In this document: positions 1 through 64,000 of the stretch, one piece after another
Layout: the number at the start of each line of letters is the position of its first letter
Numbering within the stretch: the stretch's first letter is position 1
Source of the DNA: Flectonema sp. DT1601
Lineage: Eukaryota
Length of the DNA: 64,000 nt
Assembly (NCBI GenBank): GCA_964019425.1
Contig: OZ025782.1
Coordinates: 1,426,001-1,490,000 of the forward strand
Direction: 5' to 3'
Notes under the pieces: model-generated
Seen by the model: only the letters and a program-made list of their open reading frames with translations
What the model was told of the DNA's origin: nothing
Database searches by the model: none
Position numbers and translations under genes: made by a program

Positions 1-3000
1 TTTTCTCGTGGAAGTCGAGATCAATCAGCAATTCACTGAGATCTCCCGTTACGTGTCCCTCACTTCCGACCTTGTTCGGTGACTTAATCGCTCCAGCTTC
101 AGCGGCAAACTGCACTACTCCTACTCTAACCCCCTGGGTAGGACTGTCTCTGAACATCTTTCCTGGCGTTCCCGAAAGCGGAATACTCTTCACCCAGTCA
201 CGAATCTTCTCAACCATCGCGTAGTATCCATTCGGGTGTCTGCTGAATGCTCCTTGCATCGAAGTCGTGGAGTCAATGGCGATGACAATATCCATCAATG
301 GACATCCTCCGAACTGGCCGGTCACACACTCGTTCTTCGAACCATCCCAGAAACACCCGAGATCCTTGTTGCACGGACACGGCATCGTAATCTTCGTACA
401 GTTCTTATCAATGCATTTGTTCATTGACGAGTCCCAACCGCACTTCAGCTCAGGGTCAGTCGAACAGCTTCCTTGCTCAGTGAACTTGCTACAGTACTTG
501 ACCTTGCAAATCGATGGAGACTCGTCGACTGACCAGTGACACTTGTCATCGTGATTGCACGTCACTTCATCCGCGTGGGTCGCGCATTCACAGCACCACG
601 CGTTAGTTTCGCAAGTCTGTGAATTACAGCGGTCTTTCACGCACAACTTCTCCTCTGCCTTCCATGAACAACTCTCGGCAGTCGCCTGGGTGCACGCCGA
701 TTCATTCGTGTACGTGCAATCCGTTTTAGTGCACACCATATCGTGCGTATCCCACTCACATCCTACTGGATCTGTTGAGCAACTGTCCTCGGACTTGTGG
801 TTGCACTTCTTCTCTTGGCAACTGGAACCATCCCACTGGCAGCCATTCTCCGTGTCCGCAACGCACGGTGTTTCTGTAGCATGCGTAGGGCAAACTGGCT
901 GCCTCGAGCAGGACTTTCCATCCCACCCGCAGAAGTCGTCGGTGGCAGCTGTGCAGTTATTCTCATTACATCCAAACGACAAACATGGAGAGTTAACGCA
1001 TCCAAGAAGAGATTCCGACCACACGCACCACGTGTCAGCCAAGCAAACTCCGGCTGATGCATGCACAGCACACGGCTGGTGCTCCGCTCCTTCACGCTTC
1101 GCGATCAGAGCTCCAAACTTCTTTGCAGGATCACAAATGGCATCAAATACTTCAGTTACCAGATCGTCCAACTTCAAGTTCAAGAAGTGATTGTCAGTTG
1201 GTAGGGACACTATCGGCTTTAGCGCGAACTCTGCGTCGATGTCCTCCTGAGTTCTCGTATTGAGGCGACGAATCACTACTCCAAAGGTCTGAACTGACAA
1301 GGCATCCAATGATCCACGTGCGGCCTTCAACCTGTCCGCATCGTTCAGCTTTCCATCTGTGATCAGGATCAAAACGCGCTTCCTCGTCGAAGGCGAGGCC
1401 CTGAAGATTTCCACCGCGTGCTCAAGGGCTCCCTGAACGAAGGTGCGACCGGCCATTTGATTCTTGTTGTGGTAAACAATGTCCTTCTCCAACTCTGACA
1501 AGCTTCCGGACAAAAGTCCGTTCGCTGTTCCAGCAAAACCAGCCGTCGTTCTCGGCGCCCCAGGAGTCGAGAACTGGACGAACCCAACACGCATGCCCGT
1601 TGCCTTAGTATTTTCCTTCGCCGTGTACGAGTCGCCGTTCAGCGGAAGTTTCTTCACCCAGTCCTTTAGGAACGTGGTGAGCGCCTCGTATCCGTGAGGG
1701 TGGCGTCCAAATGCCTGGCTCATCGATCCCGATCCATCGAACACTATTGCTACATCAAGAGGTGGACAAGCTCCAAACAATGAAGTCACACACTCATCCG
1801 AAGCCGAGCTCCAGAAGCATCCGGACTCTTCTTGGCACTCACACTGTTTTCCGTTGAAACGGTCGCACCTCGATTCCATGCAACTGTCCTGCTGGGAGTC
1901 CCACGCACACGCCACATCTCCATCACAGTCGTTCTGCTGTGTCCAGCGTGCGCAGTAGGTTTCTGTGCAGTATGCCGGTGATGAGTCCACGTTCCAGGTG
2001 CAGGCCACGTTGGTGTGGCACGATGACTCATCCAGGTATTTGGCACAAGGGCGCTCAATACACTTAGCGTTTTCCCACTTACACTGCTTGTCGCCAACGC
2101 AAATATCCATTACTACGTGCTGACACGGCTTCTCACTGCACACCGAGGCAACCTGGTCCCAGGTGCACTCCGTGTCTGCCAGGCAGTCTTGCGAAGTAGT
2201 GTAGCTGCACTTCTTCAACGTACACTTATCCTGAACCCAGTGGCATTCATCCTCTGTGTCACTAATGCATGCCACTTCAGTAATGTGCTTACATGGGCGC
2301 GGCTCGCATCGGTCCTTAGGCCACCAGCATGCGGGGTCCAGTCCACAATCGTTCGAGTTCGTTGCCGCACACACCTTTGTTTTTCCACATGAGTGGTCAT
2401 TGGCGTCGTACTTGCACAACAGATCCTTATCGGCAGAGGTGCACAAATCTTCCGAGCAAAGCTGCAGGCAAGGAGTGTTCGCGCACCTCACCAAACTGTC
2501 ATCCCACTGGCAACCCGAGTCGCGATTGCATTCTGCTGAGTTGTGATGGAAGTCGCACGGAAGGTGTGAGTCGGTAGTCTTTAGGTCTACTAACCACGTT
2601 CCCCATGGGGTACTAGGGTTGCACCACTTCTCGAATACGTTGTCTTGCAATTCATCAATCATATAGTTTGCAAAGTGCGTCTCCTGTGGCTCCGTCACCA
2701 GCGGTTTCAGTGACGACTCTGCCTCCAGGTCACTGGTCTCGTGGAGGTGATGCTTCCTAATTACGATACCGACTGTGTGTATTCCCATGGCGTCCAGTTT
2801 GGACTTTGCGAGTGAGGTCTGGTCAGAGTCTTCAATTTTGCTGTCGATAATCACCATCAGTACCTTCTTCCTTCCATCGTTTGGTGCTTTAGATAGCAAT
2901 CCAGCAGCAATGTCGAATGACTCGGCAAGGAAGGTTCCCTCTCCCATGAAGTTTTTCTCTTGCCAGTCCAAATCCCCAGTCAACTCCGGCAGGTAGCCAG

Positions 3001-6000
3001 ACAGCCTTCCAGCTGCCCTTCCTTTACCTGTCGGTGCTGAAAGCGACGATCCCTTCACTACGCCGTTTACCTTTCTGTTTTCGTTTCCACTGAACTGGAT
3101 GAACGCGATTCTAGTCAGTCCCTTAGCGTAATCAGTTCCGTTGCGATCAGCTCTTCCGTAGTCGTTAGCGAGCGGAAGCAGGAGTGACCAGTCCCGAATC
3201 ATCTCTAGTAGCGCCGCGTATCCGCGCGGGTGACGTCCGAATGACTCTGCCATCGAACGCGATCCGTCGAACAACACTACGATATCCATCGTCGGACACG
3301 CTCCGTAGTGCACGTCTACGCAAACGTTGTCGTGCCAGAAGCACTCCGGGTTGCTGTTGCACGCACAGTGTACCTTATCTGTGTCCGTCGAGTCCTTGGC
3401 ATAGTCCCCGCACTTCTTTTCCGAACACGTCGAGAAGTCCCAGTGGCAAGCCGGTTCGTTGTTGCAACTGGTAGCATCTCCATACCTCGAGCAGAACCTT
3501 TCCTTACATTTTCCAGGGGCCACTGCCGCGTCCCACTCGCACACCAGGTCTTCGTGGCACGTTATCTCGTCCGCGTGCCCGACGCAAGGCTTTTCCTGAC
3601 ACACGTTTGCTGTCGTATTCATCTCACACCACTGTTTGTTGTTCTCGTCTTCAACACAGCAAGTTGAGTTGCTTCCGCATGACACACACCTTCTCGGCTT
3701 ACAGATCAATCCGTGTGTATCCCACTCACAGATCTCACTCATCGTGTTACAGTCATCATTCGTCTTCAGCGTCTTACATGGCTCAGGGCTACAGATCTGC
3801 TGCAGCGAGTCAAACGTACATCCCTCAGGGTCGGCAAGACAAGCATCTTCGTCGTCGTGAACGCACGGCTTCTCAACACATGTATCATTCTTCCACACGC
3901 ACTCATTGTCCTGTTTGCAATCTCCCTCGTTTGCGTGTGCGCACAACTTTGATTTCCAGCATACGCTCTCAGTGGCGTTCCACTCACAGTGGTTGCCCAC
4001 ATCACCATTGCATTGGGTGCTGTTGCAATGCTGGAAGCAAGGAGTGTTTCCGCACACTTGCGCCGAATCTCCCCAGGCACATGCCTTCTCCTGGTTGCAC
4101 ACACCCTTCGAAGGGAACTGATCGCAAGGCACCGCTCCCGATGGAAGCCCGATGCTTCCGCTCCCCGTGCCGGCGACGAACTTACCCCACTTGCTCGCAG
4201 GGTCGCACAGACCTGTTAGCACCTCTGTTGGCACCTCGTCGAGCATCAAACTCAAGAAGTGCTCATCAGCAGGGGCGGAGACCACTGGCTTTAGCGCTGC
4301 CTCTGCGTCGATGTCTTCCTGTGTCCTCGCCGAAAAACGACGCACCGCGATACCAAACACCAACACCTGCTGCTGCTTAAGAGTACTCTTGACTCCAGAG
4401 AGCTTGTCTCCGTCCATCAGTACTCCATCTGTGATAATAATGATGATCTTTCTACGTCCATCAACTGGAGAATCCTGAGCAAACATATTGGAAGCCATGA
4501 CGAGTCCCTCCTCGATGAAGGTTAGTTGCTTCATGTAGTTATCCTCATGCCACTCGATGTCAGCCTGTAGCTGCGTCAGGTCTCCGCTCAAGCGCCCGTT
4601 GGTACCAACACCTGGAGGTGTGCGCTGTGCCGAGTTCACAACTCCGCCGGTAGGTCCAGTGCTTCCAGCTAATCCACTGAACTGGACGAATCCAACACGT
4701 ACTCCTCCACTTGGTACCGACTTCGAACCGACAGTTGAATCCTCACCGCTGAGAGGAAGAGTCTTTACCCAATCGCGGATCATCTCCATCATCGCGTAAA
4801 ATCCGTGTGGGTGGCGACCGAAGCTCTGACTCATTGACCCAGAACCGTCAAGAACAAGAGCCACATCGAGGGTCGGGCATTTACCGTACGCTTGCTCTTC
4901 ACATCTTCCACGTCCACCAGTGTTGCTCCAGAAGCAGGTTGGGTCCTGCTGACAATCGCATCTCTCTGGGATCTTGTGACACGTCTTCTCTACGCACACG
5001 TCGTTCTCCCACAGACATCCGGAGTCCGCTTCGCACATCGGCTGGTCGCTGTATTTGGCACAGCGCTTGAGTTGGCAGCTTCCAGGGGAAGTGCTCGTGT
5101 CCCAGTGGCAGCGGCGATCAGCGTCACACGACTTGTCCTCAGTGTACTCGACGCAAGGGCGCACTGTGCAAGTCTGGTTCGATGTCTGCCAATCACACAA
5201 GGCGTCAACGCGGCATTCTACTTCCGTCGTGTATGCGCACTTTGTCTGCACACAAGTGTTATCTCCTGTCCATTTGCAGCTGTTCTCGGTATCCTGCTGG
5301 CATACATCCTGTGATCGGTAGTTTACGCAAGGCATCACTACACAAGTTGCCGGGTCCTTCCACAAGCACGTCGTCTCGGTGTCCGCCAAACAACTGCCTT
5401 CGGTCGTATGATGGCACCTCTTTTCGCTGCAGTCCGAAGCAGTAGCGTTCCATTCGCAACCCTCTTCCGATTCGCAAGCGACGATGTTGTCCCCTCCGCA
5501 TACTTCCTCGCGGTAGCAGGTCTTCTCCTGGTCGTTCCACCCTCCGACGCATCCGTTTGTCAGGTCGCCGTTACAGGCCGCTTCTGAGCAGTGGACCACG
5601 CAAGGTGAGTTTACGCATCCCAGGAGGGTCTCAGACCACACGCATCCGACGTCGGACATACAGCTGGTCTTGCCTTCGTACTTCCTACATGGCTGGTGTT
5701 CGCCGCCGACAGGCTGTAATGCAAGGGCACTACCCCAACCGGTTGCAGGGTCGCACATCTTTGTGAGCGGGCCGTTTTCGTCGGCTAACTCGTCCATGTC
5801 AACGTTTTTAAAGTGGTCAACGTGTGGGTCCGAGGTGATTGGCTTGAGCACCTCCTCAGCATCGGAATCCAATTGCGTGTGAGTCGCAAAGCGGCGCACT
5901 ACAATACCGAACACTTCGACCTGCTGAGAGCTCAGCTTTGCCTGCGCAGATGCGAGTAGGTTCTTGTCCTGGATCGCTCCATCCGTGATGATGAAGAGCG

Positions 6001-9000
6001 CGCGTTTTCTACCGTCAAGGGGAGAGTCCTGGAAGATTCCGACCGCCATGTCGAGACCAGCTCTGATATACGTACCCTGCCCCATGTAATTCGCCTCGTG
6101 CCATGAAAGGTCCGCCAACAACTCTGTCGCGTCCCCGGACAATCTACCTGCAGTTCCGACGTTGCTTGGCGTTTTGAGAGCTGATCCCGGGATTGGTCCG
6201 GTCACTGGTGACCCACTATCTTGTGGAACTCCACTGAACTGAACGAATGCTACTCTTGTCTTGCGGTTCACAGTCGAAGTCGTTCCTGCCGCCTGGCCGC
6301 TGAGAGGAAGCCCCTGTACCCAGGTCTTCAGCATCTCAACCTCTGCGAAGTAGCCGTGTGGATGGCGTCCAAAAGCCTTGCTCATCGATCCAGATCCGTC
6401 GAACAACACAACGAGGTCGAGGGTTGGACAAGTTCCATAGCGCGTATCCACGCACGCCTGCTCGGATGGAATCCAGAAGCAGTCAGGGTCGTTGTGGCAC
6501 GCACAAGGGTCTGAAGACAACTTTTCGCACACCTTTGTTACGCAAGAGTTGCCTTCAGTTAAACATTTCGCATCCGCGTCACAGGTCGCCTTATTACAAC
6601 CCTTCTTCGTGCAGTGCCTCCTGCAGTACTTCTCATTACAAATACCTGGAGCAATTGAAGTGTCCCACTCGCAAATCACGTCCCCGTTGCACTCCTTCTC
6701 GCTTGAGTACTGCTTACATGGAGCCGTCTCGCACAATTCGCCCCCGGCGATCTGCTTGACCCACTCGCACAATCCTGGAGTCGTTGGCTTCTGCAAGCAA
6801 TCTTCCTTGTTCAAGTAAGGACTGCATTTCTTAAGTTCGCAGTATTTAGCGTCCGTGTTCCACGTGCAGTTCAGGTCCTGCTCGCACGTTGGTATCGTGT
6901 CATACGTGCACGGCCTGTTTCCACAGGTTTGCGCAAGGTTGTTCCACTCACAAGGGTCAGGGTCTGCCAAACATCCTTGTTCGTTGTCATGCTCACACTT
7001 CTTGCCGATGCAAGTCGTACCATCCTTGGCTACCTCACACTTGTCTTCCTTTTCGCAACGCGCCGTCGGAAAGTTGCATACTTCTTCCTTCATGCACGCG
7101 CCTCCCTCCCACAAGCACTGGTTCGGCCAGTCTGCCGTACAGTTAGCCTCCTTGCAGTGCTTCAGACACGGAGAGTCGCCACACGACAGTGTCTCGTCGA
7201 ACCACACGCAGTGAGACTGCTTGTTGCAAGGGTCCTTCTCTGCTACTGTTGGGCAAGGAAGCACCTCATCCGAAACATCAGCGACGTAGCGTCCCCACAC
7301 ATGGCCTGGCTCGCAGATTCCATTCAGTGCCGCAGCCAACTCGTCAACTAGGATGTTCTGGAAATGCGCAGCCCGTGGTGCGGTTACAATTTGCTTCAAA
7401 GTCTCCTCTGCCTTGAGGTCGACGGCCGTGCGTGTTGAAAATGGTCGAATCACTGCTCCAAAGATTCTTACCTGCGCTTGGTCAAGCTCAGCCATCGCCT
7501 GGCCGTACGCGTCCTTGTCGACAAGCTCCCCGTCGGTGACAATGATGAGGACCTTTCTCCTTCCGTCAACTGGGGACGAACGGAATAAGCTCACAGCCTT
7601 CTCAAGCCCAGCTAACAGGTAAGTCTGCTGGGTTGCTGGCTGTGTCACAACGCTTGCCCCGAGGAACGCTTGCATGTGGTACTTTGCATCATCGTTAATC
7701 TCCGCCAAAGAACCGGTCAAACTGCCCGCACTTCCTGTTCCTTTAGGCGAGAAGGTTGCCTGTCTAGCATCACCTGGTAACCACTTGCTGCTTCCCGCGA
7801 ACTGTACCATCGCGAGACGCACGGTCTTCGTGTCAGCCAAAGGTGTTTGTCCAGCGGCATTTTTGCTCAGCGGCAAAGTAGCTGCCCAGTCCTTCACCAC
7901 TTCAACAAGGGCGTAGAATCCATTCGGATGGCGTCCAAATGCTCTGCTCATCGACGCACCTCCGTCCAGAAGGAGCACAACGTCGAGAGTTGGGCAAGTT
8001 CCATAACGTTGGAAGGTACAGTGTGAGTCTGCTGACTTAGCATAGAAGCAGTCGGCATCTCCCTCGCATCGGCACTTGTCCATCTTACCGCAGTCTTTCT
8101 CTATGCACTTGCCCGATTCCCACATGCATTCGTCCTCTCCTTCGCACCCATTTTGATCAAACTTCCTGCAAGGAAGTTGGGCACATACGGCAGGTGATTG
8201 TTGCACGTCCCAGTGACATCCGTCGAATGAGTTACAGCATTTCTCCCCTGGGTACAGCACACATGGCTTGGCTGAGCAACTTCCGCTGTTCCAATCGCAA
8301 CGCGAGTCAGCAGTGCATGCCGTCTCAGCTGTCGCTACACACAGCCTTTCGACACAAGCATCATCGGCGCTACTGCCCGGACACTGGTCCCACTCACAAC
8401 CTGCTGCATTGCAGCTTGACTCATCCGTGTGCTGGCAAGGGGTCAAAACACAATTCTGAGTACCTGTTTCCCACGTGCAGTCGAACTCTGTGTCAGCTAG
8501 ACAGCTGTTTTCGTCCGGGTGCAAGCATGGCTTCTCTCCGCACACAGTTTGGTTCCATGCACACATTGGGTCCTGGTTGCAGTCCTGCAAATTCGTGTGC
8601 GGGCAGATCTCCTTCTTGTAGCAAACTTGCTCCTGCGAGTTCCAATTACAGTGGTTCGATTGGTCATTGTTGCACTCGGTTTCCAGACAGTGGCGAATGC
8701 AAGGTGTGTCCACGCATGCAGTAAGCACTTCCTGGTAAAGGCATCCGGGGTCACTGTCACACTTTGTCTTGTCCACGTAATTCTGACAAGGTTTGTGCAC
8801 ACCGGCTTGGCTCTGATCGACGACGTACTTGCCCCACAAACTGTTTGGATCACACAGTCCATCAAGAGCTTCAGGGATCTCGCTGAGCAAAAGGTTCAGG
8901 TAGTGGTCCACCTGTGGCTGCGACGTGATCGGCTTCAGAGTCTCTTCTGCAAGGAGATCCAACTTTGTATGGGCAAGGAATCTCCTCACCACTATTCCAA

Positions 9001-12000
9001 AGGTGACCACTCCGGCAGTTTCAAGCCTTCCACGAGCAGGTTGCAGGATCTTGTCATCCAGGATAGCCCCATCTGTGAAGATCAATAGCACCTTCTTTCT
9101 CAAGCTGCCCGGAGATTCCTTGAACATGTCCGCCGCAGTGTCTAGCGCTGAAGCAATGTATGTTCCCCCCTGCATGTAGTTCGCCTCCTGCCACGTTAGC
9201 TCAGAGTCGAGCTCTGCCTTCAAACCTGTCAGCCTTCCGCTCGCGCCCACCTGCGCTGGAGATGTCTGTGCACCGTCTACGTTTCCATTTGGCAACTTGT
9301 TTGTAGGGATTCCACTGAACTGGACAAACCCGACACGCGCCTTACCGTCGAGGGACGGAGATCCCCCAGCAGGCACTCCACTCAGCGTCAGTGAACTCGT
9401 CCATGTCTTCAACATCTCCATTAGTCCGTAGAAACCGTGAGGGTGAACTCCGAAGCTCTGACTCATCGATCCTGAGCCGTCGACCAGTAACACAATATCC
9501 AGTGTTGGACACTCTCCAAACTTGGATTCCTTGCAAGTTCCCTTGTCCCAGTAGCAATCCCCGTCTTTGCGGCATCTGCACACTTCGAACTCACCGCAGT
9601 TCTTGTCGACGCAAGTGTCGTTCAGCCACATGCACGCACCGTCCTGGTCACACGATCCCTGCTCCCCATACCTTCTGCAGTACTTCACCTCACAGTCAGT
9701 TCCCCACGTGCACAAATCGTCCTCTCCGCAAGTCTTTTCGTCTGGGTGATGCTTACATGGCTTGAACGTACATGTGTTGTTCTTCCATTCACATGCGTTA
9801 TCGTCCTTCTCCTCGCAATCAACTTGCTGTGTCCAGCGGCACCTAATCGGTTCACACAGATTTGCGTCGTTGTTCCATGTGCACTCAGTGTCGTTGTTGC
9901 AGAATACTGGTTCGAAGTACACGCATGGCTGTTTGTCGCAAGTCTTGCTGATTTCGTCCCACAAGCAAGGCCCCTTAGGATCTGCAAGACATCCTTGTTG
10001 GTTGTCATGGTCGCAGATCTTTCCGATACACGTCTGTCGGTCAACGGGGTCGACTTGGCACTTTTTGTCATTTTCGCAGTCTGTGGTGTCTGCGTGATCG
10101 CAGATTTCCTCCTTACGGCACGCACCTAGAGTCTGGTTCCACACGCAGTGGTTCTCTTGGTCTGCCGTGCAGTTGGTATCCAGACAGTGTGCGAGGCACG
10201 GAGAGTCACCGCACGAAAGCGTGCGGTCAAACCAGACACATCCGTCGTCTTTGTTGCAAGGGTCCTTGCTCGAGTAAAGCGTGCACGCCACGCTCGAATC
10301 CGCGATGAATTTTCCCCACACATGGTTCGGATCGCACAGACCCTTGAGTGCTGATGCCACTTCGTCGATCTGAAGGCTCTGCAGGTGCTGGTCTTTCGGG
10401 TCAGACAAGGCTCCCAATAACGTCTCTTGAGTCTTCACGTCGTCAGCCGATACTGTGCCAAACGGTCTCACTGCTATTCCAAACACGTGTACCTGCGCCT
10501 GATCGAGGGCTGCTCTTGCTGCCGTGTACGAATCCTTGTCATTCAGCTCTCCATCTGACACAATGATCAGAACTCTCTTCCTTCCATCAAACGGAGAGGT
10601 CTGGAATAGGCTTACTGCTTTCTGCAAGGCTCCGAGCAAGTAAGTTTGCCTCACATCCGGTTGAGCTGTCGCACTCGCACCCATGAAGCTTCCTTCGTGG
10701 AAATCAGCGTCTGCCTTCACCTCGCTCAGCACTCCGCTCAGCCTTCCACCAGTTCCCGTTCCGGACGGGGACGACAGGGCTTGTTTTTCGTCACTCGAAG
10801 GCCACTGGGTGCTTCCTGCGAACTGTACCATCGCCAATCTGATGGCCTTGGTCTGCGGCATAGTCGTTGCGCCTGCAGCTTCTCCGCTTAGCGGGAGGGT
10901 TGCTGCCCAGTCCCTTACAACCTCCACCAACGCGTAGAACCCGTGTGGATGACGTCCGAACGCACGGCTCATCGAAGCCCCTCCGTCTAAGAGTAGCACT
11001 ACGTCGAGAGTTGGACACGTAGCGTAACGCTGGAACGTACAGTGCGAACCGCCATTCGCGGTAGTGAAAAAGCAGTCGGGATCAGCGTCGCAATCACACT
11101 TCTCAAACTCCCCGCAATCCTTTTCCAGGCACTTATTGTTTTTCCACATGCACTCCCTCTCAGCATCGCATGCTACGTTGTCATCAAATTTCCTGCATGG
11201 TAGCTGCGCGCATACCGCAGGGGCTTGCTGCACATCCCAGTGACACCCGTCTTTTTGGTTACAGCACTTCTCGTCAGGGTACACCGCGCACAACCTTCTC
11301 GAGCAGCTCTGCTGGCTCCACTTACACAGTACATCCTTAGAACACTCCGTCTCTTCAGCGTGCTGGCAAGGGATAGCTTCGCAGCTGGCGTCTCCACAGG
11401 CTTCGTTCCACTCGCAGCCAGGCTCCTGGTTGCAGTTCGTCTTGTCCACAGCCTGACATGGGGTTTGGGTACACGTTCCGTTCACCGTGTCCCACGTGCA
11501 CTTGAAAGTACTGTCTGCGATACAACTCGATTCATCCGGGTGCAGACAAGGAGTGTCAATGCATTCATTTGTCGTTGCGTTCCACGAACACTTGTCGTTC
11601 TGGTTGCACGCGTTCGAATCAAGGATCCCTGGACACACTTCCTTGTTGAAGCACTCCAGAACTGTCGTGTTCCACCTGCAGTCAGTCGAGTTTGCACATT
11701 GATTTTCGGTGCAGTGCTTAACACACGGAGAGTCCAAGCAAGCGATCAGCACATCCGACCAGATGCATCCCATATCCGCCGAACACGGTATCTTGTTATC
11801 ATAGTTTGGGCAAGGGCGATGTACTCCAGCCTGCTGTGCCTGTGTCGCTGCCTGATCGACGATGAGGTGTCCCCACGGACCATTTGGGTCACAGATTCCA
11901 TTCAGCGCCTGGTCTGGGATCTGGTCGATCAACAGATTCAAGAAGTGGTCGTCGTGTGGATCCGAAGTGATTGGCTTCAGCGAATCCTCTGCCGCAACGT

Positions 12001-12570
12001 CGCTCGCTGTCAGTTGATCTGTTCTCCTGACTACGATACCGAACGTCTGCACATCCATTCCCTCAAGGTCTTTTACTACCTGCGCAAGCTTGTCGTCGTC
12101 TTGAATCTTTCCGTCGGTGATGATGATTAACACTCTCTTTCTTCCATCGACAGGCGATGAGGTCTTGAATATGCTACCAGCGCGCACCATTGCCTTCTCG
12201 ATGTACGTTCCGGCTTCGAGGTAGTTTGCTTCATGCCAGTCGACATCATCTGACAGCTCTGAAAGATCTCCCGTCAAGCGCCCGCCGGCACCGACTCCCA
12301 CTGGCGGGAACGCAACCGAGTTTACGATGTTCGATGAAGGGACTAAGAACTCTGGGTGTCCAGAGAACTGTACAAGCGCCACTCGGAGCTTCTCTGTTCC
12401 TGCAGCCGAGTTTATTCCGACAACCGCCTTTTCCCCGCTGAGCGGTAGGGTCTTCACCCAATCGCGCACCATCTCCATCAGCGCGTAGAACCCGTGTGGA
12501 TGGCGTCCAAAGTTGCGTGACATCGAACCAGATCCATCAAGGATCATTACCACGTCGAGTGTCGGGCACT
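1..12570 (-). repeat. Nine tandem ~1.5-kb coding units (Cys-rich repeats + VWA domain) in the giant ORF
   Basis: MIDAS Asp codons at about 272, 1736, 3266, 4847, 6398, 7964, 9479, 10985 and 12536. Recurrent motifs CP(T/P)LDVxxxxDGSGSM, FGRHPHGF, QFSG, IITDG and LKPITSDPHDDHF. Confidence 0.9.
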
Positions 12571-15500
12571 CCCCGTAAGTGACCTTCCTGCAAGATCCTT
12601 GTGGCGCTTGTTCCACCTTCCAGTAGCACTTCTCGTCATCAACGCAATCGCACTTATCGAGTTTGTTGCAGTCTTTGTCGATACATTTTGATCTGTCCTT
12701 GTCCCATGCACAGTCACTATCAGCCTCGCACGTTGCTACATCCTGGAGCTTCGCGCACGGCTTTTCGACGCACATCGCTGGCGAGATCGACGGGTTCCAG
12801 TGGCAATCCTCAATCTTGTCGCACTGGATCTCTGTCATGTACTCTGTGCACTTCTTCTGTACGCACTCTGTCGTGTTGTCCTTCCACTCACAGTATGGGT
12901 CCGCCACGCAAGGATCCTTCCTGCCTGCCTTACACTTCTCCTCCACGCACGTTCCGGCAGTGATCTCAACGTGTCCGCTTGCATCTTCCGGATTAACACA
13001 CAACTGTCCGACTCCTCCCCACTCGCAGATGTACCCGTCGATGCGTTGGTGGTCTCCCGGGAAGTCGTTCCACTCGCCTGAAGGCCAGCGGAAGTGCGCG
13101 TAGTTCTCTCCACTAGCTGCGCAGGATCCAGGGCAAGCTCCTCTGTAGTTGTTCGGTTCTCCGGCCTCCCAGTTCGTGTACATTGGTTTCCCAGTCTTCG
13201 AATTGGTTGCTACGGCGAAGCTTCCCCCAGTTCCGCTTCCGATCAACAGACCCACTTGGCTCGACAGGTCGCACCCGCTCTTTTGTGCGGCATAGGTGCA
13301 TCCGCTCTCTAGACCTTCCGGTCCCACTACCCATCCCCATTGTCCCTCGTCTTTCAAATCTGCAGCTCCCATCCAACCCTGGCCTTCGAGCTTCAATTTA
13401 GCTACTCGATCCTCCTCATCAGAGGTGATTGTAATTAGATAACCAGTGAGTCCAAGGATCATGTTGTCGGCAGATTCGCATTCTGCCTGTGCCTGGCCCC
13501 AGTGGCACTCGGTCGCCGTCGGGTCGACATTCAAGCACTCGCTCTTCGAGAAGTAATGGTAGTAATGCCCAGTCACCGTTGATAGGAATCCGTGTCCATA
13601 GTTCCAGGTGATAGTTCTCGGAGAACCGGCATCCGAAGTGGTCGTGAAGGTCACCGTTGCAAGCGCTGCTGCATACTCAGTCAACGTCTTTGGGGTTTTC
13701 GATTTCAAGTACAACACTCCAGGAATATCGTGCCATTCAGCCTCAAAACCAAGGGCTGCGCACTGGTCACAGGCTAGCACGTCCTTGCCCTTCACGTATC
13801 CTTCCTCAACGTCAACCGCCGCTCCCTTAACAGTGTCCGAGCAGCTGCATGTTCCGGAAACAGTGCAGGTCAGGGTCGGGAAAGGAACCATCGGTTGTCC
13901 ACGAGCGTATGCGGAAACAGTCGAGTTCAAAGGAATCGTTGTTTGCCACACGCATCCATCTTGGGAGGCAACGCATTTTCCTTCGTCGGTCTCTTTACAA
14001 GGTGGCTCAGTACATTTCTGATTCAAATTGTTCCACACGCAGTCATCTGGGTCAGCAAGGCATCCTTGTTCGTTGTCTCGGTTGCATTTCTTGTCGATGC
14101 ATGTCGACCCGTTCTTGTCAACCTGACAGTCTTTTTGAGCTTCACATTCTGTCGGCTTTCCAGTGTAGATATCACACCCTGTCTTAGGCTCGCGCAAGCA
14201 AATAGTTCCGTTCGTCCACGCGCATCCGTTCGCGGCGTCGGCAGTGCAGTTTTGCTCTTCGCAGTGGTGCAGGCACGGACTGTCACCACATGAAAGAGAG
14301 TTGTCGAACCATACACACCCAGGGTCTGCTAGGCAGCCTACCTGTTGCAGGTGCTGCGGGCAAGGTTGGTGCACACCTCCGCTTGCTGGGTTCGCTGCAC
14401 CGGCTCCCTGCTGCGCAGCCTGTCCAAGAACTAGTGATCCAAACACTCCATTCGGATCGCATATGTCACCAAGCACCTTGTCCGGAATTTCATCAATCTG
14501 CAGATTCTGGAAATGAGCGTCGTGTGGGTTTGACGTGATAGGTTTTAGCGTGTTTTCAGCGTCAAGGTCAGCCTTCGTGTGCTGCGTATTCTTTCGGACT
14601 ACTACACCAAACACCTGCACCTTCTCGGTGTCCAGCTCTGACCGCGCAGCCTGCAGCTGTTCCGGGTCGTAGATTCTTCCGTCGGTAATGATGATCAGCA
14701 CTCTTTGTCTTCCATCGTTCGGTGACTGATGGAAGACGTCAGCCGCCATCTGGAGACCCTTCTGGATCATTGTACCTCTCGAGTAGAAGTTTGCCTCGTG
14801 CCAGTCAACATCCGTACTTAACTCATCAAAGTCTCCCGAGAGACTTCCACCAGTTCCGGTTCCTGCTGGTGTTCCCTTAGCGTCTGCCCTTCCGGCCGAA
14901 GCTCCGCGTTTGTTCTTTCCCGAAAATTGGATCAACCCCACACGCACTTCACCCGTGTTAGGTGCTGAGTTCAGCCCCACATTTGCCTTCTCACCGTTCA
15001 GTGGTAACGTCTTGATCCAATCGCGCAGCATCTCCATCAGTCCGTAGAACCCGTGAGGGTGTCGACCGAAGGTAGCGGACATCGATCCTGATCCATCAAG
15101 AAGAAGAACCAGATCCAGTGTAGGGCATTGACCAAACTTGGTTTCGGTACAGAATTGTTTCGGGGCAAGAGAGTTCCAGAAACACTTCGTTTCTGCCAGA
15201 CAATCGCATCGGTCAAGGTTCTTGCATTCTTTGTCAACACACTCGGTCGAGCTATCGTTGAAAGTGCATAGTGGGTCCGTGTCACAAGCTGGTTTGTTCT
15301 GGTTCATCCTTGCACAGTGCTTGATACTGCACTGTGACGGGGTAAGTGACAGATCCCAATGACATTTTGGGTCCTTGTCACAGCATCTCTCATCAGAGTG
15401 GTGGGTACACAGCTTCAGGGCACACGCGTTGCTCTGCCACTCGCAGTGCTGATCGGCGTTGCAGTCCTGCTCGGTAAGCGCAGGATTCCCAGGAGCAGCC

Positions 15501-18500
15501 ACGCATCTCTTCTTGATGCACTGAGCTCCGTCAGTTACTCCGTCGCACGCATCCCATTCGCACAGAACGTCGCTGTTGCACGCGCTCGCGTTTGTTTGCT
15601 TGCACGGCTTTTCTACACATGTTTGCTGAAGACCGTCCCATTCACACCCCTTCGGATCGAGGTCGCACTCCGCCTCAGTTGGCTGATTGCAGATGCGTTC
15701 CTCGCAGTCTGTTTTTGTCTGGTTCCAGTCACACTTCGGGTCCTTCTCACAAGTTGCTGCATCTTGGTATGAGCATAGTGGGTTCTTCCAACATCCCTCT
15801 AGACCAACGACCGATGCGTTCCAGAAGCAGTCGTTTAGTGTGTCCGCCGTACACTGGGTTTGATTGCAATGCTGCACACACGGCGAGTCGACACACTCGA
15901 GTCCGACTGAGCTGTACAGACAGCCAGGGTCAGCTGTGCACAGCACCTGATCTACGTACTGTGGACAAGGCTTGTGTACACCAGACTGATTCTGGGCAGC
16001 AGCCCCCGGCATCAAGAGGGCACCCCACTTGCTATTTGGGTCACAAAGTCCGTTCAACACTGTGGCTGGAAGCTCGTCGATAATCAGGTTCTCAAAGTGG
16101 TCGTCGTGAGGATCCGACGTAATCGGCTTCAACTTCTCCTCAGCTGCGGTATCCACTGCCGTGTGCGTCGCCTGTCTACGGAGAACCACTCCAAACACTT
16201 CGACACTCTCCTGGTTTAGTGTCGCTCTTGCCGCCGAGAGTTTGTCGTCGTCCTTGATAGCTCCATCCGTGATGATGATTAGCACTCGCTTTCTACCTAC
16301 GGGGCTGGCACGGAACATGTCACCGGCCCATCCAAGACCCTGGTTGATGTAAGTTCCCGCCTGTAGGTAGTTCGCCTCATGATAATCAATGTCCGCCTGT
16401 AACTCAGTTAGCTTTCCTGTCAATGAACCGAACGAACCGACACCGATTGGTGTCCTGATGGCTGCCTTGTCGATAGCTGTTCCTCCACTAATCGGAATAC
16501 CAGAGAACTGGATTACTCCCATTCGCATTCCACCGTTAGGAGCGGTGGAGTTAATCCCCACCTGGTGGCTCTCTCCAGTAAGCGGCAGAGTTTTCACCCA
16601 ATCACGGATCATCTCCATCATGGCATAGAACCCATTCGGGTGACGGCCAAAGTTCTGCGACATCGAACCTGAACCATCCACCAACAATACAACATCAAGT
16701 GTTGGGCACTGTCCGTAACGGCTCTCTACACACTTTCCAGCCCCTGATGACGTATCCCAGAAGCATCTTGGTTCCGCCTTGCAGTCGCATCTGTCAAACG
16801 GATCGCACTCCTTATCAACGCAGCGGTTCGCTCCGTCGTCCCACACGCAGTCGTCCTTGGCGCTGCATGTTGTTGGATCTTTGTTCTTGTTGCAGACCTT
16901 CTCCTTGCAGAGTGATGGCGACACGGTTACATCCCAGTGGCATACCGGGTCCTTGTCACACTCTTTCTCATTCGGGTTTTCAACACACGGCGCTACGACG
17001 CATGGCTCGACATTGCCTCCCAACCACTCACACTTAGGGTTTGCTTTGCAGTCCGTCTCAGTGTCGTTCACACAAACCTTCTCCACACAGACTCCAGGAA
17101 CCAAGTCTGTTACTCCCGTGGCATCACCCACAGCGACGCACATCTCGCCAACACCTCCCCACTCGCAGATGTATCCGTCGATATGATGATGATCCCCTGG
17201 GTAGTCATTCCACTCGCCCGACGGAGAGAGGAAGTGTGCGTAATCTTCCCCATCCGTTGCACAAGATCCCGGACAAGGTCCACTCCAGTTATTTGGCTCT
17301 GCACCCGCCCAGTTTGCGTACATATTTTTTCCAGTAGCTGCGTCGACACGAAGTACAAAGTTTCCAGCTGTACCCTGTCCGAATGGTAACCCAGCTTCGT
17401 TCTGTATATCGCACGAGCTAGTGGTCGGAGTGTACACGCACCCTCCGGCAAGTCCCTCCGGTCCGGTAACCCAGCTCCACGTACTTTCTTGGTGACGGTC
17501 GGTGGCTCCCATCCATCCCTGACCCTCTAATTTCTTCCTTGCGACTTCGTCTTCTGTCTCACTAGTGATGGTGATAAGGTACCCGAGGAGTCCTAAAATC
17601 TTGTTCGAACCCAACGCGCACTGGTCTTGGGCCTCGCTCCACTTGCACGCCCCACCCGGACAAGTAGACTTCGGGAAGAAGTGGTAGTAGTGTCCCGTGT
17701 GTGACGAGAAGAATCCGTGGCCGTAGTTCCAGGTGATTCTCCTCTTACCCGTGTTGTCCGCCGATGTGCTGAACTCAATGCTGGCGATCGCTTTTGCCAG
17801 ATCTGCTGCTGTTCCCGATGAAATGCTTAGCATTCCGCTCTGCGCGTGCCACTCAGCGGTCAGTCCAAGCGCCTTGCAAGCCACGCACGTCAGTGTGTCC
17901 TTACCGTTATTGTAGTACCCGTCCTCGATGTCTACAATCGCACCGGGAAGCACGTTCGAACCAATCGTTGTTGCGCAGGAGCACCCGTTTTTCCAGCTTC
18001 CCGGGGTCTCGCAAGCCAATCCGTCAAAAGGTTTCACTGGAACATCCTTCTCGAAGGACAGTTGGTTAGCCAAGTTTCCAGCTTTACCGGAACCAGTCGC
18101 CCAGTCACACACCGGATCAGCCGCGCAGTCCGACTGCTTGTCGTGCAAGCAGGGCTTCCTCGTACACCCAGGTGTTGGAAGATCTTTCCACTCACATCCC
18201 TCAGGGTCTGCCAAACATGTCTGCTCGTTGTCGTGTTTGCACGGATCGTTTGTACACTCCGCGGCCTTCGCGATTGCGAAGTCACTCGATGGCGGTGGAC
18301 ACACACACCTCCAGTCGTCTTTACTGCTTACCGTGGTGTTTGGATCGAAGCAAGTCTGCTGACAGTTTAGGCTTCCCGCCCGGCAGTCTGCTGTGCACTT
18401 AAACCCGTTGGTGTCACACTCATCTTCTTCACACTTAGCAGGCTTTCCAGTTGCAACGTTTGTTGACGGCGGTTGGCACTTGCAGAGCCAATCGTTCGTC

Positions 18501-21500
18501 GATTGTGGCGTCATATTTGGATCTTCGCACTCTTGCCCAACATCGGAGCAAGTTGTACCTGCGCATGTGGGGCACGTTTGCACGCACTCGTCGAGTACAC
18601 ACTTTGCTTGCTGAGTGATAGCGATGCCGACCGATGGCGGTGGGCACAGGCATTCCCAGTCATTCAACTTAGTGGTGTTCTGGTCCCTGCATGTCTGCCC
18701 GACTTGCTTGCAGGTTGCTTCATTCTCAACACACTCGTCTACTGTGCAAGTTGCCGCAGAGGCCGTCATTACTCCAGATGTAGGAGGTGGACACTCGCAT
18801 TTAAAGTCGTCTTCTGGAGGACATGTTTTCTTTGCATCATAGCAGGTCTGTCCAGCAACCAGGCAAATCGTGTTGTTTCGGCACTCGTCGCAAACGCAAT
18901 CCGCAAGCTTTGCTGTTGCCACTCCCCTCCCAGGGTTGACACATGTGCAGGTCCAGTCAGAAGTAGAATCAACCGATCTGTCCGGGTCTTCGCACGTCTG
19001 CCCTGCGGCAGTACACGTGCTTGGGCCACCTTGCTGCGTCTGTGCGCACGTTGGACAAACCGCAACACACTCGTCTAATTGACACTTGGCAGGAGCCGCT
19101 ACTGCAGGAGTTCCCACCTGTGGTGGGATGCATTCACAGGTCCAATCACCGAGATCCGTGTGAGACTGGTTGTTGTCTACGCATCTCTGTCCCTCTGCAG
19201 AACACACGTTCGTGGAGCTGGTGTCAGTCTGCGCACACGTAGGGCAGGTCACAACGCACTCATCCAACACGCAGTCGGTCGGCGTCCCCAACGTCACGTT
19301 TGTTCCGGTTGCTGGTGGAGCGCACATGCATACCCAGTCTCCAGCAACCATAGGGTTCGGGTCATCGCACACGAATCCAAGATCCGTGCACTTCATCTTG
19401 GCATCATTACTGGTTGCGCATTCTCCTGGGTACTCGCATTGTGCAGGAACTTGCTGCCCGCGCATCGCAGCGACCGCAGGTGGCACTATGCACTCGCACT
19501 CCCAGGTGCCTCTCGTTTTTTTGTCATCATCCACACAAACCTGCCCAGCGGCAGTGCACACCTTTTCGTTATTCGGATCGTGACACTCGTCGTCCTCACA
19601 CGGCGTTGCGGCCGCAGCTACAGCGATGTCCGTTGCTGGAGGAGGACACTTGCACACCCAGTCCGACAGCGACGTCGCGTCGTGGTTCGGGTCGTGGCAA
19701 GTTTGGTTTTGGCTAGAGCACGTGTCATTTGCACAGGTTGGACACACCTTTATGCACTCGTCAAGCTTGCAGTGCGCAGGTGCCACAACGCCCACACCAG
19801 TCATTGGAGGGATACATTCACACGTCCAGTCGCCAGTCGAAGTTGCAGTCTTATCTGGGTCATTGCACTTCTGTTCACCGGTTGGAGCCCCCTTGCACAC
19901 ATCCTTCTCGCAGGTTGGGCAGTCTTTCTCGCACTCGTCTAGCAAGCAGACAGCCGGACCGGCGGTCATTGTTCCATTTGTTGGTGGAAGACACTCACAC
20001 TTCCAGTCTCCCTGCTGAAGCGGGTTTGGATCGACGCACTGCTGACCGACGTTCGTGCAAATGTCTTTGTGGAGTGTGCACTCGTCAATACTGCAGTTCG
20101 CCTGACCGGTTACTTGTGTGTTGTTCGAAGGTGGTGGACAGACACACATCCAGTCGCTCGTCGCAGTTGCGCCTTTGTTCGGGTCAAAGCACGTCTGACC
20201 GTCGGTGCACTTCCCACACGTTCGGCAGTCCACCACGCACTCATCGAGTTTGCAATCCGCTGCCGCAGCTGTGGCTTTCCCGGTCGACGGTGGAGGGCAA
20301 GTACATGTCCAGTCACTGTGATGCGTCATTGTTGGATTTGGATCGTTACACGTCTGTCCCAGTGCCGTGCACGTGTCGTTGGCGCAAGTCGGACAGCTCG
20401 CCACACACTCGTCGAGCCTGCACTCCGCCGGTTGTTGCGAAGGTGGAGTTCCTGCTGGAAAGACAGTTGACGGTGGGATGCACTCGCACACGTAGTCGTC
20501 TGGCGAGCACGGTTCTTTGTTCGGGTCGGTACAGCTCTGGCCTACACCTGTGCACCCGGCTCCCTTGGTCTTGCACTCATCGTAGATGCACTTGTTGCTT
20601 TCCCACGTGCATCTCACGTCGGCGTTGCATTGCTGCTCGTTATACTTCGCGTCCGTTGTATCGAATTTGCACGGACAGGTTGGATCCTCTGCCTTCGAGC
20701 ACGTGGCGTTTTGCGAGTCCCAGGTGCAGTTGTTTCCTTTGTCGTTTCTGCAGTCCGGCTCCAGGCAGTGCAGCAAGCACGGAGAGTTCACGCATAACCC
20801 ACCGACATCTGACCACACACAACCAGCATCCTGCTCGCACGGAGTCTCTGTTACGTAGTCTGGACAAGGATGATGTACTCCGGTCGTTGGCTTAGGAGGG
20901 TCCTTCACAATCAAGTGTCCCCATGGACCGTTCGGATCGCATATCGATCCAATCAGATCTGGAATATCGTCGATCATCAAGTTCTGGAAGTGGTCATCAT
21001 GCGGGTCCGACGTGATCGGTTTCAGGGTCTTCTCAGCATCTAAATCGGCCTTCGTATGCTGGTCCCTCTTCCTTACAACAATACCGAAAGTCTGTACTCC
21101 CTCCCGGTCGAGCTCAGCGCGAGCCGGCGCCAGCGACTGCTCATCAAAAATCCTTCCGTCGGTGAAGATAAACAGGACGCGCTGCCTTCCGTCCACCGGT
21201 GAACCGTGGAAGATGTCCCCGGCCATCGTCAGCGCCTTCTCGATCATCGTTCCCTTCTTGTAGTAGTTGTTCTCGTGGAAGTCGAGATCCGCATCCAGCT
21301 CGCCCAACACACCAGAGAGCCTTCCATTGGTCGTCCCAGAGCCTGAGGCTGCCTTCGCTTCGCTGCGGCGGTAGTTCTTCCCCGAAAATTGGACGAACGC
21401 GACACGCACACCGGCATTGTTCGGTGCCGAATTCAGCCCCACAGTCGCATCCTCGCCGTTCAGTGGCAGCTTCGTAACCCAGTCTCTTAGCATCTCTACC

Positions 21501-24500
21501 AGCGCATAGAATCCATGCGGGTGGCTGCCAAACGTAGATGACATTGAACCAGATCCATCAATGATTACAGCAATATCAATAGTTGGGCACTCACCAAACT
21601 CAATTGCCACGCACTGACCCTGGCCGTTCAATCCGGCACCAGGCTTCCAGTAGCACTTCGAGTTCTTGTCGCAAGGACAGCGGGTCGGGTACTTGCTGCA
21701 GTCGAGGTCTGTACACTTGTTATTTGTGTCGTCCCACAAGCAGTCAGTATCGTTGTTGCAGGTATTCTTGTTGTCGATCTTCGGGCACTTCTTGTCCCCG
21801 CACACAGGGGGGGTCACAGTGATGTCCCACTTACACGCATCCTTGTGGTCGCAGCACCTTTCGTCGAGATATTTCGCACACAAATTCTCCTTGCAGATTC
21901 CGACAACTCCAGTCGCGTCCCAAGAGCAGCGCGAATCAGCTGTACAATCACCAGCAGTCGTGTGAGTACACAGGATCTCCTTACATGATTGTGCTGTGCC
22001 GTTGCACGCGTCGGCCGACCAGTCGCAGTTTGGATCCGTTTTGCAAGTGTTCTGATCTGGGTATTGACATTTCTTCTCTACGCACTGGTCTTTGCCGTTC
22101 ACGTTGATCCACTCACAGGTGTCTGGATCGTCCAGGCAATCCTGAAGGTTGGTATTTGGTGTGCACTTCTCCTTCTCGCACTTCTTCACGTCATCCCACA
22201 CACACTTCTCAGGCGACTTCTGACACTCAGCTTTCGTAGTGTAGGCACACTCAGTGGTCTTCCAACAATCACCAGTTGTCGTGTTCCACACACACAGGTT
22301 CAATGTGTCCGCTGTGCACTCCGGATTGTGGCAGTGTGCCGTACATGGGGAGTCCGCACACGCTGCCGATGCTGCGTCCCACACACATCCGGAGTCCTGC
22401 GTGCATTCGTGTGTGTCAGTGTAGTGGTCACATGGCTTGTGGACTCCACTCTGACCAGGTGCGTTGGTTGAGGTTACAATTAAATGTCCCCACACTCCGT
22501 TCGGGTCGCAGATGTCGGCAAAAACCTGCGACGCTATCTCATCGATCTGCAGGTTCTGAAAATGGTCGTCGTGAGGATCTGAGGTGATAGGCTTCAACGT
22601 TTTCTCTGCATCCGTGTCTGCCTTCGTGTGACCAGATTGGCGACGAACCACTATACCGAAGGTCTGTACCTGTTCCTGGTCTAGCACCTGCCTTGCTGGG
22701 GACAACACATCTGGGTCGTAGATCCTTCCGTCGGTGATGATGATCAGAATTCTCTTCCTCGAGCTCACCTTGTGCGAACGATCAAACATGTCACCGACCA
22801 TTTCAAGACCCAGCTGGATCATCGTACCCTTTCCGAGGTAGTTGTTCTCATGCCAGTCAAGGTCGTCGTTAATCTCCCTTTCGAGACCACTGAGATGCCC
22901 TCCAGTGCCAGTATTTCCGCTAGTTTCGATAGCGTTACTCCTTCCCGAAGACCACGGCCAAGGCCATCCGCGATTCTTACCGGAAAATTGCACGAAACCA
23001 AGACGTACACCACCCGTCACCGGACCGCCCGGCGTAGGCGACGCCGCAGGCTCTCCGGTAAGTGGTAGGGTCTTCACCCAGTCGCGGAGGATCTCAACCA
23101 AAGCGAAGAACCCGTGTGGGTGACGCCCGAAGTTCCTCGACATTGATCCCGAACCGTCGAGGAGCAGGATGATGTCCATCACAGGGCACTCGCCGTATTT
23201 CTTGTCAGCGCACTTCACACCACTCCAGAAGCAGTCTGGATCTTCCTTGCATGCGCATTCTTCCATCTTGTTGCACACCTTGTCCACACACTCATTCGTC
23301 GTGCTGTTCCACATACACAATCCGTCGGCATTACATGGGTCTAGGTGTGCGGCACTCGGGTACGTCGATGGGCAATATTTTTGCTTGCACACCGCAGGTG
23401 CCTGGCTGACATCCCAGTGGCAGCTGTCGTCGTGGTCACAGCACTTTTCATCCGGGTAGTTCACGCACGGAGCAGGCTCGCAAGTCAGCTGCTGGCTCCA
23501 CACGCAGAAGATGTCTGCCTGGCAACCCGCCTGCGTTTTGTGGCTGTCGAGGATGCACCTCTTCGGGACGCACTTCTGATCCACTGGGTCTGAGCACACG
23601 TCGTCCCACTGGCAGTCTGGATCAGCTACACACTCAGTTTTGTTGTAGTAGCATGGCGTCTTCACGCAGTCTGGAGGTTGCAGGCTTGTGTCCCACATGC
23701 ACTTCTCTCCGAGGTTCACGCAAGCATCCTCCGTCGTTGCATCGCACTCTGGTTCGAAGCACGCAGGGTTCTTCGCCTGATCCCATTGGCAATTGTTAGC
23801 CTTGCAGTCCAGCTGGTTCTGGTAATCCGTGCACACAGCCTTCTCGCACGTGTCACCGTTTGTATTCCACAAGCATTTATTATTCGGGTCATTTGTGCAG
23901 TTATTCTCATTACAGTTCGAGAAGCAAGGGTGGTCCTCGCATTTTAGACTGATCGAATTCCACTTGCACGTTTTCTCTGAGTCGCAGCTCGCCAATGCAC
24001 CAATTTGGCTGCAGGACGTCACCTGTGACGATGATCCCTGTGTGATGTACGTTCCGAATGGACTGTTTGGATCACAGAAACCGTCCATAATCGAGAGTGC
24101 CTCGTCTACTTGGAGTGAAAGGGCGTGAGTTGCTTTAGGGGTAGAAACAATCTCCTTTAACGTCGCCAAGTTTGCCAAGTCACGTGTGGTCGCGGTCGCT
24201 TGGCGCCTAAGGAGGATTCCGAATACCTTTACTCCCTCTGCTGCCAATACCTGACCGGCAGGCCCAAGCTCATCCTTGTCCATAATCCTTCCATCGGTGA
24301 TGATCAGCAGCACCTTCTGTCTACTCGCTGGTGATTCCTTGAAGATCTCACCTGCCCACTCCTCCGCCTCCTTCACCTTCGTCTGGCAACGGAGAGCTTC
24401 TCCCTCGTACCAGTCGAGGTCCGCAAGGAGCTGCGTCCTGTCACCAGTCAACTTTCCGCATGTGTCAGCCACAGTCGGAGTGGTTCCCGTAATGATACTC

Positions 24501-27500
24501 AGCGATGGGATACCGTCTCCCTTTGTTACCCCGCTATTAGGATTGCATGAGCACGTAGGGCACTGGGCAACCCGAACTCCTGTGTCCCACGAGTTGAAGG
24601 CCACACGAAGCTTTCCTCCCTTGACGTTCGAGTTGATACCCTTGGTTGAATCCTCGCCGGTCAGGGGAACCTTCTGTACCCAGTCCCTCATCACTTCCAT
24701 CAGAGCATCAAACCCGCTAGGGTGACGACCGAACGTCTTGTCCATCGAGCACGACGCGTCAAACGACACCACCACGTCGAGGTCAGGGCAGCTCGAGTAC
24801 TTCTGGTCTACACAAACCGCAGAGCCACTTGATCTGTCAATAATGCAGCGAGGGTCTTCTTTGCACGGACAAATGAAGTCATTAGGGAACAGGTTGCTGT
24901 TGTAGTCACTGCACACCTTGTCAACGCACTTGTTGTTTGCGACGTCCCATCTGCACACCCCTTTTTGGTCACTGTTGCAGCTGTCCTTGTTTGCGTGCGT
25001 GTCAAAGCAGTACTTCTCTGCGCACAACCCACACCCAACAGCGTCCCAATGGCAGTCCGTGTCGCGGTTACACGACACCTCGTCAGCGTGCGGGTAGCAC
25101 TTGGTCTCCGAACATGTCGTACCGTCCCAGTTGCAGGCTGTGTCTGCGAGGCACTCGGCTTGAGTTGTTGTCGTACAGCGTTTCTTGTGGCACAGCGGGT
25201 TCGCACCATCGCCCCACTCACATCTAGGTACATTTAGTTGGTTCTCACAAGAACTCTGATCGGTAAAGAGGCAAACTTTGTTGATACACGAGTCGCTCAC
25301 GCAGTCCCAGTCGCACAACCCACTCGGGTCAGCAAGGCACTTTTGCTCATCTTTGATTTCTTTGCAGTCTGGCTTGGTTGGGTTGCATGTTCCCGTTGGT
25401 GCATCCCATTTGCACTTGTCATCGGCGTTGCACGGCCCAGGCGCGAAGTGCTGGCAGTCTTTCGGGTCGCATTCAGCTGGAACCTTTGTCGTATTCCAAT
25501 CACACAGGTCATCCTGCACGCAATCCTGCTGAGCTGGATGCTTGCATACTTCACGCTGGCACTTATCCTGGTCCCAGAAGCATCCAGTAGCTAAATCGCA
25601 GTCCGGCTTGAGACAGTGCTTCTCGCATTCCGTCGTTACGCACATTCCACTAGCTGTGTTCCTCGCTCCCGCGGTACACGCCACGGAACCCCCAGCGAGC
25701 ATGCAGTTCTCACAAACAAACCCAGCAGCCTTCTGTGTTGCTGAAAGCTCTAGACAGTTCAGGTTCAAGCAACCTTCAGCCGCTGCACATTTCTGGGGAA
25801 CCACGTCCTGCCAGTCACAAGCCTGATCAGCCCTGCACTCCAGCTTCACTCCCCATTTTGAGCAAGGGACAACAGCTCCGGTCGCCGGCGGCGGCGTATT
25901 TCCTCCCTGGTTCTGGTGCGCTAGGATGGCGGCCCCAAAGCGGCCAGCAGGATCACAGAAGTCCTTAAATACCTCATCCAACATGTCGTCCAGTGGAACG
26001 TTCACAAAGTGGTCATCGTGCGGGTCCGAAGTGATCGGCTTCAGAGTCTTCTCTGCATCCAAGTCTGCCTTCGTGTGCGCGGCACTCTTCCTTACAACTA
26101 CACCGAAGGTGATTACATCCATATTGTCCAAGCTCTGGCGGATAGCTGGGATTTCGCTGCTGCTCTGCGGTTCCTTAGGGTTCATAGCTCCATCAGTGAT
26201 GACGATCAGTACGTGTTGTCTGTGTGATGGCGATCCCTGGAATACGTGCACCGCATCCTCCAGTGCTTTTGCCATGTAAGTAACTGACTTCATGTAGTTC
26301 GTCTCGTGCCAGTCGAGGTCGACATTCAGCTCGCTGAGATCTCCACTGAGTTCTCCATCTGTGCATGTACCAGCAGGGGCAGGAGCGCGGCAACCCCTCG
26401 TTCCTAAAGTGCATCCCTGGCCGTTGTTCTTGCACACCCAGTATGCGTCAGTTCTCGAGAATTGTACGAACGCAAGACGGAAAGTTCCACCGATAACCGA
26501 GGATTGCTGGCCCACCGTGTGATCCTCACCTGTCAACGGAAGGGTCTGCATCCAGTCACGCAGCATCTCTACCATTCCAAAGTATCCGTGAGGGTGGTTT
26601 CCGAATCTCGCACTCATGGAGCCAGATCCGTCCAGCACAAACACCACATCGAGATCTGGGCATGCCGATACGTGCACATCCCTACACTTCGGGTTGGTGG
26701 TTGAATCCCAGTAGCAGTCGGGGTTTTTAGTGCAGTCGCAGTTTGTTAGGTCACCGCATCTTGTCTTCTCACAGTAAGTTCCATTCCCATCGCTTCCTTG
26801 CTTACAGTTGGGGTCCGACGAGCACCTTGCATCGACTGTGCTTGCTGGTGGGTACTTTGTGTTGTACGCCACAGTACATTCCGTTGGCTGGCACGATGCA
26901 GGCGCCGTGGTGGTGTTCCAGTGGCAGCGTGGGTCATGGTCGCACGCAACGATGTCGTCTCCGAAGCTTGGGCAGTAATCCGTCGTGCACGGGGTTGTTC
27001 CATCCCACATACAGAGTGGATCCTGGTCGCAGTTATTCTGAGTTGTGTGCACCTTGCACTTATCAACTTCGCATTGCTGGCTGCGGGTGTTCCACTTACA
27101 GTTCTCGCATCCAGCCGCGTCACAAGGTTGCTGAGCAGTATACGTGCACGGTCTCTCTGAGCATGCCCCATTAACCCATTCGCAATTCGAGTCGACGCCG
27201 CACGTTGCTGTGGTCGTGTATTGACAACGACTGTCGCGGCATTCAGTTGGCAATGAGCAGTTGTACACACACTGCGGGTCCGCAAGGCAATCCGCCTGCG
27301 ACTTTCCGTCACATGTTGGGATTTGCAAGCACACAGGCGGGTCAACACCCGTATCCCACAAGCAGTCGGTCTTGTTAAGGCACGCATCCTGCACAAATAT
27401 AGCAGCGCACGGTTTCTTCGAGCAGTCCCTGGTATTGTCATCCCACTGGCACAGTGAGTCCGCGTCTCCTTCGCAGTTCGTCTTGTCAGTGTGCTCGCAT

Positions 27501-30500
27501 ACCTTTCTGGTACATTCTTTCGGTGTTCCCGACCACGAGCATGCGGGGTCCTTGTCACAGCAGTCTTTCTCGCAACACTCCTTGCAGTGTGTCGCCGAGC
27601 AAGTACCATCAATTGCAGAGACTACTCCAGCACCGCAGATGACCGTTGCCCGTTGCAGCTTACAGTTCGCGCACTGGTAAATTCCAGCGTATTGGCTCGG
27701 CACAGCCCGACAGTTCAATTCAGGACACCCGGTTGGTGAGTCGCACTTGCTGAGCTTCGGCTGTTTCCATTCGCAGTATTTATCGGCGTTACACTCGTCC
27801 TTGAATCCCCAAGTTGCACACGGGAAGTGCGTGCTGTCAACAGGTGGGATGAGAGACTTTCCGATCGGGCTCGATGGGTCGCAGAATACATTCAGCAGTT
27901 GGCTCGGGATCTCGTCCAGCTGCAGGTTCAAGAAGTGGTCATCCTTCGGATCCGTAACCAAAGGTTTCAATCTCAGTTCTGCATAGTCATCCTGATAAGT
28001 GCGTCCAGTAAATCTGCGCATCACTACACCAAACACAATAACATTCTCTTTGCGGAGGTCCTGTTGAGCCTTGTCGAGCATACCAGGGTAGGTTGGCTGC
28101 CACAACTGATCACATCCGAAAGGACACTGATTGCACGAATTTCTAGCGCTGCATGCGTCTCCGTTGATATCGGTTAACCCACCGTCGGCGATAATAACCA
28201 CAATATGCTTTCTGTGAGGTGGTGAGTTTTGAGGCAAGAAGGTGTGATCGGCAACATCTTGCAAGGCGTCGTGGATGTAGGTCCATTGACGCTGGTAGTT
28301 CGCCTCGTGCCAGTCGATATCCCCCATCAGCTCCTGCAGGTTACCAGACAGCATACCGTCAGTGCACTGACCGATCGCGCAGTTAGTTGGATGGTCTTCA
28401 TCAGGACGTGCGTTCGCCTTTGAGAACTGGATGAAGGTAATACGAAACGTTCCACCTGTCACTGCCGAGTTCTGTCTTACAGTATGGTCCTCGCCCGTCA
28501 GCGGTAGGGTCTTCACCCAGTCGCGAAGCATTTCCAGAAGGGCAGTGTATCCGTGCGCATGGCGCCCGAATGATCTCCACATCGATCCTGAACCGTCAAT
28601 TACAAAGGCAACATCCAGGTCTGGGCATTGGGACAACGAAGGGATCGCACAGTGCGGGTTGTTTGGGTCTGCCACCCACGTGCAGTCCGGATCTTCGTTA
28701 CACTTGCACTCATCCTTCGGGTTGTTATATTTGTCACACGTTTTAACAGCGCAGTACGCAGGGTTCGCGTTCGTTTGCCACATACACTTGTCATCGTTCT
28801 GGCACGCCGGCTGCGTTGGGTACCCTCCACATGGTGTCTGTGTGCATACTGGCGGCGTACCTGTCGTGTCCCAGTGGCACGCGGTATCTGCGTTACACGA
28901 ACCGGCGTCAGGGTGCTTCACACATGGCCTTTCCACGCACTTGTCGAGTGCGGTGTCCCATTGACACTTAGTATCGGCATTGCAAGTTGTGTCACTAACG
29001 TATTGGCAGATTTTCTCCGCGCAGTACTCAACCAACGTCGATGGCGGGCCAGGTGGTGGAGGGGTCTGCACAGGAACCCACTCGCATCCGTCCTCAGCAT
29101 TACAGTCTCCTTCTTTTGTGTGAAGACACTTCTTTGGGTAGCATTTCGGGGTCTTGCTAGGATCATACTCACACACACTGAGGAAGCAGTAATCTGGATC
29201 TCCTGCAGGAGGATTGCACGGAGCTCCCATTTCGACCGCTACTGCTTCACATGGTTGTTCGTTCTCGTGTACGCGGCAAGGATCATCGATACATTTGTTT
29301 GTTGCCCACATTGCGTTCCACAAGCAGTCTTTATCAGTTTTGCATTGTGCTTCATCTTTACCACTGCACCCTGGTTGCTCGCGCTTACAGTCGCCATTAT
29401 CCCACAAGCATCCCGGATGAGCCTTACAGTCAGTCTCTGAACACAACGGGTAACAGTCTGATTGAGTGCATGATGGCGTAATTGAAGCATCCCACTTGCA
29501 GTTCAGGTCCGCCATGCAGTCCGTCTCACTCCCTTTCGGTGCACACCCGCTCGGTACAGTCACAGTCCCAGCAGCGATTCCCCTTCCAAAAACGCTTGTA
29601 GAGTCGCAAATCTGATCCAGTACCTGTTCCTTGAAGTGGTCGAGGTCAACGTTGAGGAAGTGATCATCCTGTGGGTCAGACACCAGCGGCTTTAGCTTCG
29701 CTTCCGCCTGAAGATCTTGGCGTGTGTGCCCAGTCGCCTTCCTCACAACCACACCGAAGATTTGCGCGTCATGGTCGTTCTTTAACTTGTCCTCTATCGT
29801 ACGAATGTCGCTGTCCCGGTCATGTAGCGCACCGTCAGTAATGATCATCACAATCTTCTTTCTCGCCTGGCCGCTATTCTGAAAGGTGTCATATGCCACT
29901 TGCAATGCCGGAGCTAAAATCGTCTTGCCCTGACTCCACCTCCTGCAGAAGAAGTTCTCGTGGAAGGTTACGTCGTTCGAAAGGCTGGCGTAGTTTCCAG
30001 ACAATGCAGCTCCCTGAGTTGTTCCCGCAACTGCGACCCACGGTTTACAGTTTACGAATCCCGCAGGCGCAGGTGGAGAGTTTTGCGCGGTCTGCGCTTC
30101 ACCAGGCTTACCAAACTGCACCAACGAGGCACGAATACCGTACGTCGAGGTCGACGATGGCGCCAACTCAGCAGTGTGCAGAAAGTCTCTCATTTCCTCC
30201 ATCATTCCGTAAAACCCGACTGCATGTGATCCAAACCTGGCGTCCATCGAACCTGATCCGTCAAGCAAGAATGAGATGTCGACAGGTGGACACTGCACAT
30301 TAGGATCAACACAATGGTTGTTTGCTGAATCCCAAATACAGTCCGGCGAGGCAGCTAAACAGTCGCACTTGTCGCTGATGTCACCGCACACGCGCTTTTG
30401 GCACTCAGCCCCAGCTGGATTGTTAGCATTCCAATAACAAGGTCCCAAATTATCAGCGTTGCACGCATCTCTAGCCTTGTTAGTCGACGGGCAGTATGCA

Positions 30501-31723
30501 TCAACGCACACTGCTGGAGACTTCGTCAGGTCCCAGTCACAAAGCAAGTCCGCTTCGCAGTTTCCTTCGTTGTCGTGAGCGTGGCATCCGTCTTCTACAC
30601 ATGTCGCAGGGTTTTGGCTGTCGTCCCACTTGCAGGATCCGGCCGGCTGGTGTCCCTCACACGCACCAATGTTATTATACACATGACATCCGGCGATCAA
30701 CACCTGCGTTCCGTACACGTCATCCGGGTTCATACAGAGGTCTCCAACTCCTCCCCATTCGCAAACGAATCCCTTGATGTTGTCGTGTCCGTTTGGGTAG
30801 TCGTTCCACGTACCATCTGCGTAGTAGTGCCCGTAGTCTTCTCCAGTAGTAGCACAGGTTCCCGCACACGGTCTGGACCATTCGTTCGGTTCACCAGATC
30901 TCCAGTTGGTAAACGCTCCATTGGCTATCCGAAATCCAGAACCTCTTCCGGTTCCGATCAGCATACCCTTACCACAGTCTGCTCCAGTGCACGGTGTCTT
31001 CGACTCAGGAAGTGGATATCCGAGGTCGCACGCAGAACGCTGTGGCCCAGTCACCGCTGTATTGTATGGAGGGCAACCTTCTGGACCTGTCAGCCATCTC
31101 CATTCTCCTTCCTTAGCTACGTCACCACTTCCAATCCATCCCTGACCGTGAAGCTTTTCCGAGGCGATCTTTTCTTCCTGCGCATCAGTAATTGTGATCA
31201 GGTAACCTACCAGACCAAGGATGTCTTGGCTTTTCGAAGCGCACTCGGCTTGACCCTGGTCCCAATGACACTTTCCAGCGTTCCCCTGCGCATCCACACA
31301 TCTTGAGTTGTACTCGTAAAAGTGTCCTGTTGCAGTTGAATACATCGCATGACCAAAGTTGTACGTGACACGGCGGGAAGCCCCATTTCCCGAAGATGTC
31401 TTGAATTCGATCGATGCCAAGGCCGCTGCATATTGGGAGATTGTCGCGGTCCCTGAAAGAGTCATGATACCCGTATCAGCATCAAAGTTAGCAGTAATAG
31501 GACTAGTGCAGGCAGTGCATTTTAAGGTGTCGGCTCCCTTAACATACCCTTCCTCGATGTCCATCACAGCTCCCGATATGGTTGTGCTGCAGTCGCATGC
31601 CCCGGACGTGAATGTGATTTGGTTGCAATCAACATCCGGAAACGCAGTCATTGCAACGCCCTGTTCATACTTCAGGCCGCTGCTGGCTCCTAAGATCCCT
31701 AACAACAGAACGAGTTGCCTCAT
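1..31723 (-). CDS. Giant secreted/surface multidomain protein (>10,570 aa, 3' end outside window): VWA x17, Ig-like + C-type lectin x3, EGF-like x14, many Cys-rich repeats
   Basis: ATG at 31723 gives MRQLVLLLGILGASSGLKYEQ (signal peptide). Spot translations at about 30200, 24750, 22450, 20000, 17290, 13500, 10450, 4820, 3250, 1750 and 10 are all in the same frame and give domain motifs. The ORF track lists no stop-terminated ORF in this frame below 31723, consistent with no in-frame stop. Confidence 0.95.
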   Translation of the reverse strand, partial: MRQLVLLLGILGASSGLKYEQGVAMTAFPDVDCNQITFTSGACDCSTTISGAVMDIEEGYVKGADTLKCTACTSPITANFDADTGIMTLSGTATISQYAAALASIEFKTSSGNGASRRVTYNFGHAMYSTATGHFYEYNSRCVDAQGNAGKCHWDQGQAECASKSQDILGLVGYLITITDAQEEKIASEKLHGQGWIGSGDVAKEGEWRWLTGPEGCPPYNTAVTGPQRSACDLGYPLPESKTPCTGADCGKGMLIGTGRGSGFRIANGAFTNWRSGEPNEWSRPCAGTCATTGEDYGHYYADGTWNDYPNGHDNIKGFVCEWGGVGDLCMNPDDVYGTQVLIAGCHVYNNIGACEGHQPAGSCKWDDSQNPATCVEDGCHAHDNEGNCEADLLCDWDLTKSPAVCVDAYCPSTNKARDACNADNLGPCYWNANNPAGAECQKRVCGDISDKCDCLAASPDCIWDSANNHCVDPNVQCPPVDISFLLDGSGSMDARFGSHAVGFYGMMEEMRDFLHTAELAPSSTSTYGIRASLVQFGKPGEAQTAQNSPPAPAGFVNCKPWVAVAGTTQGAALSGNYASLSNDVTFHENFFCRRWSQGKTILAPALQVAYDTFQNSGQARKKIVMIITDGALHDRDSDIRTIEDKLKNDHDAQIFGVVVRKATGHTRQDLQAEAKLKPLVSDPQDDHFLNVDLDHFKEQVLDQICDSTSVFGRGIAAGTVTVPSGCAPKGSETDCMADLNCKWDASITPSCTQSDCYPLCSETDCKAHPGCLWDNGDCKREQPGCSGKDEAQCKTDKDCLWNAMWATNKCIDDPCRVHENEQPCEAVAVEMGAPCNPPAGDPDYCFLSVCEYDPSKTPKCYPKKCLHTKEGDCNAEDGCEWVPVQTPPPPGPPSTLVEYCAEKICQYVSDTTCNADTKCQWDTALDKCVERPCVKHPDAGSCNADTACHWDTTGTPPVCTQTPCGGYPTQPACQNDDKCMWQTNANPAYCAVKTCDKYNNPKDECKCNEDPDCTWVADPNNPHCAIPSLSQCPDLDVAFVIDGSGSMWRSFGRHAHGYTALLEMLRDWVKTLPLTGEDHTVRQNSAVTGGTFRITFIQFSKANARPDEDHPTNCAIGQCTDGMLSGNLQELMGDIDWHEANYQRQWTYIHDALQDVADHTFLPQNSPPHRKHIVVIIADGGLTDINGDACSARNSCNQCPFGCDQLWQPTYPGMLDKAQQDLRKENVIVFGVVMRRFTGRTYQDDYAELRLKPLVTDPKDDHFLNLQLDEIPSQLLNVFCDPSSPIGKSLIPPVDSTHFPCATWGFKDECNADKYCEWKQPKLSKCDSPTGCPELNCRAVPSQYAGIYQCANCKLQRATVICGAGVVSAIDGTCSATHCKECCEKDCCDKDPACSWSGTPKECTRKVCEHTDKTNCEGDADSLCQWDDNTRDCSKKPCAAIFVQDACLNKTDCLWDTGVDPPVCLQIPTCDGKSQADCLADPQCVYNCSLPTECRDSRCQYTTTATCGVDSNCEWVNGACSERPCTYTAQQPCDAAGCENCKWNTRSQQCEVDKCKVHTTQNNCDQDPLCMWDGTTPCTTDYCPSFGDDIVACDHDPRCHWNTTTAPASCQPTECTVAYNTKYPPASTVDARCSSDPNCKQGSDGNGTYCEKTRCGDLTNCDCTKNPDCYWDSTTNPKCRDVHVSACPDLDVVFVLDGSGSMSARFGNHPHGYFGMVEMLRDWMQTLPLTGEDHTVGQQSSVIGGTFRLAFVQFSRTDAYWVCKNNGQGCTLGTRGCRAPAPAGTCTDGELSGDLSELNVDLDWHETNYMKSVTYMAKALEDAVHVFQGSPSHRQHVLIVITDGAMNPKEPQSSSEIPAIRQSLDNMDVITFGVVVRKSAAHTKADLDAEKTLKPITSDPHDDHFVNVPLDDMLDEVFKDFCDPAGRFGAAILAHQNQGGNTPPPATGAVVPCSKWGVKLECRADQACDWQDVVPQKCAAAEGCLNLNCLELSATQKAAGFVCENCMLAGGSVACTAGARNTASGMCVTTECEKHCLKPDCDLATGCFWDQDKCQREVCKHPAQQDCVQDDLCDWNTTKVPAECDPKDCQHFAPGPCNADDKCKWDAPTGTCNPTKPDCKEIKDEQKCLADPSGLCDWDCVSDSCINKVCLFTDQSSCENQLNVPRCEWGDGANPLCHKKRCTTTTQAECLADTACNWDGTTCSETKCYPHADEVSCNRDTDCHWDAVGCGLCAEKYCFDTHANKDSCNSDQKGVCRWDVANNKCVDKVCSDYNSNLFPNDFICPCKEDPRCIIDRSSGSAVCVDQKYSSCPDLDVVVSFDASCSMDKTFGRHPSGFDALMEVMRDWVQKVPLTGEDSTKGINSNVKGGKLRVAFNSWDTGVRVAQCPTCSCNPNSGVTKGDGIPSLSIITGTTPTVADTCGKLTGDRTQLLADLDWYEGEALRCQTKVKEAEEWAGEIFKESPASRQKVLLIITDGRIMDKDELGPAGQVLAAEGVKVFGILLRRQATATTRDLANLATLKEIVSTPKATHALSLQVDEALSIMDGFCDPNSPFGTYITQGSSSQVTSCSQIGALASCDSEKTCKWNSISLKCEDHPCFSNCNENNCTNDPNNKCLWNTNGDTCEKAVCTDYQNQLDCKANNCQWDQAKNPACFEPECDATTEDACVNLGEKCMWDTSLQPPDCVKTPCYYNKTECVADPDCQWDDVCSDPVDQKCVPKRCILDSHKTQAGCQADIFCVWSQQLTCEPAPCVNYPDEKCCDHDDSCHWDVSQAPAVCKQKYCPSTYPSAAHLDPCNADGLCMWNSTTNECVDKVCNKMEECACKEDPDCFWSGVKCADKKYGECPVMDIILLLDGSGSMSRNFGRHPHGFFALVEILRDWVKTLPLTGEPAASPTPGGPVTGGVRLGFVQFSGKNRGWPWPWSSGRSNAIETSGNTGTGGHLSGLEREINDDLDWHENNYLGKGTMIQLGLEMVGDMFDRSHKVSSRKRILIIITDGRIYDPDVLSPARQVLDQEQVQTFGIVVRRQSGHTKADTDAEKTLKPITSDPHDDHFQNLQIDEIASQVFADICDPNGVWGHLIVTSTNAPGQSGVHKPCDHYTDTHECTQDSGCVWDAASAACADSPCTAHCHNPECTADTLNLCVWNTTTGDCWKTTECAYTTKAECQKSPEKCVWDDVKKCEKEKCTPNTNLQDCLDDPDTCEWINVNGKDQCVEKKCQYPDQNTCKTDPNCDWSADACNGTAQSCKEILCTHTTAGDCTADSRCSWDATGVVGICKENLCAKYLDERCCDHKDACKWDITVTPPVCGDKKCPKIDNKNTCNNDTDCLWDDTNNKCTDLDCSKYPTRCPCDKNSKCYWKPGAGLNGQGQCVAIEFGECPTIDIAVIIDGSGSMSSTFGSHPHGFYALVEMLRDWVTKLPLNGEDATVGLNSAPNNAGVRVAFVQFSGKNYRRSEAKAASGSGTTNGRLSGVLGELDADLDFHENNYYKKGTMIEKALTMAGDIFHGSPVDGRQRVLFIFTDGRIFDEQSLAPARAELDREGVQTFGIVVRKRDQHTKADLDAEKTLKPITSDPHDDHFQNLMIDDIPDLIGSICDPNGPWGHLIVKDPPKPTTGVHHPCPDYVTETPCEQDAGCVWSDVGGLCVNSPCLLHCLEPDCRNDKGNNCTWDSQNATCSKAEDPTCPCKFDTTDAKYNEQQCNADVRCTWESNKCIYDECKTKGAGCTGVGQSCTDPNKEPCSPDDYVCECIPPSTVFPAGTPPSQQPAECRLDECVASCPTCANDTCTALGQTCNDPNPTMTHHSDWTCTCPPPSTGKATAAAADCKLDECVVDCRTCGKCTDGQTCFDPNKGATATSDWMCVCPPPSNNTQVTGQANCSIDECTLHKDICTNVGQQCVDPNPLQQGDWKCECLPPTNGTMTAGPAVCLLDECEKDCPTCEKDVCKGAPTGEQKCNDPDKTATSTGDWTCECIPPMTGVGVVAPAHCKLDECIKVCPTCANDTCSSQNQTCHDPNHDATSLSDWVCKCPPPATDIAVAAAATPCEDDECHDPNNEKVCTAAGQVCVDDDKKTRGTWECECIVPPAVAAMRGQQVPAQCEYPGECATSNDAKMKCTDLGFVCDDPNPMVAGDWVCMCAPPATGTNVTLGTPTDCVLDECVVTCPTCAQTDTSSTNVCSAEGQRCVDNNQSHTDLGDWTCECIPPQVGTPAVAAPAKCQLDECVAVCPTCAQTQQGGPSTCTAAGQTCEDPDRSVDSTSDWTCTCVNPGRGVATAKLADCVCDECRNNTICLVAGQTCYDAKKTCPPEDDFKCECPPPTSGVMTASAATCTVDECVENEATCKQVGQTCRDQNTTKLNDWECLCPPPSVGIAITQQAKCVLDECVQTCPTCAGTTCSDVGQECEDPNMTPQSTNDWLCKCQPPSTNVATGKPAKCEEDECDTNGFKCTADCRAGSLNCQQTCFDPNTTVSSKDDWRCVCPPPSSDFAIAKAAECTNDPCKHDNEQTCLADPEGCEWKDLPTPGCTRKPCLHDKQSDCAADPVCDWATGSGKAGNLANQLSFEKDVPVKPFDGLACETPGSWKNGCSCATTIGSNVLPGAIVDIEDGYYNNGKDTLTCVACKALGLTAEWHAQSGMLSISSGTAADLAKAIASIEFSTSADNTGKRRITWNYGHGFFSSHTGHYYHFFPKSTCPGGACKWSEAQDQCALGSNKILGLLGYLITITSETEDEVARKKLEGQGWMGATDRHQESTWSWVTGPEGLAGGCVYTPTTSSCDIQNEAGLPFGQGTAGNFVLRVDAATGKNMYANWAGAEPNNWSGPCPGSCATDGEDYAHFLSPSGEWNDYPGDHHHIDGYICEWGGVGEMCVAVGDATGVTDLVPGVCVEKVCVNDTETDCKANPKCEWLGGNVEPCVVAPCVENPNEKECDKDPVCHWDVTVSPSLCKEKVCNKNKDPTTCSAKDDCVWDDGANRCVDKECDPFDRCDCKAEPRCFWDTSSGAGKCVESRYGQCPTLDVVLLVDGSGSMSQNFGRHPNGFYAMMEMIRDWVKTLPLTGESHQVGINSTAPNGGMRMGVIQFSGIPISGGTAIDKAAIRTPIGVGSFGSLTGKLTELQADIDYHEANYLQAGTYINQGLGWAGDMFRASPVGRKRVLIIITDGAIKDDDKLSAARATLNQESVEVFGVVLRRQATHTAVDTAAEEKLKPITSDPHDDHFENLIIDELPATVLNGLCDPNSKWGALLMPGAAAQNQSGVHKPCPQYVDQVLCTADPGCLYSSVGLECVDSPCVQHCNQTQCTADTLNDCFWNASVVGLEGCWKNPLCSYQDAATCEKDPKCDWNQTKTDCEERICNQPTEAECDLDPKGCEWDGLQQTCVEKPCKQTNASACNSDVLCEWDACDGVTDGAQCIKKRCVAAPGNPALTEQDCNADQHCEWQSNACALKLCTHHSDERCCDKDPKCHWDLSLTPSQCSIKHCARMNQNKPACDTDPLCTFNDSSTECVDKECKNLDRCDCLAETKCFWNSLAPKQFCTETKFGQCPTLDLVLLLDGSGSMSATFGRHPHGFYGLMEMLRDWIKTLPLNGEKANVGLNSAPNTGEVRVGLIQFSGKNKRGASAGRADAKGTPAGTGTGGSLSGDFDELSTDVDWHEANFYSRGTMIQKGLQMAADVFHQSPNDGRQRVLIIITDGRIYDPEQLQAARSELDTEKVQVFGVVVRKNTQHTKADLDAENTLKPITSNPHDAHFQNLQIDEIPDKVLGDICDPNGVFGSLVLGQAAQQGAGAANPASGGVHQPCPQHLQQVGCLADPGCVWFDNSLSCGDSPCLHHCEEQNCTADAANGCAWTNGTICLREPKTGCDIYTGKPTECEAQKDCQVDKNGSTCIDKKCNRDNEQGCLADPDDCVWNNLNQKCTEPPCKETDEGKCVASQDGCVWQTTIPLNSTVSAYARGQPMVPFPTLTCTVSGTCSCSDTVKGAAVDVEEGYVKGKDVLACDQCAALGFEAEWHDIPGVLYLKSKTPKTLTEYAAALATVTFTTTSDAGSPRTITWNYGHGFLSTVTGHYYHYFSKSECLNVDPTATECHWGQAQAECESADNMILGLTGYLITITSDEEDRVAKLKLEGQGWMGAADLKDEGQWGWVVGPEGLESGCTYAAQKSGCDLSSQVGLLIGSGTGGSFAVATNSKTGKPMYTNWEAGEPNNYRGACPGSCAASGENYAHFRWPSGEWNDFPGDHQRIDGYICEWGGVGQLCVNPEDASGHVEITAGTCVEEKCKAGRKDPCVADPYCEWKDNTTECVQKKCTEYMTEIQCDKIEDCHWNPSISPAMCVEKPCAKLQDVATCEADSDCAWDKDRSKCIDKDCNKLDKCDCVDDEKCYWKVEQAPQGSCRKVTYGECPTLDVVMILDGSGSMSRNFGRHPHGFYALMEMVRDWVKTLPLSGEKAVVGINSAAGTEKLRVALVQFSGHPEFLVPSSNIVNSVAFPPVGVGAGGRLTGDLSELSDDVDWHEANYLEAGTYIEKAMVRAGSIFKTSSPVDGRKRVLIIITDGKIQDDDKLAQVVKDLEGMDVQTFGIVVRRTDQLTASDVAAEDSLKPITSDPHDDHFLNLLIDQIPDQALNGICDPNGPWGHLIVDQAATQAQQAGVHRPCPNYDNKIPCSADMGCIWSDVLIACLDSPCVKHCTENQCANSTDCRWNTTVLECFNKEVCPGILDSNACNQNDKCSWNATTNECIDTPCLHPDESSCIADSTFKCTWDTVNGTCTQTPCQAVDKTNCNQEPGCEWNEACGDASCEAIPCQHAEETECSKDVLCKWSQQSCSRRLCAVYPDEKCCNQKDGCHWDVQQAPAVCAQLPCRKFDDNVACDAERECMWKNNKCLEKDCGEFEKCDCDADPDCFFTTANGGSHCTFQRYATCPTLDVVLLLDGGASMSRAFGRHPHGFYALVEVVRDWAATLPLSGEAAGATTMPQTKAIRLAMVQFAGSTQWPSSDEKQALSSPSGTGTGGRLSGVLSEVKADADFHEGSFMGASATAQPDVRQTYLLGALQKAVSLFQTSPFDGRKRVLIIVSDGELNDKDSYTAARAALDQAQVHVFGIAVRPFGTVSADDVKTQETLLGALSDPKDQHLQSLQIDEVASALKGLCDPNHVWGKFIADSSVACTLYSSKDPCNKDDGCVWFDRTLSCGDSPCLAHCLDTNCTADQENHCVWNQTLGACRKEEICDHADTTDCENDKKCQVDPVDRQTCIGKICDHDNQQGCLADPKGPCLWDEISKTCDKQPCVYFEPVFCNNDTECTWNNDANLCEPIRCRWTQQVDCEEKDDNACEWKNNTCTFKPCKHHPDEKTCGEDDLCTWGTDCEVKYCRRYGEQGSCDQDGACMWLNDTCVDKNCGEFEVCRCRKDGDCYWDKGTCKESKFGECPTLDIVLLVDGSGSMSQSFGVHPHGFYGLMEMLKTWTSSLTLSGVPAGGSPSLDGKARVGFVQFSGIPTNKLPNGNVDGAQTSPAQVGASGRLTGLKAELDSELTWQEANYMQGGTYIASALDTAADMFKESPGSLRKKVLLIFTDGAILDDKILQPARGRLETAGVVTFGIVVRRFLAHTKLDLLAEETLKPITSQPQVDHYLNLLLSEIPEALDGLCDPNSLWGKYVVDQSQAGVHKPCQNYVDKTKCDSDPGCLYQEVLTACVDTPCIRHCLETECNNDQSNHCNWNSQEQVCYKKEICPHTNLQDCNQDPMCAWNQTVCGEKPCLHPDENSCLADTEFDCTWETGTQNCVLTPCQHTDESSCNAAGCEWDQCPGSSADDACVERLCVATAETACTADSRCDWNSGSCSAKPCVLYPGEKCCNSFDGCHWDVQQSPAVCAQLPCRKFDQNGCEGEDECMWESGKCIEKDCGKMDKCRCEGDADCFYAKSADSHCTFQRYGTCPTLDVVLLLDGGASMSRAFGRHPNGFYALVEVVKDWAATLPLSKNAAGQTPLADTKTVRLAMVQFAGSSKWLPGDARQATFSPKGTGSAGSLTGSLAEINDDAKYHMQAFLGASVVTQPATQQTYLLAGLEKAVSLFRSSPVDGRRKVLIIVTDGELVDKDAYGQAMAELDQAQVRIFGAVIRPFSTRTAVDLKAEETLKQIVTAPRAAHFQNILVDELAAALNGICEPGHVWGRYVADVSDEVLPCPTVAEKDPCNKQSHCVWFDETLSCGDSPCLKHCKEANCTADWPNQCLWEGGACMKEEVCNFPTARCEKEDKCEVAKDGTTCIGKKCEHDNEQGCLADPDPCEWNNLAQTCGNRPCTYDTIPTCEQDLNCTWNTDAKYCELKKCSPYLNKEDCLQKPTTPGLCEWVKQIAGGELCETAPCKQYSSEKECNGDVICEWDTSIAPGICNEKYCRRHCTKKGCNKATCDADAKCLTEGNSCVTKVCEKLSSDPCACHNDPDCFWIPSEQACVDTRYGTCPTLDLVVLFDGSGSMSKAFGRHPHGYFAEVEMLKTWVQGLPLSGQAAGTTSTVNRKTRVAFVQFSGVPQDSGSPVTGPIPGSALKTPSNVGTAGRLSGDATELLADLSWHEANYMGQGTYIRAGLDMAVGIFQDSPLDGRKRALFIITDGAIQDKNLLASAQAKLSSQQVEVFGIVVRRFATHTQLDSDAEEVLKPITSDPHVDHFKNVDMDELADENGPLTKMCDPATGWGSALALQPVGGEHQPCRKYEGKTSCMSDVGCVWSETLLGCVNSPCVVHCSEAACNGDLTNGCVGGWNDQEKTCYREEVCGGDNIVACESEEGCEWNATASDCSEKRCHHTTEGSCLADTETTCLWKDPATCVVMPCVNYRSQDVCQQDTENSCKWTGDNTCVQTKCAYTTEVECRVDALCDWQTSNQTCTVRPCVEYTEDKSCDADRRCHWDTSTSPGSCQLKRCAKYSDQPMCEADSGCLWENDVCVEKTCHKIPERCDCQQDPTCFWSNTGGRGRCEEQAYGKCPTLDVALVLDGSGSMSQSFGRHPHGFYAMMEMIRDWVKTLPLSGEDSTVGSKSVPSGGVRVGFVQFSGLAGSTGPTGGVVNSAQRTPPGVGTNGRLSGDLTQLQADIEWHEDNYMKQLTFIEEGLVMASNMFAQDSPVDGRRKIIIIITDGVLMDGDKLSGVKSTLKQQQVLVFGIAVRRFSARTQEDIDAEAALKPVVSAPADEHFLSLMLDEVPTEVLTGLCDPASKWGKFVAGTGSGSIGLPSGAVPCDQFPSKGVCNQEKACAWGDSAQVCGNTPCFQHCNSTQCNGDVGNHCEWNATESVCWKSKLCAHANEGDCKQDNECVWKNDTCVEKPCVHDDEDACLADPEGCTFDSLQQICSPEPCKTLKTNDDCNTMSEICEWDTHGLICKPRRCVSCGSNSTCCVEDENNKQWCEMNTTANVCQEKPCVGHADEITCHEDLVCEWDAAVAPGKCKERFCSRYGDATSCNNEPACHWDFSTCSEKKCGDYAKDSTDTDKVHCACNSNPECFWHDNVCVDVHYGACPTMDIVVLFDGSRSMAESFGRHPRGYAALLEMIRDWSLLLPLANDYGRADRNGTDYAKGLTRIAFIQFSGNENRKVNGVVKGSSLSAPTGKGRAAGRLSGYLPELTGDLDWQEKNFMGEGTFLAESFDIAAGLLSKAPNDGRKKVLMVIIDSKIEDSDQTSLAKSKLDAMGIHTVGIVIRKHHLHETSDLEAESSLKPLVTEPQETHFANYMIDELQDNVFEKWCNPSTPWGTWLVDLKTTDSHLPCDFHHNSAECNRDSGCQWDDSLVRCANTPCLQLCSEDLCTSADKDLLCKYDANDHSCGKTKVCAATNSNDCGLDPACWWPKDRCEPRPCKHITEVACISDTEDECHWVQDKCTLKKCSYTTSQDCLADTECTWDQVASVCSEKPCQHVVMDICVGDKQCKWENAKCIERPCAKYLDESSCHTNVACTWNVDSSPAYCTETYCARWTQQNDCDGDVACAWDSQQDSCMESRCDRFNGKQCECQEESGCFWSSASDECVTSLFGACPPLDVAIVFDGSGSMSQAFGRHPHGYEALTTFLKDWVKKLPLNGDSYTAKENTKATGMRVGFVQFSTPGAPRTTAGFAGTANGLLSGSLSELEKDIVYHNKNQMAGRTFVQGALEHAVEIFRASPSTRKRVLILITDGKLNDADRLKAARGSLDALSVQTFGVVIRRLNTRTQEDIDAEFALKPIVSLPTDNHFLNLKLDDLVTEVFDAICDPAKKFGALIAKREGAEHQPCAVHASAGVCLADTWCVWSESLLGCVNSPCLSFGCNENNCTAATDDFCGWDGKSCSRQPVCPTHATETPCVADTENGCQWDGSSCQEKKCNHKSEDSCSTDPVGCEWDTHDMVCTKTDCTYTNESACTQATAESCSWKAEEKLCVKDRCNSQTCETNAWCCECATHADEVTCNHDDKCHWSVDESPSICKVKYCSKFTEQGSCSTDPELKCGWDSSMNKCIDKNCTKITMPCPCNKDLGCFWDGSKNECVTGQFGGCPLMDIVIAIDSTTSMQGAFSRHPNGYYAMVEKIRDWVKSIPLSGTPGKMFRDSPTQGVRVGVVQFAAEAGAIKSPNKVGSEGHVTGDLSELLIDLDFHEK
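12990..13890 (-). other. Ig-like + C-type lectin module (third copy) in giant ORF
   Basis: Translates TGHYYHYF...HWGQAQAEC...GYLITITSDEE...GWMGAAD...YTNWEAGEPNN...EWNDF...GYICEWGG. Confidence 0.85.
14450..16710 (-). other. Two VWA domains with intervening Cys-rich repeats
   Basis: DGSGSM motifs at about 15095 and 16676, plus FGRHP and IITDG motifs. Confidence 0.85.
17100..18010 (-). other. Ig-like + C-type lectin module (second copy) in giant ORF
   Basis: TGHYYHFF...WSEAQDQC...GYLITITS...YANWAGAEPNN...EWNDY...GYICEWGG. Confidence 0.85.
18270..20585 (-). repeat. Array of 14 EGF-like modules (~55-60 aa each) in giant ORF
   Basis: 14 copies of a D(W/F/Y)xCxCxPP-type motif counted between 18291 and 20500, with DEC and CxDP(N) elements. 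Confidence 0.85.
20920..30300 (-). repeat. Six VWA domains separated by Cys-rich repeat blocks in giant ORF
   Basis: DxSxS motifs at about 21557, 23156, 24758 (DASCS), 26630, 28595 and 30260. Confidence 0.85.
30700..31670 (-). other. N-terminal Ig-like + C-type lectin module in giant ORF
   Basis: TGHFYEY...GYLITITD...NWRSGEPNEW...TWNDY...GFVCEWGG. Confidence 0.85.
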
Positions 31724-31859
31724 TCTAGTATATCGATGTGAAAAACTGCTCTCAGCGGCAATGTTTAACAGTTTTGGTTTTTCTCCTTAACTTTCAGGAT
31801 CAGAGGTTTTCCTTTCCTAAGATTTTTTTTTTTTTTTTTTACGGTTTTTTTTTTTTTTA

Positions 31860-32032
31860 GATCGTATTTACTGAGGAGGGGGGAAAATTTTGATACGATA
31901 CGAAAAGATTTATCTGGGAAGAATACTGCAGGTCTTTGCACAAAAAAATAAAAGTACTGTCACCATGAAACAGGAGGCGTTAAACATTGCCTGGTTTCTT
32001 TGGCGGAGGCCGATCGTATTTACTGAGGAGGG
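31860..32032. repeat. 21-bp direct repeat gatcgtatttactgaggaggg (31860-31880, 32012-32032) upstream of giant gene
   Basis: Exact match read from the sequence. On the minus strand each copy reads CCCTCCTCAG/TAAATACGATC, a pyrimidine tract followed by AG. Confidence 0.8.
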
Positions 32033-32599
32033 AGGAGGGGGGGGGAAATAGCATTAAAAAAAAAAAATCAACTCTCACTCAACTGACAGACTGTTTCGTT
32101 CGACAACAGTGTTTGAGGATATTTCTTATCAGCTCTACATTCTTAGGGCGAGAAACTGTAATAAATTAATGTTCTATCTCCAAGTGTTCCAATGTTGTAA
32201 TATCTGTAAGTAAATTATAGATAACAATTATTTTTATTAGATTTCAATACAAACTTTGGAACTTTGGGCACAAACACCCAAAACGATGGAAACGTACGAT
32301 TTCAGGAAAACAAAAAAAAAAGGATAACAATAAATCAAAACCACGCTAGCGAAGGACACAGTTGAGCGGAAGAGGGAGGAAGTACGACAACGAGAAGTAG
32401 TCACTCGCAGCACTTTATCAAATCCTAAATTGGATAATTGAAGAAGTGTGAAGTCTTTGTTGTTGCTGTTGTTGTCGTTGTCGTTGGTGTTTTCTTAAAA
32501 AGGAAGAATTAATCGGAAGAACCGTAAACTCGACTCCCCACCAATTGGGAATCGATAAGCAAATGAAACAGGTGTTGGTAGTCAAAGAGAAGAAAGACT

Positions 32600-34924
<2,325 letters not shown>

Positions 34925-34978
34925 AAGTAATTAGTAATTTAAAGAACGAATTAAAACAATTTCGAGTTAACAGTAATT

Positions 34979-35626
34979 CTATTCTCTGCACTCCCTCTTA
35001 AGTATTTCTCGAAACAGAAAGATCGATGAGTTGCTATCTGGGGGATCTGTCATTTGAATTGATGAAACTGTTGAAGGAGAACACCAGAGAGATGCTAGAG
35101 AGTCACACGATGGTACTATAGGTTCCTTTAACATACGAGTACGGGGTAAGAATGTTGTACACCGCTGCTTACGAGTCGGACTAGTTGGTGAGAAGGCAAA
35201 GCATCCTGCCGGCCTAACAAGTACCTTGCGAGTGGGGAGAGGTGGGGTTTCAACACCCCAATACGACCTTTTTTGTGGCCTATCCCTAAGATGCTTTAGT
35301 GGAGTTACTTCTTTCTTGGGTAAAGGTGTTTGTGATGAGAATAGCTCCTCAAATAACGGAGGAATTTTAATACTCCCTTCCGACGCTATTATAACATCTT
35401 TACACTCACTGCTATCGCTAATCGCAACTTGCATTGCTTGTATGATGTTTGCCTGAGTTTCTAATATTTTTTCTTCTTCATCATTCCGAAGTCGTATTCC
35501 TCCTTCTGTTCGACAACACCGTTGTAGCGCCAGTAGCATCTCCTCTGCTCCAATTACATTAGAGCCTGTGCATTGTTTTATTATCAATAATTCACTTACT
35601 ATTCTTCCAGTGCCTATGTCACTCAT
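34979..35626 (-). CDS. Hypothetical protein (215 aa)
   Basis: ATG-initiated ORF on the cluster strand with coding-like composition between AT-rich spacers; no recognisable domain. Confidence 0.6.
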   Translation of the reverse strand: MSDIGTGRIVSELLIIKQCTGSNVIGAEEMLLALQRCCRTEGGIRLRNDEEEKILETQANIIQAMQVAISDSSECKDVIIASEGSIKIPPLFEELFSSQTPLPKKEVTPLKHLRDRPQKRSYWGVETPPLPTRKVLVRPAGCFAFSPTSPTRKQRCTTFLPRTRMLKEPIVPSCDSLASLWCSPSTVSSIQMTDPPDSNSSIFLFREILKRECRE

Positions 35627-35900
35627 ATTACGGGTGGTTGCATGTGGGAGATTTTTCTTTCAATTTAAATTATTGTAAAAGAAAAGAGAGAACAAAAAAA
35701 AATTCACATCACTTATACAAGTATTTCTTCATTGTGTGTACGCTACTGTGCAAGCCAGTACTTTCCTTTTGTTATTTCTGTTCTTTTTTTTTTTTTTTTT
35801 TTTTCCTTCATATTTGTTTTCTTTTATTTTTTTCACCCAAACTTTGAGAACTACTTCTCTTTGTTGTCAACTACTGACAGGTGTACGTGTACTTCTTCAG

Positions 35901-35902
35901 CT

Positions 35903-35936
<34 letters not shown>

Positions 35937-35970
35937 ACCGACAAAATCGGAGAAGAAAACTATTCAGATT
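35901..35970 (-). repeat. Poly(A)-tailed SINE/LINE-like 3' fragment, copy 1
   Basis: Minus strand AATCTGAATAGTTTTCTTCTCCGATTTTGTCGGTGC(A)nCAG; homologous to 42497-42555. Confidence 0.65.
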
Positions 35971-36242
35971 AAGAGCCCGTTTTTTTATTATGATCAAATG
36001 TTATCTATTTCCCCGTGCGCCAGTAATGCTGTCCGCGATCAACAGAAAAAAAAAAAAAATTCCATTCACATTCTAGGGAGCTATTGCACTGAAGCAAGCA
36101 ATCGCAACCCCTTAATCATAATATTATGGAGGAACAGAATTTTTTTTTAAAAAAATGGGTGAAACTTTGAGTAACAACTTTTAAGTATTAAAAACAAAAT
36201 TAATATCAAGTACTTGAAAAAAAAAATGAGGGGGGAAATAAT

Positions 36243-36425
36243 TCATACAGCAAAGCCAGGTGCCTTTCCTTCGGTACGAGTGCCTGAGCAGGTTACATCT
36301 GGGCTGGTAATCAGCTTTGTTGGTCCAAAGTTGACATCAGCGGTCTTCACAATACCGTATCCTCCGAATGGGGTGGCTGTGGCTCCAGTCATTTTAGATA
36401 TTAAATTCGGTGTAGTGTAATGGGT
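36243..36425 (-). CDS. Possible small ORF or exon (MTGATATPFGGYGIVKTADVNFGPTKLITSPDVTCSGTRTEGKAPGFAV)
   Basis: GC-richer island after TCTCTATCTCAG. Ends at GTATGA, which could be a stop or a donor. No homology recognised. Confidence 0.3.
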   Translation of the reverse strand, partial: THYTTPNLISKMTGATATPFGGYGIVKTADVNFGPTKLITSPDVTCSGTRTEGKAPGFAV

Positions 36426-37389
36426 CTGAGATAGAGAGTACATAAAACACGCAATGTGTGTTAGAGTCAGGGGGAAAAACAAAAAACGTCTCAATTGCTT
36501 TGTGTGATGTATCCTGTGCAAGAAAAAAAAAAAAAAAAGAAAAAAAAAATATTTAAATAATATCAATCTGTTACAGTAACATAGAATACTATCAGTGGGA
36601 GAAGTTGAAAGAGAAAAAGATCATTTTCCGTCACTTTGCCTTTGTCCACTTCAAGATATCACTGGTTACCAAGGTCGTCGCTTAAACGGATCAAAGATCA
36701 GGTGTAAAGGCTTCGAAACCTCAATTAGTGAGATATTTTAGGGTATTTGCCATTTTTATGGCTCACCCCCCTTCCCCACAAACATGGAAGGAAGTCTGCA
36801 CTGCTAGTAAGGCTGCGGAAGCTGTCAACATTTTGGTACGGGAGAATCAAGAAATGCGTTATTTACATTTTTTTTTTTTTTTTTTGCAAGAGGGACAAGA
36901 TTGATAAAGGGCTCATGCTTTATTTCAGCAGGCAGGGATAGGTTTTTTTTTTTTTTTTTTTTTGACAAACGTGAAGAATTAAAAATAAAAGAGGAGGTTG
37001 AAATGTTGAATATATATATTTATGAAGAAATAAATATCTGCATCGTACTAGAGTTAACCAACATACACGTTAACCATGATACAGCTGACTAAAGGTAATG
37101 TTAGTTTAGGTAAACACCCTTCATGTGATGTAAGAAGTCGTTACATTATAATAAATGTTTTTTTTAAACTTACGAGAACCCTGGTGCTTTCTTGTCAAGA
37201 AAATAAAATAAAATAAAAAAAGGGAGGGCGATAGAGACAAACAACTGCAATATAACCTTGCAGCACTTTAAACAAAAAGAAGCGTCTTGAAAGGTAGCGA
37301 ATAAGTCATGCTTTTTTTAAGTTAAACGTTTGCAGACAGCACAGTGACTACGACTGTCAACTTTACAATGGCTTCAGAAAGCTTTTAAT

Positions 37390-37430
<41 letters not shown>

Positions 37431-38996
37431 TTAAAATAAATGAATTGTGTTTTCTTGTAAACGATATATCAGTCATTCCTTTTTTTGCGAACAAAAAACA
37501 CCATTTTCTCACCGCCTGAGCAAGGTTACACGATATGTTACTTTTGCTCGATTTTTTATTTTTTGGAATCGGGGAGGGTGCAATCTGTAAAATTAGGCAT
37601 AGGGATATACTTTTAAACATGGGTAGTGCTGCTAAAAAGAGATAAACGTCTCTTTGCAAGATTTCCTTGGTACTACTCAATGATAAATATTAATCCCAGA
37701 ACTGGAATGGAAAGATCGAGAAAATCTGAGTAAAAAACACCCCTAATTTTTTTTTTTTTACTATTTTTTTTCCTTCTCCCGCACTCAGGAGATATGCACC
37801 TTTTTGCTAACTAATCAACCCTAGTAGCAATTATGTAAGGAAAATGTTGCATCTATATAAAGAAAGTGTTTTCATTAAGTATCAAAGTAGGTCCAAAAAG
37901 ACGGGTAGTAACAATCTGCCTCACCAGCACATGCTTAGTACTCTTTAATATATTTTTGCTCGATTGTTTTTTCTCTGGATCCCGCTGGGCCAGCAGTGTA
38001 AAATTAGACCCTTCGATTAATTTTTAGTTTTGGTACTTGTCCACGGCTGAGCTGATTTAGTAAACCACAAAATCTCTTTTCTCAATTCGGGAGACAAGTA
38101 TGTGATGCCAACCTCCCGATTTCGGACGGAAATGAACCCAACGATGCAGCGCATTAAAATGCCGCTTCGATCGAAATTTTTACAATTTTTTTTTGAAAAT
38201 TTTTTTCAGTGTCCAAAATTTGTTCGCAAAAAAAAGGAATGACTGATATATAAAAAAAAAAGCGAATCAATAAAAAGAGAGGGAACGAGAAAGGAGTAAT
38301 AAGTTGGAAGAAGAAAAAAAGTGACTCGCCATTGAAAAAAAAGTAAAAACAAAAAGACTTTTTTTTATTATTATTTTTTTCTTTGGCAAAATGCTACTAA
38401 AATAGCGAAACAAAAAGTAAAGAGAGGAGGGGAAAAAAAAAAAAAAAGAAAGAAAAAAAAAAATTCGGTTAAAAATCGAAGGGTAGATCAACGACGACAA
38501 AGGGAAAACCAATAATATGTATTTCCTGTACATTGCCTTTAAACACAAGGACAATTTCACAATCTGAATACCCGGACTTGATTACAGCAGTACAGGGGTC
38601 ACAGATTGCGCAGCTGTTTATATAATTTGATTCCCTTTATTTATTTATTTTTATTTTTTCCCCAAAAAACGAAGAACGAAGGCTGCTGAGAACGTAGTCA
38701 GTGTTTGCCCCCACAAGATACAGGTAAAGTTATGCAAAAGACTAAATTAAAAATCACGATCGTGATCCCCAAACAGTGATCTCTATATAAAAGGAAAAAA
38801 AGATAACACGCTTCGAAGACTAAGAATACTCGCATTGAATCGCAAGAAGGGAAAAAAAAAAAAAAAAAAAATTATAATGTATACTTATGAATAGATTTAA
38901 AAAACGGTTCTTTCTTTTTTTTTTTAACATTGTAGTTTCGTTTTTTTTTTTTTTTTTGAACACAACTTGAAAAAGCCGTGTAAAACCGAGAAGGGG

Positions 38997-39030
<34 letters not shown>

Positions 39031-39123
39031 CAGAGTAATAATTATACTTCGTGCGGTAGGAAACCGCACTATACTTTAGACGAAAAATAACGACGATATA
39101 CACAAAAAGTTCAACACTTTCTA

Positions 39124-42100
39124 CTACTTAGGAGGTGAAGTAAGCAACAAGATTACTTCATTAGCTCCGAGGATATCTTCGAAAAAGTTAACAACAAAAT
39201 CGATCGCCAATGACGCTGCAACAAACTTAGCAGACCACTCAGTCGCTGTCAGTACTACACAAAGAGATGAAACGTATTTAGCATTTGAACCAACCCACTT
39301 AAAGAAGCGAGTTCTACGCGGAGTAAGAATTGCTAGAGACTCATCGTTAAATCTACGATCGACGTCCATGAATATTGGATCGTTCATTGACTCTTGGAAC
39401 TTACAAATGATTGGACCGAAAAACGGAACAAAAAGCCAAATAATGGCATTTGCCTTACCAAGAATAGTAACAAGAAGTTCATGTCTGTTGTCATCGTCGT
39501 TTGGATCGTCGTCGAAAGTTTCAGCTCTTGAAACAATCCGATGACCGTCTACGAGATCAGCATCCCAAAACCCAACTGTTTGTTTAATCAAACGAGATAA
39601 TCCACAAACAACTGACCACAATAAGAATACGACGGTTGACATAACTCTGTGATTATCTTGGTATGCACTCCACTCTATTGATCGTTCTTTGTTTTTAAAC
39701 CACCACCACTTTGGTGGATCTGGAGGTTCACCAACGAAGACAAAAAATGACAAATACATTAAAACAACAACCCAAACACCAACCCACACCAGTCCAAGCT
39801 TAGAAACTTGAACAAGACGATCAAGATTACTACAAGACCTTTCAGCTCCCATAATCCCACCAAATAGTAAACCAACGCTACTGACTGTGACAAATTGAAC
39901 TGCGTATAGACAGATTATGCCTAATAGTTTTCCCGCTCTGGATACGAACCATTTCTTTGCATCAGACGCGTTGATCTTTAATTTCAAGATTCCAACAGAA
40001 AGCGTCAACAACCAATCTTTTTTCAGGACAAAAACTACTACAAAGAACCCAAAAAGTAATATCATTGGTGTCAAGGCTTTGATCGCACCACCACAATTCC
40101 AAGTTTCTAACCCTTTGAATGGCTGTGCGATATCAAAGAGATCTTGAAACCATCTTGCTAACTGTTGTAGTTGTGAAAACAATTCAATATCTTTTAACGC
40201 TTCTCGAAGATCTTCATAGTCTGGGAAGTCGACGTCCATATCTAAAGTAACAAGTGATGTTTGCATCATCACGATGTTAAAGAATAGTTTTATAGCTTCA
40301 ATAATTACCGTAACCAAACGCTCAATCAAGATACCAAAATAAAGAGAACATCTCAACGTGATAAGAGCTATTTTATCCATCAATAGGGGAATAGGTAAAG
40401 CCTTAGGATCGAGTGGAATGTTAGGAAACGATGGTCTTCCTAACTTGACAGCTACTTTATCAAGCTCACGGCCAGCAGGCGTTTGAAGAGCCCCAAGCAT
40501 ACCTTTAAAGTAATCACTCCATGCACATGGTGCTTGTGGAATCGGAGGTTCAGGTGATGGTAGAACAGCTTTTATTGGAGCAAACCCAGCCATCATTTGC
40601 TTCAGTGGAGGTAACGGATTAAAAGATAACACTTGAGGTCTTAAGGCGATTGATATTTCTCTTAGACGAGCTAATTGAAATGCCATAACAGATTGATTCT
40701 TTATTACTAAAGCAACTCCCATTGCAAACTGTTGTACTTCACACATAATCTTTGTGATTGCTCCACCAACAAGATCAGTGTTAGCGACAGCACTGATTAA
40801 TGCTTTGGTAGCACCCGCATCTCTTTCTTCAAGGTTTCCAACATCTAAAACACGATCTCCATCAAGAGTACACTGAACTGATCCACACTTCTCTGATGTC
40901 GCTGTTAACGCGGAGTCAACTTGTGCTGTGAGTGCCCATACAGAAGGAGCATTCCAATCTCTTTGTTGGCTGTGTTGTATTTCAAATATAACCTGACCTA
41001 CTAACCCTTGAAGCTTTCTTCTTAATGGTCTTCTGTGAAAGAAGAATGTTCTGTCGACATTCTTCGTAGCGACAACTAGTTTTTGTAATCTTATGCAGGC
41101 CCTTTTCATAACTCCGTAAAAGTTATGCGCCGCGTCAGCAATGCGACGAAGGAAGCGAGTCTTCATATATAAGACACGAGGATCGTCAACTTGATCGAGT
41201 CCAACAGCAACATCATCATCAGCCATTGTTGAGCGACGCTTTCCTCTACTGTCTCTGGCAGTGCTATCAGACCAGAAGTCTTGAAGAATCTCTAGAGAGA
41301 TGGCTGTGATATCTTTTACTGATGTTGCTCCTCTACAACAGGCATCTTTAAAGTCTCGGAGTGAACGTTCAGCTTGTGAGGCTTCTTTAACATCTCTGAT
41401 TTTAAGTTCAGCCATGATACCGTGATTCTGTACTAGTTCAGTGAACTCAGCTATGCAAGTTTCCATTTCAATACAAACAATAGCTTCAGTATCTAAAGAC
41501 TCATAAAGACAATCTAAATAGTTCATGAGGACTACCTGACGTGATGTTGCTTCTGAGTCTGCTTCTTCAGATTCATTTCTGTTGTTCATCGATTGTTGTA
41601 TAATAGGAAGTATGGATTCAATACCCTGTTTTATAGTTGTGGTGGTTACTTCGTTAACCTTTAGTTTGATCTCTTCTCTTAGTTTCGCAATTTCAGTTTC
41701 AAAAGCTCCGTCGTTGAAAATTCTTGATTTCTCTTTCATGACGTCGAGTCTTTGTTTTAGTTCTGGATTCTCGTTGATCTTTTCCATTGCTTTTTGTTTT
41801 AGTTGATCCAGCTCACCCATTGCTTTGGCACGGAGTTCATCAGTCTTTTCTTTGAGTTCTGCGACTTTTTCATTTACTTTGTCAGATATTCCAAATTGCT
41901 GATCAATTGACGACATGAAATTTCCAACTTTTTGAACCGCTTGTCCAACAGCTTCTTTAGCCTTTAAGAGACCCTGTCCGAAGGCGCTGTTCAAAAATTC
42001 TTCTCTCAAATGATTTATATATTCTCTGCTTTGAGCAGAGTTACGTTCTTTCCATTGTGGTACGTCCATCACTCCAGTTTTTTCTTTTCTCTCTCGTAAA

Positions 42101-45100
42101 GCCATTTCTAAAGAGATTGATATACGAGACATGTTTGACTGGTATTCCATTAGGAAACAAAAAGCATCGACGAATCCTAAATGATGAGCACCTAAATAAT
42201 TAACATTCAGGTTCCTTGTTGATGTTGTTTCAGTTATAGATGTTCCCAAAGTCTTAATTGAAGTATCGAGTATTGATATAATGGAATCACAGCGAGCTCT
42301 GAATGGATTGTCTCCGTCTGTTGTGTTGGTGGTTTGTCTTCATAGAGAGTAAGTAGAGTAAGAATATGTTGAGTTTTGTTTTTTGTTTTGCATACCTAAA
42401 ACTTCCTTTGACAGATCTAAGAATCTATCTTCCATTGTTTTTCCATCGTTTTCTTCTTGTTCTTTTGGTAGTCTCTCAATAGTGAGTCTTGATACGCTGT
42501 TTTTTTTTTTTTTTTTTTTGTACCGACGTAGTCGGAAGAAGAAACTATTCAGATTGAAATGACAGGATTCTGTCTGCGTTCAACTACGTCTAATTCAGTA
42601 AAACGACATACTTTTCGAAATCGTCCATCACTGATCTCATTATCTGTTTCTGTCCGTGAAGTTCCTTACCCATTTCGAACTGTTAATAGTTGTGTTTTGT
42701 TTTGATTATTAGTTTTCTTTTTTGAATACTCAGGAAGAAATATTATCATACCCTGGATGAGACGACTTTCAGTAGGCTCGTCACCTCTAAATTACTACTT
42801 TCTGATTTAATTTTGCTGAGTTTTTCTGATCCGTATTTCTTGGTCCCCCCAATAGCTTCACCCAAGTCATCGATTAAGATCATCGCTAATTTGTATGTTG
42901 CTCGGTAGGCTTCGTATGTGTAAACGTTGTCGTGTTTTAATTTCTTCTTCTTCTTTTTATCTTTTTTGTCTTTCTTATCTTTTTTATCCTTCTTGCTTTT
43001 GTTGCTGCTGGTCTCGAGGAGTTCTCGTTCTTCTGGAGAAGGTTCTTGCCATGCAGGTTGTCCTTGAGGTGGTGCTTCGTCTTTCTCTTTATCATTTTCA
43101 CTGTCGGGAACCCGTACTATTTGTTGAACTATATCTTCCTTTACACCGGTAGCTCCCTTTTGAAATCGTGAAAGGCGATGCATGTGTTTTTCCTGTTGTT
43201 ATTATTATTTTTGTTTGTTGTTTTTTTTTTTTAAACCACACAACGTAATTGCATATTAGTAAACGTTACATACAATGCCAAGACTGCTCGCCACTTGTTT
43301 TTTCAATTCCCGAGTAACCGAACGAGACACTTCAAATATATGAACACGTTTATCGTTATCAACGGGAAACCCGGCAGACTCGAATGAATTTAAAACGATT
43401 CCAATTAAGTAGTGGGATGTGTACAGAGCAGATTCAACACGTTGCCCTGCGTGAAGAAATTGCTTCTTTGCTTCCTTTCCTTTATCTGATGACAGTTTGC
43501 TCTCATCGAGCTCTGATAGTTCTTCAGCATTCTTGCAAACATCTTTCCAGGCAATCTGTAGCAGGTCTTGGAATTCTTCAGACATTTCTTCAACGAGTTT
43601 CAGCATGTCTGCTGCAAAGTTAGGTACCTGATCAGGAGCCTTTAATACGGATTTCGTTAACTCTTTCGGTCCAGAGATCTCAATTTTTCCTTGTCCTGGC
43701 ATACAACGATCCCAAATTGTTTTTTTACGCTTTTTTTCACCCTTGCTGTTGAAAGCGTTTCCTTCTTCCATGTTTCTGGTTATGGCCATTGAGAATAGTA
43801 GTCCAGCCCTAGAGATTTCTTTTTCCCAATGCATCTGACGTTCGTTGCATTTAAATACGAATGCTGCATCGCGAACTTCAGGGGGATCCTCTTTTGTGAA
43901 CTCACGAATTTCTGTAGCAGCTTTGTGTTTTAAATCCATGATAGCGTCCTTGTAGTCAACAGCAGCTTCGAAATTGATCACTCCATCCATTTGTGTGTAG
44001 GCATTTCCGATGACTTTACCAAGGGTGTGACCTCTGATTATCATGTCTTTGAGACTTCCGATTGATCCAACAAGTGATCCGAGTTCAGGAATGTCACCAT
44101 CAAGACAGTTACGGAGTTGAGTTACTCCGTTAACAACCTTGTCTTTGAGATCTGTCGAGAGAGTTGTCATTGATTCTTTGACGTTCTTCAACTCTTCGAT
44201 TACGAATTCAACATCTTCGTTGGGAGGTTCGCTATCACCAGAACCAACTCCGATCATTGATTTTAATTTTTTAAGAATTTCTTTAAGAATTCCCTGCATT
44301 GCTCCGATGTTAAAGTTTTCCGTAGCATCCTCAAGATCGTCTTGAATGTCGTCAACGGCTGCATCTTCTTCGACGAAGAGAGCTTCGTTTGCGTGTGCTT
44401 CTTTTATCAATCCTTGGACGTCTGCCATTGCTCCTGCTATAGCTGGTCTGATTGATGATAATGAAACTTTTTTGAGGTTAAATATAAACACTTCCAGATC
44501 CTTCTTTGCGGTGTCAACGTTTGCTCCTCCAGTTAGCTTGGCTTTGGCCTGGTCAATAAGGTTGGTTGCTTTGTCCTTTAATTCGGAAACTTGTTGTTTC
44601 GCCTTTTCGAGTTCGGCAGCCGCTCTGGCTTTCAAGTTTGCGATGAGCTTGTCTCGGTCTTTCAGGGCTTCTGCGAGTTCTTTTCGCTTGCGGTCGGCTT
44701 CTGCTACGCGCTCTTTTGCTGCTGAAGCGAGAGCGTTCTTCTTAGCAACGGCTTCTGCTTTGATCTCTGCGAGAAGGGCTTCACGGTCTTCACGAGCCCG
44801 TCGGGCCAGCTCCTTACCAGCTGCCTTCGCCTTCTCAAATTCCTCCATCGCTTTCTGCTTCTTCTCTTCGGCTGCTTTTATTGCAGCGTTCTTCTTCTCC
44901 TCAATTGCCCTAATCTTGTCCGCGTGTTTCTCTTCTATTTCTCGTTTCTTTGCCTCGGCTTTTTCACGTAGCTCCTTTTTCTTCTCCTCCAAAGCTGCAA
45001 ATTTCTCAGCGTGCTTTGCTTCGAAGGCAGCCTTTTCCTCATCGAGCTTTTTCTTAGCGAGTTCTTGCTTTTCTTTGGCAGCTTCCTTTGCCTTGTTGAG

Positions 45101-48025
45101 ACCTTCTTTAGCTTTGTCTTTTAGAGCGTTGAGACCACCCATGAGGCCGCCTGACTTTTTTGGCTCAGCTTCCTCTGCTTCGGCCTTTTTGAGGGCTTCG
45201 GCAGACTCCTCGTCGATGGCTTTTTCACGGGCCGCACTCTCTTCTTGGAACCTTCGTTGAGCTTCTGCAGTTTCAGCAGCCTCAGTCTCCATTGCTGAGG
45301 CTTCAGCCTCTGCAGCTGACAGTTCTTTAGAGGACTCCTCGTGTGATGCAGTTGCCGTGGCATTTTCCTTTTCGTATTCGCTGTTGGCATCTTTTAGTTG
45401 AGAGTCTGCCTCTTCCTGGTCAGCTTTCATCTTATTTTCCATCTCAAGTAGTATATCGTCCTCACTGACGTTGTTAAGTCTTTCGTTTTCTGCTTCCTTT
45501 TCGGCCTCTTCGCGTGCCATGGCGTCAACTGTTTCTTTTTCTTTAGCGGCTTCGGAGTCAATATTAGCTTGAATTTCTTTTTCCTCCGAAGCTACACGTT
45601 GTTGTTCCTTCGCGAATGCTTCTTCGGCTTCACGGAGTTCACGCAGTGTTTCCGAATCAGCTTCGGGTTCTGGTGGTGGTTCAGGAGCCTTGGGAGCTTC
45701 AGAACTTGTGACACCAGCGACTGCAGCCACAGCTGAGATTGCAGATGTTTCTTCAACGTCGCCAGTGTCTTCGTCATCGAGGAGCTTACGTCCCTTAGCT
45801 TTGTAATACTTAACGGATTTTATCCTCGATATTCTTTGGATTTGTTTAATGCATTTCATTATTTTAGTTTGAGAATTACGAGCATCACTAATAATAGTTG
45901 CGAAGTCATTTAGAGGTTTCATGTGTTTCTCATCAAAGCTGTCGAGGAGGTCTAGTTTTGCTCTTTCCTCTTTTATCATTTTTAGTTCACGTTCAAGTGA
46001 AGAGCAGAAGGTTGGAACGTATTTTAGAATTGATTTTTCGATTTCACCAGCGTGGGAACGCATCTTTCCTACAAGAGATCCAACATTAACGTGTGCTATC
46101 TGTTCGTTGGACGGTAAGTCTACGAGGTCGCTAATGACCGCTTCAAACTTTGGAAGTACTTCTGATCTCAAATCCTTGACACATTGCTCAAAGGGAACTT
46201 CTACTACTGCTCCCAAGATTAGTTTCTCTTCGTCTGCGTCTTCAACACTCTCACGACGTCCTTTCAGAAATGGAAGTTTCGGAGCTTTAAACTGTAAGTT
46301 TATTGGTATCTTTCCGAGTAAGTCTTTGCCCATAGATTTAAGCATTTGTTTCTTTTCTTCTAATTGAGCTCCGACCTTCTCTTCGAGTTCTTTTGCTTTT
46401 TTTCGAGCTGCTTCGACTTCTGGATTGAGAGTGACGTTTTCCTCTGCGATGTTTCTAGTTTTGCGAGATGGGGTCTTTTTGACAGCAGCTTCTGGTTTGC
46501 CGCGGATTTCCATTAGAAGTTGAACTTGTTCTGAAAGGACAGTCGCGTGTTCAAATAAAGAGTCTTGATTCATTCCATCTTTACCTGGATATGTTGCGAA
46601 GGCCTTGGCTGATCCCATGACGTGTTTTATTTTATCAATCAGGTCTGCTGGTGACCAATCTCCTTCTTGCATTTCTTCTGCCCATTCATCCGCACCGTCT
46701 TCGTCACTGTGTTCGATTGAACCTCGTGAACCTCTTGCAATTTCTTGTTGACGTATTTTACGAGCTTCGTTTTCTTTGGCTTCTAATTCTTTTTGTGCCA
46801 TTTCTAACTCTAACTCTGCTTCAGTTTTTTCTAAGAAATCACCTTCATCACAACTGTCTTCATCAAGAGCTTCGTCTTCGCTTTCTGGTTCAGGAGGAGC
46901 TCCACGATCCCAAAAGAATCCAATAATTTTCTGCCAAGTCTTTGGAAACTTTTTAATAATAACAAGCATAATAACACAGAATGCCATCAGCAGTACGAAT
47001 CCAGCTATATAAATGAACTCTGCGTAGTTGTCGTGCACCTCAATAGAAAGTTCAAAGTGTGCTTCCTGCATTTGATTATCTATTGGGGTTTCACCACCCA
47101 CTAGGATTGCTATCCAAAGTTCATAAGAGTCTTCGGGGTTTCCATTTGGTACTTTTCCCAAGACTGTCAAATCCTCAAAGTCTATTAGGATTTGATCATT
47201 AGATATTGTTGTCGATGATGGAAGGATGAATGGACTGCTGGTTTGGTCATCAATGTTCGAGTCTTGGTCTCTCTCAGGACTGAAAGTAAAGTTAAAATCT
47301 GGTAAAGGATTGCCATCAGGAGGAAATGTAAAATTATCAGAAGAGTTAAATCCAACTGGTGATTGAGTTGTATTTCTAGTAACGTTTCCATAAGCTTCAA
47401 GATCTCTTTCTCCCTCAACTTTATCCATCACCCATCCAACAGAAGTTGATGTCCCGAGTGATAAAGTATAGTCAGCCACCGTATCGTTACTAATTGTTAT
47501 CCTACGCATTCCGTTGATTTCTTGGACGGTGTAGGCGACTTGAGGTGCTCTTCCAAACCCAACAAAGATCCAAACAACGTAACCAGGTGGCCAGTTCTGT
47601 TCATCTTTAATTAAACCTCTTATGAAGAATTCATTATTAGTCATTGAGACGAGAGTGAAGTGTCTGTTGGTCCATCCGAATGGTCCGTCGAATTTATCAG
47701 CGTTTTTAACACCTTCTTTACGCCAATCTTTCTTCCGACTGTCTCCAGTGTTTACTAGTTCATCGACATAGGTGGACTCTTTTCTCCATCTCATTTCAAC
47801 TGTTCCGAAGTCGCAAACCTTCCACGGGTTTGTAGTCAGGTCTCTGTCTAATGGTGGAAGGTGACAGGTTGGATTGTCGTGCTCTGACCCTCCACAGCAA
47901 TTAACTGGCAAGTTTCCACACACCGCATCATCGTCGTTGTAGCAATATCGGTTTGGGAATAAAGCATCCTGGGCTGACGTCAGAAGTAGAACTGCTAACA
48001 ACACCCCGAACGCGAGCACTTGCAT
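39124..48025 (-). CDS. Large membrane/coiled-coil protein, 2851 aa, 5 exons (48025-43274, 43192-42752, 42679-42612, 42496-42396, 42317-39124)
   Basis: Four GTATG...ACAG introns join three track ORFs and two small exons in frame (8556 nt). Signal peptide MQVLAFGVLLAVLLLTSA, a TM helix FIYIAGFVLLMAFCVIMLVII, long E/K/A coiled coils and several C-terminal hydrophobic helices. Confidence 0.85.
42497..42555 (-). repeat. Poly(A)-tailed SINE/LINE-like 3' fragment, copy 2, forming the 3' end of an intron
   Basis: Minus strand AATCTGAATAGTTTCTTCTTCCGACTACGTCGGTAC(A)nCAG, directly followed by exon 42496-42396. Confidence 0.65.
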
Positions 48026-48431
48026 TTTACCGTCTGAAAGAATATACATTATTTAAATCGGAATATTAATTTTAAAAAATGACACACTTACCACCAGGGC
48101 CTTGTAAAATATCCAACAGCACTGAGACTCATTTGAGTTGTCATCTCTCCTGTGTGAGTAAGGGGAAGAATAACTATCGACAACAACTAACTCTACTTCT
48201 CAAAAGTAAGATAAGTAAAACTGTGTAACTGACCAAATAAACTAAAACAACAAACTACAAACCGACCTTGTAAAAGGTGGCAACGAAAAGGTTCGCGTGC
48301 TGTCGCGAACACATAAGCCCGGCAAAAAAAAGGAAATTGGTGATTATATGTATTTTCTTTTATACAGAACAATACCATGCGAGTAAGAGTTCACAAACAA
48401 ACGAAATCACTCAAAGCTTCGGAAGGTCAGT

Positions 48432-49667
48432 TTAGGGTTTTTGTTCAACGGAGTTTTGTAGACTCCTGAGTAGAGCAATCTTAACATTGACTGCTTGAAT
48501 CATCGCGTCGCTATTGGAATGTAGAGCTGTCAGAGATGTTTCAGTTTCTTTGTAGAACTTTCCTCCATTAGCGAGGAGACGTAGTTTCTGATCGTCCCAA
48601 CCAGGATTCCCAATCTGTTTTTTTGCGATTGATATGACGTGTTTGCGAAGTTCACTTCGAGATGGTGGTCTTGGAAGAGGATTTAGATCTGGTTGTTTAA
48701 TTAATCTGGCAGCACATCTCATGTTGTCAATTCCATGTTTCCGACAATCAGATGGTTTGTGTTGATTTCTATATTGCACAGGTCGTTGTGAAGTTATTTG
48801 TTTCTCAACAGTCTTCACACTTCTCATGTTGCTGTTTCCAATTCGTTGCAACTCAGAACGTTCCAAGACGGGAGGCTTCAAACCATTGAAATCAATACTT
48901 CTCGGTGACTGAAATGGTTTACTAATAACAGGAGGTTTTGGTGTAAACATTTCACTCACAAATCTACCATACTTCTTCTTACGCATGTGATTGAGAGCAG
49001 GTTCTTCTTTTCTTGCTTCTTCAATTGCTTGTTTGTCTGCTTCTTCTTTACGGACCACGTCGAGTACTTTTGAGTATGCGAACACTGGAGCGGTGTCTTG
49101 TTGATCTCTGATAAGTGATTTCAGCTTCTTGCAATGTTCAATGGCGCGAAGTTTCTGAGCTCGATGGTGATTATTTGCATGTGATTTGAGGTTGGGAATC
49201 CAGTCAGGATTCTTAGAACTGTGTTCGTTGTGTTTAGTTCGTCGAATTTCTAAATTCTCAATCGTCAGCAACTGTTTTCGATATTTCTCATCGTCTTGTC
49301 GCTGTTCCAACATCTTGTGAGTGCTTTGTTTGCATTTTGCGTGCATTCTTATTTCTCGTAGAACTCTCTCTTTTTCCCTTTCTCGTTTTTTTTCCATATT
49401 TCTCTCACGTTCTTCCATCTCTAACTTCTGAAGTCTTTGCTCCCGCTCTTCAATAATTTGATTTGAATCTCTGAGCGGTGGTAGGAGTAGGGGGCTCCGA
49501 TGCTTCTTTCGTTTTACTCTTTTCTTCTTTCTCTTCTTTTTGCGACTTATCTTTGGCGGAGATTGCCTGCGATCAGGTATTCCTAAACCATCTAAGTACT
49601 GTCCCACTCCGTCTTGAGGAGGAGTTAGATCTGTCCAACCATGAAATGAATCTTCGGCACCAATCAT
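48432..49667 (-). CDS. Hypothetical basic coiled-coil protein (411 aa)
   Basis: Long ATG ORF on the cluster strand with a K/R-rich NLS-like stretch and an E/R/K coiled coil. Confidence 0.75.
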   Translation of the reverse strand: MIGAEDSFHGWTDLTPPQDGVGQYLDGLGIPDRRQSPPKISRKKKRKKKRVKRKKHRSPLLLPPLRDSNQIIEEREQRLQKLEMEERERNMEKKREREKERVLREIRMHAKCKQSTHKMLEQRQDDEKYRKQLLTIENLEIRRTKHNEHSSKNPDWIPNLKSHANNHHRAQKLRAIEHCKKLKSLIRDQQDTAPVFAYSKVLDVVRKEEADKQAIEEARKEEPALNHMRKKKYGRFVSEMFTPKPPVISKPFQSPRSIDFNGLKPPVLERSELQRIGNSNMRSVKTVEKQITSQRPVQYRNQHKPSDCRKHGIDNMRCAARLIKQPDLNPLPRPPSRSELRKHVISIAKKQIGNPGWDDQKLRLLANGGKFYKETETSLTALHSNSDAMIQAVNVKIALLRSLQNSVEQKP

Positions 49668-49854
49668 TGTGTAGCCATCAGTCCTGTCAGTCAGAAGAAT
49701 AGTTGGTAAGTAACGAAGTATAGTTTTAATTAAAAACCTTCTTATCGAAGGAAGCAGCAGCGACTATTTTGAGAAAAAAAAAAAAACTAAATGACCCAAA
49801 TTCGCTTATCCGCAAAATGATTAGTGTTATTCAATACCATAGCAGGCATATGTA

Positions 49855-50256
49855 CTAATCTAGTCTTGATATCCGTTCTCTATATTTTAGATTGAGATCT
49901 TGTTTTAGAAATTTATCTTTTGAATCTTTATCATTAAGAGGTGTTTGAACACCACCACTTTGATCCACTGTAGTTATCATACCGCGTGACAGTGCTTCTC
50001 TAAAAATTTCAGGGTTCTGTTCTTGTCTATCATGTAGTAATTTTCTTCGAACGTCTCTCGTTGCGCTTGCAGAACTCTCTTCCAGAAGAGCAGCAATCAT
50101 CATGTATCCGTAAATAAAGATCGATCCTCCAATTGCAATTTTTCCAGCTCTTCTCCATTTTAAATCCTTTACTGTTCCGATTTCTTTATATTTATCACCC
50201 TCGTAACCGGCGTGAATCTTTTTTAAGTTTCCCTGTTCATCTTTGTATACCGGCAT
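49855..50256 (-). CDS. Small single-TM hypothetical protein (133 aa)
   Basis: ATG ORF with hydrophobic segment IAIGGSIFIYGYMMIAALL, flanked by AT-rich spacers. Confidence 0.7.
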   Translation of the reverse strand: MPVYKDEQGNLKKIHAGYEGDKYKEIGTVKDLKWRRAGKIAIGGSIFIYGYMMIAALLEESSASATRDVRRKLLHDRQEQNPEIFREALSRGMITTVDQSGGVQTPLNDKDSKDKFLKQDLNLKYRERISRLD

Positions 50257-50904
50257 TTTATTTTTTCTTTTTTTTTTTTCTGGATAAAGGAAGTGCCAGT
50301 GACTTCTCTAATTCACATTAAGTTTGCAAAAAAATTATCATTTTTAATAATTACCATAAAAAAAATAAAAATAAAAAAAAAACATTCAAATTAGCCTTAT
50401 ATTTCGTTGAACGCAGCCGTGTTGTCCACGGCCGACTGGAGTGCTAGTTGGGGTCATTTTAAGCTGTTTGAGAGAAAAAAGAATTATTTTAAAAAAAAAA
50501 AAAACTTTTTCTTTAAAAAAATTGACAAAAAAGAAATAAACTAAAAGTTGGTTTGTTGGTGTGAAGATGACTACTCGGCGTTGAGTAAAGAGTACTGTTC
50601 GCTAATATAGATGCCATCACACTTCATTGACAGTACATAATGTAAGTATAAAAGAAAAGGTAGTCGGTAAAGTTGTTGTCAAACCAAAAAAGGCTATCAG
50701 AACGTCTAAAAGAGAAGAGGGGCGGAGTGGCGGGTTTTAAAAAAAAAAAAAAAAAAAAAACATCTAAATCTACACAAAAAAAAATGCCGTGTATAATAAA
50801 TAATTCTATTCTATAAAATTGAACGCTTCTTTTGATTTCTTCTTTGAGAAAAGCGATTACAACAAAAAAAAAACAAAAACAAAAACAAATTCGTTCCTTT
50901 ATAC

Positions 50905-53851
50905 TTAAGGCACAAAGACACCATGCCTACCCGCCAATCTACTTCGTGAGGAAACAGATGCTCGTCGAGGAGACTGACGTGTAGCCGAGTGAGATCTAAA
51001 CGATGGCATTGAATTCCGTGAATGGCTGTGGATGTGATGAGAAGACGGTTTTGGAGGAATTCCGTTGGGAAGAATAGCTAAAGACAGTACGACAGTTGTG
51101 TAGTCAGCACCACCAGCAGTTTTAAATTTCCAAGAACGAGACATCCCTTCCCTAGTCGAAGGATCATCAGTCACACTGAGTTGAGTTAGTCGTCTCTTGT
51201 CAACAGCAATACGAGTTCCATAAGTCTTTGGAATATCAAAGTCACCAAGACCACTCATACCACCTGCAGCATTTCCCGTTAACTTTAATGATAGAAGTGT
51301 TGGTGTTGCTGTTGGTGCTGATGTCCCACTCGTATTATTTCCAATAACTTTCCATAAACTATCTTCTTCTCCAGTATCACCTCTTCCACTCTTGTTGTAA
51401 CCAGACATAGCAAGCTGTTGTTCTTTTTCGGCGACTAACTGCTGCCAGATGGCAAGTTCACGTTGCCAGTCCTCGTCACGTTTAGCGATTTCAACTTTTG
51501 ATTGTGTTTTTACAGCGTCTAAGTGATCAAGCACCTGATCACAGAAAGCTTCTATTTGAGCCGTGTGGTGAGCTTCTTGTTCTTTCAGTAGAGTAGAAGC
51601 TTCTTCTCTTTCAGCAGCCATTGCTGATAATTTGGAACGCAATTCAGTCTCTTTGAAGTTCAACTGATCGTTGATGAGAGAAAGGTCATCTGTTGCTGTT
51701 GTAGCTGTGACGGGTTTCTTTTCTGGACTTGTACAGGTATGGTTATTTACTAGGACTGGTTTTGTTTTGTTATCAGACTCTGCCTTCGACGTGTTTTCGA
51801 CGATTGAAAGTTCGAATGCTCTTTTTTTATCGAGTTGTGTTCTCAAGTTTGATATTTCTGACTTTGATACTTCAATCGCTTCAGTTAATACTTTGATTGT
51901 ATTGCGAGACGCTGCAGCCTCATCTGATGATATGATTCCTTTTGAACGATATTCTTCAGTAATTTTAGCATTCTCTTTAGCAGACTGCGCCATATCTTTT
52001 ACTGTCTTCGCTAAACCGCTCTTCTCATCTTCTAAAAGGGAAACCTTTTCTCTCATATATTCTTGTTGTTGCATTGAATCTTGTAGAGCCTTTTTACTCT
52101 TTGTTAATTCAGTACTCAGATCAACTTTGATTGACTGAAGCATGTCAAGACTAACATTCTGTCTGGAAGGTGGTGTTAAAATTTCTGGACTTGTTATGTT
52201 ATTTTCTCTCATGACAGTAACACGGTCAGGTGTGTTGGATGAAATGCTTCCAAACTGTAGTTGTTTTGTTTGTTTTGGAAGAGGAGCGATACTCAACAGT
52301 AAACATATAACACTATAACACATACCTGTCTGCTTAGAAATTTTGACCAACTGAGCCACACCTCTCTGGATTCAGTAGTAAGCAGATAAGGCTGTTGTTG
52401 GTTTGTTTGTTTATTTTGAATTATAATTAACCTCTACCTCTACGCACATATAACATGATAATTAATTAAAGACATACCGTTGAGTCGTTTTCAGGTTTTG
52501 GAAGAAAACCAAAATAATAACAATTTGGATCAACAGCCAACGGATGATAACACGAGACTCCAGTTAGCGGATCTGTGGATTCTGCGAGGTTGGATGTGAA
52601 ACGGGAAATGAAAGCTGCCTGCATAGCATACCAACGACATCCTTTACGAGAATGACCGCTGTCAGCGTCTAGTTCTGAAGAGAAGTTTTGTAGACATTGA
52701 AGGCTTGCGGCTACCCATCTTCGATGCCAAGTTTCATCAACGAGTTTTAATAAATATCCTTCTTTAAAATCTACTTCAACTTCACGGTTAACTTCTTGTT
52801 GTTGAAGGAGGCTTCTTTCTTTTTTGAGAGCCGATTCCGTAGTTCTCAGAAGCTTTTCTTGACTGCCGAGTTGTTTTTCTAAATCAGTTCGTAGGACTTC
52901 AGAGCGGCGTAGTTCTGCCTGCAGATGTTGGATTTTATCCTGAAATTCAGCAGCACTCACATCGTAGACTGCTTTCATTTTAGCTGTTTGAGAATTCGAT
53001 ATCGGAGTTCCCTCAGATCTCGATTCCATTAATTCAGTTTGGAGTTCTGTAATCTTTTGTAAGAGGTCGTTGTTCCTGGAGATGCTTCCGTCAAGTTCCC
53101 GTTCTAGTTTAGCAACCCGTTGTTCACTTACTATATTATTTCCAGAGCTGATGTTACCCTCTTGCAGTAATATTACTTCTTTTCGTAGTTGTTTTTCACC
53201 CTCACGAAGTGTTTGATTTTCAATTTCGAGTTCAGCTCCCCCATCAAGAGTCGACTGCAACATCTTTACGCAATGCTGTGCAGTGTGACGAATAATATCA
53301 ATTGTGGCTTGAGACTCCGCCTGGTGGTTTTCAGGTAGTAATTTTTGCATCATTTTATTAGCTTCCGTATGAACAGCATCCAAGTCTGCCTGCACGCTGT
53401 GTAATAAATTTGATGCCTCAGCTGTCAGAGACTCAGCGCTTTTCAGTTCTGTTTGGAGTTCTCTATTTTCATTAGATAAGTTCCCGACAGTACTCTCGAG
53501 ATCCATTATAGACTGCTCTTGAGAGCGGAGTAGTAGTTGCATTGTGTCTGATGGCACTGATGGAGAAGGACCAGGAACAGGTTGCTGCTGCTGAACAGGA
53601 GCTGCTTGAAAAACTGGTGCATATGACTGAGGTGGTGGATGCTGCACTGGCTGCTGATAACCACCTGAACGTCCCGATGGCACCGGCTGCAGTGGTTGAG
53701 TTGGTGGTGTGGCTGGTGGGGTTCTTGCGGTACTTCTTCTTTCTGACCCCTGTGGGTACAATGGCGGCCGACTTGTTACACTTTGTGGTGATGCTGATAT
53801 GTCTCCCAAACCTAAATATCCATCTCTCATGTATTCTTCAAATCTACTCAT
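50905..53851 (-). CDS. Coiled-coil protein with central PH-like domain; exons 53851-52478, 52391-52326, 52254-50905
   Basis: KEGYLLKLVDETWHRRWV (PH start). The middle exon PYLLTTESREVWLSWSKFLSRQ supplies the PH C-terminal Trp helix. Both GTATG...ACAG introns keep the frame. Start codon (MSRFEEY) is inferred. Confidence 0.8.
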
Positions 53852-54044
53852 CGTTTTGTTGTCCTGAGGAACGAACTCCTCCCTGACTCGCTTAAATGGA
53901 ATAACAAAACAGACCTCGACCACTATAATTGCTAAAAAACTAAATAGAACTCGAGCGTGAAGCAGAAACAACAAACTCATAACAAACAACAAAACTAAAC
54001 AAAAATAAAACTGTTTTTTGGATCATAAATAAAACACATAAACT

Positions 54045-54440
54045 CTATTCCTCATACCGGTATACCTTACAACCGATTATGTTAACACTACGAGAGGGTA
54101 ACTCAACTAGAGTGTTGTAGCTGTCGGCTAGTTTGTTTGACCGAAGCGATGCTGGACGTAATCCAGGTATTCCCTTCACTTTCAAAGAGTCCAGTCGGTA
54201 TTGAATCTTTACAACCGAATCGAGAATATTTAAGTTATAGTGTGCGGTATTGATCTTCTCTTTTGATTTTGATTTTAATGAAAATCTTTTCTTTTTTGGT
54301 CCGGCGAAACGTTGACACATATGTCTGGTTTTTTTTGTATGGCTGACATCAGGTTGACTGGAAACTGTTCTGACAGCGAATGAAACAATTGTTGAAAGCT
54401 GTTATTATGTTTGTTTATTTTATTTTTATTTTTTTTGTTG

Positions 54441-54474
<34 letters not shown>

Positions 54475-56652
54475 CCAAGAACATACCCTATTAACTGGAT
54501 ACAATGGCGGAGTGCGAATGCCTTGCAGAGAACGTAAAACATAAGTGACATCTTCTTTTGGCATTGCAACGGGATGGAGCATGCATTTTGTGTAGTAAAG
54601 AACTTTCTTATAAACACCGTGCTTCTCAAGTATTTTACGATAAGTATCACATGGGAGTTCGAGACACTCAACAGATTCGTGTGCAATGACAGGAGCTATC
54701 CATTTGTGTGGAATTAAACAACTAAAACCGATACACTCACCAACAACTACTTCCGCGTCTTCATCGCGAACCATAGCTTTCCCCGCTGTTATAATTATCA
54801 GTTTGTCGCATAGTTGACTGTGAGAGACAACAGCCGTGTATTTCGGTGATACACGAGGAGTAAACGCATCTGATAAATCACTCATTAATAATTCCCATAA
54901 ATGAAGATCTAAATTAAGTAAACAAAGCAAAGGTGTATTCCTAACCCATTCATTGTATTTACATGCTTGCTCTTGCAACCATGCCTGTTGCTGAATAGCT
55001 GTCTGCTGCATCATCAAATCACGAGCACCATTATGAAATGATAGTGCTGATAAGAAATCAGCTTTTGAGAGTAACCACAAAGCACATGGTGTCAACGTTC
55101 GTATAGTTGCTATCCGCTTTTGAACAAATAAAAGAGCCATTTCACCAAATACCGCAGGTGGTCCTAATTTTTTCAAAAGTGTTTCTTGATTAGCAGCTGA
55201 TTTAAAAACTCCAACCTTTCCATGTCTTAAGAAGTAAACATCAGCAGCGACCTCACCTGCTTTGCAAACAACATCACCAGCGGGGACAAAGTATGGTTGC
55301 AACTTTTCAATAAGAGCTATCAGCAGAACATCAGAAACGTCTTTAAACAATTGACAATTCCTAAGAAGAACTGGAGTCATTGGATACGCCTGAAACATAA
55401 CACTCTTTCGTTGTTCAAATGCAGAGAACTGCACTTGTTGAGATGCCGCTTCGGGAAGCGAACTAAACAAATTGATGAAATCTGACTTTCTCAAAACCCA
55501 CAAATCAACTTCAGTGATCGCCCTTATAGTAGCATGTCGTGGCTCATCAGTTAAGATGCTGTACTCACCAAAAAGACTTGGCGCTGATAGCGTACTCACA
55601 AGTTGTTTATTGTTAGAGCTGATTCCTTTAATTGATCGTTCTTTCTTTTTAACGACTTCGACCACTCCGGATGCTAAAAAGAACAATCCCGACGATGCTT
55701 GTTCACCTTCATGAACAATAATAGTTCCGCTATCGACCGAGTGTAACAACAGTCTTTCTTGCACTAAATGAATATCAGGCCATGATTTAAAGAGAGATGC
55801 TTTTTGTAAAGATTCGATTGATGGTTTTGGTAGTTCACTTTTAGTTTCAATTCTACTTCTGAGTAAATTCTTACGAAGCCACAGTCTAGCAGCAGGTAGG
55901 AAGTGAAGAACTAATCGGTCAAGAGCAAACTTTATAATTGTATCCGACACCAAACTAGGCATACAATCCAACACTACTTGAGAAGGAAAACATTCCATCC
56001 CGGCACTGCATTGCCTGGAATCTATTAAAGCTGATTGTAGTCTCCATGTTCTTCCTGTAGCTGTATTCTTCTGATCAGATGGGTTAATTATTGACGGCAT
56101 TGTTTTACGTGTGATACTCTGAACTTGTCTTCCATTCTGTTTCAATGTATTAAACAGACGAGGAGTATCAGGAGGCGATTCATCTTTGTCGTATTTCTTA
56201 GACGGAGGTAGTCTAGATGTTGCTGTAGGGAGTGACACTACAAAAGAACTGACACGATGACCAAACGGAGATGGTTGCTGCGATGAATTTCGCATCAGCG
56301 GTGATTCATTTCTGTTGTTCTTCTTATTTACTCCACTCGTTTTTATTGTCGAACCGTTTCTTTGAACGGTCAACACCATCGATGTCGCCCTGCCATCAAT
56401 TGCTGGTGCCAACGACGACATATTTCGTCCAGGAGACTCACACGGAGAGTTGCATGCCCAGGACTTAAAAGAACGTGTCTTCCTTTCTAGTATTTTACTT
56501 TCTGGAGTTCCCTCTTTTTTTAGATGTAAGGCGCTGCCACTTCTCTTGCAACTTCCTCCCCTTATTGATACTTGTCCCTGTAAACCCATACTCAGTAGTG
56601 GTGATTTAGAGACAGACCGTTGTCCTATGTTAGTATCACTGGGAGCTGACAT
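54045..56652 (-). CDS. Cyclic-nucleotide-binding domain protein (2-3 cNMP domains); exons 56652-54487 and 54398-54045
   Basis: LFGEYSILTDEPRHATIRA and VFGEMALLFVQKRIATIRT phosphate-binding cassettes plus a degenerate third domain. Intron GTATGT...ATAACAG joins the 54045 ORF in frame. Confidence 0.85.
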
Positions 56653-56856
56653 CGTCTTCCACCAAAGTGGAATCTATGTTACCTTTTTTAGTGTCATTGT
56701 TATTGTGTTGATGCTGAAGGTAGAAGTATTCTTAATATTGTTACTGATGGCACACCGTTGATAGGAAAAGTTCTAATAATAAACAACTAACAAAAAAAAG
56801 AAGGTGTAAATAAATACTAAAAAAAAGAAAAAAGGGACTGCAGAAGCAGTACCTAT

Positions 56857-59070
56857 TTAACTCGCCATCCTCACATTTTGTGATTCTCTTCGCTTTAAAT
56901 GAGTTGGTTTCCCAGTCTGTGTTGTAGGCAAGGCTAATGACTGCGGTTTTCCTCCGTACAAAGCACGGCAAAATGGTTGTGTGTTACCCGTTGAACCAAC
57001 CTGCAGTGTGATTATTTTATATTAGTCGTATTGTTGAAGGTGGTCTTGTTTTTTGGAAACATACTTTATCTTTTGTTGATTTATTAATCCTCTTCTTGGC
57101 TTTTAGAAGTACCGCAGGAGAGTCAAATCCGGTACCCAGTCTGTGTGATTTAAGTTTTTTTAGGAGGGAAAAAAAAAAGAATCGGTCCGCTTCACCTTTT
57201 ACTTGTTATTCTACACTTTTGTTTTTGTTTGTGCACAAAACCAGATACAAAAAAAAAAAAAAGGAAAATACCTATCACTCCCACCAAGGTTAGGCAATGC
57301 GCTTGGATTATTAAAGTACGAACCTCTTAAGAAATCTTGTGATGATGGTCTGCTGTGAAATCTATTATTGGTGTTGATGCTTCCGTTATTAGGAAATCCT
57401 AACATTGGTACGAGTGGTCTTGGTCTGTTTAATATTATTGTAATCGAATGAATGAAAAGGGAGAAAGATATAAAAAAAAAGACTACAAAAAAAAAAAAAA
57501 AAAAAACACACTTGTCATAATTCTGGTATTGATTTGTTTTTATTTGCGGATCAGGTTGGGGTGGTATCGAAGGCGTAGATGTTTCAAGTTCTGGAGTTTT
57601 TCTCAAAGTAGGTAAATTATTACATGCATAAGTGTGATGGGTGTTTGCAATAACAGTACTTTGACCTGTTACCGTAAACAGCTGTTGGTGCCTTGCTGAT
57701 TCTCTGCTTACTTTATCTTTTCTATTCCGTTGATTCACCGGTTTCGCATAAGCTTGAGCAGGTGGTTCCGGAGGTAGTATTTCACTCAGGTACTCGTTGC
57801 TTTGTTTTGGAACACGATGTTGTTGTAAGAATAAATTTCCCCAAGTGTTGTCTATTTTATCTCGGTGAAGGACAACTTTATTTGATTGTTGTTTTGATTT
57901 CTTATTATTCGAAACCAACCCGCCTGATGATTCAGTTGATGGCACAACCACCCCAGGAGACCGATCTCTTTTTGACTGAAACTGATTCACAGTTTCTGTC
58001 ACAACCTTTTTAACAGCCGACTGCTTAAGTTGCTGTGATGGCTTCTGTGTAGGTGTAGAATAAACATCTGTATGTCCATCATAAATAGCTGATTTTGGTC
58101 TGATGTGTGCTCCCATCTGAGCTTGAAGAGCTATATCTTCTTCCTCTTTCATCTTCTTAAAATTTTCAGAAAAAGATGCCAAGAAATTATTATTACTAAA
58201 ATAAGGATGCTTCAACAAAGAGTTACAAGACATTCGATGTAAAGGCTCATTCACTAAACAACATTTCAGCATAACAAGAAGTTGACGAACACCAATACTA
58301 CCTGAAAGTTTCTTTTCTATAGTTTCAACTGTACGAGGTTCAGGAAGATCAAGACCAGTGTATAAAGGATTATTTTTAAAAGCTGATAATTGTCTACTTG
58401 TGAGCCTACCTGTTGTTTTTATAATTTGATGAAGTTGATCGAGGTCAGACTCACCAGGGAATAAAGGAACACCTGTACTAATCTCAGCAGTCATGCATCC
58501 GACAGCCCAAATATCAACTGATTGATGGTATTCTGGATCACCCACTAACAGTTCAGGTGACCGATACCATCTGGTTGCTACATAGTCGGTGTATTTAGTA
58601 CCGTTGCCTCCCATCGTTCTCGCAAAACCGAAATCACATAATTTTAAAATTCCAGATTTAGATATTAATATATTTTCGGGTTTGACATCTCTGTGAATAA
58701 TTTTATTCTGATGACAATACTGCAATGCACACAACAGTTGATATGTATACTTCTGTACATCCGAATCGTCAAGTCCGTACGGATGCTTTTCAAGTATTTC
58801 TAAGATAGTTCTTTCAACGTATTCGAACACGAGAAATAATTTACGATCTCGAGGTCGTCTAAAGACTTCTAGTAGAGATACGATGTTGTTGTGTTTTAGT
58901 TGTTTTAATATTCTAACCTCTCGTAGTCCAGTCTTCTTCACTTGTTCATCTTCTTCACTTTCTTTAAACTTTTTTATTGCTACGACTCTTCCAGTTTCTT
59001 TGTGTCTTGCCTTTAATACGACTCCATACGTGCCTTCACCGATGGTACCCAAGATTTCATAGTTTTCCAT
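56857..59070 (-). CDS. CDKL-family (CMGC, TDY activation loop) protein kinase with long C-terminal tail; introns near the 3' end
   Basis: MENYEILGTIGEGTYGVV, VAIKKFKE, HRDVKPEN, CDFGFAR, YTDYVATRWYRSPE. Introns 57511-57425, 57271-~57141 and ~57064-57002 give an in-frame stop at 56857. Confidence 0.9.
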
Positions 59071-59534
59071 AGAGTATCATTGCAGGGGGGTGAAATCACA
59101 ACAGGTGTCCTTCACAATCAGATACTGTTTTTTTGGGGGGGGAAAATAACATCATAAAATATTTTCATTAAAAAAAAGCATAAAGTGCAATTAGTCATTT
59201 TTTTTTTTTTTTTAAAATGCCTGATTTTCTATAAAAAAAAATTTCAGGGGGGGACGACCAAGATACGTAACTTCTCAAAATGAGGCCAAAGATAACCTCA
59301 CACACTAGCGCTGATCAACAAGACGTAAAGGGAAGTATAAAAGAGAAAAAAAAAAAAAAAAAGTAAATGTTGTTGGGGGGGAAGAAAGTGGGTGCGCAAT
59401 GAAAAAAAAAAAAAAACTGATAAAGTGTGTTGCCATAAAGAAGACTTTAAAAAAAAATAAAAAAAAAAATTAAGTAATGAAAACACTGGATACATAATAA
59501 TCCAACCAAACTGACTTAGAGGAGATAAGAGTCG

Positions 59535-62500
59535 CTACAAATACAAAGAACCTGCAAAAACGATGTCTCTCTTCATTTTGACATTGGCTTCCATTAACTT
59601 TCCACACAACTCTTCGTCACCAATTACCTGTTATTGGTTTTGTTAAATGCTGGTATGAATTTGAGTAATAAAGAAAAGAAAAAAAAATGATTTTGGTTTT
59701 TTTTTTGATGCATACCTTTGTTGCTGATGCGAGCTGCCTGAGAAGTTCCTCCAGTCGCCTCATCATTCTAATAATATTCCCCTGTTTTGTTTTAGTATTG
59801 TTGGTAATTAGTGTTTTAGTGTTTGGTGTCGTAATAATTAAAGATTAATGAAGAAAACACGTACCTCATAAATATCAGTTTGATTATTTTGACAAATGTC
59901 AGTGAACTTGGCTCCATTCATCCAAGCGTATGTAATGTCAAGTAAAGCCGGTTTTATCCCTTCCCCTTCAGTTGTTTTTTCAATACCAGACTCCAGTTGA
60001 ATATCTTTGATACGTTTGTCAATCTCGTAGAGGAGTTGAAGAGGTTCTTTAAATTCCTCTTTTGGATTCCAACCTTCTTGGGACTTTTCAGTCGTGACCA
60101 ACGCAGATAATAACGCGGCGATTTGATTAGTTGTGAGAGTTTTAAAAACGTTTGCGAATACCAACTCGCAGAGGAGGAGCTCATTCTCATCGCTGGTACT
60201 GATTTCAGTCGCAACTCTTCCCTTTAGACGAACAATATTATCAGCATCGGTGTATTCAAGACGACGTAGTACACGAAGCATTCCCTTCAACTCATTACGA
60301 AGAACAACTTTTTTACTTGTTTTGAGCTGCTTCTGTAATCCGTTGATGTGACCCTCGAGTTGGTCTTTCTTTTGGTAACGAGACATTGCAGAAATGAGTT
60401 CTTGATTTTCTGTGTTGTAGCATTCATTTTTTTGCATTTGTTTCGTTAAGACGTCGATACGTTTTAATGCTTTAATCAGTTCCGGGTCTGATAATTTCAT
60501 TTCTGTGATTGGATCCATCGATTGAAAGGTTCCAGTCTTCTCACGTGCAGCTTGAATTGACCTGTACATCTTACTCTTTTCTTCAGAACTTGCTAATGAT
60601 GGTGGGACGTACATTCTCATTACAGAGACTTGTTCAATTTCATTGAGAGTGAATTGAACGACGTCCATACAACCGTTTCTTGGTTCTGCGAATGGACATG
60701 GAGCAGGTCGTCCATCTGTTGTTGGGTGCGCACCTCTATTAATTTCATTAAAAACATGAACGAGAACATCAACTGTGTATGTCTTGATTACTTCAAAGCT
60801 TTTGTCTACCTTCTCAGAGGCGTTACATGATAAAAGCATTCCCCAATCATAATCAACTCCTTGGCTTGTTATCATTTTTACCATCCTACCAGGTTTTAGA
60901 TAAACTACAATGTTTTCTGGTTTCGTAATGACAGTTCTACAGATGTCGGTGTATTTCTTTAGTTGTTTCTGAGCTGAAAAGTATTCTGAGACAATCTCTT
61001 CTTGTGGAATACCAATGCCGTCAATTTTATCCTGGAGTTGCTTAATCTCTGCTTCGAGTTTTGGAAGTCCTTTATCGGTTTGAAATTGTAAGAAAGAACG
61101 ACACATGATATACAACGGATCTATATCTTCAACTCTCAGAACGTTAAGAACCATGTTGTATGTTAGATGAAATGCTGATAGCAGAGGATCTGCTTGTCCA
61201 GAAGTCATAGCACGTAGGACATCTGGTGGAACAGCTTCATCAATCATAGCAATTGCTAAACCGTGAGTGTCAATTCCACGACGACCAGCTCTTCCAGACA
61301 TTTGAACGTATTCTCCTGAAGTAAGCCATCTGTTGCCTTCACCGTCAAACTTTCTTACGCTTGTAAAAATAACTGTTCTCGCAGGCATGTTTAATCCAAT
61401 TGAAAAAGTTTCGGTACTGAACAATATCTTAATAAGTCCTTCTCCAAACAACAGTTCTACGATTTCCTTTAAGATCGGAAGTAGACCAGAATGATGAATT
61501 CCAACACCCCTTTTCAATAATGGTAAAAGATTTGTTACAGCGTCGAGCTGTCTATCTTCTTCTCCAAGCGCTTCTATAGCATTATTAAAAACTGTTTCGA
61601 TAAGTCCCTTTTCTTCATCGTCATTAAAATCCATCTTTGACATGTACAAAGCGTACAATTCACATTCCTTTTTACTAAAGGAGAAGATGATAGCGGGACT
61701 GAGTCCTCTTGCCATGATTAGTTTAATAATTTTGGCCAATGGAGCTGCTTGATTTCCACCCTTTCTTCCTTTCTTACCTCCTTTGGTTGCTACAGCGCTG
61801 GCATTTTTTCCACCATCGGTGCTTTGACCGACTGATGACATGGCTTTTTGGAATGTGTCGGTTTTGAAATTTTGGAATTCATCCACAACCATAAACATTC
61901 CATCAGCCCCAGCAGGATAAATGTAATGTTGAAGTGGAGTAGGACGGTAGTCGGTATAAATACATTTACATTTCTTGCCTGGATGGATGTGCATAATCCA
62001 TTCAGCAAATTCCTGTGAGTTTGGGATTGTCGCACTCAAAAAGACGAATTGCACTTTGTCAGGTAGAAGAATGATTGTTTCTTCCCATGCGACTCCTCTT
62101 ATCTTATCACGCATATAGTGAACTTCATCAAAAATAACACATCCAACTTCACGAAGCATTTCTGATCCACGGTAAAGCATCGATCTTAAGATTTCAGTCG
62201 TCATCACCAAACAATCAGATTCAGGTTTCATGGTAACATCTCCAGTCATAAGTCCAACGCTATCAAATCTCTCTGACAGTTCTCTATATTTCTGATTACT
62301 AAGAGCCTTAATTGGTGATGTATAGATGACCCTCTGCTTTGCTTTCAGTGCCATAGCAATAGCATAAATAGCGACTGTTGTTTTACCAGCGGATGTATGC
62401 GCTGCTACTAAGACGCTGTCTCCGTCTTCGAGAGCGTCGACAGATTCTCTTTGAAAGACGTCGAGCTCATAAGGAAACGTGATTGCTGGTTCGTAAGTCT

Positions 62501-62546
62501 TCGCCCGCTTGACTGGACCTTCATCTTCAGAGGGTTGCTTAGACAT
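59535..62546 (-). CDS. MTR4: Exosome RNA helicase MTR4 (Ski2-like DExH), 946 aa; exons 62546-59865, 59781-59716, 59627-59535
   Basis: AHTSAGKT, TSPIKALSNQKY, DEVHY, LSATIPN, QMSGRAGRRG. Spliced C-terminus EGNIIRMMRRLEELLRQ...KRDIVFAGSLYL* matches the DSHCT domain. Confidence 0.95.
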
Positions 62547-62796
62547 GGGGAATGCCTCTTAGGAAAAATGAAATTAAAAATAAATTCAGTAAAAAAAAAT
62601 AAATAAATTAAAGGCTAAGACCATCATCAGCATATAAAATAACATTTTTTAGTTTTGTGATTTTGGTTGAAAAGTAAAAGTTTTTTATTTTTTTAAATAC
62701 TTCAAAGAACTAAAATTGCAACAAAAACAAAACAATGGCTAAAACACTAAATAATTTTTTTTTTTTGGCCAATGCTGAGTAACACTGAAGGCGATT

Positions 62797-64000
62797 CTAC
62801 AACACCTGTTTTTTTTTTTTTTTTTTTTTTTTTATTATTTAAAATAAGAAGAACAGTACACCATTATTATAACACATACCTGGAAGTTTTCTCTAAATCG
62901 CGATCTAAATTTAAACCAGTCAGGTGTGAGAACACCACCGACTGCAACAGCACCTTTCTCACCCTTACGGAGGACGAACTGTTATTTGTTGTTACACATT
63001 TTTGATTAGAAATAATATGGAAAAATAAGATTTGAATGCGTACCTTGTCATCACAGACCAACGACCCCTTTTTAAACCCAGATTGCCAACCATTTCCTCG
63101 AAGTTGAGAAGAAAACTTTCTCAGAGTTAACTCTCCTACATATGTAGCAGATTGTCCCTGTTGATCTTTAACAGGCATTAAAACTGGGTATTTTCCCTTC
63201 GTGGAGTCTACAGAACGGCGTTTGATAGGAGGTTGATCTGTGTCGTCTTGCACACCTTCCGAGATAATTCCTTCAACGTAAGCAGCTTTGTATTCACCGC
63301 AGTCAACAAGTCTGATTGCTGACATTAATGTGTCAGCTAGCTTTACTCTTGTGATTGTTATGTTTGAAGTAATGTCAACACGTTCTCCTCTCTTTGGAGA
63401 GAATACAGATTTTACAGTACACTCCTTGCGAACATACTCAGTGAGGTCATCAGTTAAGTCTGTTGGGGAGTTCACGACGACAAGTTTTTGTGTATGAGCA
63501 CACTTTGATTTAATTACGTGTTTTAATGTATTAGCATCTGCTAAACCTTCGAATGGGAAGTACATGATCTTACAGCGGAGTTGAATAGCAACGGATTGCT
63601 TCTCATATTTCTTAGGAATTGGAAGCTCATCGACAGTCTTTGGTCTGGCTGATTCTTGAGCTTCCCATTCTCGTACACGTCTGTCACGTTCTTCATCACG
63701 AACTAAGTCTCTGAGAACTGCCGTCGCAACGTCATCATTTTGATGTAATTTTGAAAGGATGTCGAAGTTGACAGTTTCACCGTATTCGTCCTTTTCACAT
63801 CCGTCATCTCCATCGATAAAAGGAAACATGAGATGCGCTGATTTATATGTCACGGAATCAGGTAAAAACAAACCAGGTGTTGCTTCTATAGGAGCGAATA
63901 ATGCTTTCTCCTGGTCAGGGTTTGAGTCATCATCGGAACTTTCATCGTCGTCACCATCTTTGATTTCACGGACTCGTTGACGAGCACGTTGGGCTTCAGC
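62797..64000 (-). CDS. CPSF2: Cleavage and polyadenylation specificity factor subunit 2 (CPSF100), 3' part; exons >64000-63044, 62978-62880, 62805-62797
   Basis: MFPFID...DEYGETV, FEGLAD, YVGELTLRKF...GFKKGSLVC. Spliced end GGVLTPDWFKFRSRFRENFQVL* resembles the CPSF100 C-terminus. Confidence 0.85.

What the first reader, a model, noticed from the sequence alone, without database searches (positions are those of the whole stretch)
1..31723. Hidden intronless >10,570-aa surface protein combining VWA, C-type lectin, EGF-like and Cys-rich repeats
Seen: half the window is one reading frame, absent from the ORF track because it has no stop inside the window. Order from N- to C-terminus is signal peptide, Ig+CTL, 6x(Cys-repeats+VWA), 14xEGF-like, Ig+CTL, 2xVWA, Ig+CTL, then at least 9xVWA. 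Known: VWA (MIDAS), CTL and EGF domains mediate adhesion and ligand binding. Inference: a megadalton-scale multivalent adhesin or prey-capture/matrix protein in a protist. I do not recognise this architecture from a described protein.
Basis: partly seen in the sequence, partly recalled or inferred. Interest (0 to 1): 0.9.

Follow-up and report, generated by a model that had tools for sequence, protein, structure and literature searches.

The report
Giant diplonemid VWA–lectin surface protein gene
A diplonemid protist genome carries one unbroken gene of at least 10,574 codons encoding 17 VWA domains, three C-type lectin domains and well over a hundred disulfide-rich repeats. It likely makes a giant membrane-anchored surface adhesin of a family nobody has yet studied in this abundant group of ocean microbes.

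Summary
Window 2..31723 (minus strand) is one open frame of 10,574 codons, starting at an ATG with a signal-like N-terminus and running off the window edge.

- lectin module
- 6 VWA
- 14 EGF-like repeats
- lectin module
- 2 VWA
- lectin module
- 9 VWA, the last one cut by the window edge

VWA is solid by Pfam, and 14 of 16 complete copies keep all MIDAS residues. The C-type lectin call is solid: profile against PDB E 4.6e-13, AF2 model pLDDT 90, VIA Z 14.8, and EPN/WND motifs in all three copies. The spacers are arrays of 4-cysteine, PSI-like units. "EGF-like" and "Ig" remain unproven labels.

The gene is not an orphan. Colinear orthologue pieces from diplonemids cover its whole length (Flectonema 83% identity, also Rhynchopus, Namystynia, Diplonema). 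Two of them supply the missing C-terminus, which is a transmembrane helix plus a short tail.

It belongs to a large, uncharacterised diplonemid family of giant modular surface proteins. The lectin module is shared with giant prokaryotic adhesins.

The best reading is a type I membrane, multivalent metal- and Ca2+-dependent adhesin. The function is inferred, not tested. Interest is moderate to high: a new architecture built from known adhesion domains.

The parts
2..31723 (-). Single open reading frame of 10,574 codons; ATG at 31721-31723; no stop before the window edge
31673..31723 (-). Signal-peptide-like N-terminus (aa 1-17), judged by eye
   Evidence: similar N-termini in relatives P0001 and P0039
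30734..31636 (-). Lectin module L1 (aa 30-330): beta-rich domain plus C-type lectin-like domain with EPN and WND motifs
   Evidence: (Lectin_C 22.9 bits, cut-off 22.6)
20834..30292 (-). VWA copies V1-V6 (aa 478-3630), each followed by a Cys-rich spacer of 4-cysteine units
18251..20584 (-). 14 EGF-like repeats (aa 3714-4491): 6 invariant Cys per repeat and a DEC start motif
   Evidence: Only weak support for the EGF label
17126..18022 (-). Lectin module L2 (aa 4568-4866), the module that was modelled
14333..16708 (-). VWA copies V7 and V8 with the modelled spacer between them (aa 5248-5534 = nt 15122-15982)
12998..13876 (-). Lectin module L3 (aa 5950-6242)
   Evidence: (Lectin_C 23.2 bits)
2..12568 (-). 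VWA copies V9-V17 with their spacers (aa 6386-10574); V17 is cut by the window edge
398..493 (-). The one spacer unit that passes Pfam's PSI threshold (aa 10411-10442; 31.4 bits, cut-off 23.1)
   Evidence: proteins 34 and 35

Best explanation
The minus-strand frame 2..31723 is an intact gene for a protein of at least 1.15 MDa that is predicted to be a type I membrane-anchored, multivalent surface adhesin of a diplonemid flagellate.

Shown directly:
- One unbroken frame.
- 17 VWA domains.
- Three C-type lectin-like domains, each preceded by a beta-rich domain.
- 14 EGF-like repeats.
- About 4,900 residues of 4-cysteine, PSI-like units.
- Conservation of this order across diplonemids.

Inferred mechanism:
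1. The N-terminal hydrophobic segment would send the chain into the ER.
2. There its 870 cysteines would form up to about 435 disulfides.
3. Runs of about nine helix-plus-hairpin units would form stiff stalk segments that space out the VWA heads.
4. The 14 VWA copies with complete D-S-S-T-D MIDAS residues would bind acidic ligand residues through Mg2+ or Mn2+, as integrin I domains do.
5. The three lectin domains, which carry EPN...WND, would bind mannose-, GlcNAc- or fucose-type sugars through Ca2+.
6. A C-terminal transmembrane helix and short tail, seen in two orthologues but lying beyond the window, would anchor the protein.
7. Many weak sites on one long tether would give high-avidity attachment to prey, host tissue, detritus or substrate.
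For: The gene is real:
- 0 stops in 10,574 codons.
- The repeats are diverged.
- No internal hydrophobic segment in the Kyte-Doolittle scan. Separate downstream products would therefore lack any membrane or secretion signal of that kind, despite 8% Cys.

Domains:
- Pfam VWA at E 1e-55 to 1e-72 per third of the protein.
- All five MIDAS residues in 14 of 16 complete copies.
- The nearest solved VWA sequence is the integrin alpha1 I domain: all 10 hits, best E 3e-5.
- Lectin_C scores 22.4-23.2 bits against a cut-off of 22.6.
- A 25-row lectin-module profile hits solved C-type lectins at E 4.6e-13.
- The AF2 model has pLDDT 90.3 and pTM 0.88. Foldseek returns 276 hits at E<=1e-3, and all listed ones are C-type lectin domains. 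VIA gives Z 14.8 at rmsd 1.8 over 122 residues.
- EPN, E and WND are present in 3 of 3 copies.
- The spacer model has pLDDT 89.7 and shows nine helix-hairpin units.

Conservation (colinear pieces):
- P0039: aa 1-3526, 49% identity.
- P0062 (Flectonema transcript): aa 3583-4763, 83%.
- P0038 (Namystynia): aa 3724-7881, 37%.
- P0024 (Rhynchopus): aa 4555-10572, 38%.
- P0037 (D. papillatum): aa 6230-10127, 47%.

Anchor:
- P0024 and P0036 both end in a hydrophobic helix plus a tail of about 30-50 aa.
- 10 of 11 relatives scanned have a C-terminal hydrophobic segment.

Analogy: Dictyostelium Sib adhesins combine an extracellular VWA domain, a transmembrane segment and a cytosolic tail, and losing them reduces adhesion to substrates and particles (passage read in PMC3279395). 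Diplonemids are described as predators or opportunistic parasites (passage in PMC10653844).
Against: - No binding, localisation or expression data exist for this protein.
- The stop codon and any anchor lie outside the window.
- No relative longer than 7,060 aa was found among candidates of 5,499-17,499 aa. No full-length orthologue or single >30-kb mRNA is therefore on record, and the Trinity contigs stop at 6,951 aa.
- The two orthologue tails printed show no NPxY motif by eye, so integrin-like talin coupling is unsupported.
- V10 and V12 have Gly in place of the first MIDAS Ser.
- The EGF and Ig labels are unproven.
- The sugar specificity read from EPN is recalled textbook knowledge, not tested here.
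Confidence: 0.62

Rival explanations
1. It is mainly a structural coat or matrix protein: a shed or secreted mucin-like or glycocalyx scaffold that protects or shapes the cell surface. On this reading the VWA and lectin domains cross-link the protein to itself and to surface glycans, rather than binding foreign targets.
For: - Very large size, acidic pI of 4.7 and 62 N-glycosylation sequons.
- VWA domains drive matrix self-assembly in animal proteins (recalled knowledge).
- A D. papillatum paralogue carries the automatic label 'Halomucin'.
- GC3 is 0.60 against 0.27-0.375 in 10 neighbouring ORFs, and only cathepsin L shares this bias. That would fit an abundantly expressed product (inference).
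Against: - Orthologues end in a transmembrane helix plus a cytosolic tail, not a free C-terminus.
- There are no Ser/Thr/Pro-rich mucin tracts; the composition is dominated by D, C, A, G and T.
- Intact MIDAS and EPN/WND sites suggest specific ligand binding.
Confidence: 0.2
2. It mediates recognition between diplonemid cells, such as aggregation, mating or swarming, through homophilic or lectin-to-glycan contacts, rather than prey or substrate capture.
For: - A large, variable family built from shuffled modules (VVVV+EGF-like x~60, V+EGF-like x~65, LVVLL, VL) exists within diplonemids.
- Lectin plus EGF-like arrays are typical of cell-cell recognition proteins (recalled knowledge).
Against: - This particular architecture is conserved in order across distant diplonemid genera at 37-83% identity. 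That argues for a conserved ligand rather than fast-evolving self-recognition.
- There is no direct evidence either way.
Confidence: 0.1
3. It is not one functional gene. It could be an assembly artefact, a decaying pseudogene, or several adjacent genes that happen to share a frame.
For: - No RNA data for this organism.
- The window ends inside the frame.
- Database relatives are all shorter than 7.1 kaa.
Against: - 0 stops in 31.7 kb.
- No near-identical DNA repeats that could collapse.
- Colinear orthologue pieces bridge every block junction.
- No internal hydrophobic start segments.
- Six small contigs of a public run match the 5' end with 0-1 differences, though that run may be the same sample.
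Confidence: 0.04

Closest known systems
Uncharacterised giant diplonemid proteins built from the same modules (for example the Rhynchopus euleeides transcript P0024, Namystynia karyoxenos P0036/P0038, Flectonema neradi P0062, and D. papillatum KAJ9442392.1 labelled 'Halomucin')
   Same: They share the same VWA, 4-Cys spacer, EGF-like and lectin modules. Orthologue pieces are colinear at 37-83% identity. Where the C-terminus is present it carries a transmembrane helix and a short tail.
   Different: None on record is longer than 6,951 aa, and none holds the full L-6V-14e-L-2V-L-9V order in a single entry. All are unstudied: they are hypothetical proteins, carry an automatic label, or are unnamed.
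Dictyostelium Sib (similar to integrin beta) adhesins, and integrin beta chains and alpha I domains
   Same: An extracellular MIDAS-type VWA domain on a type I membrane protein with Cys-rich PSI- or EGF-like stalk elements. Sib proteins act in adhesion to substrates and particles (PMC3279395 passage). The nearest solved VWA sequences are integrin alpha1 I domains.
   Different: - 17 VWA copies instead of one.
- No Pfam SIBA-E or integrin-beta family hit.
- Orthologue tails lack NPxY by eye.
- It adds C-type lectin modules.
- It is about ten times larger.
Apicomplexan TRAP/CTRP-type adhesins (VWA plus thrombospondin repeats, type I membrane; recalled knowledge)
   Same: Protist surface adhesins that use one or several MIDAS VWA domains on a stalk of small disulfide-rich repeats, with a transmembrane helix and a short tail.
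   Different: No TSP1 repeats were found. It belongs to a different lineage, has far more repeats and carries lectin modules.
Giant prokaryotic surface proteins that carry the same beta-domain plus C-type lectin module (for example the Halalkalirubrum salinum 'PKD domain-containing protein', a JGI 'Ca2+-binding RTX toxin-like protein', an Opitutales 'Ig-like domain-containing protein', and proteins with a Por secretion-tail domain (Pfam Por_Secre_tail))
   Same: The lectin module aligns over about 270 aa at 35-45% identity. Pfam Lectin_C reaches 57-287 bits in these proteins.
   Different: They are Cys-poor (0-2%), lack the VWA/4-Cys/EGF-like scaffold, and have PKD, Big or cadherin-like repeats instead. 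In an unrooted tree, a 96% SH-aLRT branch separates 29 Cys-poor rows plus 1 from the other 39 rows.
Entamoeba histolytica Gal/GalNAc lectin heavy subunit, and the trypanosome VSG C-terminal domain
   Same: Both are protist surface proteins with small disulfide-rich units. They are the top, but weak, structural matches of the spacer model: Foldseek E 0.13, and VIA Z 3.1 and 2.8.
   Different: The scores are far below significance, so this is a lead only.

Membership tests
VWA domain (Pfam PF00092) | Match to the family HMM above the gathering score | tested here: met
   188-244 bits per third of the protein against a cut-off of 23.8. 27 of 35 overlapping 600-aa pieces score above the cut-off.
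VWA domain (Pfam PF00092) | MIDAS residues D-x-S-x-S ... T ... D | tested here: met
   All five residues are present in 14 of 16 complete copies. V10 and V12 have Gly in place of the first Ser. V17 is truncated.
VWA domain (Pfam PF00092) | Alpha/beta Rossmann-like fold | not tested
   No VWA copy was modelled. The nearest solved sequences are integrin alpha1 I domains at E 3e-5.
C-type lectin-like domain (Pfam PF00059) | Match to family HMMs or to solved members | tested here: met
   Single copies score 22.9, 22.4 and 23.2 bits against a cut-off of 22.6. A 25-row profile hits solved C-type lectin domains at E 4.6e-13, and all 60 rows shown are C-type lectins.
C-type lectin-like domain (Pfam PF00059) | C-type lectin fold | tested here: met
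   AF2 pLDDT 90.3. Foldseek returns 276 hits at E<=1e-3 with target TM-scores up to 0.88. VIA gives 59 chains at Z>=8, best 14.8.
C-type lectin-like domain (Pfam PF00059) | Ca2+-site sugar-binding residues (EPN or QPD, Glu, WND) | tested here: met
   EPN, a following GE(D/N) and WND are present in 3 of 3 copies. The meaning of the motif is recalled, and binding was not tested.
EGF-like domain | Six-cysteine pattern with C-x-C | tested here: met
   14 repeats with invariant C4, C16, C23, C38, C40 and C55.
EGF-like domain | Match to EGF family HMMs or to solved EGF domains | tested here: inconclusive
   No Pfam family at E<=10 for four repeats. The PDB profile finds only Notch1 EGF at E 5.8. The best named Atlas clusters are EGF_3/EGF at 0.93, but with low recognition. 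The fold was not modelled.
PSI domain (Pfam PF01437) | Match to the HMM above the gathering score | tested here: inconclusive
   One unit scores 31.4 bits against a cut-off of 23.1. Others score 18.8-20.5 bits. Paramecium_SA scores 22.8 against 21.2 in the N-terminal spacer. Units have 4 Cys in about 30 aa, whereas the canonical PSI pattern (8 Cys, recalled) differs.
PSI domain (Pfam PF01437) | PSI fold | tested here: inconclusive
   Local Foldseek matches to semaphorin PSI: 36 columns, rmsd 2.0, probability 0.97, E 0.56. 6 of 9 VIA rows are PSI domains, but at Z of only 2.1-2.4.
Ig-like or bacterial cadherin-like domain (N-terminal half of the lectin module) | Beta-sandwich fold or family HMM match | tested here: inconclusive
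   The model shows 8 strands and one helix at high pLDDT. There is no Pfam hit and no PDB sequence hit. The fold lists were filled by the lectin domain. In two prokaryotic relatives a Cadherin_5/Big_9 domain sits at this position.
Integrin beta / Dictyostelium Sib family | Family-specific domains and a talin-binding NPxY tail | tested here: not met
   No integrin-beta or SIBA-E Pfam hit in the protein. The tails of orthologues P0024 and P0036 show no NPxY by eye. The window's own tail is not available.
TRAP/CTRP family | Thrombospondin type 1 repeats next to the VWA domain | tested here: not met
   No TSP_1 family is listed in any Pfam scan of the protein.

The most novel reading that the evidence does not exclude
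Diplonemids, among the most abundant heterotrophic flagellates in the ocean, carry a lineage-specific 'mega-adhesin' of about 11,500 aa and 1.2 MDa. It is made as one intron-free translation unit of more than 32 kb. It fuses an integrin-like VWA/PSI/EGF scaffold with a C-type lectin module of prokaryotic type. It would work as a tether, hundreds of nanometres long, that is the cell's main device for capturing prey, hosts or particles. It is one member of a whole undescribed family of modular giant surface receptors.
Probability: 0.3. Interest if true: 0.75.

Novelty: new variant of a known kind. Interest (0 to 1): 0.6.

Why it matters
Diplonemids are very abundant marine heterotrophs, and nothing is known at the molecular level about how they attach to and recognise prey, hosts or particles. 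The papers I checked name no adhesin.

This gene and its family give concrete candidates for that role:
- A conserved giant type I surface protein with 17 metal-site VWA heads and three Ca2+-type lectin heads.
- An orthologue in Diplonema papillatum, a species that passages of two papers describe as the sequenced, genetically manipulable model.

It is also a case study in three things:
- How a protist built an integrin-like or matrix-like toolkit independently of animals.
- Module sharing with prokaryotic adhesins.
- How very long unbroken genes escape gene callers. Databases hold only fragments of 7 kaa or less.

Tried and rejected
- **Own-genome search:** no genome is held for this window.
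- **Earlier scan findings:** none, whether searched by place, sequence or words.
- **Sequencing runs:** no RNA holder is listed. One run of unknown kind (X1) holds 0.14 of the sampled words. Laid on 12000-31900, it gives six contigs of 151-840 nt with 0-1 differences, all between 27067 and 31812. It may be the assembly's own sample, so I did not use it as independent support or as evidence of expression.
- **Search for relatives longer than the query:** the tool would not take the query at the lengths I gave. I relied instead, whose candidate range reached 17,499 aa.
- **Near-length search with three EGF-like repeats:** 12 candidates, none at E<=1e-3.
- **Alignment A3:** overlapping three-repeat windows came out staggered by identity, so I did not use it.
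- **Spacer model against solved structures:**
  - Foldseek found no hit at E<=1e-3.
  - VIA-wide found 9 chains at Z>=2 and none at Z>=5.
  - No solved counterpart of the array was found. This does not show that the fold is new.
- **N-terminal half of the lectin module:** no fold assignment was possible, because the lectin domain filled both hit lists.
- **Literature searches:** two with loose term rules returned nothing about diplonemids. No paper among those listed held both 'halomucin' and 'diplonem'.
- **Isochore explanation of the GC3 shift:** rejected. The spacer between the giant gene and cathepsin L has GC 0.368, like other non-coding DNA in the window.
- **Supplements of the D. papillatum genome paper:** not read. 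They may list these genes.
Full report
**1. Observation**

With open ends allowed, the ORF listing reports a minus-strand frame at 2..31723: 10,574 aa, ATG start, no stop before the window edge. My translation has 0 stops, and the window has no N. An in-frame stop lies 21 codons upstream of the ATG, so this is the first Met. The N-terminus MRQLVLLLGILGASSG looks like a signal peptide by eye; I ran no predictor.

The protein is 8.2% Cys (870 residues). Inside the window it weighs 1.148 MDa, has pI 4.7 and carries 62 N-x-S/T sequons.

**2. Anatomy**

*VWA domains*
- An HMM built from the gene's own copies finds 17 VWA domains. They start at aa 478, 1033, 1688, 2312, 2846 and 3379; then 5006 and 5533; then 6386, 6903, 7405, 7910, 8432, 8949, 9476, 9986 and 10474. 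The last one is cut by the window edge.
- Pfam confirms VWA at E 1e-55 to 1e-72 per third of the protein, and along the whole length in 600-aa pieces.
- The copies are 28-62% identical to each other.
- 14 of 16 complete copies keep all five MIDAS residues. V10 and V12 have Gly in place of the first Ser.
- The nearest solved sequences are integrin alpha1 I domains: all 10 hits, best E 3e-5.

*Lectin modules*
- Three modules of about 295 aa lie at aa 30-330, 4568-4866 and 5950-6242.
- Their C-terminal halves score 22.4-23.2 bits on Pfam Lectin_C, against a cut-off of 22.6.
- A 25-row profile (alignment A2) hits solved C-type lectins at E 4.6e-13.
- The AF2 model of module 2 has pLDDT 90.3 and pTM 0.88.
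- Foldseek returns 276 hits at E<=1e-3, and all listed ones are C-type lectin CRDs.
- VIA-wide gives Z 14.8 at rmsd 1.8 over 122 residues.
- All three copies carry EPN, a following Glu and WND. From recalled textbook knowledge this is the Ca2+-dependent, mannose-type sugar site.
- The N-terminal half of the module is beta-rich in the model, but it has no Pfam, PDB-sequence or fold assignment. 'Ig' is therefore unproven.

*EGF-like repeats*
- Exactly 14 repeats of about 56 aa occupy aa 3714-4491, each with six invariant Cys and a DEC start.
- They have no Pfam hit.
- The only PDB profile hit is Notch1 EGF at E 5.8.
- The best named language-model clusters are EGF families at 0.93, with low recognition.
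- The label is plausible but not shown.

*Cys-rich spacers*
- The remaining roughly 4,940 aa (47%) hold 689 Cys and 137 matches to C-x4-10-C-x-[WFY]-x2-12-C.
- A typical spacer, modelled from a 28-row alignment, has pLDDT 89.7. It folds as nine consecutive units of a short helix plus a hairpin.
- One unit passes Pfam PSI (31.4 bits against 23.1). The N-terminal spacer passes Paramecium_SA (22.8 against 21.2).
- Structural matches are weak. Foldseek gives semaphorin PSI over 36 columns at rmsd 2.0 and E 0.56, and the E. histolytica Gal/GalNAc lectin at E 0.13. VIA's best are trypanosome VSG C-terminal domains at Z 3.1 and 2.8, followed by six PSI domains at Z 2.1-2.4.

*Assembly artefact check*
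- DNA copies are 60-86% identical to their reference copies, with periods that are multiples of three.
- TRF finds nothing relevant.

**3. Surroundings and host**

All other long ORFs in the window also lie on the minus strand. They include cathepsin L, a cNMP-binding protein, a protein kinase, an MTR4 helicase and CPSF100. The host is therefore a eukaryote with a unidirectional gene array. The D. papillatum genome paper describes this arrangement for diplonemids (passage).

The giant gene and cathepsin L have GC3 of 0.60 and 0.675. Ten other ORFs have 0.27-0.375. The spacer between the two genes has GC 0.368, like other non-coding DNA in the window. The bias is therefore gene-specific. High expression is one untested explanation.

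**4. Relatives**

A search with a 9,999-aa query (words drawn from residues 1-5000, candidates of 5,499-17,499 aa) gave 15 hits. None was longer than 7,060 aa. An exhaustive HMMER search with aa 4555-5540 gave 1,567 proteins at E<=1e-3 and 119 at E<=1e-30.

All 13 organism-named Cys-rich relatives are diplonemids:
- Rhynchopus euleeides
- Flectonema neradi
- Namystynia karyoxenos
- Artemidia motanka
- Diplonema papillatum
- D. ambulator
- records labelled 'Hpha', which I read from memory as Hemistasia

Colinear orthologue pieces cover the whole gene:

| Piece | Source | Covers giant aa | Identity |
|---|---|---|---|
| P0039 | unnamed ENA record | 1-3526 | 49% |
| P0001 | unnamed ENA record | 19-3713 | 47% |
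| P0062 | Flectonema | 3583-4763 | 83% |
| P0038 | Namystynia | 3724-7881 | 37% |
| P0024 | Rhynchopus | 4555-10572 | 38% |
| P0037 | D. papillatum | 6230-10127 | 47% |

The 83% match places the window's organism close to Flectonema.

P0038 has the order e14-L-VV-L-VVV, P0062 has V-e14-L, and P0024 has L-VV-L-V9. The architecture therefore predates the split between these diplonemid genera.

P0024 runs 915 aa past the point where the window ends. It finishes with Cys units, EGF-like motifs, a domain of about 150 aa, a hydrophobic helix and a tail of about 50 aa. P0036 ends the same way, with an EGF_2 hit at threshold. The full protein is therefore probably about 11,500 aa and type I membrane-anchored. 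This is an inference.

The wider family shuffles the same modules: VVVV+e~60, V+e~65, LVVLL, VL and V~28.

**5. The lectin module is shared with prokaryotes**

Cys-poor giant proteins carry 1-7 copies of the module at 35-45% identity. Those that are named are:
- a haloarchaeal 'PKD domain-containing protein'
- a JGI 'RTX toxin-like' protein
- an Opitutales 'Ig-like' protein

Others among them carry a Por secretion-tail domain (Pfam Por_Secre_tail). Lectin_C scores in these proteins reach 57-287 bits.

I built a quick tree of the 69 full-length module hits, dropping 142 partial hits. It has a 96% SH-aLRT branch with 29 Cys-poor rows plus 1 on one side and 39 rows on the other. The labels are a Cys-content proxy and the tree is unrooted. 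It is compatible with a single ancient exchange, but it shows no direction.

**6. Mechanism**

See the best explanation. Shown here are the domains, motifs, order and conservation. Inferred are secretion, disulfide-stiffened stalks, metal- and Ca2+-dependent multivalent binding, the membrane anchor and the ecological role.

The closest functional analogues are:
- Dictyostelium Sib adhesins (PMC3279395 passage)
- integrins
- apicomplexan TRAP/CTRP (recalled)

The protein fails the membership tests for all three.

**7. Novelty**

- No paper holds both 'diplonem*' and 'von Willebrand' in a relevant sense: 2 hits, both irrelevant by listing.
- None of the 15 listed papers (of 16 found) for 'diplonem*' plus 'lectin' concerns diplonemid lectins, judging by titles and abstracts.
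- The D. papillatum genome paper has 0 occurrences of Willebrand, EGF, cysteine-rich or adhesi* in its main text.
- The euglenozoan comparative paper has 0 occurrences of VWA, EGF, C-type or cadherin.
- An ultrastructure paper only speculates about adhesins.
- I did not read any supplements.

My verdict: this is a real, very large gene with a new architecture in an unstudied, lineage-wide family built from well-known adhesion domains.

Noticed in passing
window 32600-34484 (minus); repeat copies at 33953-33972 and 33043-33062: The cathepsin L gene is split by about 910 bp of GC-rich sequence (0.50). This insert is flanked by a perfect 20-nt direct repeat, and both copies encode GCNGGL. The exact boundaries are therefore ambiguous, and the insert looks like a target-site duplication or a non-canonical intron.
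   Followed up: partly
window 31860-31879 and 32012-32031 (minus): There are two exact copies of a 20-nt motif, each following a C/T-rich tract, 137 and 289 nt upstream of the giant gene's ATG (0 expected by chance). They may be duplicated trans-splice acceptor regions.
   Followed up: no
window 2-31723 and 32600-34484, compared with ORFs in 34979-64000: Codon bias differs strongly. GC3 is 0.60 in the giant gene and 0.675 in cathepsin L, against 0.27-0.375 in ten other ORFs. The spacer between the two genes is GC 0.368. The bias is gene-specific rather than regional, and its cause is unexplained.
   Followed up: partly
window 43256-48049, 39124-42150, 48432-49667, 50905-52323, 34979-35626 (all minus): Five long ORFs (1,597, 1,008, 411, 472 and 215 aa) have no Pfam family at E<=1e-3. 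The printed sequence of the 1,008-aa ORF looks rich in hydrophobic stretches in its second half.
   Followed up: no
relatives P0009 and P0024 (not in the window): A 'GSIRGAP' motif sits just before the transmembrane helix in two family members with very different architectures. It may be a conserved processing or sorting signal.
   Followed up: no
spacer model of window 15122-15982 (minus): The best, though weak, structural matches of single 4-Cys units are the C-terminal domains of trypanosome variant surface glycoproteins (VIA Z 3.1 and 2.8). This hints at a shared euglenozoan small disulfide domain.
   Followed up: no
relative P0047 (D. papillatum DIPPA_09731): This 5,132-aa, Cys-poor (2.5%) protein has 28 consecutive VWA matches to the giant gene's VWA HMM. 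It is a different way of arraying the same domain.
   Followed up: no
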